From assembly GCA_963842525.1 (NCBI GenBank), contig CAWJGT010000009.1, positions 1,600,001 to 1,664,000 on the forward strand: a DNA stretch of 64,000 nucleotides. Direction: 5' to 3'. The notes under the pieces were generated by a model. That model searched no databases. It was not told where the DNA came from and was given only the letters and a program-made list of their open reading frames with translations. The position numbers were made by a program, and so were the translations under genes. Below, piece after piece: positions 1 to 64,000 of the stretch; the first letter of the stretch is position 1; every line of letters begins with the position of its first letter. Origin of the DNA: an uncultured Holophagales bacterium (GTDB lineage: Bacteria > Acidobacteriota > Thermoanaerobaculia > Multivoradales > UBA5704).

Positions 1-3000
1 ATCTCGCTGGGCGGATTGAGGAGTCGATACGCAGTGGTGCCACGTTGCAGGCACCGCCCATCGAGCCGATCGCGCGCGACGGGGAGCTGCCCCTGTCTTT
101 CGCCCAACAGCGACTATGGTTTCTGGATCAGCTCCAGCCGGGCAATCCATTCTACAACGTGCCTTTCGTCGTCCGTTTGGCCGGACGGTTGGAGGTGCGC
201 GCTCTGGAGAGGACGTTGAGTGAGGTCGTGCGCCGGCACGAGGTGCTGCGGACCTGCTTCCCCAGCCAAGGAGGCGAGCCGGTGCAGCGGATTCAAGCTG
301 CGGAGGCCTGGCGGATCCCGCTGATTGATCTCTCGGGCCTGCCCGCTGCGGTACGGAAAGCCGAAGAGAGGCTCCATGCGTCGGCCGAAGCCAAACGGGC
401 GTTCGATCTAGCGCGGGGCCCTTTGCTGCGGATGAATCTGCTGCGGTTGGGGGAGGAAGATCATACCGCGATCTTCCTTCAGCACCATATTGTTAGCGAC
501 GCCTGGTCGACAGGCCTGTTGCTCCGCGAGGTGACGAGCCTCTACGGAGCCTTCAAGGGAGGCTCGATGTCTCCCCTCCCCGAGCTGGACGTTCAATACG
601 CCGATTTCGCTCGCTGGCAGAGGCAGTGGTTACAGGGGGAGACCATCGCGGAGCAGCTCGCCTACTGGACGAGGCAGTTGGCCGACGCTCCTCCGCGGCT
701 CGAGCTTCCTACCGATTTCCCGCGGCCTGCCATGCCGAGCTTTCGAGGTGCTACGGAGCGCTTCGAGCTGGCAGAGGATCTGACTGTCGCTCTCCGGCGG
801 CTCAGCCGCGGCGAAGGAGCGACCTTGTTCATGACGCTGCTGGCGGCTTTCCAGATTTTGCTCTCTCGCTATGCGGGACAGCAAGACGTCAGCGTGGGTA
901 CTCCGATCGCCGGCCGCAACCGGCTAGAAACGGAGAACCTGATTGGATTCTTCGTCAATACGCTGGTGCTGCGGAGCAATCTTGCGGGCGATCCCGCCTT
1001 CCGCGACTTCCTGGTCCGTGTGAGAGAGGTGGCTCTGGAGGCGCACGCGCATCAAGACCTTCCTTTCGAGAGGCTGGTCGAGGAGCTGCAGCCGGAGCGC
1101 AGCCTGAGCCACATGCCATTGTTCCAGGTGTCGTTCACGCTCCTCAACGCACGTCGGGAAACCTTCAGGCTTGAGGGGCTGGAGATCCTCGGAGAGGAGA
1201 CTGGAAGCGAGACCGCGAAATTCGACCTCAATCTTTCCATGGCCGAGAGCGAGGAAAGGCTGTACGGGCGCTTCGAGTACAGTACCGACCTGTTCAGAGG
1301 CTCCTCGATCCGGCTCATGATCGAGCACCTCCAGAAACTGCTCGGCTCCATCACCGTGGAGCCTGGAGCGCGCATCGGCAGCCTCTCCCTCCTGACCGAG
1401 TCCGAGCGGAGGCAACTCCTCGTCGAACGCAATGCGACTCGCGCCGAGTACCCGAGGGATCGGTGCGTCCATCAGCTCTTCGAGGCCAGGGTGGACATGT
1501 GTGGAGAGGCTACAGCGGTCAGCGCCGGAGACCGGCATCTCAGCTATCTCGAGCTCGACCGTCGAGCCAATCGATTGACGAGCTTCCTACGTGCCAGGGG
1601 AACGCGGCCGGGGATCCGGGTCGGCCTCTACCTCGGGAACTCTCTCGAGACGATCGTCGCCATACTCGGGGTCCTGAAAGCGGGAGCGGCATACGTACCG
1701 CTCGATCCGGCTCATCCGGTCCAACAGACGGGTTTCATGCTGCGAGACTCCGAAGTGCTCCTCCTGCTCACCCAGCAGCGCTGGCTGGACAGGCTCGCGG
1801 CGAGCGGAATCGAGAGCTTCTGCCTGGATACGGAGTGGGAACGGATCGAGCAGGAGAGCCCCGAGAAGCTTACGGTCGACGTCCAGCCCGAATCGCCGGC
1901 TTACGTGATCTACACGTCAGGTTCTACCGGGCAGCCGAAAGGGGTGGAGATCCCGCACCGCGCCTTGACAAATTACGCGTGGTGGGCGAGCGAGGTCTAT
2001 GTTCGGGGCGAGGAGGTAGCTTTTCCCCTCTACTCTTCGCTGTCCTTCGACCTTACTGTCACCTCGGTTTACGCGCCGTTGATCACCGGCAACCGTATCG
2101 TCGTCTGCGGCGGCACGTCTTATGAATCCACAGTCCGCGAGATTCTGCGCGACGGCCAAGTGGATGTGCTCAAGCTGACCCCAAGCCACCTGGCGCTGAT
2201 CAAGGACTTGGACAACCGCGGATCGAGGGTCCGGCGTCTCATCGTAGGTGGGGAAGCGCTGACGACGGAGCTGGCGCGGCGTATCCTGGAGAGCTTCGGA
2301 GGAGAAGTCGAGATCCTGAACGAGTACGGTCCCACCGAGGCGACGGTAGGCTGCATGCTGCACCGCTTCGATCTTCTACGGGACCGGAGGAGCTCGGTGC
2401 CGATCGGCGGACCGGGCGCAAATGTCTACGTCTACATCCTGGATGAGTCACTGTGTCCGGTTGCCGGGAACGTGACAGGCGAGCTGTACATCGCGGGCGA
2501 CGGCCTGGCGCACCGATACTTGAACCGCGAGGAGCTGACGGCGGAGAGGTTCGTCGACAATCCCTTCATCATCGGTGAGAAGATGTACCGCAGCGGCGAT
2601 CTGGCCCGCTGGTTGCCAGAGGGAGGGATCGAGTTCGTCGGCCGCCGTGATCAACAGGTCAAGTTCCATGGCTACCGGATAGAGCTCGACGGCATACGCT
2701 GCGCGCTGAACGAGCATCCTCTGGTCCGGGACAGCGTGGTGACGATCCGGCGTGACGAGGCCGGCCAGGAGTTGCTGGTGGCCTTCTATGTTGCGCGGCA
2801 AGCATTGCGTGCGGAGGAGCTGCGCAGCTTTCTCGCCGAACACCTCATCGCGGAGACGGTGCCCAATCTCTTCGTCTATCTGCGTCGGCTGCCACTCACT
2901 CTCAACGGCAAGGTCAACTATGCCGCTCTGCCCTCGATCCAGGAGGCGCGCAGTCATCTGGAGCGAACCTTCATCATGCCGAGTACGCCAAGCGAAGAGG

Positions 3001-6000
3001 TCCTGGCGGGGATCTGGGCTAGGGTGCTCGGGCTCGAGAAGATCGGAAGCACGGAGAATTTTTTCGGCTTGGGGGGGCACTCTCTGCTGGCGACCCAAAT
3101 CGCTTCCCGTGCGCAGGAAGCTTTTGGCATTGAGCTGCCGCTACGTAGCATCTTCGAGGAACCGACCATTGCCGGTCTGGCGAGGAAGATCGAATCACTG
3201 ATGCGGCAAGGGAGGGCGCGGGAGACACCGCGGATCGAACCTGTGCCTCGTGGTCTCCCGCTTTCCCTCTCCTTCGCTCAGCAGCGGCTTTGGTTCCTCC
3301 AGCAGTTCGAGCCAGGTTCCGCGAGCTATAACCTGCGGATCGGAGTGAGGCTTCAAGGGAAGTTGGATGTCAGGGCTCTGGGATCGAGCTTCAACGAGAT
3401 CGTTCGCCGCCATGAGGTCCTGCGCACGACCTTCCCGACGGTCGACGGCGAGCCGCGGCAAGTCATCGCGCCCGCAGCACCGCTTGCCGTACCACTGATC
3501 GATCTGACACAGTCAGGAGGGGCCGAAGCGGAGGCCCGGAGAATCGCAGGGTTGGAAGGGCAGCGTCCCTTTGAGCTGAGCCGCAGTCCTGCCTTGCGGT
3601 GTCAGCTATTGCGTCTGACCTCCGAGGACCACGTCGTACTCGTTACCATGCACCACATAGTGAGTGATGCAGGGTCGATGGGGATCATGGTACGGGAGCT
3701 GATGACCCTGTATGAGGCGTTTCGCACGGGGGCCCAGTCACCTCTTCCTGAGCCACTGGTGCAGTATGCGGACTTCGCCGTCTGGCAGCGGCATTGGCTT
3801 GTCAGAGAGACTCTGGAGGGAGAGCTGGAATACTGGCGCGATCGGCTCCGTGGCCTGCCTCCGCTGCTACAACTGCCGATCGACCGTCCGCGCCCCGCAG
3901 TCCAGACGACCACGGGGGCTGTCCACGCCTTCTTGTTGCCCAAAGACCTTACCGAAAGCTTGCGAAGGCTGGCCCTGCAAGAGGGAGCGACGCTTTTCAT
4001 GGCATCGGCCGCCCTCTTCCAGGCCCTGCTGGGACGTATGGCGGGCCGGGAGGATATCTGTGTCGGCGTCCCTGTCAGCGGACGTGACCGGCTAGAAGTC
4101 GAAGGGCTGATCGGATTCTTCGTCAACGTTCTGGTCCTGCGGGGAGACCTCGCGGGCGATCCGAGCTTTCCGGAGTGGCTGAAGCGGGTCCGTACGGACA
4201 TACTGGAGGTTTACAGCCACCGCAACTTGCCCTTCGAAAAGCTGGTCGAGGAGTTAGTGCCGGAACGCAATCTGGCCTACTCGCCCCTATTCCAGGTGAT
4301 GCTCACTTTCCAGAACAACCCGATCGAAGGGGTGGAAGCTTTCAGGCTGCCAGATCTTGCGGTGACGCCGTTCGGGGTGGCGAGGAGCACGGCCAAGTTC
4401 GATCTCACACTGTCGCTGGTCTTGACCGCCGGTGGTTTGTCTGGAGTGTGGGAGTACAACAGGGACCTGTTCGATGCTGCGACCATCATCCGGACCGCCG
4501 GGCACTTTCAGACCCTTGCCGCGGAAGCCGTCGCCAGCCCAACCAAGAGCCTGTCGCAACTCGCAATCCTAACGCGGGCGGAGCGCCATCAGGTCTATAT
4601 GGAATGGAGCGGCGGCTGCGATGAATGGCCGCGGGTTCGAACCGACGAGCTGTTCGAGGCGCAGGTCCGCCGCAGGCCGGCAGCAGCGGCGGTGGTCTGG
4701 GAACAGGAGTCGTGGAGTTACCGTGAGCTCGATACCCGGGCAGAGAAGTGGGCCCGTTTCCTCCGGGGAGTCGGCGTCGGTCCGGAGGTGCGGGTCGGCC
4801 TTTGCACCCAGAGATCGCCCTGCCTGATCACGGGTATGCTGGGGATCTTGAAAGCCGGCGGTGCATTCGTGCCGCTGGATCCGGCTCATCCGCGCGAGCG
4901 GCTGGAAATGCTTCTGAAGGACTCGGGAGCGGCGATGGTGCTGACGCAAAGGCACTTGGCCGGAGCCTTCTCCGCGGCGGATCTTCCGATCCACCTTCTT
5001 GATGTGGACCCAGAGGTGCCGGATGGCGCCATCCTCGCCCCGGGCGCGCCCGTCGATTCTCTAGCCTATGTGATCTATACCTCGGGCTCGACGGGAAAGC
5101 CGAAAGGGGTGATGGTCTCCCATGCGAGCCTCTCCCCGATGCTTCTATGGAGCCGCGGGTATCTCGGTCTGAGCGAGCGGACTCGGGTCTTGCAAAACCT
5201 CTCTTTCGGCTTCGATTTCGGTATCTTCGAGCTCCTCACCACCCTCGTCTCCGGGGCGACGCTGTACATTCCAGGAGAGGATGACCGGGGAGATCCAGCG
5301 CGCTGGGCCGCCTTGGTACGGGAACATGGCATCAACACGGTTCATACGACTCCATCGTTCTTTCGTGAAGTGATGAAGACGGGAATCCGGCTCGAGGAAT
5401 TGGAGGTCCTCCACCTTGGAGGTGAAACGCTCTATCGAGGTGACGTGAAGTCGTTGACAGAGGTGACGGGAGAGGCGTGTGCTCTCTACAACGGCTACGG
5501 ACCGACCGAGGCGACGATCAACAGTCTCATTTTCAAAATCGACAAAGAGGGGACCGAAGGTCTGAGCGTACCGATCGGCCGTCCGTCGGCGAACAACTTG
5601 GCCTATGTACTGGACCGAGAGGGGGAGCCCGCGCCGATCGGAATTCCAGGTGAGCTGTACGTGGGAGGGGGAGGGGTGGCGCGCGGTTATCTCGAGCGAC
5701 CCCGGCTGACCGCCGAGAGGTTCATCCCCGATCGGTGGGGAGCCGAGGCCGGCGGGCGTCTCTATCGGACCGGTGATCTGGTTCGCTGGCTGCCCGGTGG
5801 CAACATCGAGTTCCTGGGGCGGACGGACGACCAGGTCAAGGTGCGCGGAGTGCGCATCGAACCGGGTGAGATCGAAGCCGTGCTCACGGCTCATTCTCAG
5901 GTACGGCAGGCGTTGGTGACCGTGCGTGAGGACGCCGTCAAGGGGAGTCAGCTCGTCGCCTACGTGGTCGTGACGGAGGGCCAGGACATGTCGGGTCGCC

Positions 6001-9000
6001 TGCGGGAATGGCTGCGTCAGCAGCTCCCGTACTACATGGTGCCCGCGGCCTTCGTCATATTGTCGGAGCTGAAGCTCACGGCAAGTGGCAAGATCGACCG
6101 CCGGGCTCTGCCGGAGCCTGTACAGGACGCAGCGGAGGGAGGCTCATCGCCACGCAACGCGATCGAGGAGGCTGTGGTATCGATCTGGGACGAAGTCCTG
6201 CACCGCGATCAGATCGGGATCCGCGACAATTTCTTCGCGCTGGGCGGGCACTCCCTACTCGCCACCAGGGTCATGTCCAGGGTGCGGCACACCTTCGGGA
6301 TCGAGCTGCCATTGCGCAACCTGTTCGAGGCTCCAACCGTGGTGGAGCTCGCGCAGCGAATCCGGCACGAGATGGGGCGTACGCCCAGACTGCAAGCTCC
6401 CTCTCTGGTTCCCGGCGCATTGGCGGAAAGGACTGGGCCGGCGCCGCTGTCGTTCTCTCAGCAGCGCCTCTGGTTCCTGCACCAGCTCGATCCCAGGTCT
6501 ACGGCCGAGAACCTGGTGCTGGCGGTGCGCCTCGCGGGCCGTCTGGATGCTGCGGCTCTCGACGGAGCGATGAGCGAGATGGTCTGCCGCCACGAGTCGC
6601 TCCGTACCGTGTTCTGGGTCGCGGACGGCGAGCCCGTCCAAGTCGTACAACCCGCGCAGGACTTCGTGTTCCCGTCCGTCGACCTCAGCGGCTTGGGGGG
6701 GCTCGCCGAACCGACGGCCCGGCGGCTCGCCTTGGAGCAGGCTGGGCAGCCATTCGACCTCGCCCGTGGGCCTCTCTTCCGGCCCTTGCTGCTGCGGCTG
6801 CGTGCCGAAGACCACCTGGTGCTGATGATGATGCACCACATCATCTGCGACGGCTGGTCGATGGGGATCCTGGCCCGGGAGTTGGGCGCGCTCTACAGAG
6901 CCTTCCATGAAGGCCAGCCTCCGGCTCTCCCCGCATTGGCCGTGCAGTATCCGGATTACGCCCGCTGGCAACGCCAGTGGTTGACCGGAGACGCCTTGGA
7001 GAGTGCTCTGGCGTATTGGCGCGGGCAGCTCGAAGGCGTGCCGGCGCTGCTCCAACTGCCGACCGATCGGCCGCGGCCGGAGATCCAGTCGTTCCGAGGA
7101 GATGCCCGGGTATTCGTCCTGGAGGAAGACCTGACAGAAGGGCTCCGCACGCTCGCACAGGAGGAGAGAGCAACTCTCTTCATGGTGCTGCTGGCGGGAT
7201 TCCAGGTATTGCTCGCCCGTCTTTCGGGACAGGAAGACCTGGCGGTCGGGACACCGATCGCGGGCCGCGATCACCTGGAGATCGAAGGCTTGATCGGCTT
7301 CTTCGTCAATACCCTGGTGCTACGCGCGGAGTTGTCGGCCGATCCCAGCTATGTAGATTTCCTGAGCCGGACGCGGAGCCGGGCCTTGGACGCCTACGCT
7401 CAGCAGGAGCTACCTTTCGAGAAGTTGGTCGAGGAGCTCGCGGTTGAACGCAGTCTCATGCATAGCCCGCTCTTCCAGGCGATGTTCGTACTTCAGAACA
7501 CGCCGGCAAGCTCCCTTGATCTACCAGGATTGAGCTGGACGTCGATCCCGACCGAAGAGACGACGGCGAGGTTCGATCTCGTCCTCTCGCTGAGCCAACA
7601 GGCGAATCGACTCAACGGAGCCCTTAGATATAACACCGACATCTTTGATGCAACCACCGCGCAGCGGATGGTGGAGCATTTCCAGGCTCTGCTCGGCGCG
7701 GTGATGGCTGATCGGCGGCAGCCTGTCTGGGCGCTGCCTCTCCTCACCTCCGAGCAGAGACACCAATTGCTCCTCGAATGGAACGACACCCGAGCTCGTG
7801 ATCGCGACATCCCGCTCCTCCGCCTCCTCGAAGCTCCTCTTGAGGAGCGCCCTGGTTCACTCGCCGTGGTCTGTGGAGAGGAGGAGCTGACCTATGCGGA
7901 TCTCCATCGTCGTGCCGGCAGGCTCGCGCGCCGCCTGTGCCGGCTCGGGGCGGGGCCGGATGTCGTGGTGGGGCTTCACCTCGACCGCTCTCCCGGAATG
8001 GTCGTCGCGATCCTTGCTGTCCTGAAAGCGGGAGGAGCTTACTTGCCTCTCGATCCCCTTCAGCCCGCGCAGCGGCTGACCTCCATTCTTGCGGAGGCAG
8101 GGGTACAGGTGCTGCTGACGCAGCGGGGCTTGGCCGCCGGATTGCCGTCGTTCAAAGGCGAAGTGGTGCTGCTCGATGACAAGGAGCTCGATGACAAGGA
8201 GAAAGATGAGATCAATCCCGCGGCCGGGCAGGATCGCGATCGGACCGGCACCGCGCTGCCTGAAAACCTGGCGTATCTGATCTATACCTCAGGTTCGACA
8301 GGAGGAGCGAAAGGGGTTGCCGTGACCCGGCGCGGCCTCGTCAACCTGATCCAAGCGAGTGCCGCGTGCCATGGGCAGGTCGGTTCCCTGTTGCTGCTGT
8401 CGTCATTTTCGTTCGACATGTCGGTGGTGAGTCTCTTCTGGACCCTCGGTCAGGGCGGGACGCTCGTGCTGCCGGTACCATCGCCGGTCGTAGACCTGCC
8501 CATGATTCATAGGTTGATAGTCGAGCGGCAGGTGTCGCACCTGATCTGTATTCCGTCGCTTTACTCCATCTTGATCGAGATGTCGGCACCCGGGGCCCTG
8601 GCATCCCTGCACAGCGTCAGGGTGGCCGGAGAGATCTGTCCTACCGGACTGGTCGCGAGTCATCGGAGAGCGCTCCCTCACGCCGATCTGTTCAACGAGT
8701 ACGGCCCTACGGAAGGCACGGTGTGGAGCAGCGTCCATCGGGCCGACGTCGCGCAGCCGGAGCTCCAGATCCCCATTGGACGCCCGATCGCCAACACCCG
8801 GATTTACCTTCTCGACCGTCGCCTCCGGCCTGTGCCATTGGGCAGCTCGGGAGAGATGTTCCTCGGCGGCATGGGCTTGGTGCGCGGCTATCACCGGCGG
8901 CCCGGTCTTACTGCGGAGACGTTCATTCCGAATCCGTGGGCCGAAGAGCCCGGGGAGCGGCTGTACCGGACAGGAGATGTCGCCCGCTTCCGAGCCGATG

Positions 9001-9707
9001 GAGAAATTGACTTCCTGGGACGAGTCGACCAGCAGTTGAAGATCCGCGGATTCCGCGTCGAGCCCGGTGAGATCGAGACTGCCTTGCTGACCCACCCCTC
9101 CGTAAGGAACGCCGCGGTGATCGCCTATCACAACGGCCGAGGCGGCTTGGCCCTGGCGGCCTATCTGGAGCTCAAGGCGAGCCACGAGGTGGCGATCGAC
9201 GAGTTGCGGGGATTTCTCCGTGCAAGCCTCCCGGAGCCGATGATTCCGCCGAGCTTCCGGATCTTGGATTCGCTGCCTTTGACCACCGCTGGCAAAATCG
9301 ATCGACGAACCCTCGCCAAGATTTCGAAGGCTCAAGAAGAGACGGAGTATGCGGCTCCGAGCACGGATCTGGAACAGGAGATCGCCGCGATCTGGAAAGA
9401 GATGCTCGGGGTCGCGAGGGTCGGTACAAATGACAACTTTTTCGACCTGGGCGGGCACTCACTGCTCCTGGTGCGCTTGCAGCGAAGATTACTCGATCGC
9501 TTCGGCCGGGAGATCTCGATGATCGATCTGTTCCGATTCCCCACCGTCGCCTCCTTGGCGCGACGTCTCGTCAGCGGTGGACAGGCGGAGACTTCGTTCC
9601 AGGATGAAGGGGAGCGTAGTGCTGCCCGGAGATCGGCGGTCCGCAGGAGTGGACAACGCCGCCAGGAGGCGCGCGCTGCCGAGGAGCGTCTAGAGGAGCG
9701 CACATGA
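1..9707 (+). CDS. Multimodular NRPS, 5'-truncated by the window edge; C-A(Asn)-T, C-A(unknown)-T, C-A(His-like variant)-T
   Basis: The frame is open from the window start. C motifs HHIVSDAWS, HHIVSDAGS and HHIICDGWS; three A domains (YTSGSTG, YGPTE, GKID/GKVN); three GGHSL carrier motifs. Codes read by eye: DLTKIGEVGK, DFFHHGGINK, DMVIRAEVWK. No E or TE domain. Confidence 0.97.
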   Translation, partial: LAGRIEESIRSGATLQAPPIEPIARDGELPLSFAQQRLWFLDQLQPGNPFYNVPFVVRLAGRLEVRALERTLSEVVRRHEVLRTCFPSQGGEPVQRIQAAEAWRIPLIDLSGLPAAVRKAEERLHASAEAKRAFDLARGPLLRMNLLRLGEEDHTAIFLQHHIVSDAWSTGLLLREVTSLYGAFKGGSMSPLPELDVQYADFARWQRQWLQGETIAEQLAYWTRQLADAPPRLELPTDFPRPAMPSFRGATERFELAEDLTVALRRLSRGEGATLFMTLLAAFQILLSRYAGQQDVSVGTPIAGRNRLETENLIGFFVNTLVLRSNLAGDPAFRDFLVRVREVALEAHAHQDLPFERLVEELQPERSLSHMPLFQVSFTLLNARRETFRLEGLEILGEETGSETAKFDLNLSMAESEERLYGRFEYSTDLFRGSSIRLMIEHLQKLLGSITVEPGARIGSLSLLTESERRQLLVERNATRAEYPRDRCVHQLFEARVDMCGEATAVSAGDRHLSYLELDRRANRLTSFLRARGTRPGIRVGLYLGNSLETIVAILGVLKAGAAYVPLDPAHPVQQTGFMLRDSEVLLLLTQQRWLDRLAASGIESFCLDTEWERIEQESPEKLTVDVQPESPAYVIYTSGSTGQPKGVEIPHRALTNYAWWASEVYVRGEEVAFPLYSSLSFDLTVTSVYAPLITGNRIVVCGGTSYESTVREILRDGQVDVLKLTPSHLALIKDLDNRGSRVRRLIVGGEALTTELARRILESFGGEVEILNEYGPTEATVGCMLHRFDLLRDRRSSVPIGGPGANVYVYILDESLCPVAGNVTGELYIAGDGLAHRYLNREELTAERFVDNPFIIGEKMYRSGDLARWLPEGGIEFVGRRDQQVKFHGYRIELDGIRCALNEHPLVRDSVVTIRRDEAGQELLVAFYVARQALRAEELRSFLAEHLIAETVPNLFVYLRRLPLTLNGKVNYAALPSIQEARSHLERTFIMPSTPSEEVLAGIWARVLGLEKIGSTENFFGLGGHSLLATQIASRAQEAFGIELPLRSIFEEPTIAGLARKIESLMRQGRARETPRIEPVPRGLPLSLSFAQQRLWFLQQFEPGSASYNLRIGVRLQGKLDVRALGSSFNEIVRRHEVLRTTFPTVDGEPRQVIAPAAPLAVPLIDLTQSGGAEAEARRIAGLEGQRPFELSRSPALRCQLLRLTSEDHVVLVTMHHIVSDAGSMGIMVRELMTLYEAFRTGAQSPLPEPLVQYADFAVWQRHWLVRETLEGELEYWRDRLRGLPPLLQLPIDRPRPAVQTTTGAVHAFLLPKDLTESLRRLALQEGATLFMASAALFQALLGRMAGREDICVGVPVSGRDRLEVEGLIGFFVNVLVLRGDLAGDPSFPEWLKRVRTDILEVYSHRNLPFEKLVEELVPERNLAYSPLFQVMLTFQNNPIEGVEAFRLPDLAVTPFGVARSTAKFDLTLSLVLTAGGLSGVWEYNRDLFDAATIIRTAGHFQTLAAEAVASPTKSLSQLAILTRAERHQVYMEWSGGCDEWPRVRTDELFEAQVRRRPAAAAVVWEQESWSYRELDTRAEKWARFLRGVGVGPEVRVGLCTQRSPCLITGMLGILKAGGAFVPLDPAHPRERLEMLLKDSGAAMVLTQRHLAGAFSAADLPIHLLDVDPEVPDGAILAPGAPVDSLAYVIYTSGSTGKPKGVMVSHASLSPMLLWSRGYLGLSERTRVLQNLSFGFDFGIFELLTTLVSGATLYIPGEDDRGDPARWAALVREHGINTVHTTPSFFREVMKTGIRLEELEVLHLGGETLYRGDVKSLTEVTGEACALYNGYGPTEATINSLIFKIDKEGTEGLSVPIGRPSANNLAYVLDREGEPAPIGIPGELYVGGGGVARGYLERPRLTAERFIPDRWGAEAGGRLYRTGDLVRWLPGGNIEFLGRTDDQVKVRGVRIEPGEIEAVLTAHSQVRQALVTVREDAVKGSQLVAYVVVTEGQDMSGRLREWLRQQLPYYMVPAAFVILSELKLTASGKIDRRALPEPVQDAAEGGSSPRNAIEEAVVSIWDEVLHRDQIGIRDNFFALGGHSLLATRVMSRVRHTFGIELPLRNLFEAPTVVELAQRIRHEMGRTPRLQAPSLVPGALAERTGPAPLSFSQQRLWFLHQLDPRSTAENLVLAVRLAGRLDAAALDGAMSEMVCRHESLRTVFWVADGEPVQVVQPAQDFVFPSVDLSGLGGLAEPTARRLALEQAGQPFDLARGPLFRPLLLRLRAEDHLVLMMMHHIICDGWSMGILARELGALYRAFHEGQPPALPALAVQYPDYARWQRQWLTGDALESALAYWRGQLEGVPALLQLPTDRPRPEIQSFRGDARVFVLEEDLTEGLRTLAQEERATLFMVLLAGFQVLLARLSGQEDLAVGTPIAGRDHLEIEGLIGFFVNTLVLRAELSADPSYVDFLSRTRSRALDAYAQQELPFEKLVEELAVERSLMHSPLFQAMFVLQNTPASSLDLPGLSWTSIPTEETTARFDLVLSLSQQANRLNGALRYNTDIFDATTAQRMVEHFQALLGAVMADRRQPVWALPLLTSEQRHQLLLEWNDTRARDRDIPLLRLLEAPLEERPGSLAVVCGEEELTYADLHRRAGRLARRLCRLGAGPDVVVGLHLDRSPGMVVAILAVLKAGGAYLPLDPLQPAQRLTSILAEAGVQVLLTQRGLAAGLPSFKGEVVLLDDKELDDKEKDEINPAAGQDRDRTGTALPENLAYLIYTSGSTGGAKGVAVTRRGLVNLIQASAACHGQVGSLLLLSSFSFDMSVVSLFWTLGQGGTLVLPVPSPVVDLPMIHRLIVERQVSHLICIPSLYSILIEMSAPGALASLHSVRVAGEICPTGLVASHRRALPHADLFNEYGPTEGTVWSSVHRADVAQPELQIPIGRPIANTRIYLLDRRLRPVPLGSSGEMFLGGMGLVRGYHRRPGLTAETFIPNPWAEEPGERLYRTGDVARFRADGEIDFLGRVDQQLKIRGFRVEPGEIETALLTHPSVRNAAVIAYHNGRGGLALAAYLELKASHEVAIDELRGFLRASLPEPMIPPSFRILDSLPLTTAGKIDRRTLAKISKAQEETEYAAPSTDLEQEIAAIWKEMLGVARVGTNDNFFDLGGHSLLLVRLQRRLLDRFGREISMIDLFRFPTVASLARRLVSGGQAETSFQDEGERSAARRSAVRRSGQRRQEARAAEERLEERT

Positions 9708-12700
9708 GCGGAGTCGACGAGCTCACATGCGCCGAAGGGATCGCCGTCATCGGCATGGCCGGCCGTTTTCCGAAGGCGAGGAATTTTGAGGAGCTCTGGG
9801 ACCTGCTTGCGGCCGGCGAGGAAGCCATTTCATTATTCTCGGCGGAAGAGCTGATGGCTGCCGGTATCGATCCCGCTCTCGTGGCGAACCCGAACTACGT
9901 CAGGGCGGGAGGCGTTCTCGCAGACATCGACCGGTTTGATGCAGAGTTTTTCGGCTTCACGCCGCGTGAGGCTGAGATCACCGATCCACAGGTGCGGGTG
10001 TTCCTGGAATGCGCCTGGGAGGCTCTGGAAAGTGCCGGATATGACAGCGATCGCTACTCTGGATCGGTGGGTGTTTTCGCGGGTAGCAGCTTGAGCCGCT
10101 ATCTCTCGATGCTCCTCGCCAACCCCGAAGTCATGGATCTGGTGGGGAGCTTCCGGGTGCAGATGGGCAATGATAAGGACTTCCTGCCCACCTGGGTCTC
10201 GTATAAGTTGAATCTGCGCGGGCCGAGCTTCGGTATCCAGACCGCCTGTTCAACCTCGCTGGTGGCCGTGCACGTAGCTTGCCAGAGTCTCCTCAATTAC
10301 GAGTGCGACATGGCCTTGGCCGGCGGTGTTTCGATCCGGTTTCTTCGCAAATCGGGTTACCTGTATAAGGAAGGCGGGATCAACTCGTCCGATGGCCACT
10401 GCCGGGCTTTCGACGCTGCGGCGAGCGGCACGGTCAGCGGGGATGGGGCCGGTGTGGTCGTCCTGAAGCGCCTCGGCGACGCCCTGGCGGACCGTGATTC
10501 CATTCACGCCGTCATCCGCGGATCCGCCGTCAACAACGACGGCGGCTTGAAATCCGGTTTTACAGCGCCCAGTGTGGACGGCCAGGCCCGCGTCATCGCG
10601 GAGGCCCTCGCCCTGGCCGGAATCGCGCCCGAAGAGATCCGCTATGTCGAGGCGCACGGCACCGGCACCAGCCTTGGCGATCCCATCGAAGTTGCAGCGT
10701 TGTCGAAGGCTTTCAGGTCCGCAGGACGGGGCTATTGTGCCATCGGTTCCTTAAAAGCGAATATCGGGCATCTGGATACCGCTGCGGGTATCGCGGGCCT
10801 TCTCAAGGCAATCGGGATCCTGAAGCGCCGACAGCTCCCTCCCAGCCTGCATTTCCAGCGCCCGAACCCGGCAATCGATTTCTCCAACAGCCCATTTTAT
10901 GTCAACACACAGCTCGCCGACTGTGAGCTGGAAGGACCGCCCCTGTACGTTGGGGTCAGCTCCTTTGGGATCGGTGGTACGAACGCCCACGTCGTGCTGT
11001 CCGAGGGCCCAACGGCTCCCGCGTCCGAAGATGGGGAGGGCTGGTGCCTCTTGCCCCTGTCAGCCAGGACCACGGAGGCGCTCGACACCGCCACGGCGGA
11101 TCTGGCCTGCCATCTACGTCAGCACCCCGCGCTCGACCTTCGGGACGTGGCCTACACGCTGCAGGTCGGTCGGCGAGCTTTTCGGCATCGGCGTACCCTC
11201 GTCTGCCGATCCGTTCGCGAGGCCTGGCAAGCGTTGGAGGGCCGCGATGTCCAGACGGCGGAGGGGGAAATGCGGGAGCGTCCGATCGTCTTCCTGTTCT
11301 CGGGCCAGGGCGCGCAGCATGTCGGTATGGCAGGCGATCTCTATGCCACGCAACCAGGTTTCCGTGAACAGGTCGACCTCTGCGCGGAGCTTTTCCGGCC
11401 CCATCTTGGCCTCGACTTGCGCGAGATCCTGTACCCGAAGGCGGCGGAGCGCGAGCAGGCAAAGCGGCTCATCGATCGCACCTCTCTCACCCAGCCGACG
11501 CTATTCACGATCGAGTACGCTCTCGCGCGCCTATGGATGCAGTGGGGGCTCGCACCTGGGACGATGCTCGGCCACAGTATCGGCGAATATGTCGCCGCCT
11601 GTCTCGCGGGTGTGTTTTCGCTCGCGGACGCAGCGGCTCTGGTGGCGGTGCGCGGCCGCCTCATGGAAGGGACCCCCGCGGGCGCTATGCTATCGATACC
11701 CCTGCCGCCGGAGGAGATCGAGCCGCTGCTCTTGCAGGACCTCTGGCTGGCCGCGATCAATGGTCCGTCCCTGACAGTGGTTTCGGGTACCACGGAGGCG
11801 ATCGCTGCGCTCGAAGGGGAGCTGAGCGGCCGGGGGCTCCGATGCCGGAGACTGAAGACGTCCAATGCCTTCCACTCCGGCCTTATGGAGGCAGTGCGAG
11901 AACCTTTTCTCGCACTGCTGAAGACGGTGGAGCTGCAACCGCCCGCGATCCGGTTCGTGTCGAATCTAACGGGAACCTGGATCACGCCGCAGGATGCAAT
12001 GCGGCCGGGCTACTGGGTCGAGCACCTGCGCCGTCCAGTCCTCTTCGCACAGGGTCTGCAGACGATTTTGGGGGACTCCGGGGGGATCCTCCTCGAAGTC
12101 GGCCCCGGCTCGACGTTGGTGACCCTGGCGCAGCGACACCCCGATTGTGCTGCGGATCGAGTGATTCTGCCGTCTCTCCCTCACCCGCGAGACGAGGTAT
12201 CGGAGACCGGCTTTCTCCTCGGTACCTTGGGAAGGCTCTGGCTAGCGGGCAGGTCGATCGACTGGCCGGTGATCCATCGCGGGCAGCGACGGCGTCTGCC
12301 TCTGCCGACCTACCCCTTCCAGCGGAAGCGCTACTGGGTGGAGAGCGTGCCGCGAGGCCGGTCCACCTCCACCTCGGCTGCCGAGGTGCGGCAACGCAGG
12401 AAGGAGGTGGCCGAATGGCTCTACCGGCCGTCCTGGAATAGATCCGTGTCTCCGGCCCGCCTCAAGGCCGCGGACGGCATAGGCGCAGAGCGCTGGCTGC
12501 TCCTGCTCGACGAGACGGGCCTCGGGGCAAGGCTGGCCGGGCGCCTCGAAGCCTTGCGGCAAGAGGTGGTGACCATCGTCCTGGGGGATCGCTTCGCGCA
12601 GATCGGTGAAAGCTCCTACGTTCTGGATCGCTCCCAAAGCGCGGCCTACGAGGCCTTGCTGCGCGACCTGCACGCCACGGGCCGGAGCCCGCAAGCGATC

Positions 12701-15611
12701 GTCCACCTGGCAAGCCTTTCCCCTGCAGGCGAGCTCCTGACGAGCGCTGAGGCCTTTTCGCAGCGCCAGGAGTCCGGCTTCTTCAGCCTGCTGTGGCTTG
12801 TACAAGCTTTGGAGTCGCTGAACCACGCCGATCCCCTGCGAATCATTGTGGTGTCGAACGGTCTTCACCACGTGATCGGCCAGGAGTGCCTGTGCCCTGA
12901 AAAAGCGACCCTGCTTGGGCCCTGCCGGGTGATCCCGCAGGAATATCCCTACCTCTCGTGCCGGAATGTCGACCTCATCGTTCCCGAGCCCGGCAGTCCG
13001 CAAGAAGAGGAGCTCCTCGATCGCTTGATCGGGGAGTGTGGACGGGGTGCGGTGGAGCCCACAGTTGCCTATCGCGGTCGTTATCGCTGGGTCGAGGAAT
13101 GGGTACCCTGGCGCGGCTCCCGGGGGTCTGCACGCCTCCGGGAAAAAGGTGTTTATCTGATCACGGGTGGCCTCGGAGAGGTCGGACTGGTGATCGCGGA
13201 GCATCTGGCCCGCACCGTGCAAGCGCGGCTCGTCCTCACCCGTTTATCCGCCTTCCCGCCTCGTGATCGATGGGACGCCTGGCTCGCAGAATACGGGGAG
13301 GGAGACTTGGTGAGCCGAAAGATTCGCAAGCTGCGGGCGATCGAGCAGTTGGGGGCGGAGGTAGAGGTCGCCAGCCTGGACGTGGCTGATCTCCCCGCGA
13401 TGCGCGGTCTGCTGACAAGGATCGAGACGCGCTTCGGCACGCTGCACGGAGTTGTGCATGCCGCAGGCACCGTCGGGGGCCGGGTCTTTCGATCGATCGC
13501 AGAGACCGGGCAGGAGCAGGCGGACCTGCAGTTTCGTGCCAAGGTGCGGGGAGTGTATGTCCTTGAGGAGGTGCTGCGCGACCGATCGCTTGATTTTTGT
13601 CTGCTGATGTCCTCTCTGTCCTCTGTTCTCGGTGGCCTGGGCTTCGCCGCTTACGCAGGCGCGAACCTGTTCATGGACGCTTTCGCTGAGCTCCAGCAGC
13701 AGAAGGGAGTAGGGAGCTGGATCAGCGTGAACTGGGATGGTTGGCAGGTGAGCGAACGCCGAGAAGCGGAAGCTGAGGAACCGACCTACTCCGCCATCCG
13801 GCCGGCCGAGGGGCGGGAAGCCCTCGATCTGATCTTGGGGCTGGAGGACCTGGCCCGGGTCGCTGTCTCGACGACGGATCTCGAGGCCAGGAGCGCGCGG
13901 TGGGCCCGTCGCGAGCCGCAGGACGAGACCGGCGGCTCCCGGGAACCGGTCCCTGAGAGAGCTCCCCACCGCGGCGTTGCGGATACCATTCGAGGGATTT
14001 GGCAGGACCTGCTCGGTCTCGATCAGGTTGAGCTCGAAGACAACTTCTTCAAGCTCGGCGGAGACTCCTTGCTAGCGACCCAGTTGATCGCCAAGCTGCG
14101 ACAGGCGACCGGAGTCGCCATCCGTCTGCGGATGGTCTTCGAGACGCCGACGCTGGCCGCCCTCGCCGCGGTGATCGCCGCAGCCAGGACAGACCAGACG
14201 CTGGAGCGGCCCCCCATCAAGCCCGCGCCGCACGACCGCGAGCGTCCCCTCTCTTTCTCGCAGCAGCGTCTCTGGTTCCTGGAGCAGCTGGAGTTCGAAG
14301 TGCCTCCCTACAATACGTTTTCCGCCTTCCGACTGGCGGGTCAGCTCGACTTCGGCGCGCTCGCGGGCAGCCTCACCGAGATCGTGCGGCGGCACAGTGC
14401 CCTTCGCACCGTCTTCCTCGCTGCGGAGGGCCGGCCGTTCCAGGTCGTCGCTCCGGCCGAGGAGGTCAACCTGCCTCAGGTGGATCTGCAGGGCCTGCCC
14501 CGGGCCGAGCGTGAAGGCGAAGCCGAACGGCTGGCCGCCGCCGCCGCTGTCCAGCGTTTTGATCTCGTCAACGGACCGCTGCTCAAGGCCACGCTGCTGC
14601 GGCTGGAAGGAGCGGAATCCGTGATCCTGCTGGCGGTTCACCACATCGTCTGTGATGGCTGGTCCGTGGGGATCTTCACCCGCGAGCCTCCAGGTCCTCT
14701 ACGAAGCTCTCTCGCAAGGTCGCCTCTCCCCCTTGCCTGAGCTGCCGGTGCAATACGTGGACTACGCCGCCTGGCAGCGCGAGTGGTTGCAGGGCGAGGT
14801 GCTCGATCGACAGCTCGCTTACTGGCGGCGCCAACTAGCCAGTCTGGCCGATCTCGAGCTGCCGCTCGACCACCCTCGCCCGCGGCGCCAGACCTTCCGT
14901 GGCGCGCTGGAATTCCTGCGCCTGAGCGAATCGCTGAGCCGGGCGTTGAACGAACTGAGCCAACGGCTGGAGGTGACGCTCTTCATGGTCCTCCTCGCAG
15001 CGTTCAAGGTCCTTCTCTATCGTTACACCGGGCAGGAAGACATCGCAGTCGGTACCAATGTGGCAAACCGCAGCTGCGCTGAAATTGAAGGGCTGATCGG
15101 ATTCTTCGTCAACAACCTCGTGCTGAGGACGGATCTGTCGGGTGCCCCGTCCTTTGTGGAGGTCGTCCACCGGGTCGCCAAGACTTCTCTCGCCGCTTAC
15201 GAGCACCAGGATCTCCCTTTCGAGAGGGTCGTTGAGGAGCTGCGGCCGGAGCGGAACCCCGGCCGGCCACCCCTGTGTCAGATCCTGTTCGTTCTCCAGG
15301 TCGCCGCACAGCAGGAGCTGCGCCTGCCTGGACTGTCCATCGCGCCTTTCAGGACCCCAAGGAGGAGCGCGGCTTTCGATCTGCTGCTGAACATGAGAGA
15401 GGACGAGCAGTCCTTGAGTGGCACTCTGGAATACAACGTCGATCTTTTTGAACCTTCGACGATACAGGAGATGTTGCGTCGTTTCACCAAGCTCCTGGAA
15501 AGCGTGGTTGCCGATCCGTGGCAGCGGATCTCCTCTCTGGCGCTGCTGGAGTCTGGGGAGGAAGCCGTCCTGACCAACGGTTTTGCCGACGATCTCTGCG
15601 AGATGATGTAG
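9704..15611 (+). CDS. Hybrid type I PKS-NRPS: KS-AT(malonyl-type)-KR-ACP-C, one frameshift near 14687
   Basis: KS TACSTS/HGTGT/NIGHLD; AT GHSIG and NAFHS; KR GGLGEVG and YAGAN; ACP GGDSL; C domain HHIVCDGWS. ORF 9704..14740 continues in ORF 14652..15611 if one C is removed from cgcgagcctccag (giving IFTRELQVLYEAL). Start overlaps the upstream stop (ATGA). Confidence 0.93.
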
Positions 15612-15640
15612 CGGCGTCTAGAAGGAAGGAAGCCCGATCC

Positions 15641-17508
15641 ATGTGCGGTATTACTGGCCTTTTCGATCTGCGTCAACAGTCCAGGATCGATCAAGGCACT
15701 CTTGGCAGAATGGCGCGGAGTATCGTCCACCGGGGGCCGGACTCGGAGGGATATTTCGTCGAAGGCAATGTGGCGCTCGCCTCGCAGCGGCTCAGCATTA
15801 TCGATCTTGAAGGCGGCCATCAGCCCTTATACAACGAGGACAGTTCCCTGGTCCTGGTCTGCAACGCCGAGATCTTCAACTATCGCGAGCTGCGACAGGA
15901 CCTCATCCGGCGCGGTCACAGCTTTCGCACCCGTTGTGACATAGAAGTCTTGCTGCACCTCTACGAGGAGGAGGGGAGCGGTTTCCTCGCCGGCCTCAAC
16001 GCCCAGTTCGCTTTCGCGCTCTACGACCGGAACCAAAGGACGCTCTTGCTCGCTCGCGACCACTTTGGGATCAACCCGCTTTACTTCGGAGTGTTCGATG
16101 GATTCTTCATCTTCGGTTCGGAGATCAAGGCGATCCTGCAGCATCCGGCGGCGCGCAGAGAGGTCGATCTCACCGGGCTCGATCAGATCTTTTCCTTTCC
16201 CGGTCTGGTGAGCCCGCGGACGATGTTCAAAGGGATCTCCAGCCTCAAGAGCGGTCACTACATGATCGTCAAGGACGGCTGTGTGACAGTACGGGAGTAC
16301 TGGGATCTCGAATATCCGAAGGTCGGTGAGGAGCCGGAGGAGCGCACGGAGGAATACTATGTGGAACGACTGCGGGAGTTGTTTTTCGATTCCGTGCTCC
16401 GGCGCCTCCAGGCTGATGTACCGGTCGGCTTTTATCTGAGTGGCGGCCTGGACTCGTCGCTGATCGCCGCCGCCATCGGCTCTGTATGCCCCGGGAGCGC
16501 CCGGCGTTCCTTTTCGATCGACTTCGCCGATCGCAATATGTCTGAGGCACAGAGCCAGGACCTGATGGCCATGCACGTCGGGTCGGTGCATGAACGGATC
16601 GTGTTTGACTGGCGCGCGACCAGTGAACGGCTGCCGCGGATGATCTACCACAGTGAGTGTCCGGTCAAGGAGACCTATAACACCTGTACCCTGGCGCTCT
16701 CGGAGGCAGCGCGGCGGGCCGGCGTCCCGGTCGTGCTGACGGGGGAAGGAGCGGATGAGCTCTTCGCCGGCTATGTCGGCTATCGCTTCGATTCCTTTCG
16801 GCAGCACAAGGAGAAGCGGTACGACCTTGAGACCATCTTGGAGGATGAGATCCGGGAGCGGATCTGGGGCAGCAAAGAGATCTTCTACGAGATCGATCAC
16901 CACGCTTTCTGCGAGACCAAGGGAGCGCTTTACAGTTGTGGTGTCAACGAGACCTTTCCGGAGTTCGACTGCCTGCGCCACGAGCTGGTCGACAAGGAGC
17001 GGCTGCGAGACCGGCACCCCATCAACAGGCGTTCGTATCTGGACTTCCACCTGCGGCTTGCGGACCATCTGCTCGCCGATCATGGTGACCGGATGGCACT
17101 CGCGCACTCTGTTGAGGGACGCCATCCCTTCCTCGACCTGCAGCTCGTCGAGTTCTGCCGGGAGCTCCTCCCCATTTCAAGATCAATAACATGCAGGAGA
17201 AATATATTCTCCGTAAGGTCGCGGCGGGGCTCATACCGGAACAGATCGCCAGCCGTGAGAAGTTCGGCTGGTTCTCCTCGGGCAGTTGCGATCTTCTGCA
17301 GGAGAACGATGCGTGGGCTCTGGACATGCTCTCTTATGAGCGCATCCGACGCCAGGGCTATTTCAACCCTGACACTGTGGAGAGGCTCAAGCGGCAGTAT
17401 GCGCGGCGGGGCTTCAAGCTCAACTTCCCGTTCGAGAGCGACCTGCTGATGATTGTCCTGACCTTCGGTTTGTTGCTCGATCTCTTCGAGTTGCCCGCTT
17501 TTGGCTAA
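15641..17508 (+). CDS. asnB: Asparagine synthetase (glutamine-hydrolysing)-like amidotransferase, frameshift near 17166
   Basis: N-terminal MCGI (Ntn Cys), HRGPD, LSGGLDSS, TGEGADELFAGY. The C-terminus (EKYILRK...) lies in ORF 17191..17508 and is joined by adding one C. Confidence 0.92.
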
Positions 17509-17528
17509 GAGCGATCAGGAGGCCTGCA

Positions 17529-18518
17529 ATGAAAGAGTACGTCTTCGATCCGGAACAGGGCCTGCCCCTGATCATCGAGGCCGCGGTTTCAGCCAGCGGC
17601 CCGCCGAGCCTCGACCTCCTCTCCACCCGGGTACAGCAGAACGCAGAGCGTGTCGAGACGATGCTTCTGCACCATGGCGCCTTGCTCTGGCGCGGCTTCG
17701 GAGTCAAGACTCCGGCAGGCTTCCGGCGGTTCGTCCGCTCCGTTGCCGGAGATCTCCTTGACTATGTGGACGGCAATTCGCCGCGGACCAAGCTGGCAAG
17801 CGGTGTCTATACGTCGACGGAGTACCCCCCGGAGTACTTCATCTCGCTGCACAATGAGCTGTCCTATTCTCACCGCTGGCCGGGGAGGCTCTTCTTCTGC
17901 TGCATCACGGCACCAGAGGCCCAGGGAGAGACGGTGATCGCCGACAGCCGCGCCATCCTCGCAGCGCTCAGCCCGGATCTGGTTGAGGAGTTCAAGCGGA
18001 AAAAGGTCAAGTACATCCGCAACCTGCATGGCGGGGAGGGGTTCGGGCCCTCGTGGCAAGAGACTTTCGAGACCCGCGACCGCGCGACGGTGGAGAGTTA
18101 CTGCCAGGAGGCAGGGATGAGCTACGAGTGGAAAGAGGGCGGTGTGCTCAAGGTCAGTCACACGCGCCCTGCGGTCGCGCAGCATCCCAAGACCGGCGAG
18201 TGGGTCTGGTTCAATCAGGCGGACCAGTTCCATCCTTCGACCCATCCCCAAGGGATCTATGAGGCTCTCATGTCGCTGTACCGGAATCGCGAGGAGAACC
18301 TGCCGCAGAACGTCTGCTTTGGAGACGACACGCAGATCGATATCGCGATGCTGGAGGAGGTCCGCGCCGTGACCCGTCGCCTTGCCGTGTATTTTCCTTG
18401 GTGCGAAGGGGACGTCCTGATGCTGGACAACATGCTCGTCTGCCACGGCAGGGCGCCGTTCTCGGGCCCGCGCAAGATTCTTGTCTCCATGGCGGACGTC
18501 CAAGGCGGTGAGAGTTGA
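17529..18518 (+). CDS. TauD/TfdA-family Fe(II)/2-oxoglutarate dioxygenase (SyrP-like, probable beta-hydroxylase)
   Basis: YTSTEYP...LHNELSY (HxE), WFNQA and DNMLVCHGR motifs typical of NRPS-associated SyrP-like enzymes. Confidence 0.9.
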   Translation: MKEYVFDPEQGLPLIIEAAVSASGPPSLDLLSTRVQQNAERVETMLLHHGALLWRGFGVKTPAGFRRFVRSVAGDLLDYVDGNSPRTKLASGVYTSTEYPPEYFISLHNELSYSHRWPGRLFFCCITAPEAQGETVIADSRAILAALSPDLVEEFKRKKVKYIRNLHGGEGFGPSWQETFETRDRATVESYCQEAGMSYEWKEGGVLKVSHTRPAVAQHPKTGEWVWFNQADQFHPSTHPQGIYEALMSLYRNREENLPQNVCFGDDTQIDIAMLEEVRAVTRRLAVYFPWCEGDVLMLDNMLVCHGRAPFSGPRKILVSMADVQGGES

Positions 18519-18533
18519 ATAGCAGGAGGAGCC

Positions 18534-21500
18534 ATGAGCTTTGAGAGCATCCAGGATCTCTTTTCTCGTGCTGCCGAGAGGAACCTCGATCGGATCGCGA
18601 TCGATCAGGATGGCAACCCCTTCACCTATCGCGAGCTCGAGGCGAAGTCGAACCGGCTGGGCAACCTCCTGATCGGGCGCGGTGCGGCGCGAGGCAGTGT
18701 CGTCGGTCTGCTCGCGGACCAGCGTTCTACCGTCATCATCGGAACCTTGGGTATTCTGAAAGCGGGATGCACTTTCGTGCCGCTCGACCCCAGCGTACCC
18801 AAGGCTCGCCTCAGGCAGATGGTCACGGAGGCTGCGCCGGACTGGTTCGTGTGCGAAACGGAGGAGCTTCTCCTGCTGGCGCAGATCGCACCTGCCGGAG
18901 TGCCTGCGATCTGTTTGGACAGCACGGGGGAAGAGGACGGAGCGGGCGGCGCACACCTCGGCGCCGACACCGCCAGACCCGCCGTGGCCTCCGATCCCGA
19001 CGACATGGCCTACATCTATTTCACCTCCGGCTCGACCGGCCGGCCGAAAGGGATCGCGGGACGGCTCAAGGCGATCGATCATTTCATCCGTTGGGAGATC
19101 GAGACGCTCGGCCTCCAGCCCGGATGCCGGGTGAGCCAGCTCACCACGCCAGCCTTCGACGCCTTCCTGCGCGACGTCTTCGTCCCGCTCTGCGCCGGTG
19201 GCGCCGTTTGCGTCCCCGAGAGCCGCGGCATTGTGCTGGACGCACAGCGGCTCGTGGACTGGATCGACCTTGCAGAGATTGAGCTGATCCATTGTGTACC
19301 TTCGCTCTTCCGGTCGATCCTCAACGCGGACCTGAATCCCGATTACTTCGCGGCCTTGCGGTACATCCTGCTGGCGGGTGAGCCCCTGCTGCCGGCCGAT
19401 GTCGCCCGATGGATGAAGGTCTTCGGCGAGCGCGTCCAGTTGGTGAACCTGTACGGACCGACTGAGACCACAATGACGAAGCTCTTCCATTTCGTCACGG
19501 CTGCTGACTGCGAGCACAAGTCGGTTCCCATCGGCAAGCCCATGCCCGGCGCGCGAGCCCAGGTCATCGGCCCGGATGGCAAGGCCTGTGCGCCGGGTAC
19601 CGTGGGTGAGATCTATATCCGGACCCCTTTCCGCTCACTGGGTTATTATCGCCAGCCGGAGATGACCGCGGAGGTCTTTGTCAAGAATCCCTTCACCCAG
19701 GATCCCTCCGACCTTCTGTACCGTACGGGAGACCTTGGACGGGTCCTGCCGGACGGGAGCTTCGAATTCCTCGGGCGCAAGGACAACCAGGTGAAGATCC
19801 GCGGCGTTCGGGTGGAGCTGGGTGAGATCGAGAACCTCTTGCGCACGCATGAGATGGTCGAGGACGTCGCAGTTGTGGACCGTGAAGACAACAACGGGAT
19901 GAAGTCGCTCTGCGCATACCTGGTTCTGAAGCACCCGATCGAACCCGGCGCTCTGCGAGAGCTCCTGCTCGCTTCCTTGCCGGACGTGCTCGTGCCTTCC
20001 CGTTTCGTTGTCTTGGAGGAGCTGCCGCGCACGCTCACGGGCAAGGTGGACCGCAAGGCCCTGCCTGCGCCGGAGTCTCAGCTCTCCAACTCGGCGGGCT
20101 TCGTAGAACCTCGCTCGCTCGCCGAGCAGCTGCTGGCCGGGATCTGGTGTGATCTGCTCGGAATCCAGAGGGTCGGGATCCACCACAGCTTTTTCGAGGT
20201 CGGAGGCCACTCGCTGCTGGCCACCCAGCTCCTCTCGCGGATCCGCTCTACCTTTGAGGTCGAGCTGCCGCTGGGCCAGATGTTTGAGGCCCCTACCATC
20301 GCCGGGCTGGCAGCGAGCATCGAGGCGGCCCGCCAGAAAGTGGGGGCGGTGCAGGCACCGCCGCTGCGGCCCGTGCCGCGCGACAGGAGATTGCCTCTGT
20401 CCTTCGCCCAACAGCGGCTCTGGTTTCTCGACCGGCTGGAGCCGGCAAACCCAGCCTACAACATCCCGCACGCCGTGCTGCTCGTCGGGCCCCTGGACCT
20501 TGCCGCGATGCAGCGGGGGCTCGAGGCGATCTTCCGGTGCCACGAAGCCCTCCGTACGATCTTTCCTCTGACAGACGGGGAGCCAGCCCAGGTCGTCTGT
20601 GCTGCCGGAGCCGTGCCGCTGCCGGTTGTGGATCTCCGCGGATTGTCCGGGGTGCCGCTCGCGGCCGAGCGAGCGCGCCTGACTGCGGAGGAGGCCGTCC
20701 GCCCGTTTCTTCTCTCCCGCGACCGGATGTTACGTGCCCTGTTGCTGCGCACAGGTGAGGCGGAGCACGTGCTGCTGTTGACCATGCACCATATCGCTTC
20801 CGACGCATGGTCGATGTCCCTGCTGGTCCGGGAGTGGATGAGCTTCTATCTGGCATTCGCAGCCGGACTCTCCCCATCCTTGAGCCCTCTCCTGATCCAG
20901 TACGCGGATTTCTCCTGCTGGCAACGTGAGTGGCTGCAGGGAGAGACCAAGGAGGCGCTGGTCCACTACTGGAAACGTCAACTGGCCGGCTGCCCGCCTT
21001 TCCTGGATCTGCCGACGGATCGTCCCCGGCCCGCCGTCCAGAGCTTCCCGCGGGTCGTTCGTGGGATTCCGCCTGAGCCGCCGCCTGCGAGAGGACCTCG
21101 AAAGGTTGAGCCGCAGCAAGAATACAACCCTGTTCATGACGTTGCTGGCGTCTTTCCAGATCCTGCTGTCCCGCTGTACGGGGCGGGAAGACATCGTCGT
21201 CGGGACCCCGACCGCCGGGCGCAACCGGGCAGAGCTCGAGCAGATCATCGGTTTCTTCATCAATCCGGTCGTGCTGCGGCTCGATCTCGGCGGGAGACCG
21301 ACTTTGACCGAGCTCCTCGGCCGGACGCGCCGTGTGGTCCTCGGTGCCTTGGCTCATCAGGATCTTCCTTTCGAGATCCTGGTCGAGGAGCTGCGGCCGT
21401 TGCGGGACCGCAGCCGCGCACCGGTCTACCAGGTGGCGTTCGGCCTCCAGAACGTCCCTGCGGCCCAGGTGAGCATGCGCGACGTCGACCTGCGGAGCCT

Positions 21501-24500
21501 CGGGCAGACGACGACGACGGCGAAGCTCGATCTCGATCTGAACATGGGCGACGCGGAGGACGGGCTCGGCGGATCCCTGGAATACAACACGGACCTGTTC
21601 GACCGCACCACGGCCCAGCGCTTCCTCCAGCATTTCTCCCGCCTGCTCGAAGACATCGTCGGCGACCCGGACCAGAGGATCTCGGACCTGCGGCTGTTGG
21701 GTGATCCCGAGGTCCAGCAGCTGCTGGTCGAGTGGAACGACACGGCTGCCAGGGGAGGGGAGGGTGGGATCCACGAGATCATCGCGGCACAGGCCGAGCG
21801 CCAGCCGAATGCGCTCGTCGTCGTCTTCGGCGAGGAGCGCCTGACGTACCTTGATCTGGATCGCCGCGCCAATCAGGTGGCCCGGTATCTCTCTTCTCTC
21901 GGAGTCGGGCCTGAGGTCCTGGTCGGGCTCTGCCTGGAGCGCTCTCTCGACATGGTGGTAGGGCTGCTGGGGGTCATGAAGGCCGGCGCCGCCTATCTCC
22001 CGTTGGATCCTTCCTACCCGGCCGGAAGGCTGGCGTTCATGTTGGAGGATGCTCAGCCCTCGGTGTTGCTGACGAACGAGCAAGCCGCCCAACGCCTGCC
22101 GGTCTACTGGGGGCTCACCGTGAGCCTGGATGGGGAACGTGCAGCGATCGCCGCGGCGGGCGAAGGGCGGCTGGACGGCGGCGCAGGACCGGAGAACACC
22201 GTTTACGTGATCTACACTTCCGGCTCGACGGGCTCGCCGAAGGGGGTGGCGGTGTCGCACCGCGGGTTGCACAACCTGGCCGAGGCGCAGATGCGAGGTT
22301 TCGGCTTGACCAGGGAGAGCCGGGTCCTCCAATTCGCCTCGTTGAGCTTCGATGCTTCGATCTCGGAGATCGCGATGACCTTGTGCGCCGGGGCGGCTTT
22401 GCATCTGGCGCCACGCGAGGTCCTGATGTCGGCGCAGAGCCTTGCCCGGCTTATCGAGGACAGCGGGATCACGCATGTCACTCTCCCCGCTTCGCTGCTG
22501 TCGTCGCTCGATCCTGGCGATCTCCCTTCCGCGATCACGGTCATCGCCGCGGGTGAAGCCTGTCCTGCTGAGCTGGTGGAGCGTTGGACGTCGAGGCACC
22601 GGCTCTTCAATGCCTACGGGCCCACCGAGAGCACCGTATGCGCCAGCTTCGACCGTTGTGCGGAAGGCGACCAGCCATCGATCGGCCGCCCGATCGACAA
22701 CCTCCAGACCTATCTTCTCGATGATTGCTCCCGGCCCGTGCCGGTCGGGGTGGTGGGTGAGCTCCACATCGGGGGACTGGGGCTGGCGCAAGGTTACCTG
22801 CGCCGGCCTGACCTGACGGCGGAGAGGTTCATCCCCGGGCCGCTCGGGCAGCCAGGGGCGCGGCTGTACCGGACGGGCGACCTGGCCCGCTATCGCGCCG
22901 ACGGCCGCCTCGACTTCGTCGGCCGCCGCGATCAGCAGGTCAAGGTCAGGGGCTTTCGGATCGAGCTCGGCGAGGTCGAGGCAGCGCTGCTGCAATATCC
23001 TGGGGTGCGGGAAGCCGCGGCTCTCGCGCGCGGCAAATCCTTGGCGGAGCGCCGCCTCGTGGCCTATCTGAGCTGCCGCCAGCCGGAGAGGCCCGCAGCG
23101 CTGGAGGTGCGCCGCTTCCTCCAGGGCCGCCTGCCCGACTACATGATCCCTTCGGTGTTCGTATTCCTGGATGCGCTGCCGCTGCGCCCGAACGGCAAGA
23201 TCGACCGCGACGCCCTCCCTGAGCCTGGGATCCAGGTGGCCCAGGAGAACAATGGTCACGCGGTGCCTCGCAACCCGGTCGAGGAGACGCTCGCCGACAT
23301 CTGGGCGGAGGTGCTCGGGATCGACCGGGTGGGGATTCACGAGAGCTTCTTCGATCTCGGCGGCTACTCGCTGTCCGCGACCCAGGTGCTGGCCAGGGTG
23401 CGCGAGTCCTTCGGGGTGGAATTGAGCCTCGGTCGCTTTTTCGAACGGCCGACGATCGCGGCGTTCGGGGCGGACGTGGAGCAGGCGATCCGCTCCGGGA
23501 ACGTTCAGATCCCGCGACGGCCGGCCTCCCGCACCGGCGACCTGCCGCTCTCCTTCGCTCAGGAGGTGGTCTGGCTCGCCGAGCAACGGGAGCCCGGTCG
23601 GTATGCGGCCCACGTCCCCTTCGCCTTCCGCTTGAGCGGGGACCTCGACGTGGCGGCTCTCGAAGCGAGCCTCAACGAGATCGTGCGGCGCCATGAGGTT
23701 TTGCGCACGACGTTCCCTGTCGCCGCTGGCGTGCCGTGCCAGAGAGTCCACCCGTTCCAACGCCTGCCGCTGCGCACGATCGACTTCGAGGCTGTGCCGC
23801 AGAGCGGGCAACTGGCTGCGGTGACCGATCTGGCACGGCAGGAGGCGAGGCGGCTTTTCGACCTGGAGCGGGGCCCTCTCACCCGCTGGCTGCTCTTTCG
23901 TCTGGATTCTCGGGAGCATGTGCTCCTGCTGGTGTGCCACCACATCGTCATCGATCAATGGTCCGGCGGCATCTTCTCCCAGGAGATCAAGGAGCTTTAT
24001 CAAGCCTTCCTGGAAGGCCAGGCCGTACCCCTGGCGGAGCTGCCCGTCCAGTATGCGGACTTCGCCTCCTGGCAGAGACAGTGGTTGCAGGGAGAGGTCC
24101 TCGAGGCCCAACTGGCCTACTGGCGCCACCGACTGGCGGGCGCCGCGGCGCTCGCGCTGCCCACGGACGCTCCGCGGTCAGCAGCCCTCTCTGCCCACAG
24201 CGCCGACGTTTCCGTGCTCCTCTCGCCGACGGTCACTGCGGCCCTCCATGCGCTGAGCCGGCGGCAGGGCGCCACCTTGTTCATGACCTTGCTGGCGGCT
24301 TACAAGCTCCTGCTCCATCATTTCACGGGTCAGAGCGACATCGTCGTCAGCTCTCCGATCGCCAACCGCAGATGGCGCGAGATCGAACCTCTGATCGGCT
24401 TCTTCCCGAACATGCTGCTCCTCCGCACCGATGTCGGACGGGCTGCCAGCTACCTGGACCTGCTGCGCAGGGTGAGAGAGGTTACGCTCGAGGCCTACAC

Positions 24501-24930
24501 CCACCAGGACCTCTCCTTCGAAGTCCTGGCGGAGAAGATCGGCGAGGTCGCGTCGCGAGAATTCCTGCGCGTTTCTTGCAATTTCTATAATGCGCCCGCG
24601 CCGCCGCTGCAGCTCAAGGGGCTCAGCCTGACGCGTGTCGACGTGGGACTGGAGTTGACGGAGACCGACCTGGTGCTCCTCCTTCAGGAGTCTCCGCTAG
24701 GCCTCCGGTGCGGATTCTTCTATCGGCGAGACCTCTTTAAGCCGGGGACGATGGTCCGGTTGAAGGAACGGTTTCAGGCACTGCTGGAAAGCGTCGCCGC
24801 CGATCCCGAGCAGACGCTTGCGGATCTGATGCAGGAGATGGACAAGGTCGGAGGCGAGGTCGGCGCGGTGGGCGCGAGGTTCTTCCCCCTGACGCAACCT
24901 GGATCGCGAGAGCAGTGGGACCTGTGGTGA
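18534..24930 (+). CDS. NRPS A(acidic, Glu/Aad-like)-T-C-A(Tyr)-T-C, frameshift near 21048
   Basis: ORFs 18534..21704 and 20926..24930 join by removing one C in agcttcccgcggg (giving VQSFRGSFVG). Codes DARHLALMTK and DASTIAAVCK; T motifs GGHSL and GGYSL; C motifs HHIASDAWS and terminal HHIVIDQWS. Confidence 0.93.
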
Positions 24931-25003
24931 TGAGGGTGTGCCGTCGGCAAGTGATCTGATAATGGGAGCAGGAGGGCATGAGTCAACAAGCCGGAGGGGT
25001 ACG

Positions 25004-27415
25004 ATGAAAGACATGCTGTGGCAGAGCCTGCGCTATTCCGCCCGCACGCTGATCAAGAGTCCCTCGTTCAGCGTTGTCGCCATCCTGGCGCTCGCCCTTG
25101 GGATCAGCGGCAATACGGTGATCTTCAGTGCCCTGAGCGCCATCCTCATGCGGCCTCTCCCCTATGAGGACGCAGATCGACTGGTCTTGATCTGGGAGAC
25201 GGACGCCGGGCAGGCGATGACGGATAGCGTGGTCCCTGAGAACTTCTTCACCTGGCGCCAGGAGAGCCGTTCCTTCGAGCAGATGGCCGGCTACTTCCCC
25301 TTCTTCCGCTTGACCCTCCTCGGAACGGACCGGCCTGAAGAGGCGATGGGGGCCAGCGTGACGGGCAACTTCTTCAGCACTTTAGGTGCTCAGGCCGCCT
25401 TCGGCAGGACGTTCTCCACGGCGGCCGGCCCGGATCCCGGCGTCGTCCTCAGCGACGGGCTCTGGCATCGGCTGTTCGCCGCGGACCCGAAGGTCATCGG
25501 CAAGGCGCTTCATCTGAGCGGTGAAGTCTACCAGGTCCTCGGTGTGATGCCGAAGGGGTTCCAGTTCCCCGAAGGTGCCGAGTTGTGGGTACGGGCGCCG
25601 GAGGACCTCCCTCGACTGCCCATGGAGATCGACCCGGGAGAGTTGAGGCAGATCCGCTACATGCGGGTCCTCGCACGCATGCGGCAGGGGACGACCGTGC
25701 CGCAGGCGAGGGAAGAGCTCGCCGCCATCCACTCCCGGCTGGACCGCGGCCGTAGCGTCAATCTGGTGCCGCTGCGAAACCATTTGCTGGGCAACGTCCG
25801 CCCCGTCCTCATGGTCCTGATGGGGGCCGTCGCGCTGGTGCTGCTCATCGCCTGCATCAATGTCGCCAATCTGCTCTCCGCCCGGGCCACCGGGCGGCAC
25901 CGGGAGATGGCCGTCCGATTGTCCCTGGGTGCCGGCCGGAACCATCTGGTCAGGCAATTGCTGGCCGAAAGCGTTCTGCTCGCTCTGGTGGCAGGGGCCC
26001 TCGGATTGCTCCTGGCTCGTTGGGAGCTGAGTCTCCTCCTGAAGTTCATTCCCGTGGACGTCCCTCGCCTCGACGAGATCGGTCTCAACGGTTGGGTGCT
26101 GGTTTTTACCGCGGGGATCTCGGTGCTCACCGGAATCCTCTTCGGTCTGTTGCCGGCCCTGCAGAGCTCGAGCCCCGATCTCGTCGAATCCTTGAAGGAC
26201 GGGGCAAAGGGAAGCAAGGGACCGCGCCGTCAGCGGACCCAGACTTCCCTTCTGGTCTGGGAAGTCGCGATGACCCTGGTGCTGCTGATCGGAACGGCTC
26301 TGCTTTTACAAAGCTTCTTGGGGCTTCAGCGGGTCGATCCTGGTTTCAACAGCTCGCGGCTCCTTACCTTCAAGGTTACCCTGCCGGCTTCCAAGTATTC
26401 TGAGCCGGCTCAGATGGCGAGCTTTTTCGATCGCCTTCTCGGTCGCCTGGAGGCCATGCCGGACCTGGAGGCCGCTGTTGCCTCGCTGACTCCCCCTCCT
26501 GTCAGTAACGACATCAAGAGCGCCTTCCTGATCGAGGGCAGGCCGGCTCCGCCTCCCGACCAGGAGCGCGCGGAAGGGACGGAGTTCGTCAGCCCGCACT
26601 ACTTCCGAGCCCTCGGCATCCCGCTGCTCAAAGGACGCGAGTTCACGCCGCAAGACACTGCCGAGGCGCCGGGGGTCGCTGTCGTCAGCGCTGCGATCGC
26701 ACAGCAGTATTGGGGAGAACAGGACCCGATCGGGCAGCGGATCACCTATGACAACCCAGCCGATCCGGAGGCGAGGTGGTTCACGATCGTCGGAGTTGTC
26801 GGGGACGTGCGGGCGGTGGGATTCCAGCAGGCCGTCCGCCCCATGGTCTACAGGCCCTACAAGCAGCAGCCCTGGCCCTTCATGACCTTGATGCTGCGGA
26901 CCCGGAGCAACCCCGAGGATGCGGTGCCCCTGGTACGGCGGGCTGTGGCGGAGATCGATCCGGAGCAACCGATCGCAAACGTCAGTCCCATGGATCAAAC
27001 CATCGCGCAAGCCGTGGCCCAGCCTCGGTTTACCTTGCTGGTCGTCGCTGTCTTCGCCGTCATGGCCACCCTGCTCGCGGCGTTAGGAATCTACGGCGTC
27101 GCCGCCTATTCTGTGACCCAACGCCAGCACGAGATCGGGCTGCGGATAGCGCTCGGAGCTGAGCGGAGGGCTATCATGGGGCAGTTCCTCCGGCAAGGGC
27201 TCTGGTGGACCTTGCTCGGCATTCTCCTCGGCCTGGGCGGAGCGCTGGCTCTCACTCGGGTTCTGCGCAGCCTGCTCTTCGGGGTCAGCGCCATGGACGT
27301 GGGAACCTACGCCGGGGTATCCGTGCTGTTCATCATCATTTCACTCCTAGCGAACCTGATCCCAGCCTATCGCGCTTCCAGGGTAGAGCCTGGGGTCACC
27401 TTAAAAGCGGAGTAG
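25004..27415 (+). CDS. ADOP-type duplicated MacB/FtsX ABC permease
   Basis: LRYSARTLIKSPSF start, LLIACINVANLL, RHREMAVRLSLGA and QRQHEIGLRIALGA motifs, about 800 aa, no ATPase domain. GGAGG RBS before the ATG at 25004. Confidence 0.92.
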   Translation: MKDMLWQSLRYSARTLIKSPSFSVVAILALALGISGNTVIFSALSAILMRPLPYEDADRLVLIWETDAGQAMTDSVVPENFFTWRQESRSFEQMAGYFPFFRLTLLGTDRPEEAMGASVTGNFFSTLGAQAAFGRTFSTAAGPDPGVVLSDGLWHRLFAADPKVIGKALHLSGEVYQVLGVMPKGFQFPEGAELWVRAPEDLPRLPMEIDPGELRQIRYMRVLARMRQGTTVPQAREELAAIHSRLDRGRSVNLVPLRNHLLGNVRPVLMVLMGAVALVLLIACINVANLLSARATGRHREMAVRLSLGAGRNHLVRQLLAESVLLALVAGALGLLLARWELSLLLKFIPVDVPRLDEIGLNGWVLVFTAGISVLTGILFGLLPALQSSSPDLVESLKDGAKGSKGPRRQRTQTSLLVWEVAMTLVLLIGTALLLQSFLGLQRVDPGFNSSRLLTFKVTLPASKYSEPAQMASFFDRLLGRLEAMPDLEAAVASLTPPPVSNDIKSAFLIEGRPAPPPDQERAEGTEFVSPHYFRALGIPLLKGREFTPQDTAEAPGVAVVSAAIAQQYWGEQDPIGQRITYDNPADPEARWFTIVGVVGDVRAVGFQQAVRPMVYRPYKQQPWPFMTLMLRTRSNPEDAVPLVRRAVAEIDPEQPIANVSPMDQTIAQAVAQPRFTLLVVAVFAVMATLLAALGIYGVAAYSVTQRQHEIGLRIALGAERRAIMGQFLRQGLWWTLLGILLGLGGALALTRVLRSLLFGVSAMDVGTYAGVSVLFIIISLLANLIPAYRASRVEPGVTLKAE

Positions 27416-27439
27416 GGCCGACAGTCAGGGAGAGACCCC

Positions 27440-29446
27440 ATGCTGATACTCGGTATTCATGGCGGCCACAAGCGCGATTTCGAGGACAACGGCGCGGGTT
27501 ACGGTCTGCACGACGGCGCAGCCGTCCTGCTCAGAGACTCCGAGGTGGTGGCGGGAATCGAGGAGGAGCGCCTGAACCGGATCAAGCACTCCAACTTTTT
27601 TCCTTACGAGTCTCTCAAGTTCTGCCTCGGACAAGCCCGCGTCGAGCTGGAGGAAGTGGATCGGATCGCCCTCAACCACAACCAGCAGACTTTTGACATG
27701 ATCGCCCGCAACCGGTTGCTGGTGGACCTCAACGAGTCATTTCTGGATGGCCGCTCCATGATGGGAGCCATGTTCCGAGACGCTTTCGGCGTCGACATCG
27801 CGAGCAAGATTCGCTTCTGTCATCACCACATCGCTCATGCTGCGAGCGCCTTCTTCGCCTCCGGCTTTCAAGACTCACTGATCGTGACGCTGGACGGCGA
27901 CGGAGACGGCCTCTGTGGCCTGGTTCTGGTCAACGAGGGTGGTAGCTTCCGGCCCTTGCGCGAGTACCCCATGAAGCATTCGCTGGGGGATTGGTATTCG
28001 CTCGTGATCAAGATCCTCGGCTACGACCGCTTCGACGAATATAAGGTCATGGGGCTTGCCCCACACGGCGATCCGGAGGTTTATCGCGGTCTGTTCCGGC
28101 AGCTTTACCGGCTGATGCCGCAGGGCGTGTATGAGCTTGCGACGCGCGAGCAGCACCTGGGACTTTTCCTGCAGGCAGGACTCCTACAGAAGATTCGCCG
28201 CAAGGGGGAACCCTTCTCGCAGGTGCACAAGGACTTCGCGGCCGCTCTCCAGGCCTCGCTCGAAGAGATCGTGCTTCACATTGTAAGTCATTACCAGAGA
28301 GAAACCCGGCAGAAGAGGCTTTGCCTCGCCGGCGGGGTGGTCCACAACTGCAGCATGAACGGCCGTATTCTGGAGACCGGGCTCTTCGAGGAGGTGTTCG
28401 CTCAGCCGGCGGCCCACGACGCCGGCACGGCTCTGGGCGCGGCTTGGACAGTGCTGTACGAAGAGACCGGAGTCCGGTGCTCGCCGATGACTCACGTCTT
28501 CTGGGGGAGCGATGTCGGGGAGGCGGAGGCCATCCGGCGCGAGTTGGAGGTGTGGAGCGACTTCCTCGAGGTCGAGCAGGTGGACGACATCATGGCGCGT
28601 GCAGCCCAATTGATCGCGGAAGGGGCCGTGCTCGGGTGGGTCCAAGGCCGCTCTGAGTTTGGTCCTCGCGCGCTAGGCAACCGCAGCATCCTGGCCGACC
28701 CTCGGCCGGCGCGGAACAAGGACCGTGTCAATCAGATGGTGAAGAAGAGGGAGGGTTATCGGCCTTTTGCACCTTCGGTGCGGGAGGAAGACGCGGCCGA
28801 CTTCTTCGAGCTGCCAGCGGGAGGCACGCAATACCAGTTCATGATCTTTGTGGTCAAGGTCAAGGAGGAGATGAGGGAGAGGCTTGCGGCCATCACCCAC
28901 GTCGATGGTACCGCGCGCATCCAGACCGTTTCACGGCATACCAACCCGCGCTTCTGGCAGCTTCTGGGCGAATTCAAGAAGCTGACAGGGATCCCGATTC
29001 TTCTCAACACCTCGTTTAACAACAATGCAGAGCCGATTGTAGATTCGGTCGACGATGCCGTGGCCTGCTTCCTGACCACTGGCCTCGACTACCTTGTGGT
29101 GGGAGACTACCTGGCCAGCAAGAGGGAGAAGGAGCTGCCGGTTCCGCTCTGCCTGGGTCTGGTGCCGACCTTGCGGCCTAGCCGCAAACTGGTCAAGAGG
29201 CTTGGGCAGCGCGGTGGGGGCGAGAAATACTTCATCGAGAGCACTGCGAGTCGATATTTCGGTGAGGACCGGATCGAAGTTTCGCTATCGCTGTTCCAAG
29301 CCTTGACCAATGTCGATGGGAGGCGGTCGCTGCTGGAGCTGCTGCGGGAGCAGGGCGTCGCAGATGACTCGATCCAAAGCGCTGGTCACGAGGCCGTGGA
29401 CCTGTGGATGCGGCGTGTTCTCGTGCTACGCCCCGCCGCGCCCTGA
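27440..29446 (+). CDS. Carbamoyltransferase, NodU/CmcH family
   Basis: HDGAAVL, EEERLNRIKH, HHIAHAASAF, EYKVMGLA, EFGPRALGNRSIL and LLNTSFN motifs. Confidence 0.95.
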   Translation: MLILGIHGGHKRDFEDNGAGYGLHDGAAVLLRDSEVVAGIEEERLNRIKHSNFFPYESLKFCLGQARVELEEVDRIALNHNQQTFDMIARNRLLVDLNESFLDGRSMMGAMFRDAFGVDIASKIRFCHHHIAHAASAFFASGFQDSLIVTLDGDGDGLCGLVLVNEGGSFRPLREYPMKHSLGDWYSLVIKILGYDRFDEYKVMGLAPHGDPEVYRGLFRQLYRLMPQGVYELATREQHLGLFLQAGLLQKIRRKGEPFSQVHKDFAAALQASLEEIVLHIVSHYQRETRQKRLCLAGGVVHNCSMNGRILETGLFEEVFAQPAAHDAGTALGAAWTVLYEETGVRCSPMTHVFWGSDVGEAEAIRRELEVWSDFLEVEQVDDIMARAAQLIAEGAVLGWVQGRSEFGPRALGNRSILADPRPARNKDRVNQMVKKREGYRPFAPSVREEDAADFFELPAGGTQYQFMIFVVKVKEEMRERLAAITHVDGTARIQTVSRHTNPRFWQLLGEFKKLTGIPILLNTSFNNNAEPIVDSVDDAVACFLTTGLDYLVVGDYLASKREKELPVPLCLGLVPTLRPSRKLVKRLGQRGGGEKYFIESTASRYFGEDRIEVSLSLFQALTNVDGRRSLLELLREQGVADDSIQSAGHEAVDLWMRRVLVLRPAAP

Positions 29447-29467
29447 GCACCCAACGAGAGGTGGCGC

Positions 29468-30571
29468 GTGCTCCTACGGAAACCGACCCTCGCACTACGC
29501 TATCTGCGCCTCAAGGTGAACCAGAAACTCGTCCGTATGAAGGGCCCGGCGGGCGTCATCCCCCTCGAACAGGCGAAGGAGCACGCCGCGCGTTGCGTGC
29601 GGGCCTACGAGCGCGAGCCCGACGCGATCCGCAAGCAGCTGAGCGTGCTGGAGTCGCTGTGCGAGGTCGGCGTCACCCGTCCGAGCGACATGTCGCGGCA
29701 GTGCAACTTCTACGACCCCTCGGTCCTCGCCATTCTCAAGCCGTTGCCGCTGTTCCGCTCCGGCGACGAGCTGATCGATAGCGCGACGAGCAGGGTGTAC
29801 GACGAGCTCTCCGAATCTATGCAGGGGGAGCAGTGGTTCGTCTTCATGAATCACGGCTACCTGCCGGCTTCCGGAGCCGTCCCGCCGCTCGAGAGGGACG
29901 ACGACCGATGGAGGCACCAAGTCCTCCTGTACAAGTACCTGCTGGACACCGCGGAGGGGCTCGGGCTGTCCCGCCCGCTGAGCGAGTCGAGCCTGCTGGA
30001 CGTCGGCTGCGGACGCGGGGGCGGGCTCTCCGCGATGGAGCGGCTCTTCGGGCTGAAGCGCGCCGTCGGGCTCGACCAGAGCGAGAGGCAGATCGAGTTC
30101 TGCCGGGAGCGACACGGCCGCCTCGGGATCGAGTTCCATCAGGGCAGCGCGTTGGCTTTGCCGTTCGCAGATCAGACCTTCGATCTCGTCTCCAACGTCG
30201 AGTCGTCGCACCTCTATCCCAACGTGGAGAAGTTCCTCTCCGAGGTCCGTCGCGTCCTGAAGGACTCCGGAATGCTTCTCTTCACGGACGCGCGCGACGC
30301 CTGGTTCGGAACGCACCTCCTCGAAAGGCAGATGCGCGATTCGGGCCTCACCATCCTTCGCAGGGAGGACATCACCGACCGGGTGCTGGCCGCTTGCCGC
30401 GAGGACGCGACCCGCTTCGAGACGGTGTTTCGTGACGTCGCGGCGGCCGACAAATGGAAGCACCCCCAAGCCGTCGCGCGCTCGAAGGCGCGCCAGTATC
30501 GCCTCGGTGTGTCTCGCTACGAGGTGTACATCTTGAGGAAGGACGCCCGCCCCACCGGCCACATAGTATAG
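29468..30571 (+). CDS. Class I SAM-dependent methyltransferase with N-terminal extension
   Basis: FMNHGY, LLDVGCGRGGG and NVESSHLYP motifs, as in phthiotriol-type O-methyltransferases. Start codon uncertain. Confidence 0.85.
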   Translation: MLLRKPTLALRYLRLKVNQKLVRMKGPAGVIPLEQAKEHAARCVRAYEREPDAIRKQLSVLESLCEVGVTRPSDMSRQCNFYDPSVLAILKPLPLFRSGDELIDSATSRVYDELSESMQGEQWFVFMNHGYLPASGAVPPLERDDDRWRHQVLLYKYLLDTAEGLGLSRPLSESSLLDVGCGRGGGLSAMERLFGLKRAVGLDQSERQIEFCRERHGRLGIEFHQGSALALPFADQTFDLVSNVESSHLYPNVEKFLSEVRRVLKDSGMLLFTDARDAWFGTHLLERQMRDSGLTILRREDITDRVLAACREDATRFETVFRDVAAADKWKHPQAVARSKARQYRLGVSRYEVYILRKDARPTGHIV

Positions 30572-30614
30572 TACAGCGCCAATTCCGGGGCTCCATCGGG
30601 AGCAGAGACAGGTC

Positions 30615-32207
30615 ATGACCGCCGAGAAGCTCTACCTCAAGCCGAATGTCGTCGCCGAGCCTCTGGTCGATCACTGGTACGCGTGGTCGCACCTGATTCC
30701 TCCCGCGACGGCCGCCATGAACATCGTGGGCCGTCACCTCAAGATCATGGAGTCCTACGTCAAGGCGCCGCAGGTCCACAGTGCCGCGGTGAAAAACCCG
30801 GCCATGCTTGGCGGCCCCTTTATCGATTACAAGGTGCCGCGGGTTGCCGAGATCCAGGCCCTGATCGACAGGACGAAGCGGGAACGGGCCCACCTCATCG
30901 AGCTCGCCAGGGCCATCCAGCAACTCGACGACCTGCTCCGGCAGGAGGCCAGAGGCCACTCGCTGGAGCCGCTATACGCCCGCGTCCCGGAACCGCTACG
31001 CGGTTACGTGGAGCTCGTCTACGATCTCAATAACCAGCCCTCGTTCCGTCTCATCGAGCCGCTCCTCTACCGGAGCCCCTACTATGTGCCCTCGGCGCAG
31101 AGCCTGGTGCTGGCGCTGATCAACCAGGACGACCGGCCGTTCGTGCTCAGCACGCCGCGGCTGCCGAACGCGGGGGACGTGCACCTGCGGCGTCCGTTCC
31201 GTCATCCCGGCATCGACGAGCTCTTCAAGATGAAGGCCGTGCCGCAGACCTTCGCCTACATCAAGGAAGCGCTGGAGTTGGAGGATGAGCACGATGAGGC
31301 GTTCGCCCGCTTCCTGACCCCCGAGCCGCAGCCCGCCTATGAGCCCTACCGGGGGAGCAGCGTGCGGTGGCGCTACTTCGGCCACGCCTGCATCCTGGTA
31401 GAGACGGCGGAGGTGCGCATCCTGCTCGATCCGGTGCTGAGCTACACCTACGAGAGCGACATCTCCCGGTATACGTACAAGGATCTGCCCGACTGGATCG
31501 ACTTCGCCCTGATCACCCACAACCACCAGGATCACATCCTGTTCGAGACGATGCTCCAGCTCCGCCACAAGATCGGCAGCGTGGTGGTTCCACGCAGCGG
31601 CAGCGGGGAGTTGCAGGATCCCTCCCTCAAGCTGCTGCTCCGGCAGATCGGCTTCACGAACGTCTACGAGATGGACGAGATGGAGACTCTCGAGCTGGGG
31701 GGAGCGAAGATCACCGGGCTCCCGTTCCTGGGTGAGCACGCCGATCTCGACATCCGGAGCAAGCTCGCCTATCACTGCCGGCTCGGCCAGCGCTCCATGC
31801 TCTTCGCGGCGGACTCCTGCAACATCGAGCCGCGGCTCTATGAGCGCCTGCAGGAGGCCGTGGGCAACATCGATGTCGCCTTCATCGGGATGGAGTGCGA
31901 TGGCGCGCCGCTGTCGTGGGTTTATGGACCTCTGCTGACGCGGCCGCTCGACCGCAAGATGGACCAGGGCCGCCGGCTGGCGGGCTCGAACTACGAGCGG
32001 GCCATCGATATCGTCAACCGTTTCCACTGCCGCGACGCTTACGTGTATGCGATGGGGCAGGAGCCCTGGCTCAACTACATTATGAGCGTGAAGTACACGG
32101 AGCAGTCGAACCCCATCATCGCGTCAAACAAGCTGATCGAGGACTGCCGCAGCCGTGGCATCCAGGCCGAGCGGCTCTTCGGAGAGAAGGAGATCCTGCT
32201 TTCCTAG
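30615..32207 (+). CDS. CmlA-type diiron beta-hydroxylase (metallo-beta-lactamase fold)
   Basis: N-terminal EPLVDHWYAWSHLIPPAT...MLGGPF, GHACIL, ITHNHQDH, FLGEHADL and YVYAMGQEPW; 530 aa, matching the CmlA/glycopeptide Tyr beta-hydroxylase family. Confidence 0.9.
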   Translation: MTAEKLYLKPNVVAEPLVDHWYAWSHLIPPATAAMNIVGRHLKIMESYVKAPQVHSAAVKNPAMLGGPFIDYKVPRVAEIQALIDRTKRERAHLIELARAIQQLDDLLRQEARGHSLEPLYARVPEPLRGYVELVYDLNNQPSFRLIEPLLYRSPYYVPSAQSLVLALINQDDRPFVLSTPRLPNAGDVHLRRPFRHPGIDELFKMKAVPQTFAYIKEALELEDEHDEAFARFLTPEPQPAYEPYRGSSVRWRYFGHACILVETAEVRILLDPVLSYTYESDISRYTYKDLPDWIDFALITHNHQDHILFETMLQLRHKIGSVVVPRSGSGELQDPSLKLLLRQIGFTNVYEMDEMETLELGGAKITGLPFLGEHADLDIRSKLAYHCRLGQRSMLFAADSCNIEPRLYERLQEAVGNIDVAFIGMECDGAPLSWVYGPLLTRPLDRKMDQGRRLAGSNYERAIDIVNRFHCRDAYVYAMGQEPWLNYIMSVKYTEQSNPIIASNKLIEDCRSRGIQAERLFGEKEILLS

Positions 32208-32623
32208 CCTGCTGCGGCGACAGGGTCTGGTGAGACAGGGAGACAGCGCGAGCCTGCTTCGAATGATACCTCGGAGGCGGAGGTCCGCAGCACGGGCGGC
32301 AGATCCGCCACGGACGTTCTCCTCGCCCGGCAGGGGCTGGAGAGCGACCCGCGGCTGGATCTCCTGGGCTGCACCGCACACCTCTACGAGATCACTCCTT
32401 GGATGACGGCAGACCGGGAGGGCTCACCGCCTCGGCCTTATGGCGGCAGCCCGGCGCTGCGACGCCGCAGGGATCCGTTCCTGCGTAGCTTCCGCCTTCC
32501 GCTTCCTCGACCGGCGGAGCCACCGAAGGGAAGCCTTGACGCGTGCCCACCCGAGCCGTGGGAAAGGCTAGGAGCCTGTCGGGAAACCCCTCCCCAGTGT
32601 CGAGAGGTGGTAAAATTGTCGGC

Positions 32624-33078
32624 ATGGAAACAACCCGGTTCCGCAGCTACGCACTCGGCCAGCTGTTGCTTCTACCTCCGGACCTGCGGGATTGGTTGCC
32701 CGAGGACCACTTGGCGTACTTCCTGCTCGATGTGGTCAGCGAATTGGATCTTTCCGAGATCTACTCCTCCTACGACGGCTCGCGTGGGGGGCGGCCAGGA
32801 TTTGACCCACGGCTGATGGTGGGATTGCTGCTGTACGGCTACTGCCTGGGAATCAGTAGTTCTCGCAGAATTGAGAAGGCTACCTACGAGAGCGTGCCAT
32901 TCCGAGTTATGGCGGCCAACCAGCATCCCGATCACGACACCATTGCGGATTTCCGGCGGCGCCACCTGAAGGCTCTATCCCGTTTGTTCGTTCAGGTCCT
33001 GCGTCTGTGCCAGCAAGCAGGTTTGGTGAAGTTGGGCCATGTGGCTCTGGACGGTACGAAGATGCGAGCCAATGCTTC
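32624..33078 (+). pseudogene. IS1182 transposase, N-terminal fragment
   Basis: LLPPDLRDWLPEDHLA, SSRRIE, PDHDTIADFRRRH and ALDGTKMRANAS, cut at the nested insertion. Confidence 0.92.
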
Positions 33079-33275
33079 TGTAGACGCCCGCCTTATTTCG
33101 TGACCGCCGCCTGAGTTTTTCCCAGTTTTCAGCGTGGTCAGGTAGATTCGTCGGCGCAGGAGTGCGGGACGATTTTGCCTGTGGAGAGGTCGGGCAAGGC
33201 AAGCGAAGCCCGCCGGGCTCTCCTTGTGTCTTTTGGCGGACCGGGGATGACCCGACGGGCTTCCGAGAGGAGGCC

Positions 33276-33839
33276 ATGTTAAGTCTGAAGGGCGTGGGCT
33301 GCAAGCAGTATCGAGAGCAGATGGACGGCGGGGCGGTTCCCGAGCTGAGCTGCCCGGATCCGGATTGTCAGAGGACCCGTCTGCGGGGCCACGGCTCCTA
33401 CAAGCGCTTCCTCGCAGGAGTGCTTCAGGCCTTGCGGCGGGTGCGGTGCCCGCGTTGCAGGGTCAGCCATGCGGTGTTGCCGGAGGACGTGTGCGCCTAT
33501 CGCGATTTGACCTTGGCGGCCGTGGAGGCGGGTCTGGCTGCGGGGAGTCCGAGCGAAGGCGCCGAGGTTTCAGGGCAGTGCGGCAGTTCGGGGGTGCGGC
33601 GGGTGCGGGGTTGGCTGCGCAGCGCGCACGAGCCCTTTGCCGCCAAGCTGCAGGCGCTGCTGGGGCCAGTGCCGGCTCCGTGGTGGCGGGGGGCGCAGGA
33701 GGTGGTGGGCCAGGCGGCGGGTTGGTTGACGCGGCTGCGGCACTTTCTGTGGTCGTCCTGGGGCTGCTTTTTCGGCGGAGTGAGCGGACTGTTCCGCCAC
33801 GGCCGGCCGTCCTGGCGGTCAGGGGAGGCCTCTCCATAG
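33276..33839 (+). CDS. Zn-finger accessory protein of the transposon (DUF6431-like)
   Basis: GAGGAGG RBS; CPDPDC...GHGSYKR...RVRCPRCRVSHAVLP. Confidence 0.75.
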   Translation: MLSLKGVGCKQYREQMDGGAVPELSCPDPDCQRTRLRGHGSYKRFLAGVLQALRRVRCPRCRVSHAVLPEDVCAYRDLTLAAVEAGLAAGSPSEGAEVSGQCGSSGVRRVRGWLRSAHEPFAAKLQALLGPVPAPWWRGAQEVVGQAAGWLTRLRHFLWSSWGCFFGGVSGLFRHGRPSWRSGEASP

Positions 33840-33930
33840 GTTGGTAACTACCCATCGCAGGGTTCTGCCACGAAGCTACTGGCGGGGGCTGTGGGATGGT
33901 CCCAGAGCCCGATTGCGGAGACTTCGTGCG

Positions 33931-35259
33931 ATGGATGAGAGCCAAAGAGAGCAGATTGCGTTGTTTCGCCACAGCGTCATTGCCGAGCTGATCAGCCGGC
34001 CGTTGGCGCCACGCGAAAAAGAGAAGCTGTTGTGTGCGATCGCGGAAAAGACGTGGACGATCCCGGGCAGCGCGCGCAGCCACGTCGGCCGTTCAACGGT
34101 GCGAGATTGGCTCGAGCTGTACCAGATCCATGGGTTTGAGGGGCTCAAGCCGGGCCCGCGTACCGATGCCGGGCGCTCGCGGGCGATCCCGGAGGAGGTG
34201 CAGGATCTGCTGCTGGCGCTGCGGGCCGAGCGGCCCGGTGCTTCGCTCGACAGCCTGATCCGCGCCGTGCATCTGTGCGGCCGCTTTGCGCCCAATCTGC
34301 GGCTGTCGCGCAGCAGCGTGCACCGCTTCTTCGCCGCCCAGGCGGTGCCGGCCCGCCAAGGGTCCAGCGCCGAGCCGGACGCTTTGGCTTTCACCTTTCC
34401 GCATGTCAACGACCTGTGGACCTCCGACCTGATGCACGGGCCCCGCCTGCTGGTGCCGGGGCGCAAGGACGGCGGCAAGACCTACCTCTACGCCTTCCTC
34501 GATGACGCCTCGCGCATGGTGCCGTTTGCCGCCTTCTACCTGGCCGAAAACGCCGCCTGCTTCCAGGACGCTCTGAAGCAGGCTCTGCTGCGCCGCGGCC
34601 TGCCGCGACGGCTCTACTGCGACAACGGCGCCACCTTCCGCACCCACCACCTGCAGGTCATCTGCGCCACGCTGAACATCTCCCTGGTCCACTCCCGGCC
34701 CCACAAGCCGCGCGGTCGCGGCAAGATCGAGCGCTTCTTCCGCCACGTCCGCACCGCCTTTGTCCCCCACCTCACCAGCGAGGTCCTCGCCGATCTGGCC
34801 CAGCTCAACCGCGTCTTCTGGGCCTGGCTGGAGGGCGAGTATCACCAGACTGCCCACGGCGGCCTGGACGGGCAAACGCCTCTGGACCGCTTTCTGAAGG
34901 ACCAGGCCCTGATCCGCCCGGCCCCCGAGCACCTGGAGGCCTGGCTGCGCATGAAGGTCACCCGCCGGGTCGGCCGCGACCGCACCGTCCACCTCGACGG
35001 CCGTCTCTATGAGGCTCCCGATGGCTATGCCGGTGAGACCGTCGACGTCCTCTACGATCCCTATGACCCCGCCCGGCCCGTCCACTTTTGCCGCAAAGGC
35101 CAGAGCGCCGAGCTGCCTCTGCGCCGGCTCGACCTCGCCACCAACGCCACCCTGCGCCGACTCGAAAGAAACAGCGAGCCGGCCAGAGAAGCGCCCACCA
35201 CCGGCATCAGCTACCTCGAGCTCATCGCCAAGAAGTTCTATCAGGGGGAGCCCCAGTGA
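33931..35259 (+). CDS. DDE transposase/integrase (rve core, N-terminal HTH, Mu-transposase-like C-terminus)
   Basis: LWTSD, FLDDASR, LYCDNGA and GKIERFF catalytic motifs; RRVGRDRTVHLDGRLYEAP tail. Confidence 0.92.
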   Translation: MDESQREQIALFRHSVIAELISRPLAPREKEKLLCAIAEKTWTIPGSARSHVGRSTVRDWLELYQIHGFEGLKPGPRTDAGRSRAIPEEVQDLLLALRAERPGASLDSLIRAVHLCGRFAPNLRLSRSSVHRFFAAQAVPARQGSSAEPDALAFTFPHVNDLWTSDLMHGPRLLVPGRKDGGKTYLYAFLDDASRMVPFAAFYLAENAACFQDALKQALLRRGLPRRLYCDNGATFRTHHLQVICATLNISLVHSRPHKPRGRGKIERFFRHVRTAFVPHLTSEVLADLAQLNRVFWAWLEGEYHQTAHGGLDGQTPLDRFLKDQALIRPAPEHLEAWLRMKVTRRVGRDRTVHLDGRLYEAPDGYAGETVDVLYDPYDPARPVHFCRKGQSAELPLRRLDLATNATLRRLERNSEPAREAPTTGISYLELIAKKFYQGEPQ

Positions 35260-36061
35260 ACCTCTATACCACCGCCTTCGGCTTCACCCGGCCGCCCTTC
35301 CACGGCCCCCTCACCGCCGACTCTCTGTTTCGGCCTCAGGGGCTCGAAGAGCCCACAGCCGTCTGCGCTACCTGGTCGACTCCAGGGCCATCGGCCTGCT
35401 CACCGGCGAGCCGGGCAGCGGCAAAACCACCGCCCTGAGGCGACTGCGCGACGATCTCCACCCCGACCAGGTGCGCGCTGTGTACCTGCACGACACCCTG
35501 GTCAACCCCGCCGACTTCTGCCGCCAACTCGCCCTTGCACTCGGCCTCCAGCCCGAATGGTCTCGCGCCATGACCTTCCGCCTCGTCCAGCAAGAGATCC
35601 AACGCCTCGTCAAAGACCGCCACATAACCGTCCTGCTCATCGTCGACGAAGCCCACAACCTCAGGCCCGACGTCCTCGCCCTCTTCCCCCTGCTCGCCAA
35701 CTTTGAATGGGACGCAGAAGGACGGCTTGCCTTTCTCCTGGCCGGTCAATCCGGATTGCGACAGATCCTGCGCCTGTCGCATCTGGAGGCCCTCGCTCAG
35801 CGCATCACCATCCGCTTCACCCTGCGCGGCTTCGACCGAGACACCACCTGCTGCTACCTCGAACATCGCCTCAAGATCGCCGGCCTGGATCGACCCCTCT
35901 TCACCGCCCCCGCCCAGGAAGCCCTCTTTGAAGCCTCCCAGGGCATCATGCGCAGAATCGACACCCTGGCCCACCACGCCCTGGCCGCCGCAGCCACTTC
36001 CAGAGCCAAGCTCGTCGAGCCCGAGCACGTCCTGCAAGCCGCCGAGGAGATGCGCTCATGA
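35256..36061 (+). CDS. ExeA-like AAA+ ATPase (transposition helper), frameshift near 35351
   Basis: GTG start overlaps the transposase stop; FGFTRPPF, Walker A GEPGSGKT, Walker B LLIVDEAH, LAGQ and LAQRI. Adding one G gives LEEAHSRLRYL. Confidence 0.88.
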
Positions 36062-36300
36062 ACACACCCGAACCCATCCTCGACTACCTGCAAAACCAGG
36101 TCCCCGAGTACCCGTTCGATCGCAAGCTCGACGAAGAGTTTGTCGACGAGCTGATCGCAGACTTCCAGGATCTCAACATTCTCGAGGAGACCAAGACCTT
36201 CAGGTGGTATCACAACAACCGGCCGGCCGCCCGTTTCAAGAACGTCCGTGTCGGCCTGCGGCGCTGGATTGCCAACTCCTGGGCGCGAAGACCAGAATGA
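36058..36300 (+). CDS. Small hypothetical protein (80 aa), fourth gene of the transposon
   Basis: ATGA overlap with the ATPase stop, GAGGAG upstream, normal composition, lies inside the element ends. Confidence 0.75.
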   Translation: MNTPEPILDYLQNQVPEYPFDRKLDEEFVDELIADFQDLNILEETKTFRWYHNNRPAARFKNVRVGLRRWIANSWARRPE

Positions 36301-36457
36301 ATCAAAGCAACTGCTGAAAACTCGGCCCCTTCGGTCAAAAACAGTCCCGGATTCCACCGCCACCCGGCCCAATCCGGGACTGCTCTCTTCCCCCTTCTGT
36401 CCGCCACGAAATATTTCGAAAAGGTGGCCACGGAATTACGCGGGACTCGACAGCTTC

Positions 36458-37389
36458 AAAACACAAGGCGATGAATTACGGACGGATGGAAGAGAAGATC
36501 GCCGAGTTGGAGGCGCAGGTGAAGGAGCTTCTGGACGAGGCTGAAGCGGTGGATACAGCCGAAGACGCTCGTCACGGCAAGGGGCGTCGAGGCGAAGAGT
36601 TGCCGGAGGAGCTTCGTTGGCGTCAGCAGCGGTTGGAGAAAATCCGGCAAGCCAAGGCGGCGCTGGAGGCTCAGGCGCAGGCGCAAGCCGAGGCACAGCG
36701 GCCGAAAGAGCTTGAGCAGAAGCCGTCTGCCCCAGAGTCTGGAGGCGAAAATGAGGAAGCTCCCTCGCCGGCTCCAGTTGCGCGGCCTGCTGAGAAGGCG
36801 CAACGCAACTTCACCGATCCAGATTGATTCGCGGATCATGAAGGATGGGGCGACGAAGTCGTTCGAGCAGTGTTACAACTGCCAGGCGGCGGTCGATAAC
36901 GAGGCTCAGGTCATTGTGGCGGCGCAGGTGACCCAGCAAGCCAACGACAAGCAGCAGGTTGAATCGCTGATCGAGCAGATGAAGACCAATCTGGAAGGTG
37001 AAAAGCCGCGTGTCGTGAGCGCAGACACGGGCTACTACAGTGAAGACAACGTAAAGTATTTGGAAGGCGAGCAGATCGAGCCATATGTGGCGACGGGACG
37101 TCAAAAGCACGGAGCCGACACCCCCGCACCGCGAGGCCGGATTCCTTCGCGTGCGACGCCGAAGGAGCGAATGGCTCGCAAGCTGCGGACTGTGAAAGGC
37201 AAGCGGGAGTATTCGAAGCGCAAAGAGACGGTGGAGCCGGTGTTTGGCCAGATCAAAGAGGCTCGTGGCCTGCGGCGGTTCCTCTTGCGAGGCTTTGCAG
37301 CCGTCCAGGCAGAATGGAGCTTGATCTGCCTGACACACAACCTGTTGAAGTTGTTCCGGAGCGGGTGGAGTCTGCCGGTGGCCTCCTGA
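36458..37389 (+). pseudogene. IS1182 transposase, C-terminal fragment with a 4-bp duplication frameshift
   Basis: NFTDPD-SRIMK broken by GATTGATT at 36822-36829; YNCQAAVD, SADTGYYSE, KRKETVEPVFGQIK and RFLLRG motifs. Confidence 0.92.
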
Positions 37390-37691
37390 GGCAAGCTCCC
37401 ACCCAGGCAACTCAAGGCCATGTCCTCCGGCGAGCTCGCAACTCTCGCTTCTGCTACGGTCGGATTCTCCCCAAAGTTCCTCGGGGCCCGGGATCCCGGG
37501 AAATTTGCCTTCCTCTAGCCGGTAACCCGACAGGCTCCTAGGGTGGAGGGGTGGGACGGAATGGCGAGCTGCGGCAAACCCTGGCCAGAGACTGTGGGCA
37601 CTTCAGGGGGGCCAAGGTGGCCTGCAACTTCATCGACGCCCCGGGCTCGGATTCAGGTCTCCCGGGCCAGCTGTAGGCGCCTCTCTTGCCC

Positions 37692-37709
37692 TGTACCAAT
37701 TTTGTACCA
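37692..37709. promoter_or_regulatory. Possible integrase arm-type binding sites
   Basis: Direct repeat TGTACCA-attt-TGTACCA about 120 bp inside the tRNA fragment. The function is inferred from position. Confidence 0.45.
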
Positions 37710-37827
37710 GTGCCGGCCAATACTCACCGGGTCTCGGTAGAGCCTGGGCGCTCCGGAGACCGGCCGAACTCGTTGTGCTCGTTGAGGTTACCGTCTGGTG
37801 ACATCTGGGGAGTGTCGGCGGGAAGCC

Positions 37828-37880
37828 GACTTAAAATCTCCCGCCGCAAGGCGTGCGGGTTCGAGTCCCGCCTCCGGCAC
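37828..37880 (+). tRNA. 3' fragment of tRNA-Leu(UAA), probable attR; not a complete tRNA
   Basis: GACTTAAAATC anticodon loop, long variable arm CGCCGCAAGGCG, T arm GCGGGTTCGAGTCCCGC and 3' acceptor strand CTCCGGCA. No GCCGGAG 5' strand or D arm upstream. Confidence 0.85.
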
Positions 37881-38012
37881 TACACCTTGCGTCGATTGGA
37901 CCTCCTCGGCGGCTCGTCTTCGCAACCGGGAGCCGCCCGGACCTTTTCCTTCCTAGAAGGTCATCCGCAACGCCAGGCTGAGGTCACGGCCGGTAGCAGA
38001 CCCGCGGTGTCC

Positions 38013-39308
38013 TCACTCCCGGAAGACCACCGGCACTCCCACCTCGATCTGTCGCGCCAGGAACACGGCGTCCCAGTTGGTCAGCCGGACGCAGCCGTGG
38101 GACGAGGTGTAGCCGATGGTCTCGGGCTCGGACGTGCCGTGGATACCGTAGTGCGGCTTCGAGAGTGCCATCCAGACCAGGCCGACAGGAGAGCTCGGGC
38201 CGGGGGGTAGGTGGGCCTCCGGCTCGGTGTCGGGCACCTCGTGGAAGAGCGACGGCTGGTAGTGGAAGGGCGGGTCGAAGTGGATGCCCGTCACCCGGTA
38301 CTGGCCATCCGGCGAAGGGTCGTACCCGGCCCCCAGGGTCGAGGGGAAGTGGTAGAGGACCGCCCCACCGGCGTCCAGGGCCTGGACGTAGTAGCCCTTT
38401 TTCGAGACCATGATCCGCGCCACCTGGAGGGACGCGGGTGCGGGCTGTGTCCCGTCCTCGAGGCTTGTCAGGATGTCGGGGACATCCGGCGCCCAGAGGG
38501 TTGTGCCGGGCTCCAGGTGCTCGAAGTCGAGGTCCGGGTTGAGCTGCTCCAGCAGCTCCGGAGCCGCGTGGGTGCGCTCGGCGTACATCTCGAGCGGCGT
38601 CTCGTAGCAGAGGCATTCGAGCTTCTCCTGCTGGTAGACGTCCTCCGGGGTCTTTACGAAGGGGCCGCGCAGGTCTTCCTCGGTCACCTGGATCTGCCGC
38701 ACGACCGGTTGCGCGCCGCCGGCCTGGGAGAGCGCCTGCCAGGTGGCGGCGTCGACCTCGCCGGTGGCGGGCAGCGCGTGCGCGAACTGGAACCAGTAGA
38801 CCGCCTTCGCGGTGTTCTTGCCCCAGTGCCCGTCGATGAAGCCCGGCGAGAAGCGGGCACGATCGAGGAGCACCTGCGCCCGCAGGGTCGTCGGCCCGCC
38901 GCCTTCCTGCGCCAGCGGCAGGGCCGGCCGGCCCTGGAGGGTATCCGGAGTGATCTGCTCGAATTTTTCGGTGGGGCGGTTGTGCGGCGCGGGTATTGGA
39001 TCTTCCTGGGGGACCGGCTGCGGGGCGGCGGGTTGGCCCGTGGTGCCGGGCTGCCCATAGGGTGCGCTCGCGGCGCGTCCGCGCCGGTCGAGCTCGGCGT
39101 ACTGCCGCCAGGAGGGATCGAGGCGCAGGCTTTCGAGCTTCGCGGCATCGTACTCGCGCGCGCGGCTCCGCGGCACCGAGACGGCCGGTCGCGAGGCAGG
39201 AGCGGTGGCCGGTGTCTCCTGGGCCTTGGGTGTAGTTTCGTCGGTAGCGTCTTCGTAGGTGCAGGCGGTCAGGCTCAGTAGATACGCGAGAAACAGCAGG
39301 CGTCGCAC
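38013..39308 (-). CDS. L,D-transpeptidase (YkuD) lipoprotein with peptidoglycan-binding domain
   Basis: Lipobox LTAC; IDGHWGKNTAKAVYWFQ PG-binding motif; YGIHGT...SHGCVRL catalytic motif. Confidence 0.93.
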   Translation of the reverse strand: MRRLLFLAYLLSLTACTYEDATDETTPKAQETPATAPASRPAVSVPRSRAREYDAAKLESLRLDPSWRQYAELDRRGRAASAPYGQPGTTGQPAAPQPVPQEDPIPAPHNRPTEKFEQITPDTLQGRPALPLAQEGGGPTTLRAQVLLDRARFSPGFIDGHWGKNTAKAVYWFQFAHALPATGEVDAATWQALSQAGGAQPVVRQIQVTEEDLRGPFVKTPEDVYQQEKLECLCYETPLEMYAERTHAAPELLEQLNPDLDFEHLEPGTTLWAPDVPDILTSLEDGTQPAPASLQVARIMVSKKGYYVQALDAGGAVLYHFPSTLGAGYDPSPDGQYRVTGIHFDPPFHYQPSLFHEVPDTEPEAHLPPGPSSPVGLVWMALSKPHYGIHGTSEPETIGYTSSHGCVRLTNWDAVFLARQIEVGVPVVFRE

Positions 39309-39384
39309 AACAGGTCTCCCTCTTTTCAGGCGCGGCAGGAGGCCGCGGCGGAGGTCCCTGCAACCTGCGTTCCGGCGGGAGCCG

Positions 39385-39909
39385 CTAGGCCCCGAGCCTG
39401 CGGGCCAGCTCGGTCATGCGGGTGAGGTGGTGGTCGTCGTGCTCGGCGGTGAAGAGGATCAGGTCGAGGACCCGCATGGGCTGCTTGAGCCGCGGGTGAA
39501 TTGCCGTGAGCGAGACCAGGTCGGGGTCCCAGCCGTCGAGGCGCTCGACGAAACGCCGGCGCTCGCGGCGGAAGGCCTCCAGGAGCTCGCCGGTCTCCCG
39601 CTCGTTGTGGCCGGCTTCCCAGGTCTTCTTGTTCTCCATGTCGGCGGGGCGGAGCACCGCGGTTCCGGCGAGGTAGTCGTCGAGCCGACCCTCCTGGAGC
39701 TCCTCCAGGTCCAGGAGGTGCCCGATGTGCTCCTGGATCGACCAGGCCGCGCCGTCCCGCCGGGTGAGGACCTCGCGCGATAGGCCCCACACCTTGTCCT
39801 CGATGCGCGCCGGCGTGCCGCGCAAACGCTCGACGACCACAGGGAACAGCGCGTCGGGCAGGGTGAAGTTGAAGGTGCGGTCCACCCAGCGGTAGCTCGT
39901 GGGGTGCAT
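39385..39909 (-). CDS. DinB/YfiT-family protein
   Basis: WSIQEHIGHL and EHDDHHL motifs. Confidence 0.88.
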   Translation of the reverse strand: MHPTSYRWVDRTFNFTLPDALFPVVVERLRGTPARIEDKVWGLSREVLTRRDGAAWSIQEHIGHLLDLEELQEGRLDDYLAGTAVLRPADMENKKTWEAGHNERETGELLEAFRRERRRFVERLDGWDPDLVSLTAIHPRLKQPMRVLDLILFTAEHDDHHLTRMTELARRLGA

Positions 39910-39924
39910 GGAAGGATTCTACCT

Positions 39925-40986
39925 CTACCGGTCGAAGTAGCCGCTCTTCGTGCGCACCTGATGCCCGCCGCCGCGGACGTCGACCTGGACCTTGTGCCAG
40001 GCGCCGTCGTTCTTGTCCACCGAGGGGTAGTAGCCGAGGACGTACTGCTCGCGCAGCTCGCGCAGGATCTTCCGGAAAGCCGGGCCCACCTCGGCCACCG
40101 AGGAGATGGTCTCGATCCGGCCGCCGCTCTCGGCCGCGGTCTTTTCGAGGAGGGCGAGCTGGCGGTCGTGGTCCTCGTGGGTCCGCCAGGACGAGGAGTA
40201 CCGGAGGCGCCGCCGGTCCCCCTCCTGGAGCCGGATCCAGTAAAGCAGGACGCCGCTGCGCTGCGCCGCCCAGCGGACGTCGTCCATGCCGAGCATGCTC
40301 TCGATGTCGACGCCGTCGGAGAGCAGCACCACGGCGCGCCGCCCCTGTCGCTCTTCGAGCTGCTTCAACGCCATGTACAGGTGGTCATGGATCGCCGACC
40401 CGCCGCGGGCCCGCACGCCCGTGAGGGAGGAGAGCAGGGACGCCGCGTCCGTGGAGAACGGGGTGCGGTGGAGGAGCTCGTCGGAGAAGAGCATTACCTG
40501 GATCTCGTCCAGGGGGGCTATGTCGGAGACGAATGCCCGCACCCCCTCGACGGCGGTCTTCAGGCGGTCGCCTTCCATGCTGGCGCTGGCGTCGACCAGC
40601 AGGGCTGCCGAGACCGGCATGTCTCCGCGCCCGAAGGTGACGATCTGTTGGGGGATGCCGTCATCCTGGATCTCGAAGTCGTCCGCGCCGAGGTTGAGGA
40701 CCGGCCTGCCGTCCCGCGTGACCGTGGCGTAGAGCTGCTGGAGCTCGACGCGGATCTCCTCGTCGACGTGGATCTCGGGGGGCTGGGAGCCCTCACCCCC
40801 CTGACCCCCCTCTCCCATCCGCACTCCCATCCCCCCGGGAGAGGGGGGAAAAGACGCTGCCAGGAAGTTCTTGGGTGGGGGCTCCCCTCTCCCGGGGGTG
40901 GGGAGTGCGGATGGGAGAGGGGTCGGGGGTGAGGGTCCCAGGGCGAGCAACGCCGCCACGGCGAGCCAGCGCTGGCGGACGGGCAT
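39925..40986 (-). CDS. Secreted VWA-domain protein (acidobacterial type) with an in-frame repeat insertion
   Basis: MIDAS DASASM, VLLSDG, TAAESGG and LREQYVLGYYP; signal peptide followed by a Pro/Gly-rich segment encoded by the repeat. Confidence 0.9.
   Translation of the reverse strand: MPVRQRWLAVAALLALGPSPPTPLPSALPTPGRGEPPPKNFLAASFPPSPGGMGVRMGEGGQGGEGSQPPEIHVDEEIRVELQQLYATVTRDGRPVLNLGADDFEIQDDGIPQQIVTFGRGDMPVSAALLVDASASMEGDRLKTAVEGVRAFVSDIAPLDEIQVMLFSDELLHRTPFSTDAASLLSSLTGVRARGGSAIHDHLYMALKQLEERQGRRAVVLLSDGVDIESMLGMDDVRWAAQRSGVLLYWIRLQEGDRRRLRYSSSWRTHEDHDRQLALLEKTAAESGGRIETISSVAEVGPAFRKILRELREQYVLGYYPSVDKNDGAWHKVQVDVRGGGHQVRTKSGYFDR
40790..40935. repeat. Palindromic REP/MITE-like repeat (CCCTCACCCCC...GGGGGTGAGGG)
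   Basis: Perfect 11-bp terminal inverted repeat with internal CCCCTCTCCC/GGGAGAGGGG hairpins; a related copy lies at 53987-54141. Confidence 0.85.
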
Positions 40987-43109
40987 TCAGCGCGGCTCCC
41001 GGAGGGCTCCGGCGGCGAGCGCGCGGGTCAGGGCGGGGAGGCAGAGGAGGGCGTGCTGCGCCAGTGTGCGGCCGGCCTCGTCCAGCGCGTCGGCAGGCCA
41101 GAGGGTGTAGCGATGGCGGGGCGAGCCGCCGGTACCCTGGTCCCGGGGATGAATGAGAGCGAGAGCCTCCCGCGCCGCCGGATCGCCCTGGCGGTCGAGG
41201 AGGTGGGCGAGCTGGACGGCGAGCTGCGGCTGCTCCGGAAAGCGGGTCAGCCCGTCCCTCGCAAGCTCCAGGGCCTCTTCCGTCCGCCCTTCGCGCAGGC
41301 TGAGCCGGACGAGCTCCTGGCCGGCCACCTCCTCGATCCAGGAAGGGTTGGGAGAGGCGAGGAGACGGAGCAGCCCTTCGCGGGCCTCGACCGTGCGGCC
41401 GGTCCGGGCGAGGTTGACCGCGAGCCGCAGCCGGGCCTCGTCGCTCTCGGGGCGGATCTCCAGGAGCCGCGCCAGCAGAGCCGCCGCCTGCGCGTACTCG
41501 CCGCTCTTTTCGAAATGGGCCGCGAGGATCAGGCGGGCCGCCTCGCTGCGCGGGTCGAGAGTCAAGGCCCGGTCCAGCAGATCGCGGCTGGCGGTCTCGA
41601 CGCCACCGGCCAGGAGGTCGGCCGCCAAACGGACCAGCAGCCGGGCCGCGAGCGAGCCGGCGAGGTCGGTCCCGGCGCTCTTCGCGTACCTCTCGGCCAG
41701 ACCCGCCGCGGTGCGCAGGGAGCTCTCGGCCAGCAGATACTGCCGGCGGTCCCGCAGCACGCGGTAGAGCTCGGCATGAAAGAGGGCGAGAGGCAACAGG
41801 CTCTCGGGCTCGCCGCGGCCGAGGCGTTCGGCCGCCCGGGTCTCGGCCTCGCGCACGTCCGCGACCGCTCCCAGGGAATCCGCCGCACCCTGCCCGACCG
41901 CCGCGGTCTCGACGTCCGCCAGGCGCGCCGCGGTCTCTCCGAGCGGTGCCCCGGAGGCAAGCTTCTGTAAGGTCTCGCGATAGCCGTCGAGCGCCCGTGC
42001 AGCGATCTGCGCGTTGCGCCGGCGGCCGGCCAACGGCGGCGCCGGCACGGGCTGCGGGGCCGTTTCCGGAAGGTTCATGCGGCGCAGCTCGCTCCAGGCG
42101 ATCTCGCGGCCGGCCGGGCTCTCCGCCAGGACGGCGGCGGTCAGCTCGGCGCTCTCCAGGCCGTCGGCCGTGGCGGCGATCCGCCAGGTCCCTGTCGCGA
42201 GCGGCGGCAGCTCGAAGAAGCAGACCAGGCGCTCCAGGCCGCTGCCCGGCAGGACCGAGTGCTCCTCGACCTTCACCGGGACCGTCACGGGCGCGCCACC
42301 CTTCTCGTCGCGGAAGCGCAGCGCGAAGCCCTCTCCCGGCATGCCGCGCCCCAGGAGCACGGTGCGGAGCGGCCGGCCGCCGGCCAGCACGGGAAGGGCC
42401 GCAGGCAGGCTCCGCTCCGCGCCGGCGAGAGGAGCGAAGAGCGGCTCGAGGGCTGGATCGAGAGGAACGCTGCCCGGCCGCGCCAGGATCCAGAGGTCGC
42501 GCGGCTCCGGGAAGAGGGGGGCAGGAGGACAGGCCGGCTGTCGCCTGTCGCCGGCTGGGTCACCGGCAGGACCCGCAGGCTGTAGCGCAGGGTGTCCGGA
42601 TCGAGGACCAGGATGCGGACGGACCCTTCGCCGGGCGGCAGGTCGACCGTGCCGGCGAATTTGATGCCGCCCGCGAGGAGCGCTTCGCCCCAGGCCTTCA
42701 GGTCGAGGCGCAGGCTCTGCGCCAGGAAGCCGTGCACACCTCCGGACGGGCCGACGGCATAGGCGTAGATCTCGATCCGCCGGACGTCGGCCGGGCCGGC
42801 AGCGAGGAGGCCGGCGCCCTCGATCTCGACGAGGAACGGCACGGGGCCCGGTTGGCGGGCGCTCCCTGTGCCGGTCGGGAGCGCCACCGCGGCCATCGGA
42901 AGGCTGCCTCCCTCACTGCCGGTGGTCAGCAGCGCGGCCACGGGACCCTGGAGGCCGCGCAGCGAGTGGGTCTCCACGGCGAAGGGCTGGGGTTGCTGGG
43001 CTGTGGCTGCGCTTGCGAAAAGGACACCAAGAACAGCAAGGACACCAAGGACTCCAAGGACTCCAGCGCGTGTCTTTGTCGTCCTTGGTGTCCTTGTTGT
43101 CCTTTTCAT
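40987..43109 (-). CDS. Secreted protein with C-terminal TPR repeats, frameshift near 42518
   Basis: ATG at 43109 overlaps the upstream stop; signal peptide ending ASAATA-QQ. Joins ORF 40987..42390 if the G6 run at 42516-42521 is G7. TPR-like LDRALTLDPRS and LLEIRPES. Confidence 0.78.
43019..43106. repeat. Inverted array of 9-bp AAGGACNNC units
   Basis: Five units (aaggacacc, aagaacagc, aaggacacc, aaggactcc, aaggactcc) face about four reversed gtcctt units. Confidence 0.8.
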
Positions 43110-44782
43110 TGCCTCTGCCCCTTGTTCACGGCGGGGCCGAGGGGAATAGCCAGCGCGGAGTCGACGGCGCCCACCTCGTCGCGGACCGCCACGGCGATCC
43201 GCTGCTCGCCGCCGCGCAGGCGCAGCGAGGTGTCGAAGGTGCCGATCTGCGCCATGGACTCGACGATCTGGGCGTTGGGGATGTGGATGGGGATGGCGAG
43301 CTTCGGTGCCGCGGCGAGCATCCCGCCGGCGTCCTGGAGCAGGAGGAGGATCGAGAGCTGCCCCTGGTGGACGTCGCCGCGGGGGAGGAGGGCGAGCCGG
43401 GCGAGCGGGATCTTCACCCGGACCGGGATTGTGGAGCCCTTCCCCTTCTCGCCTTTCGCGCGTGCGCCGAGCTCGAGCTGGACGTCCAGCGGGTTCGCGG
43501 CCATGCCGAGCAGCAGGGCGGAACCGGCGCGGTCGCGCAGGCGCTGGTCCGGCGTCTCGTCTCGGTATCTCGTGGCGTGCCGCACCCGGACCCCGGGACG
43601 CCGCACCCGGACCTCCAGGTTGTGCTGGGCTCCGTCGCCCCCATGCGGCGATTCGAACGCCAGCCGGTAGGAGAGCTTGAGGTCCGCCCCGATCCGCTCG
43701 GCGAGCCGGCCGAGCCCCTCGGGGAGCGGCGAAAAGGCCCCGCCGGTCTCCTCCGCGATCCGTTGCAGCGATTCTTCGACCGTCGTCCTGGACACCAGGG
43801 CGGAGGTGCCGCGGGACCGGCGCTCGCCGGACGGAACAAGGGCCTCGCCGCCCGACGGGTCGAGCGTGTAGAAGGCGACCCGGTCGGCCCCTGCGTCCGC
43901 GATGAGGTCCTGCAGCTCCCGGTCGGTCCGGTAGGCCGGCATATCGAGCGCGACCGATCCCCCTCCCGTGGCCGCCGAGACCGCGCGGTACCGGTCGATC
44001 CACGCCTGGAACAGGGGCTCGCCCGGGTTGAGGTCGATCCCGCCGCTCACCAGGAGGATGGCCTTGTGTCCCGGCAGCTCCGCGAGGGCACCCGTCAGCT
44101 CTCCCAGGGACGCGAGGGTGCGCAGGCTCCGCGTCTTCTCCTGTCCCGCTAGCTGGCGGACGGCGGCGAGCGTGGAGGCTCCTGCGCTCTCCGCGGCCAG
44201 CCGGGTGTCTTCCGCTTCGCCGCGCCCCGGGCCGGCGGCCTTCTCGGCAGGAGCCTCGCCGAACCGGATCTCCGCCAGGAGCGCCCGCTGCGCCGACATC
44301 TCCGAGCCCACGCCGGACGGTGTCTTCTCCAGGCGTTCGAGCGCGCTCGCCACCTGCGCCCGGTCCGAGGTGAGCTCCTGCTCGATCCGGATCTCCCGGT
44401 TCTGCCGCGCTACCAGGATCCGGTCGGCGGCCGAGGTCAGGGTCGGGAGCTGGCGCCGCAGCTCGGCGAAGATCGCGGTCCGGTGGGTCGGCGCCAGCCG
44501 CGTCTCGTCCACGATCAGGACGAGGTGGGTCGGCGCCGGCGCGGCGAGGCGCGGGCCCGGGACAGGCTCGCCGTCGTCATACACCTCGAAGTCCTCGGCC
44601 GTGAGACCGGGGAGCGGGCTGCCGTCCTCGCCGGTGGCCACGACGTCGAGGACCACTACGTTGGGCTCTGGAGGCGGCAGGAGACCCGCGACACTCTCGC
44701 TCTCCGGCGCTTGAGCCGGAGCCTGGAGCGCGGTCAGCGACAGCGCCAGGACCGCCGCCGGGAGATGCCATGTCCGCACCAT
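43106..44782 (-). CDS. Secreted VWA-domain protein (VWFA-related acidobacterial)
   Basis: Signal peptide; VVLDVVAT...GLTAEDFEVYDDG, LPGHKAILLVSGG, IAEETGG and SYRLAF. Confidence 0.88.
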   Translation of the reverse strand: MVRTWHLPAAVLALSLTALQAPAQAPESESVAGLLPPPEPNVVVLDVVATGEDGSPLPGLTAEDFEVYDDGEPVPGPRLAAPAPTHLVLIVDETRLAPTHRTAIFAELRRQLPTLTSAADRILVARQNREIRIEQELTSDRAQVASALERLEKTPSGVGSEMSAQRALLAEIRFGEAPAEKAAGPGRGEAEDTRLAAESAGASTLAAVRQLAGQEKTRSLRTLASLGELTGALAELPGHKAILLVSGGIDLNPGEPLFQAWIDRYRAVSAATGGGSVALDMPAYRTDRELQDLIADAGADRVAFYTLDPSGGEALVPSGERRSRGTSALVSRTTVEESLQRIAEETGGAFSPLPEGLGRLAERIGADLKLSYRLAFESPHGGDGAQHNLEVRVRRPGVRVRHATRYRDETPDQRLRDRAGSALLLGMAANPLDVQLELGARAKGEKGKGSTIPVRVKIPLARLALLPRGDVHQGQLSILLLLQDAGGMLAAAPKLAIPIHIPNAQIVESMAQIGTFDTSLRLRGGEQRIAVAVRDEVGAVDSALAIPLGPAVNKGQRQ

Positions 44783-45060
44783 TGTGCGGAAGAGTATAGG
44801 GCCTACGGCAGGAAGCCGTGGCCCCTCTGTTCCGTCTCCTGCGCATCCCCCTATGACGCCGTACCGCCCGCGACGGGCGGCGGCTTGATTGGCCCCGAGG
44901 GGCAAGGAGACGAGCAATGCGTGCGAAGAAGGAGATCTTTCACCGGATCGGCCGCGTGATTTGCGGGCTGCGGATGCCCTCTCCAATGCAAAACGCTCGG
45001 AAGAGCCGCTTCCCCTCACAGAGAGGTCGCCTTTTCTGTGTCCCACCGTAGAATCCCGCC

Positions 45061-45651
45061 ATGCTTCTTCGCCTTGCCGAGCCCGCCGACGCGGCCGGGA
45101 TGCTCGCCATCTACGCTCCGATTGTCCGCGACACGCCGATCTCGTTCGAGCTGGAGCCGCCGTCCAAGGAAGAGCTTCGACGGCGGATCTCTGTCACCCT
45201 TGAACGCAGGCCCTGGCTCGTCTGCGAGATCGGTGGGGGAGTGGCGGGATACGCCTATGGAGCCGCGTACCGTGACCGCGCCGCCTACCAGTGGTCGGTG
45301 GAGACGAGCGTGTATGTCCATCCGGACCACCGCCGCCGCGGCGTGGCCGGCGCGCTGTATGCGGCGCTCCTCGCCGCGCTGTCCGCCCAGGGCTATCGCA
45401 CGGCGCTGGCGGGGATCACCCTCCCGAACCCGGCGAGCGTCGGTTTTCACGAGTCGTTCGGATTCTCATGGATCGGCGTCTACCGGTCGGTGGGCTTCAA
45501 GCTCGGAGCCTGGCACGACGTGGGCTGGCTGCAGCGTCCGCTGCGGGAAGACCGGAGCGCGCCCGTGGGTCCGCCCTGCCTGCTGGAGGAGCTGTTGGAG
45601 AAGCCCGCCTGGCAGGAGGCGCTCTTGGCCGGCCGCTCCCGGCTCTGGTAA
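45061..45651 (+). CDS. GNAT N-acetyltransferase (phosphinothricin acetyltransferase/YncA-like)
   Basis: ISFELEPP, ETSVYVHPDHRRRGVA, LPNPASVGFHESFGF and GFKLGAWHDVGW. Confidence 0.93.
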   Translation: MLLRLAEPADAAGMLAIYAPIVRDTPISFELEPPSKEELRRRISVTLERRPWLVCEIGGGVAGYAYGAAYRDRAAYQWSVETSVYVHPDHRRRGVAGALYAALLAALSAQGYRTALAGITLPNPASVGFHESFGFSWIGVYRSVGFKLGAWHDVGWLQRPLREDRSAPVGPPCLLEELLEKPAWQEALLAGRSRLW

Positions 45652-45677
45652 GAGGGCGGAGACTCTGTGACACGTGC

Positions 45678-46030
45678 CAATGAAGCTCCGGCTAAAGCCT
45701 CTGGCGCTCCGGTCGTGGCGGAGAGCCAAAGGCAGTGACGGAGAGCCAAAGTCACGACCTGTGGCTCTGCGGCAGTGACGGAGCCCCAAAGGCACGGTTC
45801 AGTGAAGCTCCGGCTAAAGCCTCTGGCCCTCCGGTCGTGACCGAGAGACAAAGGTCGTGACGGAGAGCCAAAGTCACGACCTTTGGCTCTGTGGCAGTGA
45901 CGGAGCCGCAAAGGCACGGTTCAATGAAGCTGCGGCTAAAACCTCAGGCGCTCCGGTCGTGACGGAGAGCCAAAGGCAGTGACGGAGAGCCAAAGACACG
46001 TACCGTTGGCTCTGCGGCCATGACGGGGCC
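45678..46030. repeat. Intergenic tandem repeat, about 3 x 122 bp, built from 20-bp subunits
   Basis: TGAAGCT(C/G)CGGCTAAA recurs at 45681, 45803 and 45925; subunit GTGACGGAGAGCCAAAGGCA occurs in both orientations. Confidence 0.9.
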
Positions 46031-46134
46031 ACCGAGGCGGTGACGCAGAGACAGCGCCATATGTCTTTGCAGGCAATCCTCAGGTCTGATTGTTGCGTAG
46101 AATGTCGGCAACGCGCTGTTCACCCTGACCGGAT

Positions 46135-46647
46135 ATGGAAATCACCCGCATCGACCCCTTTCTGGACTATTTCGAGCGTGTACACGAGAGGACGCGCCGC
46201 GTCATCCTCTGCATTCCGCCCGAGAGCCTGGAGTGGTCGCACCGGCCGGGGGCCTTCACGCTCGGCGACCTCGTCCGCCACCTGGGAGCGATCGAGCGCC
46301 ACATGTTCGCCGAGAACGCGCAGGGCAGGACCAGCCGCTATCCCGGCCATGGGCCGGAGCTCGCCGAGGGCTGGGACGAGGTGGTCTCGTTCTTCGACCG
46401 GATGCATCGCGAGTCGATGGAAATCTTCCGGGGTCTGACCGCGGACGACCTCGCCCGCCGCTGCGAGACCCCCGGCGGCACTCAGCTCGCGGTCTGGAAA
46501 TGGTTGCGCTCCATGGTGGAGCACGAGATCCACCACCGCGGCCAGATCTACCTCATGCTGGGCATCCTGGGAGTCCCGACGCCTCCGCTCTATGGCCTCA
46601 CCTCCGAAGAGGTCAGGGAGCGGTCGGTTCCGCCGGATTCGCGATAA
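46135..46647 (+). CDS. DinB-family protein
   Basis: FTLGDLVRHL and MVEHEIHHRGQIY motifs. Confidence 0.9.
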   Translation: MEITRIDPFLDYFERVHERTRRVILCIPPESLEWSHRPGAFTLGDLVRHLGAIERHMFAENAQGRTSRYPGHGPELAEGWDEVVSFFDRMHRESMEIFRGLTADDLARRCETPGGTQLAVWKWLRSMVEHEIHHRGQIYLMLGILGVPTPPLYGLTSEEVRERSVPPDSR

Positions 46648-46664
46648 GATCTAGTGCACCCGTC

Positions 46665-48431
46665 ATGGACCAGCTTGCGACCTCTTCGACGCTGCCGGGC
46701 GCGCCTTCCGACGCGACCCTGGCTCTCCTGGCCGCGATCCAGGAGCTTCAGGCTGCTCCGGACCTGCGGACCGGCCTCGCCGGGATCGCCGAGCATCTGC
46801 GCGGCGGTCTGCGGTTTGACAATCTGAGCGTCCTGCTGCTCGACGAGCTGGGCCGGGAGCTGCACTTCGAGCTTGCCGTGGGACTGCCGCAGGAGGTCGC
46901 GGACCACTGGCGCTTCGGCTTGGGGCAGGGGATCGTGGGTACCGTGGCCCGCGAGGGCCGGCCGCTGCGTGTGGGCGACGTCCTGGAGGATCCCCGCTAC
47001 ATCCGGGCGACCGACGGCGTCCGCTCCGAGATGGCGGTCCCTCTCGTGGTCCGCGGGCGCACCATCGGCGTGCTGGACGCCGGCAGCTCCCACCCCCACT
47101 GCTTCACCGAAGAGCAAGAGCGGCTGATGACGTTTGTCGCCGGGTTCCTGGCCAGCGCCATCGAGAACGCCCAGATCCATCGCAACCTCCTCGACCAGGC
47201 TCAAACGCTGTCGGTCCTCCACGAGGTCGGCCGCGAGCTCAACGCCATCCTCGACCGCCGCCGGCTCCTCGAAAAGGTCGCCGAGCTGCTCCAGCGGCTG
47301 ATCGACTACGACCTTTTCAGCGTCATGCTGTGGAACGAGGACCGCCGGCTCCTCGAGCCCTCGATGTCCTACCTGCGCGACGGCCGGGAGCTGGCGGGGA
47401 TCTTGAGCATCCCCCTCGGCAAGGGGCTCACCGGCACAGCCGCGGCCCTGCGCCAGCCGATCCGGGTGCCGAACGTCCATCTCGACCCGCGCTACGCCCG
47501 CTGCAGCACCGGCCTCGAGGTGAATTCCGAGCTGGTCGTCCCCCTGATCCTCAAGGACCGCCTGCTGGGCGTCCTCGACCTCGAGAGCTCGCGTTACGAC
47601 GCCTTCAGCGCCCGCCACGAGCAGCTCCTCTCGACGCTCGCCTCCACCCTGGCCATTGCTTTGGAGAACGCCCGTCTCTACGAGCGTCTGCGCGAGGACG
47701 ACCAGACGATCCGCAGCGACCTCGCCACGGCGCGCGAGATCCAGGCGCAGCTCATGCCCAAGGCCTCGCCGTGGATCCCCGGCCTCCAGGTCGGCTTCGC
47801 CTACGAGCCGGCACGCGACCTGGGGGGCGACTTCTACGACTTCCTGACCTATGGCGAGGGCCGGCTGGCCGTGGCAGTCGGGGACGTGGCCGGCAAGTCC
47901 ACGGCCGCCGCCCTCTACGGCTCTTTCGCCGTGGGCACCCTGCGCGAATATGCGACCCAGGGCGTCTACCGGCCGGCGCAGGTGTTGGCGGACATGAGCT
48001 GCAAGCTCAAGGAGCTGCGGATCGATCACCGCTTCGTGGCCATGACCTTCGCCGTCTGGGACGGCGCCGCCCGCACGCTGACCATCGCCAATTCGGGCCT
48101 TCCGCATCCCTATCATCTCGTCGCAGGCGAGGTGCGCGAGATCGCCGTCCACGGTGTGCCCCTCGGCGTCCTGGCGTGCCACACCTATGACGAGGTCACG
48201 CTCACCCTGCAGCCGGGCGAGGCCGTCGTCTTCTGCTCGGACGGCATCGAAGAGTGCCGCAACGGACAATCCGAGGAGCTGGGGAGCGAGCGCGTCCGCG
48301 AGGTCCTGCGCAGCCTCGCCGGCGCCACCGCCTCCGAGATCGCCCAGGGGCTCCTCGACACCACCCGGCGTCACTCCGGACCTGCCGAGATCTACGACGA
48401 CCGGACGATCGTGGTGCTCAAGGCGAGTTGA
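46665..48431 (+). CDS. GAF-GAF-SpoIIE (PP2C) phosphatase, RsbU-like
   Basis: Two GAF repeats (GQGIVG...SEMAVPL; GKGLTG...SELVVPL); GGDFYD, GDVAGK, CSDGIEE and DDRTIV. Confidence 0.93.
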   Translation: MDQLATSSTLPGAPSDATLALLAAIQELQAAPDLRTGLAGIAEHLRGGLRFDNLSVLLLDELGRELHFELAVGLPQEVADHWRFGLGQGIVGTVAREGRPLRVGDVLEDPRYIRATDGVRSEMAVPLVVRGRTIGVLDAGSSHPHCFTEEQERLMTFVAGFLASAIENAQIHRNLLDQAQTLSVLHEVGRELNAILDRRRLLEKVAELLQRLIDYDLFSVMLWNEDRRLLEPSMSYLRDGRELAGILSIPLGKGLTGTAAALRQPIRVPNVHLDPRYARCSTGLEVNSELVVPLILKDRLLGVLDLESSRYDAFSARHEQLLSTLASTLAIALENARLYERLREDDQTIRSDLATAREIQAQLMPKASPWIPGLQVGFAYEPARDLGGDFYDFLTYGEGRLAVAVGDVAGKSTAAALYGSFAVGTLREYATQGVYRPAQVLADMSCKLKELRIDHRFVAMTFAVWDGAARTLTIANSGLPHPYHLVAGEVREIAVHGVPLGVLACHTYDEVTLTLQPGEAVVFCSDGIEECRNGQSEELGSERVREVLRSLAGATASEIAQGLLDTTRRHSGPAEIYDDRTIVVLKAS

Positions 48432-48434
48432 GGC

Positions 48435-49579
48435 ATGGATAAGATTTTCTTCGAAAACATCCGCTGCTTCGCATCCAGGCAGGAAGCCCGTCTGGCTCCG
48501 CTGACGGTGCTAGTGGGGGAGAACAGCTCGGGGAAGTCCACGTTCCTTGCGCTGGTGCGGCTTGCATGGGACGTGGCGATGCTGCAGCCGCTCGACTTCA
48601 ACGAGGAGCCGTTTCTTCTTGGCTCTTTCGATCAGATTGCAAATGTGTCTCGCCAGAGAGAAGAAAAAAAGTTCCTGCTCGGTCTTGATGTGGTGCTCCT
48701 GTCGGGCCCGAACGTGACCGTCAGCGGAACGTTCGAGCCTCAGGCCGGACTTCCCTCGCTCTTCCAATGGAGCCTGGAAATCCCGCCATTCCGCTTGGAT
48801 CTAGGTGGTGCCGGAAAGGCTCAGCCTTCTCCAGCAGACGTTTCAACCGGATCAAGGGAGAGGATCGTGACGCTTTCTTTGCTGCTCTGGACCTCTTGGG
48901 GCCGCGCCGGCCTTATGCTTTTGCTCCGATCCGAACCCGACCTCAGCGAACCTATGATCCGATCCGGAGCACCGCAGATCCCGAGGGCTCTCATGTGCCG
49001 ATGTTGCTGGCCACCGTGCCTCTCCGGGAGCCCGAAAAATCAGAGTCCCTCTTCTCGGCTCTGACCGCCTTTGGCCGCCACTCGGGCCTTTTCGAGCAGA
49101 TCAACGTCCGCCGGCTGGGAGAAGCCATAGGCGATCCTTTTCAAGTCCAGGTCCAGCTTGGCGGCAATCCGGTCAACCTCATCGATGTCGGCTATGGTGT
49201 GAGCCAGATCCTTCCGATTGTCGTGGAGTGCCTGCGCGGCGAACCGGGTAGGACGTTTCTCCTCCAACAGCCGGAGGTCCACCTGCACCCGCGAGCGCAG
49301 GCGGAACTGGGGTCCTTCCTGGGCGTCCTCGCCAAAGAGCAGGAGAAGCGGTTCGTCATCGAGACGCACAGCGATTACCTGGTAGACCGCATCCGGATGG
49401 ATATCCGCGACCGGAAGGGGATCACCCCCGAAGACGTCTCCCTACTGTACTTCGAGCGTCGCAACGGCGAGGCGCAGATCCATGCCTTGACCCTCGACGA
49501 GCAGGGAAACATCCTCGACCCTCCTCCCGGGTATCGGAGCTTCTTCCTCCAGGAAGAGAGAAGGTTCCTGGGAGGCTGA
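48435..49579 (+). CDS. ABC/AAA_21-type ATPase (DUF3696-associated), frameshifted near 48820
   Basis: VGENSSGKS in ORF 48435..49064; DVGYGVSQILP, QQPEVHLHP and IETHSDY in ORF 48767..49579. Confidence 0.8.
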
Positions 49580-49682
49580 CGCGTCGTCCACGACCTGCGG
49601 CCGTCTCCGCCGGCGCCGCAAGGAATGACCGACGGTGCTGCCTGGCGCGGGCTCACGCTTGCCGCAACCCAAGCCTTCCAGG

Positions 49683-49929
49683 CCGGCCCAACGGGCCGAG
49701 AGACTCCAGCCCAGGGCTGCGGCCGAAGGCCAATGCCCTGGGTCAACAGGTCCCACGTTCAGGCGGCCTGAAAGGGCCGCGAGACCTCTTGGCTGAACCG
49801 GGAGCTGAGCCGACTCCGGCAGAAAACTCTCGCGGGCCTTTCAGGCCGCGGGGTTTGATCACCTCTCTGCCCAGGGCATCGGCCTTCGGCCTCAACCCTG
49901 GGCTCCGTTCTCCCGGCCCGTTGGGCCGG
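49683..49929. repeat. 247-bp intergenic inverted repeat (REP doublet-like)
   Basis: Perfect 16-bp ends CCGGCCCAACGGGCCG/CGGCCCGTTGGGCCGG; internal CCCAGGGC...CCCTGGG hairpins and GCGGCCTGAAAGG/CCTTTCAGGCCGC; lies between convergent genes. Confidence 0.85.
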
Positions 49930-49975
49930 GTGGAGACGAAATCTGAACGCCGTACGGACTCTCGGATGTGGTAGA

Positions 49976-51362
49976 TCAGGGCCTCGGATGGGCCGTGTGG
50001 AGAGCAACCAACGCAGCGATCGCAAGGAGCGCCACAAGAGCGAGCAGGCCGAGGTCCGAAAGCGACGGAACCTGAATGACACCGGCGGCGGTGCAGAGCT
50101 GAGGTGAGGTCAGGAAGGGGATGAAGACGACGCGGTCGTCCACGACGTCCCCCGTGCCTCCCGGGTTGGCAGGATTCGTCGGCCCGGTCGGGCTGCCCCA
50201 CCAGTTGAGCGTCGCATCGGCGTCACTTCCCTCGTAGTAGGAGCGGGTGAAGAGAGCGGCTCCCGTGGGGGGCACGTTGGTGTTGCCTTCGAAGGCGTTG
50301 CCGCGGATCACCCCTGTGTCGTTGTCGATCACCAGGCCGGTGGCGTTGTTGCGGATCTGGTTGCAGCGGAATTCGTTGCGCAGGTTCTCCTGCGCTCGCG
50401 GGGTGCAGGAGATGTCGCCGATGTTCACGATCCCGAAGTCGGAGTCCGCGGCCAGATTGTTGACCACCTGGTTGTCCCGCGCCGAGACCACGATGATGGC
50501 CGAACCAAGGCCGAGGCTGGGGTCTCCCGTAAATCGCATTCCGGACACGACGTTGTCTTCCACCACGACGCCGCGTGCGCCGCGGGAGACCTGGATTCCA
50601 TTGCGGGCGACCAGGTTGCTTGGCGTCGAGGTGATGACGCTCTCTCGCACGCTCCCGCTCGGCCCGAAGTCGGCGGCGCAGTTGCAGCCGGTGATGAAGA
50701 TGCCGGTCTTCTGGAAATCCGTGATCGAAACCCCGATGATGTCGACCCTGGGGGGTGGATCGACAGCCTGAGGCTCCGTCTGCACCACGATGCCCAGCCC
50801 GGCGACCTGGTTGCCGGAGGCGGGCTCGGTCCGCAGGTGCGTCACGCCTCCGCCACGGATCACGCCGGACGAGCTTCCGGTAGAAGATGCCGATCCAGCG
50901 TGCCGGCTCGGTGGGTGCCATGAGGGCGTCGCTGCCGTCGATCGTGAGGCCGTTCAGCACGATGCCGGTGCTATCCCGCACGAGCACGACGGACCGGCCG
51001 GGCAACCCCGAGCAAGGGCTTCCCTGCTCGACGTCCGGGCTCCCCACGACCGCGAGATCCGGCCGGAGAGTGACGCCGGCGGCGTTGACGGTCAGATCCT
51101 GCCGGCCGATGATCCGGACCCGCTGGTTGTACGAGCCGGGAGCGATCTCGATCGTGTCGCCGGAGACGGCCTGGTCCACGGCGTGCTGGAAGGTGGCGCA
51201 AGGAGCAGCAGGGTTCGAGCAGTTGTTCCCGGCGTCGCTGCCTCCCGCCGCAACATGCCGGGCCACCCCTTCTGCCGGAACGGCGAAGGCCAGGAGCAGA
51301 ACCAGTGGCAACCAGGGCTTGCAACGCCAGGGCACGCGAATCCTCCCGACGAACGGAGCCAT
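49976..51362 (-). CDS. Secreted right-handed beta-helix protein with IPTL-CTERM-like sorting signal, frameshift near 50874
   Basis: PCATFQHAVDQAVSGDTIEIAPGSY, GIxI/NxI beta-helix repeats, DATLNWWGSPTGP and C-terminal VPSLSDLGLLALVALLAIAA. ORFs 50223..51362 and 49976..50863 join by removing one base. Confidence 0.82.
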
Positions 51363-51470
51363 TCTATATCACTAAAGGACTCGGATGGAGCAATTCCGCG
51401 GCGTATTTCGCGAACGCGGGTTACTCCAAAGCATGTTGGCAATAAGGTTATGCGTGCTTCGCCGGCCGGC

Positions 51471-53033
51471 TCAGTGCTCGTGGACGTGGATGGGCGTCGC
51501 GTCCCGGAAGACCCGCCCTGCCTGCGTGCGCAGCACGTAGACCAGGGAGAGCTGGTCGCCCGGGTGCATGGCGCTTTCGAGGCCGAGGATGCCCAGGGCC
51601 GGCAAGGTCCCGTTTTCAAAGGACTCGAGGAGCGGCGCATCGTAGGAGCGGTCCAGCTCGTAGACTGTGTCGCCGACCTGGAGGAAGAGCCCTTCGACCG
51701 CGAACGGCAGCGGCTCCGAACGCTCCATGTCGACGACGAGGGGGCGGCGCGGGATCTCCAACGGATCGCCGCCACCGCCGTGGCAGGGGATGCAGGGGTG
51801 ATAGCCGGGCTGCGAGCTGTTGAGCTCTTGGGCCAGCTTCGGCAGCGTCGTCTCCGGCAGGCCCACCGCCGGCCCCGCAACGACGACGGGCGCTGCCTCC
51901 GGGGGATGCGCCGCGCAGACGACGGGGCGGTCGCCGAGGGCCCGCTCGAGGAGCGTTGTGGGGGTTTCGAGGCCGGAGCCGGGCAGGATCTGGCCGTTGC
52001 GCGCCAGGCAGAAGCGCCGGCCGCAGGGGACCGGGACCCAGCGGTCCGGCCCGGACGAGGTCCCCGGCCCCGCACCCGGAGCCGCGGTCCGGGCTCCGGC
52101 GATCCAGCCGGTCGTTACGGCGCTCGCGTAGGAGCTGCCGGCGGGCATGGCCCAGTATTCCTTCCCTTGGGGCGGTGGCTGCAGGGCAAGGTAGATCCCA
52201 TATCCCGGGACGAGGGCCTCGGCGCCGGCCGGCGTCTCCGAGGAGGGCAGCACCTGCCCGGTCCTCTGGTACCAGGCGAGGTCCATGGCGCCGGCGGCCA
52301 GCACCTGGGACGAGGAGGCAGGGAAGAGGAGGAGGCCGTTGTTGCCGGCCGCGGCCACCGGGACCGTGCCGAACCGGGTGCGCAGGTGGGCGAGCACGCC
52401 TTCGATCTCGCAGCCGAGCGACGCAGCCTGGGAGGAGCATCCGGTGCCGTCCGCCAGCCGCCCCAGGCTCAGGTTGACGGCGAGCGGCGGGTTCTCGGGA
52501 TGGGTGGCGGCGCGGTCCGCCACCGCGCAGAGTTGCGCCAGGACGTGGGCGTCCCCCGCGGACGTGAGCCAGGAGGGGAGCGAGCCGGCGCTGTTCGCGA
52601 GATCGAACAGCTCCACCTGCACGCGCTCATCCGAGGCCGCGCGGATTATTTCGGCCACGTTCCATCCGTGCGGGGTGTTCCAGTCGACCACGGCCACCCA
52701 GGGGTCGGCTCCGGCGCCACTGTCCAGATCCGAGCTGAGGTCGGGCTCGTCCGGGCTGATCTCGACGGGGTAGACCGCCGGTGTCCCGGCGCCGGTCCCG
52801 TACGGGCAGCCGCCTCCGTACGTCAGGCCCCGCTGGCCGAAGACGAACCGGCCGTGCTCTCCGCAGGCCAGCGTGGTCGTTTCCGGCGACTCGGCGAGCT
52901 CGCTGTTGTTGATCTCGCAGGTCGAAGCGAAGCGATACCAGCGTACGTCCTGGGCTTCCGCCGCGCCTGGGGTGACCGCGAGAGCCACGGCGAGGAGAGC
53001 GGCGCACGGCAAGGTTGTCCTGGAGGTCTTCAT
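51471..53033 (-). CDS. Secreted S8 (subtilase-like) serine peptidase
   Basis: Signal peptide; VAVVDW (Asp), HGWNVA (His), VNLSLG, VAAAGNN (oxyanion Asn) and GSSYAS (Ser). Confidence 0.8.
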   Translation of the reverse strand: MKTSRTTLPCAALLAVALAVTPGAAEAQDVRWYRFASTCEINNSELAESPETTTLACGEHGRFVFGQRGLTYGGGCPYGTGAGTPAVYPVEISPDEPDLSSDLDSGAGADPWVAVVDWNTPHGWNVAEIIRAASDERVQVELFDLANSAGSLPSWLTSAGDAHVLAQLCAVADRAATHPENPPLAVNLSLGRLADGTGCSSQAASLGCEIEGVLAHLRTRFGTVPVAAAGNNGLLLFPASSSQVLAAGAMDLAWYQRTGQVLPSSETPAGAEALVPGYGIYLALQPPPQGKEYWAMPAGSSYASAVTTGWIAGARTAAPGAGPGTSSGPDRWVPVPCGRRFCLARNGQILPGSGLETPTTLLERALGDRPVVCAAHPPEAAPVVVAGPAVGLPETTLPKLAQELNSSQPGYHPCIPCHGGGGDPLEIPRRPLVVDMERSEPLPFAVEGLFLQVGDTVYELDRSYDAPLLESFENGTLPALGILGLESAMHPGDQLSLVYVLRTQAGRVFRDATPIHVHEH

Positions 53034-53050
53034 GACGAGATCGGTCCTTT

Positions 53051-53890
53051 CTACTCCCGGTCCCGGCCCTCCTCCGGGGTGTGCGGGAGAATGCGCAGGG
53101 TTTGTGGATAGACGAGCCGCCGGCCGCCTTCTCCGGCGAGCACCCTCCGGGGATCTTCCTCCGGCTCGAGGAGGCGGCCTTCCGGCAGATCCCCCTCCCG
53201 GGCGGCCACGAGGTAGAGGACACGGGCTCCGGGCCGGCTGCCGACCAGGTCGCGCGCCAGGCCGCGGAACCGCACGGCGCCCCGCTCGCTCTCGACGCCG
53301 AGCGCGGGCCCGGGGACGATCCTCTCCAGGCGGCCCTCCAGCACCCGGTAGAGGCCGAAGTCGACCTCTGCCTCGGCGGCGCCGCGGGGGCTGACCTCCA
53401 GCCGCACCGGGGTGTCCGGATAGGCGCGGATCCCGGCGGCGGGCTCTTCCCGCGGACCGGTCGAGCGTTCGCTCGCCAGGCCGCGGACGGTCACGTCGTA
53501 GGCGAGCCTGGACGGCAGCCCCGCGGGGGAGCGCAGCGTCCAGACGGCGATCAGCAGACCGGCGGCCAGGGCGGCGACGGCAGGGAGCCAGCGGGAAAGC
53601 CGCCGCGGACGCGGACGGACCTCCCGCGTGCCGAAGCCGGCGAGGACCCGCTCGCGCAGCCCCGCCGGGGGAGCCCCGGCCGCTGCCAGGCCCGCGAGCT
53701 CCCGCAGGCGCGACCGCGCAGCCGGGCTCCGCGCCAGCAGGGCTGCGACCCGCTCGGTCTCGGCCTCGGACAGGCGTCCCTCCCGGAAGGCGCGGAGGAG
53801 GTCGTCCGGCGGCATGCCCGCCGGGTCCCTCGGCGCCTCGGCGAGGCGGGACAGCTCCCAGAGCAGGTCTTCAGGGTCGTGTGGTTCCAT
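53051..53890 (-). CDS. Putative transmembrane anti-sigma factor
   Basis: Zinc-free zf-HC2-like helix LLRAFREGRLSEAETERVAALLARSPAAR, single TM WLPAVAALAAGLLIAVW, extracytoplasmic C-terminus; GAGGA RBS before the ATG at 53890. Confidence 0.7.
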   Translation of the reverse strand: MEPHDPEDLLWELSRLAEAPRDPAGMPPDDLLRAFREGRLSEAETERVAALLARSPAARSRLRELAGLAAAGAPPAGLRERVLAGFGTREVRPRPRRLSRWLPAVAALAAGLLIAVWTLRSPAGLPSRLAYDVTVRGLASERSTGPREEPAAGIRAYPDTPVRLEVSPRGAAEAEVDFGLYRVLEGRLERIVPGPALGVESERGAVRFRGLARDLVGSRPGARVLYLVAAREGDLPEGRLLEPEEDPRRVLAGEGGRRLVYPQTLRILPHTPEEGRDRE

Positions 53891-56800
53891 CTGCCGGTCC
53901 TCGCTGTGGAAGGAGTGGAGAGGAGGTCGTTCTGCCCCCCGTGTCAGAAGGTGTCCGGAAAGTGCTGGTGGCAGGGCCTCCGCTGTGAGCCCTCTCCCCC
54001 AACCCCTCTCCCGCGCGTCCGCCACCCGCCACCCCGAGCGGGAGAGGGGCGCCCCCACCCAGCCCTTTCCCGTTCCCCCTCTCCCGTTCGGGGTGGGGGA
54101 CCGGGGGACGCACGGGAGAGGGGGCCAGGGGGTGAGGGCTCTGCTTCTCAGCCTCGGCCTCGGCACGAGCGCCGCGGAGAAGGAGGAGCCCGGCCCAGGA
54201 CACCGCCGGATGGCGGCGGCGCGCCACGGCCAGGGCCTCGCGATAGGCGGCCGGCACCGGCCGGCCGGACCGGATCGCGCGATAGAAGGGCTCGTTGAAG
54301 TCGCGCGCCAGCCGGTCCTCCAGATCGGTGCGGCTGGCGACCACCCAGGCGACACCCAGCCGGGCGAGCAGGCCGCCCAGGCCGTAGCGGCCGCTGTCCG
54401 CGGTGAAGGGCCAGCGGCCGGTCTCGCAGCCGCTCAAGTTGGCGAAACGGCCCGAGACCGGGAGGCCGGCGAGCTCGACCAGCCGCAGCGGACCGTCCGC
54501 CAGCTCCACGCTCGACAGCTCCGGGAAGGCCGGATCGAAGGTGCCGTGGGTGTCGAGGTGCAGCCAGGCGGCGCCAGGGAGGGCGCGGTGGAGAGCGTCG
54601 CGGCGGGCCTCCTCGCGGTGCAGGATCCGGGCGCCGGGGAAGAGCTCGCGGACCAGGGGGACCAGCTCGCTGCCGCCCGGCAGGTCGCCCAGCGGATCGA
54701 CGACGAACAGGGGCTTCGCTCCGGGCTTCCTTCCTGCAGCCTCGCGGGCCCCGGCCGGCTGGAGGGCCACGGCTGTGACCTCGCTCAGCCAGCGCGGCGC
54801 GCCGCCGCCGGGCGGCAGGGGGAGGGCGGCCAGGGGCGCTCCCTGGAGCATGCCGTGGAGGGCGAACGTCGTGACGGCCGCGAGCTGCGCAGGGTCGCGC
54901 GGCAGGAGAGCCGCGGCGAGCGGAGCCGCCAGCCGTCGCCAGGCGTCGTCGTCGAGGTCGCGCCGGTCGAGCGCTGCGCCGAGCCGCGCCACCAGCTCCC
55001 GCACCTGGTCGCGCGGCATCCTCGTCCGGCGCTCGACCTGCACCCGGCCGGCGTTGTCGCGGCCGAGGAGCAGGACCTCGTCGGCCAACGCCACGGCACG
55101 GAAGCGTACCCCCTCGTCGCCCGGGTCCGCAGCGGCCTCCGGGCAGCCGGGCCACTCCCGCCAGAGGGACTGGAGACGCATCTGGAGGCCGCGGCGAACG
55201 CCTTCGAGCTGCCGCCGCCGCTCTCCCGAGGCGGGCCGGTCGAGAGCCGCCAGTTCCCGCTGCAGGGCCGCGGACTCGGCGTCGATCGCCTGCCAACGGT
55301 CCTTTACGGCCGGGTCCGTCGCCCGCTCCCGGCACTGCCGCCGCGCCGCCTCGTTGGCGGAGAGCCGGTCGAGGCCGGCCAGCAGCTCCCAGGCGCGGCG
55401 GGGGTCGCCGCGCTCCACCGCGACCCGGGCGGCCTGCGCATAGTCGTCGGCCCGCTGCCCCGGACCGAGCGGGATGCGCAGCCCGAGGCTCCCGGCATCG
55501 CCCTGCTCGTGGCGGGCCAGGGACTGCGCGAACGCGAGGTCGGCTCCCGCCAGGTCCCCCTGCCGGCGCCGCGCCTCCGCCGTGCACGAGAGAGCCCGCG
55601 CCGCGAGAGCGGGATCGCCGGCCGTGGCCAGCCGGCCGCAGCGCGAGAGCGCGCCCGCGCTGTCGCCCCGGCGCACGGCCGCGAGCCCCTCGACCAGGTC
55701 GGCCCAGCCGAGCAGCAGGCTCCTGCCCTCGCCGCCGGACCCGGCACCGGCGAGCAGGCTGCGGGCCTGGGCCAGGTGCGGCGCCGGATCGTGCCCCCGG
55801 CGGACCTGGAGATAGGCGAGGTTGATCCTGTGGTTGGCGTGCTGCAGCGGATCGCCGTCCGCCGCGATGGCCGGCAGTGCCCGGGCCAGGCCCCGACCCG
55901 CCTCGTCGAGCTCTCCCGGTGTGGCATCAGGGTCGAGCAGGATCAGCCAGGCGAGCTGCGCCTGGCCATAGGCGAAAAGGGGCTCCTCGCAGGGCAGGCG
56001 GGCGCACTCCGCGAGGTCCGCCCGCAGCCGCTCCACGGCCTCGCGCGCCGCGCCGGCCTGCGACAGGAGATCGGCCTGCTGCATGGTCACGGTGAAGCGC
56101 GCCGGGTCGGCGATGCGCTCGTAGCGCCGCTCGGCCTCGGCATAGGCCTGCCAGGCGGCGGCCGGATTACCGCGCGCCAGAGCGAGCTCGGCGCGGCTGT
56201 AGGCCGCCTGGGCCCCATGCCGGCTCACCTCCGGGCGGTCCAGCCAGGCGGGCAGCCGGTCGAGGCGGCGGCCGGCCTCGGCGAGCGCCTCCAGAGTGCC
56301 CTCGCGAGTGAGGAAATGGCTGGCGACCAGGGAGACGCGGACCGCGAGCTGCGGCAGCCCGCGGTCCCGGGCGCGCGCGGCCAGGGCGTCGAGCCTGGCC
56401 AGGAACGGGCCGAGCGGCCCGCCGGCCCGGCTCGCGAGGAGGCCGGCGAGCTCCTGCGTCAGCGCCGCGTGCGCCGCACGATCGCCCCCGATCCGCACCG
56501 CGCGGCAGGGGAGGCGGCGCTCGGTGTCGTCGAAGCGATCGACCAGCCGGCCGCAGAGCGGCAGCGCGGCTCCCGCCCGCAGGCCCCGCGGGAGCTTCCC
56601 CTCGAAGCAGACCGTCCTCTCCATGCGCGCTGCGGCGGGCGCGAATCCCGTGGGCGACGGCTCGCCGTCGAGCGTCAGCAGCGCCTCCCAGCGGCTGGAG
56701 TCCATGGCTGGCGGGACCTCCAGGCAGAGGCCGAGAGGTTTGCCCTGGTCGAGCACCCGCGGTACCGGCGAGCCGTCCGGCCGCACCTCCACCTCGGCGT

Positions 56801-56915
56801 GCCCGCGCACGACCGCGGGCAGGGCGAGAGGCTCGGCCCCGCAGCCGGCGAGAAGCAGGGCTGCGAGCCCGGCCGCCGCCGTCAGCCGGCGCTCAGGCCC
56901 AGCCTCTCGGCGCAT
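53871..56915 (-). CDS. TPR-CHAT (caspase-like) protease with lipoprotein signal
   Basis: Lipobox LLLAGC; helical repeats; CHAT motifs LHGMLQGAPLAAL, HLDTHG (His), NLSGCETG (Cys) and WAGL. Confidence 0.88.
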   Translation of the reverse strand: MRREAGPERRLTAAAGLAALLLAGCGAEPLALPAVVRGHAEVEVRPDGSPVPRVLDQGKPLGLCLEVPPAMDSSRWEALLTLDGEPSPTGFAPAAARMERTVCFEGKLPRGLRAGAALPLCGRLVDRFDDTERRLPCRAVRIGGDRAAHAALTQELAGLLASRAGGPLGPFLARLDALAARARDRGLPQLAVRVSLVASHFLTREGTLEALAEAGRRLDRLPAWLDRPEVSRHGAQAAYSRAELALARGNPAAAWQAYAEAERRYERIADPARFTVTMQQADLLSQAGAAREAVERLRADLAECARLPCEEPLFAYGQAQLAWLILLDPDATPGELDEAGRGLARALPAIAADGDPLQHANHRINLAYLQVRRGHDPAPHLAQARSLLAGAGSGGEGRSLLLGWADLVEGLAAVRRGDSAGALSRCGRLATAGDPALAARALSCTAEARRRQGDLAGADLAFAQSLARHEQGDAGSLGLRIPLGPGQRADDYAQAARVAVERGDPRRAWELLAGLDRLSANEAARRQCRERATDPAVKDRWQAIDAESAALQRELAALDRPASGERRRQLEGVRRGLQMRLQSLWREWPGCPEAAADPGDEGVRFRAVALADEVLLLGRDNAGRVQVERRTRMPRDQVRELVARLGAALDRRDLDDDAWRRLAAPLAAALLPRDPAQLAAVTTFALHGMLQGAPLAALPLPPGGGAPRWLSEVTAVALQPAGAREAAGRKPGAKPLFVVDPLGDLPGGSELVPLVRELFPGARILHREEARRDALHRALPGAAWLHLDTHGTFDPAFPELSSVELADGPLRLVELAGLPVSGRFANLSGCETGRWPFTADSGRYGLGGLLARLGVAWVVASRTDLEDRLARDFNEPFYRAIRSGRPVPAAYREALAVARRRHPAVSWAGLLLLRGARAEAEAEKQSPHPLAPSPVRPPVPHPERERGNGKGLGGGAPLPLGVAGGGRAGEGLGERAHSGGPATSTFRTPSDTGGRTTSSPLLPQRGPADGTTRP
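53987..54141. repeat. Second palindromic REP/MITE-like repeat, translated as the CHAT tail
   Basis: GAGCCCTCTCCCCC...GGGGGTGAGGGCTC ends and CCCCTCTCCC/GGGAGAGGGG hairpins as in 40790-40935. Confidence 0.85.
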
Positions 56916-57475
56916 CGTCGGACCGCTTCGTTGAGCGACTGGCGGAGCTTGTAGGTGGCCTTCATCGACCAGCCGGTCGCGGCCGCCACCTCCTCGGCGG
57001 AGAGGGCGTCCACGTAGCGCAGCTTGTAATAGAGATAAGTCCGGCCGCGGCTCTCCTGGAGGCAGCGTTCCAGCCGGACCAGCGTGTCGCGGGCGACGGC
57101 GCGGGTCTCGGCCCCAGGGTCGGCCGCCGGCCGCTCTGGATCGGCGAGGGGCACCACCTTGCGCGACCAGGCCGAGCGGCGCCGGTTCGCCGCCACGCCG
57201 CAGGCCAGGTCCCAGAGATGGCGTCCGAGCGCCTCGCGGGTGGCCTCCCCCTCCGGATGGCGGTCGAGGAAGTCGCGGAGCACTTTGCCATCGCGCTGGA
57301 AATAGAAAGCGAAGGCATCCTGCAGAAGGTCTTCCGGGTCCGGGCCGCCCGGATGGCCGTACCGCTGCCGGAGCCGGCGGAAGAGGTCCTCCGCGAAGGT
57401 GTCGTACAGCCAGGCCGCCGCCTGCCGGTCGCCCTCGACGATCCTCCGGAGCTGCTGGCGGACGGCGTCGCTCAT
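56882..57475 (-). CDS. ECF-type RNA polymerase sigma factor
   Basis: GDRQAAAWLYDTF, PEDLLQDAF (region 2) and LRYVDALSAEEVAAATGWS (region 4). Confidence 0.85.
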   Translation of the reverse strand: MSDAVRQQLRRIVEGDRQAAAWLYDTFAEDLFRRLRQRYGHPGGPDPEDLLQDAFAFYFQRDGKVLRDFLDRHPEGEATREALGRHLWDLACGVAANRRRSAWSRKVVPLADPERPAADPGAETRAVARDTLVRLERCLQESRGRTYLYYKLRYVDALSAEEVAAATGWSMKATYKLRQSLNEAVRRCAERLGLSAG

Positions 57476-57572
57476 GGGGGATGGCACAGGGTGCTTCCCA
57501 CAGTCTAGCAGAGGAGAAGCCCCCGGCGGCGAGAGCCGCCAGGGGCGCGCCGGCAGCGCCGAGCGAGAGCCT

Positions 57573-59123
57573 TCAGCAGGAGACCTTGGTGTTGCCCGTG
57601 TTGTAGGTGGTGCAGGAGAGCGGGTTCGTGACGTCCGAGAAGTTGATCGAGGTCGAGGCTGCATTGAGGCCGCTGGTCCCCTGCCGCTGGAAGTGCAGGT
57701 GATCGCCGCAGCCGTTCTTCGTGCAGCAGGTATTGCCCGTATGGCCCTCCATCGCCATCTTGCACCCCACGGTGACCGACTTGCCGTTCCAGACCGAAAT
57801 CGAGGTATGGCGCAGATGGGTGTACTTGGTGTAGGTGCCGTCGGCGTGCGAGAGGATGATGACGTTGCCCCAGCCGCCGTTGCTGGCGCAGGAGGCCGAG
57901 TAGTCGACGCAGCCGGTCTTGTCGATCGCGTTGCAAGTGCAGGAGGTGTGCACATACACCACCGATCCCGCCGCCGCGGCCAGGATCGCCTCGTTGCCCA
58001 CCACCGCCTGGAAGTCGTAGGCATAGGACAGGTTGCCGGTATGGCTCGAGACGTTGCACTTGGTGGAGTAGCTCGCGCCTACTTGGGTGCATGTCAGGTC
58101 GGGGCTGAACGACTTGCCCATCGGCAGCTTGTAGCTCACAGGTGCCGCCTCGACCAGGGTCGAGACCTCGCCGCGCTTCGACAGATAGCGCAGCAGCACG
58201 CCGTTTTCGGTCAGCTCCTTGTAGGCCACGCCCGTCGGGAGGACCGCGACCAGGCGCTGGGCCTCCACCGCGGTCACCTGGGTCCCGTCCGGCCCGAGCA
58301 GCGCCAACCGGGACGCTCCCAGGACGTTGTCGCCCTCGACGGCATAGCCGCCGGCCATCTCGCTGCGGAACGGCTGGGCATCGGCATTGGGCGACCAGTG
58401 CGCGAGCCGGCTGATGAGCCGGGGCAGTTGGAAGGCTGCGGCCTGCCGGACCGCCGCAGCGGGACCCACCGGCAGCCTGTGCTCCTCGACCTGCGGTACC
58501 GGGTACTTCTGCTCCGTCATGAGGGGAGCGCCCTCGAAATAGACGTCCAGCCCGCCGCCGGCGGGAGCCCAGCTCAGATAGTCCGCCACGACGCCGGACG
58601 GGCGGACGACCTCGACCTCGCCGCTCACCACATCGGCCAGCGCGACACCGAACGCGTCGCCCGACGAGAAGGTGTAGGCGATCCGGCTGTCCCCTGTGGG
58701 CGACCAGGCGGCAGTGATCACGAAATGGCCGTCGCGATTGATCCTGCGGGTCTTGCCGCGCCGTTCGACGATCAGATCTCCGCTGGGGACGAGGTCCGCC
58801 ACGGCCTTGCTGTCCGCCTCGGCCCTGGTGACGCTCCGGCGGCCGCTCGACGCGCTCGCATCCACGGCAGCCAGAGTGGTATAGGCCAGCCACCGTCCCT
58901 CTGCGGACCTGCCGGTGTAGGACAGGACCGGGAACACGGTGTTCACCTCCACCGCCTCCGGAGTGCCGCGGCGGAGCCGCAGCTCGTAGGCCGTGCCGCC
59001 GATGCCGACCGGCCACCGCTCCGTCCGCCGGGCTTCTTCGCACCGAGCGACGGAGGGGGCGAGAATCCCTGACGCGACGATAGCAAGAAGAAGACCTTTC
59101 CTGAGAGATCGATGCGCAAGCAT
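57573..59123 (-). CDS. Secreted protein with C-terminal Cys-rich M23 peptidase domain
   Basis: Signal peptide; WSP/WAP propeller-like motifs; SHTGNLSYAYDF, GWGNVI, YTHL and HLHF. Confidence 0.85.
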   Translation of the reverse strand: MLAHRSLRKGLLLAIVASGILAPSVARCEEARRTERWPVGIGGTAYELRLRRGTPEAVEVNTVFPVLSYTGRSAEGRWLAYTTLAAVDASASSGRRSVTRAEADSKAVADLVPSGDLIVERRGKTRRINRDGHFVITAAWSPTGDSRIAYTFSSGDAFGVALADVVSGEVEVVRPSGVVADYLSWAPAGGGLDVYFEGAPLMTEQKYPVPQVEEHRLPVGPAAAVRQAAAFQLPRLISRLAHWSPNADAQPFRSEMAGGYAVEGDNVLGASRLALLGPDGTQVTAVEAQRLVAVLPTGVAYKELTENGVLLRYLSKRGEVSTLVEAAPVSYKLPMGKSFSPDLTCTQVGASYSTKCNVSSHTGNLSYAYDFQAVVGNEAILAAAAGSVVYVHTSCTCNAIDKTGCVDYSASCASNGGWGNVIILSHADGTYTKYTHLRHTSISVWNGKSVTVGCKMAMEGHTGNTCCTKNGCGDHLHFQRQGTSGLNAASTSINFSDVTNPLSCTTYNTGNTKVSC

Positions 59124-59343
59124 GATTCCACTCCTCGGATGTGCTCGGATCGGAATTGATCCGAAGCCTGTCACAGCGAAAGGAGTGGACCGCGCGGGAT
59201 TTTGCCCCCCTACGCGACCAGACGAATCCCGGAAGCCGGCTTACCGAGCGAGATGAGCCTCAAAACGCCCGCGCCGCGGGGCCTTCAAGGCCACGGTTGT
59301 TATTGCGAAAGAGGGTGTTTCGAAAGTAGTCTCTGGATGCTGC

Positions 59344-60039
59344 TCAGCCCTTCCCTGCATCCTCCGCGGCTCGGCGGAGACGGTCCAGCTCCATGTCCAG
59401 GACCCGGAGACGCTCCTCGGCAGCCCGCCGTGCTGCGGCCTCGGCCCGCAAGGCCTCCTCGATCTCCTCGCGCCAGGGCAGCCGCTCGCCGGTGACGGTA
59501 TCCACCAGGCGCAGGCGCAAACCCTCGGGCCGCAACACCAGGCCCGTGGTGCGGCTAACGAGCGAGCCATCCTTCTCCAGGCGCATTGGCCGGTACCGCC
59601 CATTCTCGAGACGGTAGCCCTTGAGCCGGTTCGGCCGCAGATACTCGCCATAGGGATCGAAGAGCACCATCTCCTCCACCCCGATGCGCTGATACTTGCG
59701 CTTCTTCGTCCCCTCGTCCTCGTCCTTGGTGCTCCGGGAGGTCACCTCAATCACCAGGCAGGGCGGCACCCCCTCCTCCCACAGCATGTAGGTGTCGCGG
59801 TTCCACTTGGCGACGCCCCGGGCCATCAGGACATCCGGAGCGACGGCGGCGGAGCGGTTTCCCTTCTCGTAGTAGAGGAAGAGGTTGCCTCCCACCCAGA
59901 CGTCGGGGACCGCGGCGTAGCGGCTCTCCAGACCTTCGATGAGGTCGGACATGACCTTCCGGTGGAGGGTGGTCTCGGCCATGGGCTGGCCGTCGGAGGT
60001 GGGATAGTCGATCTCCTGTTCGAGCGGAATCGCAGCCAT
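59344..60039 (-). CDS. Uma2 (DUF820) family putative endonuclease
   Basis: YPTSDGQPMAETTLH, VAPDV, LVIEVTSRST, KKRKYQRIGVEEMVLFDP and a coiled-coil tail. Confidence 0.92.
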   Translation of the reverse strand: MAAIPLEQEIDYPTSDGQPMAETTLHRKVMSDLIEGLESRYAAVPDVWVGGNLFLYYEKGNRSAAVAPDVLMARGVAKWNRDTYMLWEEGVPPCLVIEVTSRSTKDEDEGTKKRKYQRIGVEEMVLFDPYGEYLRPNRLKGYRLENGRYRPMRLEKDGSLVSRTTGLVLRPEGLRLRLVDTVTGERLPWREEIEEALRAEAAARRAAEERLRVLDMELDRLRRAAEDAGKG

Positions 60040-60159
60040 GGATGCCTGCCTTTCCCCGACGGATCGCGCTATCAGAGCACGAACACCCGCCGGGACGCAA
60101 CTCTTGCCGCTCCATGGTACCACGGGCCGCCTCCCTGTTGCGGCACCGCATCCCGAGCG

Positions 60160-60621
60160 CTACTTCGGCCGTCGGGGACGCTGCTTGGCCGAGATCGACT
60201 TGATGACGAGCCGACCAGGGCCCGTGCCATCCAGCGGCTTGGCGGCCCGTTCGAGCGCGCAGGCGATGAGCGCCTCGACCGCCGGCTTGTCCAGGTCCGA
60301 CGCATCCTTGAGGACGATGTGACGGGCGATGTTACCGCTGCCCTGGAGCAGCTTCTCCGGATCGGGCAGGCTCGACGCATTTTGCAGGAAGCAGAGGTCG
60401 ACCCAGCGCGGCATCACCGCGATCGAAAGGATCGCTTCGGATGCGCGCTCCGTCGGGCCGAAGCCGATGACGAGAGCATTGTAGTTGTCGTACACCATCT
60501 GGACGGCGCCGGGCAGACGAGCCCGCATCTTCGCGAGCGCCGCTTCGGCCTGAGCACCGATCTCGGGTGTGTACTTGGCGATGAACCCGGCGAGCTGGGT
60601 TTCGGGGGATTCGTCTTTCAT
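60160..60621 (-). CDS. DUF1801-like protein
   Basis: VYDNYNALVIGFGPTERASEA and LPDPEKLLQGSGNIARHI. Confidence 0.8.
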   Translation of the reverse strand: MKDESPETQLAGFIAKYTPEIGAQAEAALAKMRARLPGAVQMVYDNYNALVIGFGPTERASEAILSIAVMPRWVDLCFLQNASSLPDPEKLLQGSGNIARHIVLKDASDLDKPAVEALIACALERAAKPLDGTGPGRLVIKSISAKQRPRRPK

Positions 60622-60692
60622 GGTGGTGGCCTGGGGAAGAAGCTGCTCTGCCATTATCATAGGCCATGCCGGCGCACCTTTTGGGCTTCTCT

Positions 60693-62756
60693 TCACACCC
60701 CTGCGCCAGAAATCTTCTCCCCCTCTTTCAGCCGCTCCTGGGCTGCCCTGCGTACCCCCTCCGCGATATCGAGGAACGCCTCGTCACGATTGGGCCAAGT
60801 TGTCACAGGCCTACCGTCTTTAGGCAGCACCTGCACCTCAGCCAGTGGTGTTACCTTCCACTCCGAAGGACGCAGAATCACCGGAATGACTCTGGCTTGT
60901 CCCTTCTCGTGCAGTGACAGAGCAAGTTTCCATTCATCCTGACAATGATCCGAAGTTATGGAATCAGGGCTTACCAACAAAAGAACGATATCGGAGTTAT
61001 CCAACTGTCTACTGATCTCCTTCGACCAAGAGTCTCCCGGAATCATGCTCTCATCATACCAAATCTTGATCAGACCTTCCCTTTCAAGCTGTGTCAGAAA
61101 CGCCCTCATCTCCTTCTGTAGCAATTTGTCCTCACGGCTGTAGGAAATAAAGAGCCTGAGGGCTTCCTCGCCGCTTTTGGTTTCGCGCGACCAGCCAACT
61201 CCACCTGCAGCGAGTATCATCAAAAGCGTTGCCACACTTACTCCTAGGGTGCCCTGCAACCAGCTAGGGCTTTGCAAAGAGAATACGGCGAGCGGCAGAA
61301 GTATGGAGACAAGAGAAGCCACCAGGGCTGCGAGAATGCCTTGCCGCCAAATGGTTTGAGCCAGGACATATGCCACGGGCACTGCAGAGATGAAACCGAA
61401 ATAGGATGGCGCCCAAGGTGAAATCAAAGAAATGAGAAGAGCGGCAAGGATGACAGTCGCCAGATGGCTCCGTACGGCGGGAATTGACCTCTTTATGCCG
61501 TCTGCCAGGACCACACAGGCGAGTGGCAGTAGGACATCGATGAAGGCGGTCCGGTTATCGGTCCAGTTATAAAGGGATACGCTTAGACTTTCTGGATGGG
61601 CTCCAGGTGTTGTCACTGCGATTGTCGCAAGGATTAGTCTCACTCCTCCGAGGCCTGCACCTATCGCAAAACCCACCAGGCATTGTCTGGCTTCAGGATG
61701 ATGAAAACGGCCTTGCCGCAGAGAGTCTAGCCTATAAAAGAATCCGCTCGCCGAGCGCCGCATGAGAGATTCCCCGCTCGCCCAGAAAAAGAAAAGAAGA
61801 GCAGCAAAGTAGATGGCGCTGACGGAAGCCGCAATGACGTGAACTAAGTTCCCTCCTCTCTCGCTTGTCATGAAGAAGCTGACTATGACGCTTAAGACCC
61901 CGAGGATGAGCCCATTCGCAGTCGACAATCGCCCCCGTATAGCCAAGAGCAAGAACAAGCTAGCTGAGGCGAAGATGGAAAGGGATGGTATAATCCACAA
62001 TCGAAGAAAGTTTCCCGACGAGATGGCGTCGATCTCGCCGCGGGCATTTTGTACCGTCCCGACGCTTCTTACACAAGACGACGCAGGGCCTGCTGCGAGA
62101 GAATAGGTAAACTGAGGAAGCTGACCGCCGCCTATCGAAGAGGCATCGATTCGGGTAGTAACGAGCCGTGCACCGGGTATTGGATGAAGAATGTCACCTT
62201 TCCAAATACATAGTTCCTTGACCATTTGGGAGATGGGGCGACGAAGCCCACCGGAAGTCTCGTCAGTACCTGGTCCTAGCAACTGCCTTGGGGCCCAAAT
62301 TGCGGACCATGGTCTCCCATCCAGGGAAAATGTGACTGACAGCCAGGCTTCCCTGTCGGTGCCTTGGTCCACCAATTGGGAAATGTCCACCATCAAGGGG
62401 CGTTGCTGCTTGACGATCCAGTCGCTCGCCTCTCCTCCCAAAAGCGAACGAATATAGTTATAGTCCTTCATACGGGAACCGAGGCCAGCTCTCGCACTTT
62501 GGGGGACCGGCACGAATCCTGCCTGAGTCACGAGATCTCGATATCGGTCGAGAAAGAACTCCCTTTCGGGTATTTTCTCGATACGCCATTCCGGAACCCA
62601 CATGCGAACACACGGAAGTGCCAGAAAGAAGAGTGCCAGCCCGCCGATGATCCATAGGAGGACAGTATGCAACTCACTACGCGAGTCCGGCGAAGGCTTA
62701 GTGGTCACGCAAGGAGCCTCATGGTGGTGGTCGGGCGACAAACCTGCTCTGACCAT
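60693..62756 (-). CDS. Multi-pass membrane protein with C-terminal TIR domain
   Basis: N-terminal TM, about 200-aa soluble loop, roughly 8-9 hydrophobic segments, then LFISYSREDK...IWYD...IVLLLVSPD...CQDEW...VIPVIL. Start codon uncertain. Confidence 0.85.
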   Translation of the reverse strand: MVRAGLSPDHHHEAPCVTTKPSPDSRSELHTVLLWIIGGLALFFLALPCVRMWVPEWRIEKIPEREFFLDRYRDLVTQAGFVPVPQSARAGLGSRMKDYNYIRSLLGGEASDWIVKQQRPLMVDISQLVDQGTDREAWLSVTFSLDGRPWSAIWAPRQLLGPGTDETSGGLRRPISQMVKELCIWKGDILHPIPGARLVTTRIDASSIGGGQLPQFTYSLAAGPASSCVRSVGTVQNARGEIDAISSGNFLRLWIIPSLSIFASASLFLLLAIRGRLSTANGLILGVLSVIVSFFMTSERGGNLVHVIAASVSAIYFAALLFFFWASGESLMRRSASGFFYRLDSLRQGRFHHPEARQCLVGFAIGAGLGGVRLILATIAVTTPGAHPESLSVSLYNWTDNRTAFIDVLLPLACVVLADGIKRSIPAVRSHLATVILAALLISLISPWAPSYFGFISAVPVAYVLAQTIWRQGILAALVASLVSILLPLAVFSLQSPSWLQGTLGVSVATLLMILAAGGVGWSRETKSGEEALRLFISYSREDKLLQKEMRAFLTQLEREGLIKIWYDESMIPGDSWSKEISRQLDNSDIVLLLVSPDSITSDHCQDEWKLALSLHEKGQARVIPVILRPSEWKVTPLAEVQVLPKDGRPVTTWPNRDEAFLDIAEGVRRAAQERLKEGEKISGAGV

Positions 62757-62767
62757 TATAATAGACT

Positions 62768-63664
62768 ATGCCCATACGGCCCCGGCTCACCCGGCGTACC
62801 TTTGCACTGGGTCTCCTTTCGCTGGCGTGCCCCCTGGGCTTCGTCCTGTTTGCTGGCAGCCTGCTCGCCCGGCCGGTCCCGGCCCGGATCGGGAACCCTC
62901 CACCGGACCTGCGGGCCGAGGCTGTGACCATCCCCAGCCGCTCCGGCAGTGTGCTCGCGGGTTGGCTGTGCCACGCGGAGCGGCCGCGAGGTGCGGTGAT
63001 CCTGATGCACGGCGTGCGGGCGAACCGGCTCAGCCTGGTGGAGCGCGCGCGCCTGTTCCGTGCAGCGGGATACGACGTCCTGGCCTTCGATTTCCAGGCG
63101 CACGGCGAGAGCCCGGGGGAACGGATCACCTTCGGCCATCTTGAAAGCCATGACGCCGAAGCAGCTATCCACTTTGTCCGCTCCCGTTTCCCGGGCCGGC
63201 CCGTGGCCGCCGTCGGCAGCTCCCTGGGCGGCGCCGCCCTTCTCCTGGCGCCTCACCCTCTGCCGCTGGACGCGGTCGTGCTCGAGGCGGTCTATCCAAC
63301 GATCGAAGAGGCGACGGCGAATCGTCTGGCCCTCGTTTTCGGACCCTTGGGGCCGCCTCTGACGCCGCTGCTGACTCTTCAAATGGAGCCGCGGCTGGGC
63401 ATTCCTACGGCGGCTCTGCGCCCGGTCGACCACGTTGGGGACCTGGGCTGTCCGGTCTTCATCCTGTCGGGTATGGAAGATAGCCGCACTCCGCCCGAGG
63501 AGACCCGCCGCCTCTTCGCGAATGCCCGCTCACCCAAGGAGCTCTGGCTTGTGCCCGGCGCCGCCCACGTCGACCTCGCCACCTTCGCCCCGGCCGAGTA
63601 CCGGCGACGTGTGCTGGGATTTCTGGACCGCGCCTTGAGACATCGATCGCAGGCTGTTCGCTGA
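62768..63664 (+). CDS. Alpha/beta hydrolase
   Basis: MHGV, FDFQAHGES, GSSLGG nucleophile, ED and AAHVD. Confidence 0.9.
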   Translation: MPIRPRLTRRTFALGLLSLACPLGFVLFAGSLLARPVPARIGNPPPDLRAEAVTIPSRSGSVLAGWLCHAERPRGAVILMHGVRANRLSLVERARLFRAAGYDVLAFDFQAHGESPGERITFGHLESHDAEAAIHFVRSRFPGRPVAAVGSSLGGAALLLAPHPLPLDAVVLEAVYPTIEEATANRLALVFGPLGPPLTPLLTLQMEPRLGIPTAALRPVDHVGDLGCPVFILSGMEDSRTPPEETRRLFANARSPKELWLVPGAAHVDLATFAPAEYRRRVLGFLDRALRHRSQAVR

Positions 63665-63775
63665 GCCGCCGGTTTCCCCTTCGCAACTGAAAACGCTGTA
63701 TGCTGGACGTGGCTCCCCGGCGGCCTGGGGGAGGCCTGGTGCCGGCTGGTGGGAGCGCGCCGAAAGGAGGCGGGT

Positions 63776-64000
63776 ATGGGCACCAGACACTTCGGCAGAT
63801 CCTCAGCAACGCTTCGTTGGCTGGTCATGGCCGGTTTCGCTGTGCTGGCAGTGGCTCCGGCGGCGGCCCAGGACAGGGTGAGGGAACACTTCACCGCAAC
63901 CCTGGCCGTCCCGGCGTCCGCGCCCGGGCAGCCGACCACGGCCCCTGTGCACATCTACATCTACGGCTACTCCACGGACCAGGAGGTCCAGAACCTGGCC
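63776..64000 (+). CDS. Secreted hypothetical protein, 3'-truncated by the window edge
   Basis: AAAGGAGG RBS; reads MGTRHF...LAVAPAAA-QDRVREHFTAT and stays open to the end. Confidence 0.7.
   Translation, partial: MGTRHFGRSSATLRWLVMAGFAVLAVAPAAAQDRVREHFTATLAVPASAPGQPTTAPVHIYIYGYSTDQEVQNLA

Follow-up and report, generated by a model that had tools for sequence, protein, structure and literature searches.

The 3' end of a probable single orphan NRPS/type I PKS line in an uncultured soil Thermoanaerobaculia bacterium

The window, i.e., the whole stretch of 64,000 nucleotides that was analyzed, carries at positions 1–32207 the 3' end (last third) of a very large NRPS/type I PKS line, with all genes found by Pfam on the + strand (Table 1). 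The domain order, C-A-T three times, then KS-AT-KR-T-C and A-T-C-A-T-C (Pfam, domain map), is that of a modular hybrid, in which C, A and T domains follow in module order and are combined with a KS-AT-(KR)-ACP module. The co-directional, partly overlapping genes described in the first-pass annotation are real, and so are the overlaps (e.g., ATGA at 9704–9707). The NRPS gene that ends at 9707 begins outside the window, ca. 3 kb before its first position (open frames start at C9 1596807, C9 being the contig that holds the window). Extending the search upstream, as had been advised, we found that the line runs 72 kb further, with open frames of 4568, 3217 and 10975 amino acids, and that its first domains are a fatty-acyl-AMP-ligase-like domain and an ACP. 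Its true extent is about 110 kb instead of 32 kb (C9 about 1,523,000–1,632,207), with about 25 modules by the domain map, three of them PKS. The product of six units initially proposed does not hold, since positions 1–32207 are only the C-terminal end of this line. The host is acidobacterial, as presumed, its RpoC being 94% identical to Thermoanaerobaculia/Acidobacteriota MAG records, and its genome has at least 251 C-domain and at least 218 A-domain matches.

Table 1. Features of the 3' end of the line (window positions unless C9 is indicated).
Feature	Position	Strand	Basis or remark
Frame break 1	near C9 1598430 (upstream of window)	+	splits NRPS gene, A19 coding region
NRPS gene, 3' part, three C-A-T modules	1..9707 (ORF 3-9707)	+	Pfam, domain map, codes
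T19, end	to 23	+	domain map
Module 20	C20 81-1421, A20 1479-2912 (DLTKIGEVG, Asn-type), T20 2994-3197	+	Pfam, domain map, code
Module 21	C21 3261-4595, A21 4653-6092 (DFFHHGGIN), T21 6153-6377	+	Pfam, domain map, code
Module 22	C22 6435-7772, A22 7830-9296 (DMVIRAEVW), T22 9369-9569	+	Pfam, domain map, code
PKS-NRPS hybrid gene	9704..15611 (ORFs 9704-14740 + 14652-15611)	+	Pfam, domain map
PKS module	KS 9734-10855, AT 11288-12139, KR 13148-13747, ACP 13976-14170	+	Pfam, domain map
C24, end of hybrid protein	14243-15560	+	Pfam, domain map
Frame break 2	near 14686	+	inside C24, just past HHIVCDG motif
AsnB-type glutamine-hydrolysing amidotransferase	15641..17508 (ORF 15518-17449, Asn_synthase/GATase)	+	Pfam, TIGR01536
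Frame break 3	near 17165	+	amidotransferase gene; last ~112 residues garbled in assembly
Stand-alone TauD-family Fe(II)/2-oxoglutarate oxygenase, third of the cluster	17529..18518	+	Pfam
Last NRPS gene (ORF H), A-T-C-A-T-C	18534..24930 (ORFs 18534-21704 + 20926-24930)	+	Pfam, domain map
ORF H module 24	A24 18573-20045 (DARHLALMT), T24 20115-20321	+	Pfam, domain map, code
ORF H module 25	C25 20391-21726, A25 21784-23199 (DASTIAAVC, Tyr-type), T25 23269-23469	+	Pfam, domain map, code
Frame break 4	near 21045-21049	+	inside C25, middle C of ORF H
ORF H terminal C	23536-24828	+	motif HHIVIDQ
ADOP-family duplicated MacB/FtsX-type permease	24938..27415	+	Pfam; TIGR03434 908 bits vs cut-off 622
NodU/CmcH-type carbamoyltransferase	27440..29446	+	Pfam Carbam_trans_N + Carbam_trans_C
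Class I SAM methyltransferase	29468..30571	+	Pfam
CmlA-type non-heme diiron beta-hydroxylase	30615..32207	+	CmlA_N + metallo-beta-lactamase fold
IS5-like transposase gene, interrupted (cluster boundary)	32543..37389	+	DUF772 32543-33103, DDE_Tnp_1 36712-37389

The catalytic motifs of these domains are HHxxxD for C, an active-site Cys and HGTGT for KS, GHS for AT and a Tyr for KR; these motifs are present in the C, KS, AT and KR domains of the window. The PKS module (KS with its Cys, AT with NAFH, KR with YAGAN) follows an amino-acid module, so that the statine-like unit proposed before stands. A Cy domain is absent from the window, its C-like domains all having HHxxxD, and so is an E domain, since no further C-like domain is found between T and the C that follows it. 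Substrates were called by comparing the extracted codes with textbook ones. The codes of modules 20 and 25 presumably fit the textbook codes for Asn and Tyr, respectively, which maintains the Asn…Tyr order with modules 21, 22 and 24 as its X, Y and Z. The A24 code probably indicates an acidic residue; its first four letters match those of the code of the microcystin methyl-Asp module.

All the tailoring genes previously named, an amidotransferase, hydroxylases of two types (TauD and CmlA), a carbamoyltransferase and a methyltransferase, were found by Pfam, and their enzyme families make several beta-hydroxylations and an O-carbamoylation plausible. The amidotransferase falls within the AsnB family (424 bits against the TIGR01536 cut-off of 267). 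Its true start is the MCG at 15641, i.e., the N-terminal nucleophile Cys is present, and its homologues have ca. 622 amino acids (620–624 in most of the 120 listed), a length not found as an intact frame in the assembly owing to the break near 17165. The TauD gene, with 1y0z and 9yut as the nearest solved structures, lies 55 nt upstream of the A24 domain. The CmlA-type enzyme matches CmlA_N (PF18456) at 330 bits and, in the PDB, 8a90 at 498 bits and CmlA itself (4jo0) at 435 bits (E 4e-129, residues 8–523). The best relative of the carbamoyltransferase is 60% identical and belongs to another genus; NodU itself was rejected as an identification (173 bits against an equivalog cut-off of 1000). 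The methyltransferase is closest to fatty-acid and phthiotriol O-methyltransferases, with scores below their cut-offs. The permease, absent from the first-pass list, is the likely exporter. Pfam scans of the ORFs listed for the window gave no TonB-dependent receptor and no Fe-siderophore ABC or binding-protein family. At the boundary, the IS5-like transposase gene is split by a 3375-bp IS at 33079–36452 (rve/Mu-transposase-C and AAA_22).

TauD-type oxygenases stand beside a protein-terminal C domain three times in the line: fused at the end of ORF C, alone at C9 1595849–1596886 (TauD2) and alone in the window. ORF C ends in C-TauD (C9 about 1,582,397) and the next NRPS protein, ORF D, starts with a C-like domain in which PSLCAD replaces HHxxxDG, with an Asp-type A domain coming next. 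TauD2 is likewise followed by a PSLCAD C-like domain and then a Glu-type A domain. Unlike these two acceptor proteins, both headed by an interface-like domain, ORF H begins directly with its A domain. Genome-wide, six of the eight TauD-like genes have an A domain within 4 kb downstream (Glu-type in three cases, Asp-type, Asn-type and DARHLALMT). In such split modules one protein would end in C, the TauD enzyme would be fused or adjacent, the following protein would begin with (I)-A-T, and the carrier-bound residue would be beta-hydroxylated in step with condensation. Work by Reitz et al. in 2019 reportedly tied split modules and interface domains to beta-hydroxy-Asp siderophore clusters. This split C / TauD / A-T logic is already known from the myxoglucamides and the beta-hydroxy-Asp siderophores (PMC13638107; PMC7100376). 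PtcB is one precedent (PMC7100376); in the other, MxgA (C-Ox) and MxgB (I-A(Glu)-PCP) couple hydroxylation to condensation and the interface domain is dispensable (PMC13638107), which fits the third split module, that in the window, having none.

No characterized collinear cluster was found in a comparison made outside MIBiG, in agreement with the first impression that no known compound matches. Lines of the bleomycin family make an Asn-rich peptide, extend an amino acid by KS-AT-KR-ACP to a gamma-amino-beta-hydroxy acid, and have a NodU/CmcH-type carbamoyltransferase and an asparagine-synthetase-like gene. The present line differs from them in module order and in having no Cy/Ox, sugar genes or PKS C-methyltransferase domain. 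The mxg line is also an NRPS/PKS hybrid, with one protein in which a 2-oxoglutarate dioxygenase comes after the final C, and a following protein that opens with a C-like interface domain without HHxxxDG, then A(Glu)-PCP (PMC13638107). However, it is small and TE-terminated, makes a glycolipopeptide, and lacks enzymes of the CmlA and AsnB types as well as a carbamoyltransferase (PMC13638107). Siderophore clusters of the cupriachelin/potashchelin type share a TauD fused behind a protein-terminal C, a stand-alone TauD and fatty-acyl priming, but have fewer than 10 modules, against ca. 25 here, and siderophore transport genes (PMC7100376). In the hypeptin cluster (hyn), T-bound Tyr and Leu are the substrates of a CmlA-type diiron hydroxylase and T-bound Asn is that of a 2-oxoglutarate oxygenase, so that the combination of both types in one NRPS cluster is already known; hyn differs in its eight modules, without PKS or split modules, and its TE cyclization (PMC8252469). 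The individual enzyme logics of the cluster all have precedents, and the cluster is of an ordinary kind with a product not characterized, one orphan among very many. We know of no natural product of the Thermoanaerobaculia, and none of the papers listed by a literature search on the class dealt with a compound.

Two genomes besides this one, both of its family, have the cassette PKS-C / AsnB / TauD / A-T-C-A-T-C. In G379 (C2, 35.9–53.5 kb) the order is KS-AT-KR-T-C, AsnB (71%), TauD (69%), A(DARHLALMT)-T-C-A-T-C, permease and ABC ATPase, after which come a CHAT-domain protein and SecA. In G418 (C1, 1,489.7–1,508.8 kb) we found the same gene order together with a CmlA homologue (66%) and a permease. 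Both share with the window the A code DARHL[AS]LMT, a second A of aromatic type, and an end in a C with HHxxxD[Q/L] that is followed by the permease and by no TE (amino acid identity 49–71%). They differ in having no carbamoyltransferase or methyltransferase, in a GC of 71% (63% here), and in the codes of the last A domain and of the one before the PKS, which indicates that the products would be related, not identical.

The absence of a TE noted before was borne out: PF00975 has 14 matches genome-wide and none on C9 from 1.42 Mb to the window end, and the 89.7-kb contig of G379 has no TE either. Neither did Pfam detect a terminal reductase in the window genes, and a C domain closes the last protein. 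Given that the line and the cassettes of the two relatives end in C with no TE, chain release by this conserved terminal C is likely, and a linear product, as first proposed, is not supported. HHxxxD is conserved in all three terminal C domains (HHIVIDQ in the window, HHIVIDL and HHLIADQ in the two relatives), which are 47–59% identical to each other and 38–45% to elongating counterparts. Against a role in release, the nearest paralogues of the terminal C within the same genome are ordinary elongation C domains, and the counterpart C in two further genomes (G238 and G359) precedes more modules, with a TE present in G359.

The frame is broken three times in the window and once just upstream. 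All four breaks fall inside 23 kb of the low-GC half, with none in the 58 kb of the high-GC half upstream, so that their spread is uneven; besides, there are IS elements directly next to the cluster. Among the listed pieces of run X1 (11 of 19 contigs at least 99% alike), not one spans a break site. These points would agree with decay of the whole cluster or at least of the 3' half, the breaks in A19, C24, AsnB and C25 being real and no product being made. We consider such decay improbable. Breaks of the same type number 86 in the NRPS/PKS domains of the assembly (counted as split-domain pairs over 929 kb of DNA coding for C, A, KS or AT), another lies in the essential rpoB (near C9 670,517), and each break amounts to a one-base difference in length within a short run. 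The frames are otherwise open and well conserved, intact homologues matching them along the entire length at 50–71% identity: ORF H, read with X at the break, has 2131 amino acids and aligns end to end with intact proteins of 2113–2142, and the hybrid gene is one open frame in G379 and G418. In two soil contigs of run X2, a letter is missing at 21045 and an extra one is present at 17165, precisely the sites of two of the breaks. With only ca. 95% identity to the window, these contigs are evidence for the existence of an intact form but not for its presence in this strain, and the break near 14686 lies outside the coverage of all soil contigs. From the 86 similar breaks, the broken rpoB, the X2 contigs and the intact syntenic homologues, the breaks are most likely assembly errors, and the frameshifts earlier seen as a possible sign of a dead cluster are no reason to discard it.

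The GC content falls sharply, from 71–77% to 54–66%, at the intergenic region C9 1582.4–1582.9 kb. The 3' half has 63% GC against 72% in the other NRPS domains of the genome, ca. 3 sd below the mean (0.716 ± 0.026), and of the 469 C/A domains only 21 are below 66%, 16 of these in or next to the 3' half. This suggests a foreign or recombinant origin of the 3' half, and the step means that the two halves may differ in origin or even be a mis-join. There could be two adjacent lines, or the 3' half could have replaced a resident homologous half by recombination, giving a hybrid product. With two lines, a high-GC lipopeptide line of 15 modules would end at the C-TauD of ORF C, and a separately acquired low-GC line of 10 modules, the last six in the window, would run from a radical-SAM gene to the CmlA-type gene. 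The position of the step exactly in the intergenic region, the low GC itself, IS copies at both outer borders, and the lack of a close orthologue of the carbamoyltransferase or the cassette in five genomes of the same genus agree with this. However, the low-GC part has no loading module and has a catalytically dead C-like domain (PSLCAD) at the head of its first protein, the C-TauD end needs exactly such an I-A-T acceptor in known systems (PMC7100376; PMC13638107), and G379 holds TauD, I-A-T and the radical-SAM gene in one compositionally uniform line; we regard it as rather unlikely. A chimeric contig, with homologous NRPS regions of two populations joined and the 3' half derived from a lower-coverage organism, would explain the GC step and the concentration of breaks in the low-GC half, as lower coverage would give; the 3.4-kb repeat that forms the right border has six copies or more, and the genome is a metagenome bin with an estimated contamination of 3.36%. 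Yet the left junction has no repeat, only weak paralogue matches (72–82% identity, at most 774 nt), the passage from C-TauD to I-A(Asp)-T across it is functionally coherent, and the closest relatives of the 3' half, in four other genomes, all belong to the same family (f1; four of the 13 searched there). A join of this kind seems very improbable.

We hold it moderately probable that this is a single orphan NRPS/type I PKS line of an uncultured soil Thermoanaerobaculia, with positions 1–32207 as its 3' end and the breaks as assembly errors. Domain content, order and motifs, the synteny, the lack of a TE and the way the breaks are distributed are shown by the sequence; we infer the substrates, the target of each tailoring enzyme, the chemistry of release, and that both compositional halves act as one line. 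Modules 20–22 of this single line would add Asn and two further residues, and the PKS module would add malonate and reduce it to a gamma-amino-beta-hydroxy unit. C24 would then condense onto the residue loaded by A24, which the adjacent TauD enzyme and the AsnB-type amidotransferase would serve. Module 25 would add Tyr, the likely target of the CmlA-type hydroxylase given gene proximity and the hypeptin precedent. After release by the terminal C, the chain would be O-carbamoylated, methylated and exported. A line of ca. 25 modules primed by a fatty-acyl ligase would give a large amphiphilic lipopeptide, and not the simply polar product first envisaged.

More tentatively, there may be a family of acidobacterial lines, those of Thermoanaerobaculia, that have a dedicated C domain at their end (HHxxxD with Q or L as the next residue) and carry the statine-PKS/AsnB/TauD/DARHL(A/S)LMT cassette, although we would not give this better than a modest chance. 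One possibility for the cassette residue is an Asp bound via its side-chain carboxyl. A small conserved cassette with a TE-less ending in three genomes is testable in isolation. Provided that an acidic residue is installed by the cassette in hydroxylated and amidated form, and that the terminal C uses an unusual nucleophile for release, the line would make a new lipopeptide scaffold with ca. 25 units at most, which in the strain of the window would additionally be O-carbamoylated and methylated.

The genes named in the first-pass annotation were all recovered by Pfam and all lie on the plus strand (see table), but the line to which they belong is larger than had been read from the window, with ~25 modules and a beginning far upstream. 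The domain map, for which phmmer was seeded with the window's own domains and complemented with Pfam, places its start at an acyl-AMP-ligase-like domain followed by a carrier (~1,527,900 of contig C9). Upstream of the window there are open frames of 4568, 3217 and 10975 amino acids and more NRPS genes, a second stand-alone TauD gene and two KS-AT-T modules lacking a KR; the 10975-aa protein carries a TauD domain fused behind its last C domain. The radical-SAM protein has a 40% identical homologue within the cluster of G379, a genome of the same family. Of the two proteins before the loading module, that of 826 aa contains a MupA-type luciferase-like monooxygenase domain and that of 857 aa the lantibiotic-dehydratase N-terminal domain only. 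The Gly-type A domain with its embedded monooxygenase and the FkbM methyltransferase are found mid-line, immediately before a KS; the A-with-monooxygenase arrangement is known from terminal-amide formation in myxothiazol and melithiazol, where it closes the line. The Asn at the first code position of module 13 may indicate a substrate without an alpha-amino group.

Features of the line and its surroundings (window positions unless marked C9; L002 and L005 are upstream pieces of that contig; A and C domains are numbered by module)
Feature	Position	Strand	Source or remark
Two proteins directly before loading module	C9 1,523,065-1,528,115 (L002 1065-6115)		Domain searches
Gly-type A with embedded luciferase-like monooxygenase, then FkbM methyltransferase	C9 1,538,027-1,541,728 (L002 16501-19602)		
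Module-13 A domain	C9 1,571,841-1,573,316		Code NAWFLGHVV; Asn, not the usual Asp, at first position; otherwise Leu-like
B12/radical-SAM protein, PhpK P-methyltransferase family	C9 1,582,937-1,584,619 (L005 3937-5619)		637 bits vs cut-off 600
Frame break in A19	C9 ~1,598,430		Outside window
NRPS, three C-A-T modules	3-9707	+	Pfam
KS-AT-KR-T-C	9704-15611	+	Pfam
Frame break in C24	~14,686		
Asn_synthase/GATase (AsnB-type amidotransferase)	15518-17449	+	Pfam
Frame break in amidotransferase gene	~17,165		Last ~112 residues out of frame
TauD	17529-18518	+	Pfam
A-T-C-A-T-C	18534-24930	+	Pfam
Frame break in C25	~21,045-21,049		
MacB/FtsX permease, ADOP family	24938-27415	+	Pfam
Carbamoyltransferase	27440-29446	+	Pfam
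Methyltransferase	29468-30571	+	Pfam
CmlA_N + metallo-beta-lactamase fold	30615-32207	+	Pfam
3375-bp IS (rve/Mu-transposase-C protein + AAA_22 protein)	33079-36452		Directly after cluster
GAF-GAF-SpoIIE phosphatase	46233-48431		
AAA_21/DUF3696 protein	48767-49579		
CHAT-domain protein	53871-56915	-	
TIR-domain protein	60693-62756	-	

Specificity codes were extracted by anchoring on conserved motifs, with rules that follow GrsA numbering, and checked by a second, HMM-based alignment. This gave DLTKIGEVG, DFFHHGGIN, DMVIRAEVW, DARHLALMT and DASTIAAVC for modules 20, 21, 22, 24 and 25. By the standard code tables, we take module 20 to be Asn-type and module 25 Tyr-type; the first four letters of module 24 (DARH) are presumably those of the microcystin methyl-Asp module, which is a lead only, and DARH may indicate an acidic or iso-linked Asp. 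A literature search with the extracted codes and two others returned no papers. The window's PKS module has the Cys in its KS, a NAFH motif in its AT and YAGAN in its KR, so that the statine-like gamma-amino-beta-hydroxy unit proposed earlier is the standard expectation. The reported lack of TE, Cy and E domains also held: none of the 14 PF00975 matches in the genome falls in or near the cluster, every C-like domain of the window has HHxxxD, and no extra C-like domain that could be an E was found in the domain map. Nor did any of 27 C-like segments that were checked carry the dual E/C motif.

When the A24-T24 pair was searched against 401 genomes of the class, matches at E <= 1e-180 were found in five, including the genome studied here (G000), all from its own family, where four of the 13 other genomes matched. 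The A domain with the code DARHL(A/S)LMT opens a protein in all five, with AsnB as a neighbor in four and TauD in three. Contig C2 of G379 has the order KS-AT-KR-T-C, AsnB (71%), TauD (69%), A(DARHLALMT)-T-C-A-T-C, ADOP permease and ABC ATPase, followed by a CHAT-domain protein and SecA; no TE is found on the entire 89.7-kb contig, nor a carbamoyltransferase, methyltransferase or CmlA homologue. G418 (contig C1) shows the same cassette order, followed by genes for a CmlA homologue (66%) and for a permease (43%). After the third C domain G238 has another A domain and G359 a C-A-T-TE. We dropped the idea that a last A-T-TE module had been lost to the IS elements at 32.5-37.4 kb because the lines of G379 and G418 end alike and are then followed by a permease, plus ordinary genes in G379. 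The terminal C domains of G000, G379 and G418 (motifs HHIVIDQ, HHIVIDL and HHLIADQ) are 47-59% identical to one another, against 38-45% to their elongating counterparts. These shared endings and the likeness of the terminal C domains point to this domain as the true end of the line and likely, as predicted from sequence, its chain-release catalyst. Such a role may be recently derived, since the nearest paralogues in G000 are ordinary elongation domains.

A protein ending in a C domain, then a TauD enzyme (fused in one case, stand-alone in two), then a protein opening with an A-T pair is an order found three times in the line. In the two upstream split modules, whose A domains have Asp-type and Glu-type codes, the next protein opens with a C-like domain with PSLCAD in place of HHxxxDG; the criteria used for such putative interface domains are those given in papers that cite Reitz et al. 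(2019). Genome-wide, six of eight TauD-like genes have an A domain within the following 4 kb (three Glu-type and one each Asp-type, Asn-type and DARHLALMT). The same architecture is described for MxgA/MxgB, where the hydroxylation of PCP-bound Glu is coupled to condensation and does not depend on the interface domain (PMC13638107), and likewise for beta-hydroxy-Asp siderophores (PMC7100376; antiSMASH 8 text). In the PDB, the window TauD and the upstream stand-alone one matched only 1y0z and 9yut at E <= 0.001, a likeness that would fit an action on carrier-bound substrates. The full length of the CmlA-type protein aligns with solved CmlA; in the hypeptin pathway such an enzyme hydroxylates T-bound Tyr and Leu, while Asn is the substrate of a 2-oxoglutarate enzyme (PMC8252469). 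CmlA-based synteny was uninformative on this cluster, as the homologues (88 and 75% in the genome collection; 92, 84 and 83% in metagenomes) lie in other contexts.

By its score the AsnB-type enzyme belongs with the true asparagine synthetases; its predicted role would be either to supply Asn or to amidate the module-24 residue. Homologues at E <= 1e-20 made up 7,995 of 8,000 scored candidates, with 63-78% identity among the 120 matches listed; a pattern search of the genome collection returned only four distant matches (<=39% identity). The carbamoyltransferase was discarded as a guide to related loci: the best matches in 40 relatives (60 and 55%) were in other genera, at loci that are not collinear, and the five same-genus genomes had no close version (best 43-44% identical). 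The methyltransferase is nearest to carboxyl or hydroxyl O-methyltransferases, with scores below the cut-offs of those families.

Four frame breaks were found. That they are real and the cluster is decaying is improbable, even though all four fall within the low-GC half. The same test detected 86 adjacent split-domain pairs in the 929 kb of C/A/KS/AT-coding DNA of the genome, and rpoB, single-copy and essential, is likewise in two frames (break near C9 670,517; gene ~670,320-674,532) while rpoC is intact, which directly attests to indel errors in this assembly. Two contigs from the soil run X2, one of 576 nt (25 differences) and one of 889 nt (45 differences), have one letter less at 21045 and one extra behind 17165, exactly the two breaks that they cover. 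These contigs come from a ~95% identical relative and not from this strain, no listed piece of the near-identical run X1 overlaps a break, and that near 14,686 is covered by no contig; uncovered parts carry no information either way. Homologues are intact: most of the 120 listed for AsnB have 620-624 aa (the called window protein has 602), and the last NRPS gene, with an X at its break, gives 2131 aa that align end-to-end, at 57-60% identity, with unbroken homologues of 2113-2142 aa. The breaks are best read as assembly errors, and the cluster is more probably intact than the first-pass annotation held.

GC is 71-77% over C9 1,524-1,580 kb and 54-66% over 1,583-1,640 kb. The step, from ~75 to ~57%, is located at C9 1,582,400-1,582,900 (L005 3400-3900), in a 540-nt intergenic region that precedes the radical-SAM gene; this region contains a small unannotated ORF, and a search of the junction for repeats found none. 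Among 469 full-length C/A domain matches (mean GC 0.716, sd 0.026) 21 are below 0.66, 16 of them in C9 1.55-1.65 Mb. The 3375-bp IS, of which the genome has six or more copies that are 99.9% identical, interrupts an IS5-like transposase gene (32543-33103 + 36712-37389), and an inverted copy precedes the cluster (C9 1,514,678-1,518,051), so that IS copies bracket it entirely. Because of the GC step, the low-GC domains and the bordering IS, the 3' half, including everything described in the window's cluster, looks foreign or recombinant. A chimeric contig is nevertheless very improbable, and two separate lines rather unlikely. We lean toward a single working line across the whole region, since the C-TauD end needs an acceptor of interface, A and T domains and a loading module is missing from the low-GC part.

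The acidobacterial origin of the DNA was borne out by RpoC, 94% identical to proteins of Acidobacteriota/Thermoanaerobaculia MAGs, and by the ADOP-family permease. The window is C9 1,600,001-1,664,000 of G000. This genome (9.95 Mb, 34 contigs, ~67.5% GC; a metagenome bin with an estimated completeness of 96.4% and contamination of 3.4%) is very rich in NRPS/PKS genes, with full-length matches to 251 C, 218 A, 42 KS and 35 AT domains. Downstream, window 46233-62756 may be a defence-gene neighborhood; an M23 peptidase and a Uma2 endonuclease-like protein are also found there. Searches of the genome collection, the class genomes, metagenomes and the literature found no collinear known cluster. 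The observation of the first-pass annotation is thereby confirmed, and its interpretation supported in part. The cluster is an orphan NRPS-PKS system whose kind is known, and it offers a conserved, testable cassette together with a TE-less ending.

Follow-up and report, generated by a model that had tools for sequence, protein, structure and literature searches.

A compact transposon of probable Tn6049-like type with a DUF6431 gene in an uncultured Holophagales bacterium

A 64,000-nucleotide stretch of an uncultured Holophagales genome (the window) contains a short transposon, which raises three questions: to what kind of mobile element does it belong, has it moved recently, and what might its small accessory genes contribute? 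The initial annotation placed it among Mu/Tn7-like elements, in a poorly described family, and suggested that the zinc-finger or the small protein may select targets as TniQ does. We conclude that the feature is very probably one copy of a compact Tn6049-like transposon, from the branch that bears a DUF6431 gene, and that it was recently active in its own genome.

Boundaries, ends and interrupted gene

The transposon is 3374 bp long and runs from 33079 (TGTAGAC...) to 36452 (...CTCGACA); its ends are TGT...ACA, and 5 bp (GCTTC) are duplicated at its flanks (Table 1). These exact ends had been proposed from the sequence, and they are confirmed by the presence of GCTTC on both sides and by six full copies in the genome. 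The transposon sits inside an IS1182/IS5-type transposase gene: if the element and one GCTTC are taken out, an open IS1182-type frame results (...KMRANAS/KHKAMNYGRM...). Pfam identifies DUF772 in the left part of the interrupted gene and DDE_Tnp_1 in the right part, which supports this frame.

The left terminal repeat matches the reverse complement of the right end at 21 of 30 positions, and CGTG cores are in register at element positions 21–24 of both ends. The repeated end motif that the initial annotation described is also real. As ATTYCGTGR, it occurs four times in the 64-kb window, as compared to 1.18 times expected (four occurrences were reached in 3 of 100 shuffles), and three of the four (L1, R2, and R1) lie within 50 bp of the element's ends, in inverted orientation. 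We infer that the transposase binds L2, the gapped repeat at the left end.

Two other sequences near the ends are conserved. The TAGATTCG box is found in 10 of the 12 left ends shown for DUF6431-type relatives; it reads TAAATTCG in L028 and TAGATCCG in L033, and L029 is without it. A sigma-70 scan found no promoter at this box. Towards the right end, there is a palindrome that may be an RNA hairpin or a DNA operator; RNAalifold on eight relatives gives 14 pairs, four of them with compensatory changes.

Table 1. Features of the transposon and its flanks, in window coordinates.
Feature	Coordinates	Strand	Remarks
Target duplication GCTTC, left copy	33074..33078	.	Same 5-mer at 36453-36457; other copies have different duplications of 4-6 bp
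Left terminal inverted repeat TGTAGACGCCCGCCTTATTTCGTGACCGCC	33079..33108	+	Includes putative transposase site L1; conserved in relatives
Putative site L1, core ATTTCGTGA	33095-33103	+	Within left terminal repeat
Second, gapped left-end repeat L2 TTTTCAGCGTGGTC	33126..33139	+	Conserved in L013, L014, L023, L027, and L028; partly in L035/L036
Conserved box TAGATTCG	33143..33150	+	5' of orf1; possible promoter element
orf1, 187-aa zinc-ribbon protein, DUF6431 family	33276..33839	+	Pfam 24.3 bits
tnp, 442-aa DDE transposase	33931..35259	+	HTH_32, rve, and Mu-transpos_C (Pfam, NCBIfam); Mu-C beta-barrel
AAA+ ATPase gene, AAA_22, ExeA/GspA-like	35256..36061	+	268 aa if intact; Pfam AAA_22 91.8 bits
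orf4, 80-aa four-helix protein	36058..36300	+	24 invariant columns in 13 sequences
Hairpin or palindrome, 12-bp stem, CAGTCCCGGATT...AATCCGGGACTG	36342..36382	+	Conserved; between orf4 and right end
Inner right-end repeat R2 ATATTTCGTGG	36404..36414	-	Motif match 36404-36412
Right terminal inverted repeat, reverse complement TGTCGAGTCCCGCGTAATTCCGTGGCCACC	36423..36452	-	Includes site R1, 36428-36436
Target duplication GCTTC, right copy	36453..36457	.	Same 5-mer at 33074-33078

Four genes and their conservation

The four genes that had been read from the sequence (for a zinc protein, a DDE transposase, an ExeA-like ATPase, and an 80-aa protein) are all present, but the window copy has lost 1 bp after 35352, which puts its ATPase gene out of frame. 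The T missing here is present in the five other full copies and in a contig from public run X1. Unable to make the ATPase itself, the window copy could be mobilized in trans by the four fully intact copies.

The orf1 protein has a zinc ribbon, a three-helix HTH-like segment, and a helical C-terminal part (AF2 model, pLDDT 88.7); a ribosome binding site, GAGAGGAGG, lies ahead of its ATG. Its score against Pfam's DUF6431 model (PF20020) is slightly below the gathering cut-off of 26.6 bits. All 23 of the aligned relatives match DUF6431 at E ≤ 1 (best 1.6e-10), and PF20020 is precomputed on most of the 120 homologues listed. C26, C31, C58, C61, and H65 are invariant. Because a DUF6431 gene lies upstream of tnp in all 37 of the related loci that keep this region, we consider it a core gene. 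DUF6431 proteins are also encoded beside DnaG-like primase genes in one genome, with no transposase homologue within 1.5 kb, so the protein family is not exclusive to the element. Most likely, the zinc-ribbon/HTH protein binds DNA and serves the element as an accessory or regulator. That it binds the ends or the promoter has about an even chance of being correct; that it is a TniQ-like adaptor is clearly less likely.

In tnp, the catalytic residues D166, D231, and E267 are invariant across all 16 aligned transposases, Tn6049 and Tn552 included. Homologues are typically 442 aa long as well, and the best solved relative is TnsB of ShCAST (E = 4.7e-6), although tnp is much shorter than the matching TnsB chains of 584–596 residues. 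The ATPase's Walker A (G54/G56/K57) and Walker B (D131/E132) residues are invariant in 14 of 14 sequences, and its nearest solved chains are Cdc6/ORC proteins. The GTG start of the ATPase gene overlaps the stop of tnp (GTGA), and the ATG of orf4 overlaps the stop of the ATPase gene (ATGA). For the orf4 protein (AF2 pLDDT 75.6), there was no match in Pfam or NCBIfam and no fold match in the PDB.

Synteny of the first three genes holds in every one of the 42 related loci with flanks kept, which come from 22 assemblies. The ATPase gene is 3' of tnp in each of them (in 41 by tblastn, and in L048 by a profile match to the first 135 positions). The trio is found in at least six phyla, and the ATPase and DUF6431 genes stay with the transposase across phyla, down to 33–37% identity. 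It is annotated in plasmids of Acidithiobacillus, Cupriavidus necator, Geobacillus, and Streptomyces, which span Pseudomonadota, Bacillota, and Actinomycetota. For Clostridium sp. JS66, 15 copies of the trio are described in the available part of a preprint. Searching with the transposase gave 1,479 homologous clusters at E ≤ 0.001 among 8,000 candidates scored, and the profile of orf1 (DUF6431 type) gave 1,865 representatives at 50% identity.

Orf4 was found in just 32 of the 42 loci. Another ORF takes its place in the clade of L029–L034, and more distant relatives have no fourth gene or an unrelated small ORF. Judged by similarity, then, the fourth gene is variable and not conserved across the family. 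The expectation that the accessory genes would be conserved is thus borne out for the zinc-protein gene but not for the 80-aa gene.

Copies, mobility and insertion sites

There are 14 matches to the element across the bacterium's own genome; six of them are full length (3373–3375 bp), all at different sites. Just 4 of 3375 alignment columns vary among the six, and four of the copies are identical. The duplications that flank them are of 5 bp in four cases, 4 bp in one, and 6 bp in one. Contigs from three of four public runs (X1, X2, and X3) break exactly at 33079 and/or 36452 and then continue into other flanks, and in all 14 of the metagenome contigs that extend past the right end, the flank differs. 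Related MAGs also contain multi-copy elements, with common TGTAG..CGACA ends. Overall, the element was recently active in its own genome.

For 27 insertions, both flanks were available: 15 have a 5-bp duplication, three have a 6-bp duplication, one has a 4-bp duplication, and eight have none. Two of the eight without a duplication, L015 and L017, are a reciprocal flank swap. This swap fits recombination between copies, and it also fits intramolecular replicative transposition. Since it is explicable by either route, the element may transpose replicatively. None of the four ORFs matches a TnsA endonuclease or a resolvase in Pfam or NCBIfam. With neither protein encoded and most of the duplications intact, movement probably ends in simple insertions and not in stable cointegrates.

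The targets that we saw were an IS1182-type gene, a WD40 gene, and two sites outside these, one next to a group II intron reverse transcriptase and the other next to a TIR-domain gene. No common gene, attachment site, or strong consensus was found at the insertion sites. There is a weak bias in the duplicated sequence: position 5 is G in 12 of 15 cases, and position 2 is C in 10 of 15.

Separately, one of the full copies lies inside another insertion sequence and one lies inside a WD40-repeat gene.

Relation to Tn6049 and other transposon families

The assignment to the Mu/Tn7 kind stands: the element duplicates 5 bp, ends in TG..CA, and pairs a Mu-C DDE transposase with an AAA+ ATPase, as the Mu/Tn7/Tn552 kind does. 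By the initial annotation's own standard, a named element with this organization counts against its inference, and Tn6049 has the same layout, with a homologous transposase and ATPase. Tn6049 is the sole named relative that we found.

In both elements, a Cys-rich small protein, a DDE transposase, an AAA_22 ATPase ("gspA"), and a small ORF are co-directional and in the same order (187/442/268/80 aa in the window element, 181/479/277/90 aa in Tn6049), and Tn6049 likewise has overlapping stop and start codons. The copy of Tn6049 on pMOL28 of Cupriavidus metallidurans CH34 is 3517 bp long with TGT/ACA ends and a TATGG duplication. Like the window element, Tn6049 is multi-copy (12 in CH34). By BLASTP, the transposases are 27% identical over 440 columns (E = 1.5e-38) and the ATPases are 28% identical over 245 columns (E = 2.6e-17). 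In contrast, the first and fourth proteins gave no signal against their Tn6049 counterparts with BLASTP, phmmer, or hmmsearch. When 23-row and 22-row profiles of the first proteins were compared with hhalign, both Cys pairs and an HTH-like "..RW" helix were paired, at a probability of 0.8% (E = 0.067); for the profile of orf4 against the fourth protein of Tn6049, the probability was 1%. Furthermore, the first protein of Tn6049 is not a Pfam DUF6431 member, its transposase has no Mu-transpos_C match at E ≤ 0.1, and the terminal sequences of the two elements differ beyond TGT. Because the small proteins gave no significant similarity, the grouping rests on two of the four genes and on the layout. 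We consider the window element to be a further member of the Tn6049-like type, which is named but uncategorized.

Tn6049 was reportedly first described in 2009. For a copy on the Pseudomonas aeruginosa plasmid pHS87a, the accessible part of the publication gives the ends and a 4-bp repeat, and a 2018 paper states, in the portion available, that it was not possible to place Tn6049's transposition module in a category. We found no paper that defines the family's ends, gene set, or mechanism, so the description of the family as a poorly described one was apt. Annotation pipelines name the genes separately, as "IS481 family" or "DDE-type integrase," "AAA family ATPase," and "DUF6431." Elements of the Tn6049-like type are nevertheless common and ordinary in kind; the type is widespread and almost unstudied.

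By analogy to Mu, Tn7, and Tn552, the transposase would bind two ATTYCGTG-type sites per end via its N-terminal HTH domains, expose a 3'-OH at the terminal CA, and join both ends to the target with a 5-bp stagger. The ATPase, which would be translationally coupled to the transposase, would bind target DNA with ATP and would activate or direct the transposase, as do MuB, TnsC, TniB, and p271 of Tn552. The 80-aa protein may be a lineage-specific helper.

Might the element instead be a minimal Tn7- or Tn5053-like transposon, in which the DUF6431 protein does the work of TniQ, binding a target feature and recruiting the ATPase, which in turn recruits the transposase? Tn7-like and Tn5053 (Tn402) elements are also heteromeric, with a TnsB/TniA-like transposase and an AAA+ regulator, and the available text of PMC11406308 and PMC4739549 gives them TGT/ACA ends, a number of internal transposase sites, and a duplication of 5 bp. 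Here too, next to the genes for a TnsB-like transposase and an ATPase of the ORC clade, a core gene encodes a small zinc-ribbon and HTH-like protein, and a precedent, as far as the published text available describes it, is Tn5469, which is Tn7-like, has no cargo, and encodes a single TniQ. However, the window element is without a TniQ domain, TnsA, a resolvase, or an attachment site. None of the 23 members of the orf1 family matches TniQ (PF06527) at E ≤ 1, and the suggested Foldseek comparison, which we ran with the orf1 model, returned no TniQ or TnsD among the 50 matches listed (none of these had E ≤ 0.001). A TniQ search of the bacterium's own genome gave no match, but neither did the control genomes, so this negative carries no weight. 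The ATPase has no TniB match in Pfam at E ≤ 0.01, the insertions have no common target and just the weak base bias, and DUF6431 genes also occur beside primase genes outside the element. The proposal of TniQ-like target selection was therefore not supported, and we regard this explanation as doubtful.

A broader reading is that the trio is a minimal, ancestral-looking heteromeric transposon, a link between insertion sequences of the IS481 type and Tn552, Tn7, and Mu. The zinc-ribbon/HTH protein would then be an unrecognized target or end adaptor for the ATPase (analogous to TniQ but with another fold), the fourth slot, which varies and is filled here by the 80-aa helical protein, would be for factors that recruit DNA replication or supply it, and the element would copy itself without a resolvase. 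This seems unlikely.

It is quite unlikely that the element belongs to the Tn552 family, with its serine resolvase lost, and moves replicatively, via cointegrates that are resolved by host recombination. In favour of this, the modules of Staphylococcus aureus, Granulicella, and Sphingomonas have a Mu-C-type DDE transposase of 466–480 aa and, after it, an AAA ATPase that at full length has about 270 aa (the annotation of the Sphingomonas ATP-binding protein is shorter), the DDE residues align, the transposases are 24–29% identical to tnp, and the swapped flanks fit intramolecular replicative events. But Tn552-type modules have no DUF6431 gene and no orf4, and they have a serine recombinase (in loci L059, L060, L094, and L092), along with bla cargo in Tn552 itself. 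No recombinase was found in the four ORFs that we scanned, the element's size leaves no space for another gene, and 19 of the 27 insertions are simple with intact duplications. The deep part of the transposase tree is a polytomy that takes in the DUF6431 subclades, Tn6049, one IS481 row, and Tn552-like elements, and because these deep nodes are open, the tree neither groups nor splits the window element and the Tn552 clade.

In IS21 (IstA/IstB) and phage Mu (MuA/MuB), a DDE transposase is aided by an ATP-dependent DNA-binding partner that is encoded just downstream. In contrast, the ATPase of the window element belongs to the ORC/Cdc6-like AAA_22 type, and the element has no phage genes. The IS21 model (NF033546) gives tnp 57.2 bits as against a cut-off of 160, and IstB_IS21 (PF01695) is absent among the ATPase's 12 Pfam matches at E ≤ 0.01.

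By the ISfinder definition, an IS481 element is 1–1.3 kb long, with a single transposase gene as its sole gene; the window element, at about 3.4 kb, adds a Mu-C domain and three genes. That it is nonetheless an insertion sequence of the IS481 family, in which the transposase works by itself and the zinc protein, ATPase, and small ORF are passengers, is highly improbable: IS481 is the best NCBIfam model for the HTH and rve region of the transposase (NF033577, 185.1 bits; 186.5 bits for all own-genome copies), PGAP names relatives "IS481 family transposase" (Tn6049 and Geobacillus included), and TGT/ACA ends are typical of IS481 elements too (PMC11406308, in the part available), but the score is under the curated cut-off of 224, the Mu-C domain lies outside the model-matched residues 70–351 (of a 472-aa ORF from an upstream TTG), the ATPase and DUF6431 genes are kept with the transposase across phyla, start and stop codons of the element's genes overlap, and the one canonical IS481 transposase compared is 330 aa with no ATPase neighbour.

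A Tn6049-like transposon is thus the reading that we prefer. Within its own genome, the element actively disrupts genes and gives rise to rearrangements. At 3.4 kb, with a DDE transposase assisted by an ATPase and no resolvase, TnsA, or cargo, it would be a small and tractable system, which could reveal what the ATPase and the zinc-ribbon accessory protein contribute to target choice, and it would provide a functional context for DUF6431.

Element boundaries and copies in the genome

We read the sequence at both ends of the 3374-bp element directly and found the same five bases, GCTTC, on either side. The boundaries proposed in the initial annotation were exact. If the element and one GCTTC are removed, then one continuous open frame is restored (...DGTKMRANAS joined to KHKAMNYGRMEEK...). 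Pfam identifies DUF772 in the left half of this frame and DDE_Tnp_1/DDE_Tnp_1_6 in its distal part. Together, the restored frame and its two Pfam halves place the insertion within an IS1182/IS5-type transposase gene. The frame of this host transposase is seemingly split again beyond the insertion (the ORFs at 36471–36827 and 36712–37389 overlap in different frames), so the host insertion sequence may already have been dead.

The 3374-bp element has 14 matches in the genome that contains the window (G000; 9.95 Mb in 34 contigs, 96% complete). Six of these are full-length copies of 3373–3375 bp. Only 4 of 3375 columns vary among them, and four of the copies are identical. Copies this similar indicate that the element was recently active. 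The flanks differ for each copy, and the direct repeats (one for each copy) are GCTTC, GATGG, TCGAG, and TCTGG (5 bp), CCGG (4 bp), and CCGCGC (6 bp). One of these insertions lies in the IS1182-type gene, and others lie in a WD40/pentapeptide gene, beside a group II intron reverse transcriptase gene, and beside a TIR-domain gene; the remaining ones are in places without a Pfam match. The copy at C9:825337, which adjoins the reverse transcriptase of the group II intron, is about 1 kb from another rve-type transposase gene (L107, G000:C9:823650-824393; a 495-aa frame with a weak match to the IS481 model), and this region is a cluster of mobile DNA.

Another copy is partial because it is cut at the end of contig C22. 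A rearranged copy (G000:C34:123430-125392; L008, L010, and L012) has element positions 1–1694 and then, directly, inverted pieces of 2130–2417. A relic (G000:C3:733040-734093; L009 and L011) consists of two pieces, about 270 bp apart, that match the first 787 bp of the element at 82% identity. It is older: a diverged relative was present in this genome at an earlier time. Two further matches are short and weak.

The copy in the window is itself defective: it lacks a T after 35352, which shifts the frame of the ATPase gene after residue 32. This T is present in the five other copies and in a collapsed contig from the public sequencing run X1. A further difference private to the window copy is synonymous: it has A at 34095, where the others have G. 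In the copy at C9:1514678-1518050, orf1 has lost 2 bp. Thus, four of the six copies are fully intact, one of them being that at G000:C19:520330-523704.

Contigs from public sequencing runs also stop exactly at 33079 and 36452, with other flanks beyond in three of four runs, and one of the alternative flanks belongs to the C8 copy. In run X2, a contig includes a related gene of the IS1182 type that lacks the insertion at the equivalent position (with a loose end at 36459). The right end alone matched 16 metagenome contigs, and all 14 of those with downstream sequence have unrelated flanks.

Genes and terminal sequences

Features of the element and its surroundings (window positions)
Feature	Position	Size	Remarks
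Host insertion sequence	32543–33078 and 36453–37389		IS1182/IS5-type
Direct repeat	33074–33078 and 36453–36457	5 bp	GCTTC
Element	33079–36452	3374 bp	starts with TGTAGACGCC, ends with GGGACTCGACA
orf1	33276–33839	187 aa	DUF6431-type, scoring just below the Pfam cut-off; strong Shine-Dalgarno sequence upstream
tnp	ATG at 33931	442 aa	91 bp after orf1; length typical of homologues
ATPase	GTG at 35256	268 aa when intact	AAA_22; start overlaps tnp stop
orf4	ATG at 36058	80 aa	start overlaps ATPase stop
Hairpin	36342–36382		12-bp stem

The overlapping stop and start codons suggest that tnp, the ATPase gene, and orf4 are translationally coupled. The transposase contains the Pfam domains HTH_32/HTH_28, rve, and Mu-transpos_C, and residues D166, D231, and E267 do not vary among the 16 transposases aligned, which include the Tn6049 and Tn552 enzymes. 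Among solved proteins, the closest by sequence is the TnsB from a CRISPR-associated transposon of type V-K (E = 4.7e-6, across the core and the beta-barrel). As for membership in IS481 or IS21, the transposase scores under the cut-offs of both families. The intact ATPase matches AAA_22 at 91.8 bits, its Walker A and B residues are invariant in 14 of 14 sequences, and the closest solved chains are Cdc6/ORC.

In the orf1 protein, four cysteines and one histidine are invariant (C26, C31, C58, C61, and H65). The confidently predicted structure (pLDDT 88.7) has a beta zinc ribbon, then helices, and then a helical C-terminal part; in this model, the helices at residues 80–118 look like a three-helix DNA-binding unit. 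A Foldseek search of the model against PDB gave nothing usable (best E = 0.14, for CarD and MqsA). Outside of DUF6431, its nearest neighbors in the ESM Atlas are unnamed Pseudomonadota clusters of 170–182 aa, which are leads only. The orf4 protein is predicted to have four helices (pLDDT 75.6). It had no family match in Pfam, NCBIfam, or the PDB fold search, where Foldseek's best E was 1.2 (nothing usable). Its nearest ESM Atlas clusters are unnamed, and clusters labeled "putative RepA" (0.95) and DnaT-domain (0.87) are again leads only. Rfam had 0 matches at E ≤ 1 in 32900–36600. A scan for sigma-70 promoters and terminators found one promoter-like site within orf4 and one terminator-like site within orf1, neither of which is sensibly placed.

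The termini are imperfect inverted repeats (21 of 30 positions match). Each end has the core ATTYCGTG at element positions 17–24; at the right end, another core follows 24 bp further inward, and at the left end, a second copy, which is gapped, follows after 34 bp. A general repeat search of the region returned chance-level repeats only and missed this short motif. ATTYCGTGR has four exact matches in the 64-kb window, three of which are end sites of the element; the sole other one, ATTTCGTGA at 58718–58726, is distant from the element and is probably due to chance. The arrangement of the cores, a box at the left end (TAGATTCG), and the hairpin are all conserved in relatives, and 4 of the 14 pairs in the hairpin show compensatory changes. 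The transposases of Mu, Tn7, and Tn552-type elements use asymmetric ends with several internal sites, and by analogy, the cores are putative transposase-binding sites.

Gene content and target sites of relatives

Among 8000 candidates scored, 1479 clusters were homologous to the transposase (E ≤ 0.001). Many of the homologues are on contigs of 3.3–3.6 kb, which is the length that assembly yields when it collapses a repeated element. We compared 42 loci from 22 assemblies, drawn from one-genome-per-species contigs. These are above all from Acidobacteriota and also from Gemmatimonadota, Myxococcota, Planctomycetota, Pseudomonadota, and Treponema. The ATPase gene is downstream of tnp in all 42 loci (41 by tblastn; L048 by profile only, across the first 135 positions). 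A DUF6431 gene is upstream of tnp in all 37 loci that keep that region (35 by tblastn and two by profile); the others are four loci that begin inside tnp and one truncated copy.

The fourth gene varies. We found orf4 in 32 of the 42 loci; by similarity, it is missing from one truncated copy and from three loci that are distant. In the other six (L029–L034), the place of the 80-aa orf4 is taken by a different ORF, which is conserved and about 135 aa long (for example, at about 3140–3560 in L031); no family was identified for this ORF. In the transposase tree, the clade with L029 and L033 is nested among lineages that carry orf4 (supports 95/96 and 88/92), so the fourth gene was probably exchanged. 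Annotated plasmids from Cupriavidus necator, Geobacillus, and Streptomyces have the order DUF6431, DDE integrase or IS481 transposase, and AAA ATPase. The table for Acidithiobacillus caldus lists the DUF6431 and DDE genes, with an unlisted gap at the expected position of the ATPase, and the first gene of the module on a Rhodococcus plasmid is unnamed. Two of the annotated plasmids have a fourth ORF (65 aa) and the others have none. The conserved core is therefore three genes (zinc protein, transposase, and ATPase), and the fourth position is variable.

DUF6431 is present in 6 of 301 sampled genomes from the window's phylum, with up to 17 copies per genome. Such a patchy, multi-copy distribution is typical of mobile elements. 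Of the five other genomes, four have DUF6431 beside a homologue of the transposase. In the fifth (G279), it is directly upstream of DnaG-like primase genes with a CHC2 zinc finger and Toprim (392–1809 in L061 and 165–1944 in L071), and within 1.5 kb, there is no homologue of the element's transposase. Thus, DUF6431 also has a use in a different genetic setting, which may be a second mobile element.

We searched for the ends of 29 loci (the rearranged L026 was excluded beforehand). All but L028, which the pattern missed, were delimited, and 27 of these 28 had both flanks. Among these 27 insertions, the target duplication was 5 bp in 15 cases, 6 bp in three, and 4 bp in one; eight had none. Two of the insertions, L015 and L017 from one Thermoanaerobaculaceae MAG, have reciprocal half-sites (CCTCT/GGGAT and GGGAT/CCTCT), which indicates an inversion or exchange between two copies. 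The flanks of L126 are near reverse complements (..GAGAAGAACCCG before the element and GACGGGTTCTCC.. after it) rather than a direct repeat. Across the fifteen 5-bp sites, there is only a weak bias: 12 have G at position 5, and 10 have C at position 2. No attachment site was apparent among the insertions compared from this genome and the relatives. The initial annotation's observation of a transposon at 33079–36452 is confirmed: the element is mobile, its ends are defined, and it makes a staggered, mostly 5-bp, cut in its target.

Relation to Tn6049 and mode of action

Tn6049 of CH34 is described as 3.5 kb, with 12 copies that all have the ATPase gene gspA (PMC2864759). The account of a copy on a P. 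aeruginosa plasmid gives its ends, which are 12 bp long (TGTGCaTaAGCA), and a repeat of 4 bp (PMC4739549). With these published ends, we located the pMOL28 copy, which spans 3517 bp between two copies of TATGG. Its proteins (181, 479, 277, and 90 aa) are encoded in the same order as in our element, with overlapping stop and start codons, and both the transposase and the ATPase are homologues of those in our element (E = 1.5e-38 and 2.6e-17, respectively). The first protein is likewise Cys-rich, with a "..TLKRW" helix. A profile-profile comparison of this protein to DUF6431 gave a probability of just 0.8%, in an alignment that pairs both Cys pairs. Modules of the Tn552 type also have the transposase-ATPase pair, together with a serine recombinase, but lack the zinc protein. 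A larger variant of this pair is found on a Salmonella enterica IncF plasmid (L092, 513–3679), as a recombinase, a 554-aa "IS481 family transposase," and a 341-aa "ExeA family protein"; this type of module accounts for many of 373 matches to Salmonella plasmids. In the transposase tree (18 rows, one of them canonical IS481), only shallow clades are supported, not the deep nodes that would relate the element, Tn6049, Tn552, and IS481 groups. The Salmonella (4.56), IS481 (3.14), and Tn6049 (2.5) branches are long.

The initial annotation viewed the element as a poorly described, Mu/Tn7-like family in which the Zn-finger or the small protein may select targets, as TniQ does. The kind of element was correct; the type is not new, as Tn6049 had already been named, and the analogy to TniQ found no support. 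Neither a TniQ domain nor a similar fold was detected for orf1 by profile search or among the Foldseek matches listed. (A TniQ search of the genome had no match, and neither did the control genomes.) We favor a DNA-binding accessory or regulator as the role of the zinc-ribbon protein, ahead of a TniQ-like selector, because DUF6431 occurs outside of the element and no target specificity was seen.

From the families involved, we infer that the DDE transposase would bind the paired end sites, cleave at the terminal CA, and carry out strand transfer, and that the AAA+ partner, with ATP, would bind target DNA and license the transposase. The predominance of simple insertions and the lack of an encoded resolvase argue against a cointegrate route, although the transposon may still follow one. 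No head-to-tail (circle or tandem) junction was present among the joints in contigs of the four runs, and the right end followed by 0–12 nt and the left end had 0 matches in metagenome contigs, although contigs cannot reveal rare intermediates.

Our literature search on DUF6431, Tn6049, and related families, which covered papers without their supplements, found none that defines the family. A 2026 preprint describes a DUF6431-DDE-AAA cassette with 15 copies in a Clostridium genome and leaves it unnamed where it is described. In the relevant passage of a 2018 paper, Tn6049's module for transposition "could not be categorized" (PMC6210171). Overall, the element is a further member of the Tn6049-type transposons, a named but uncategorized type.
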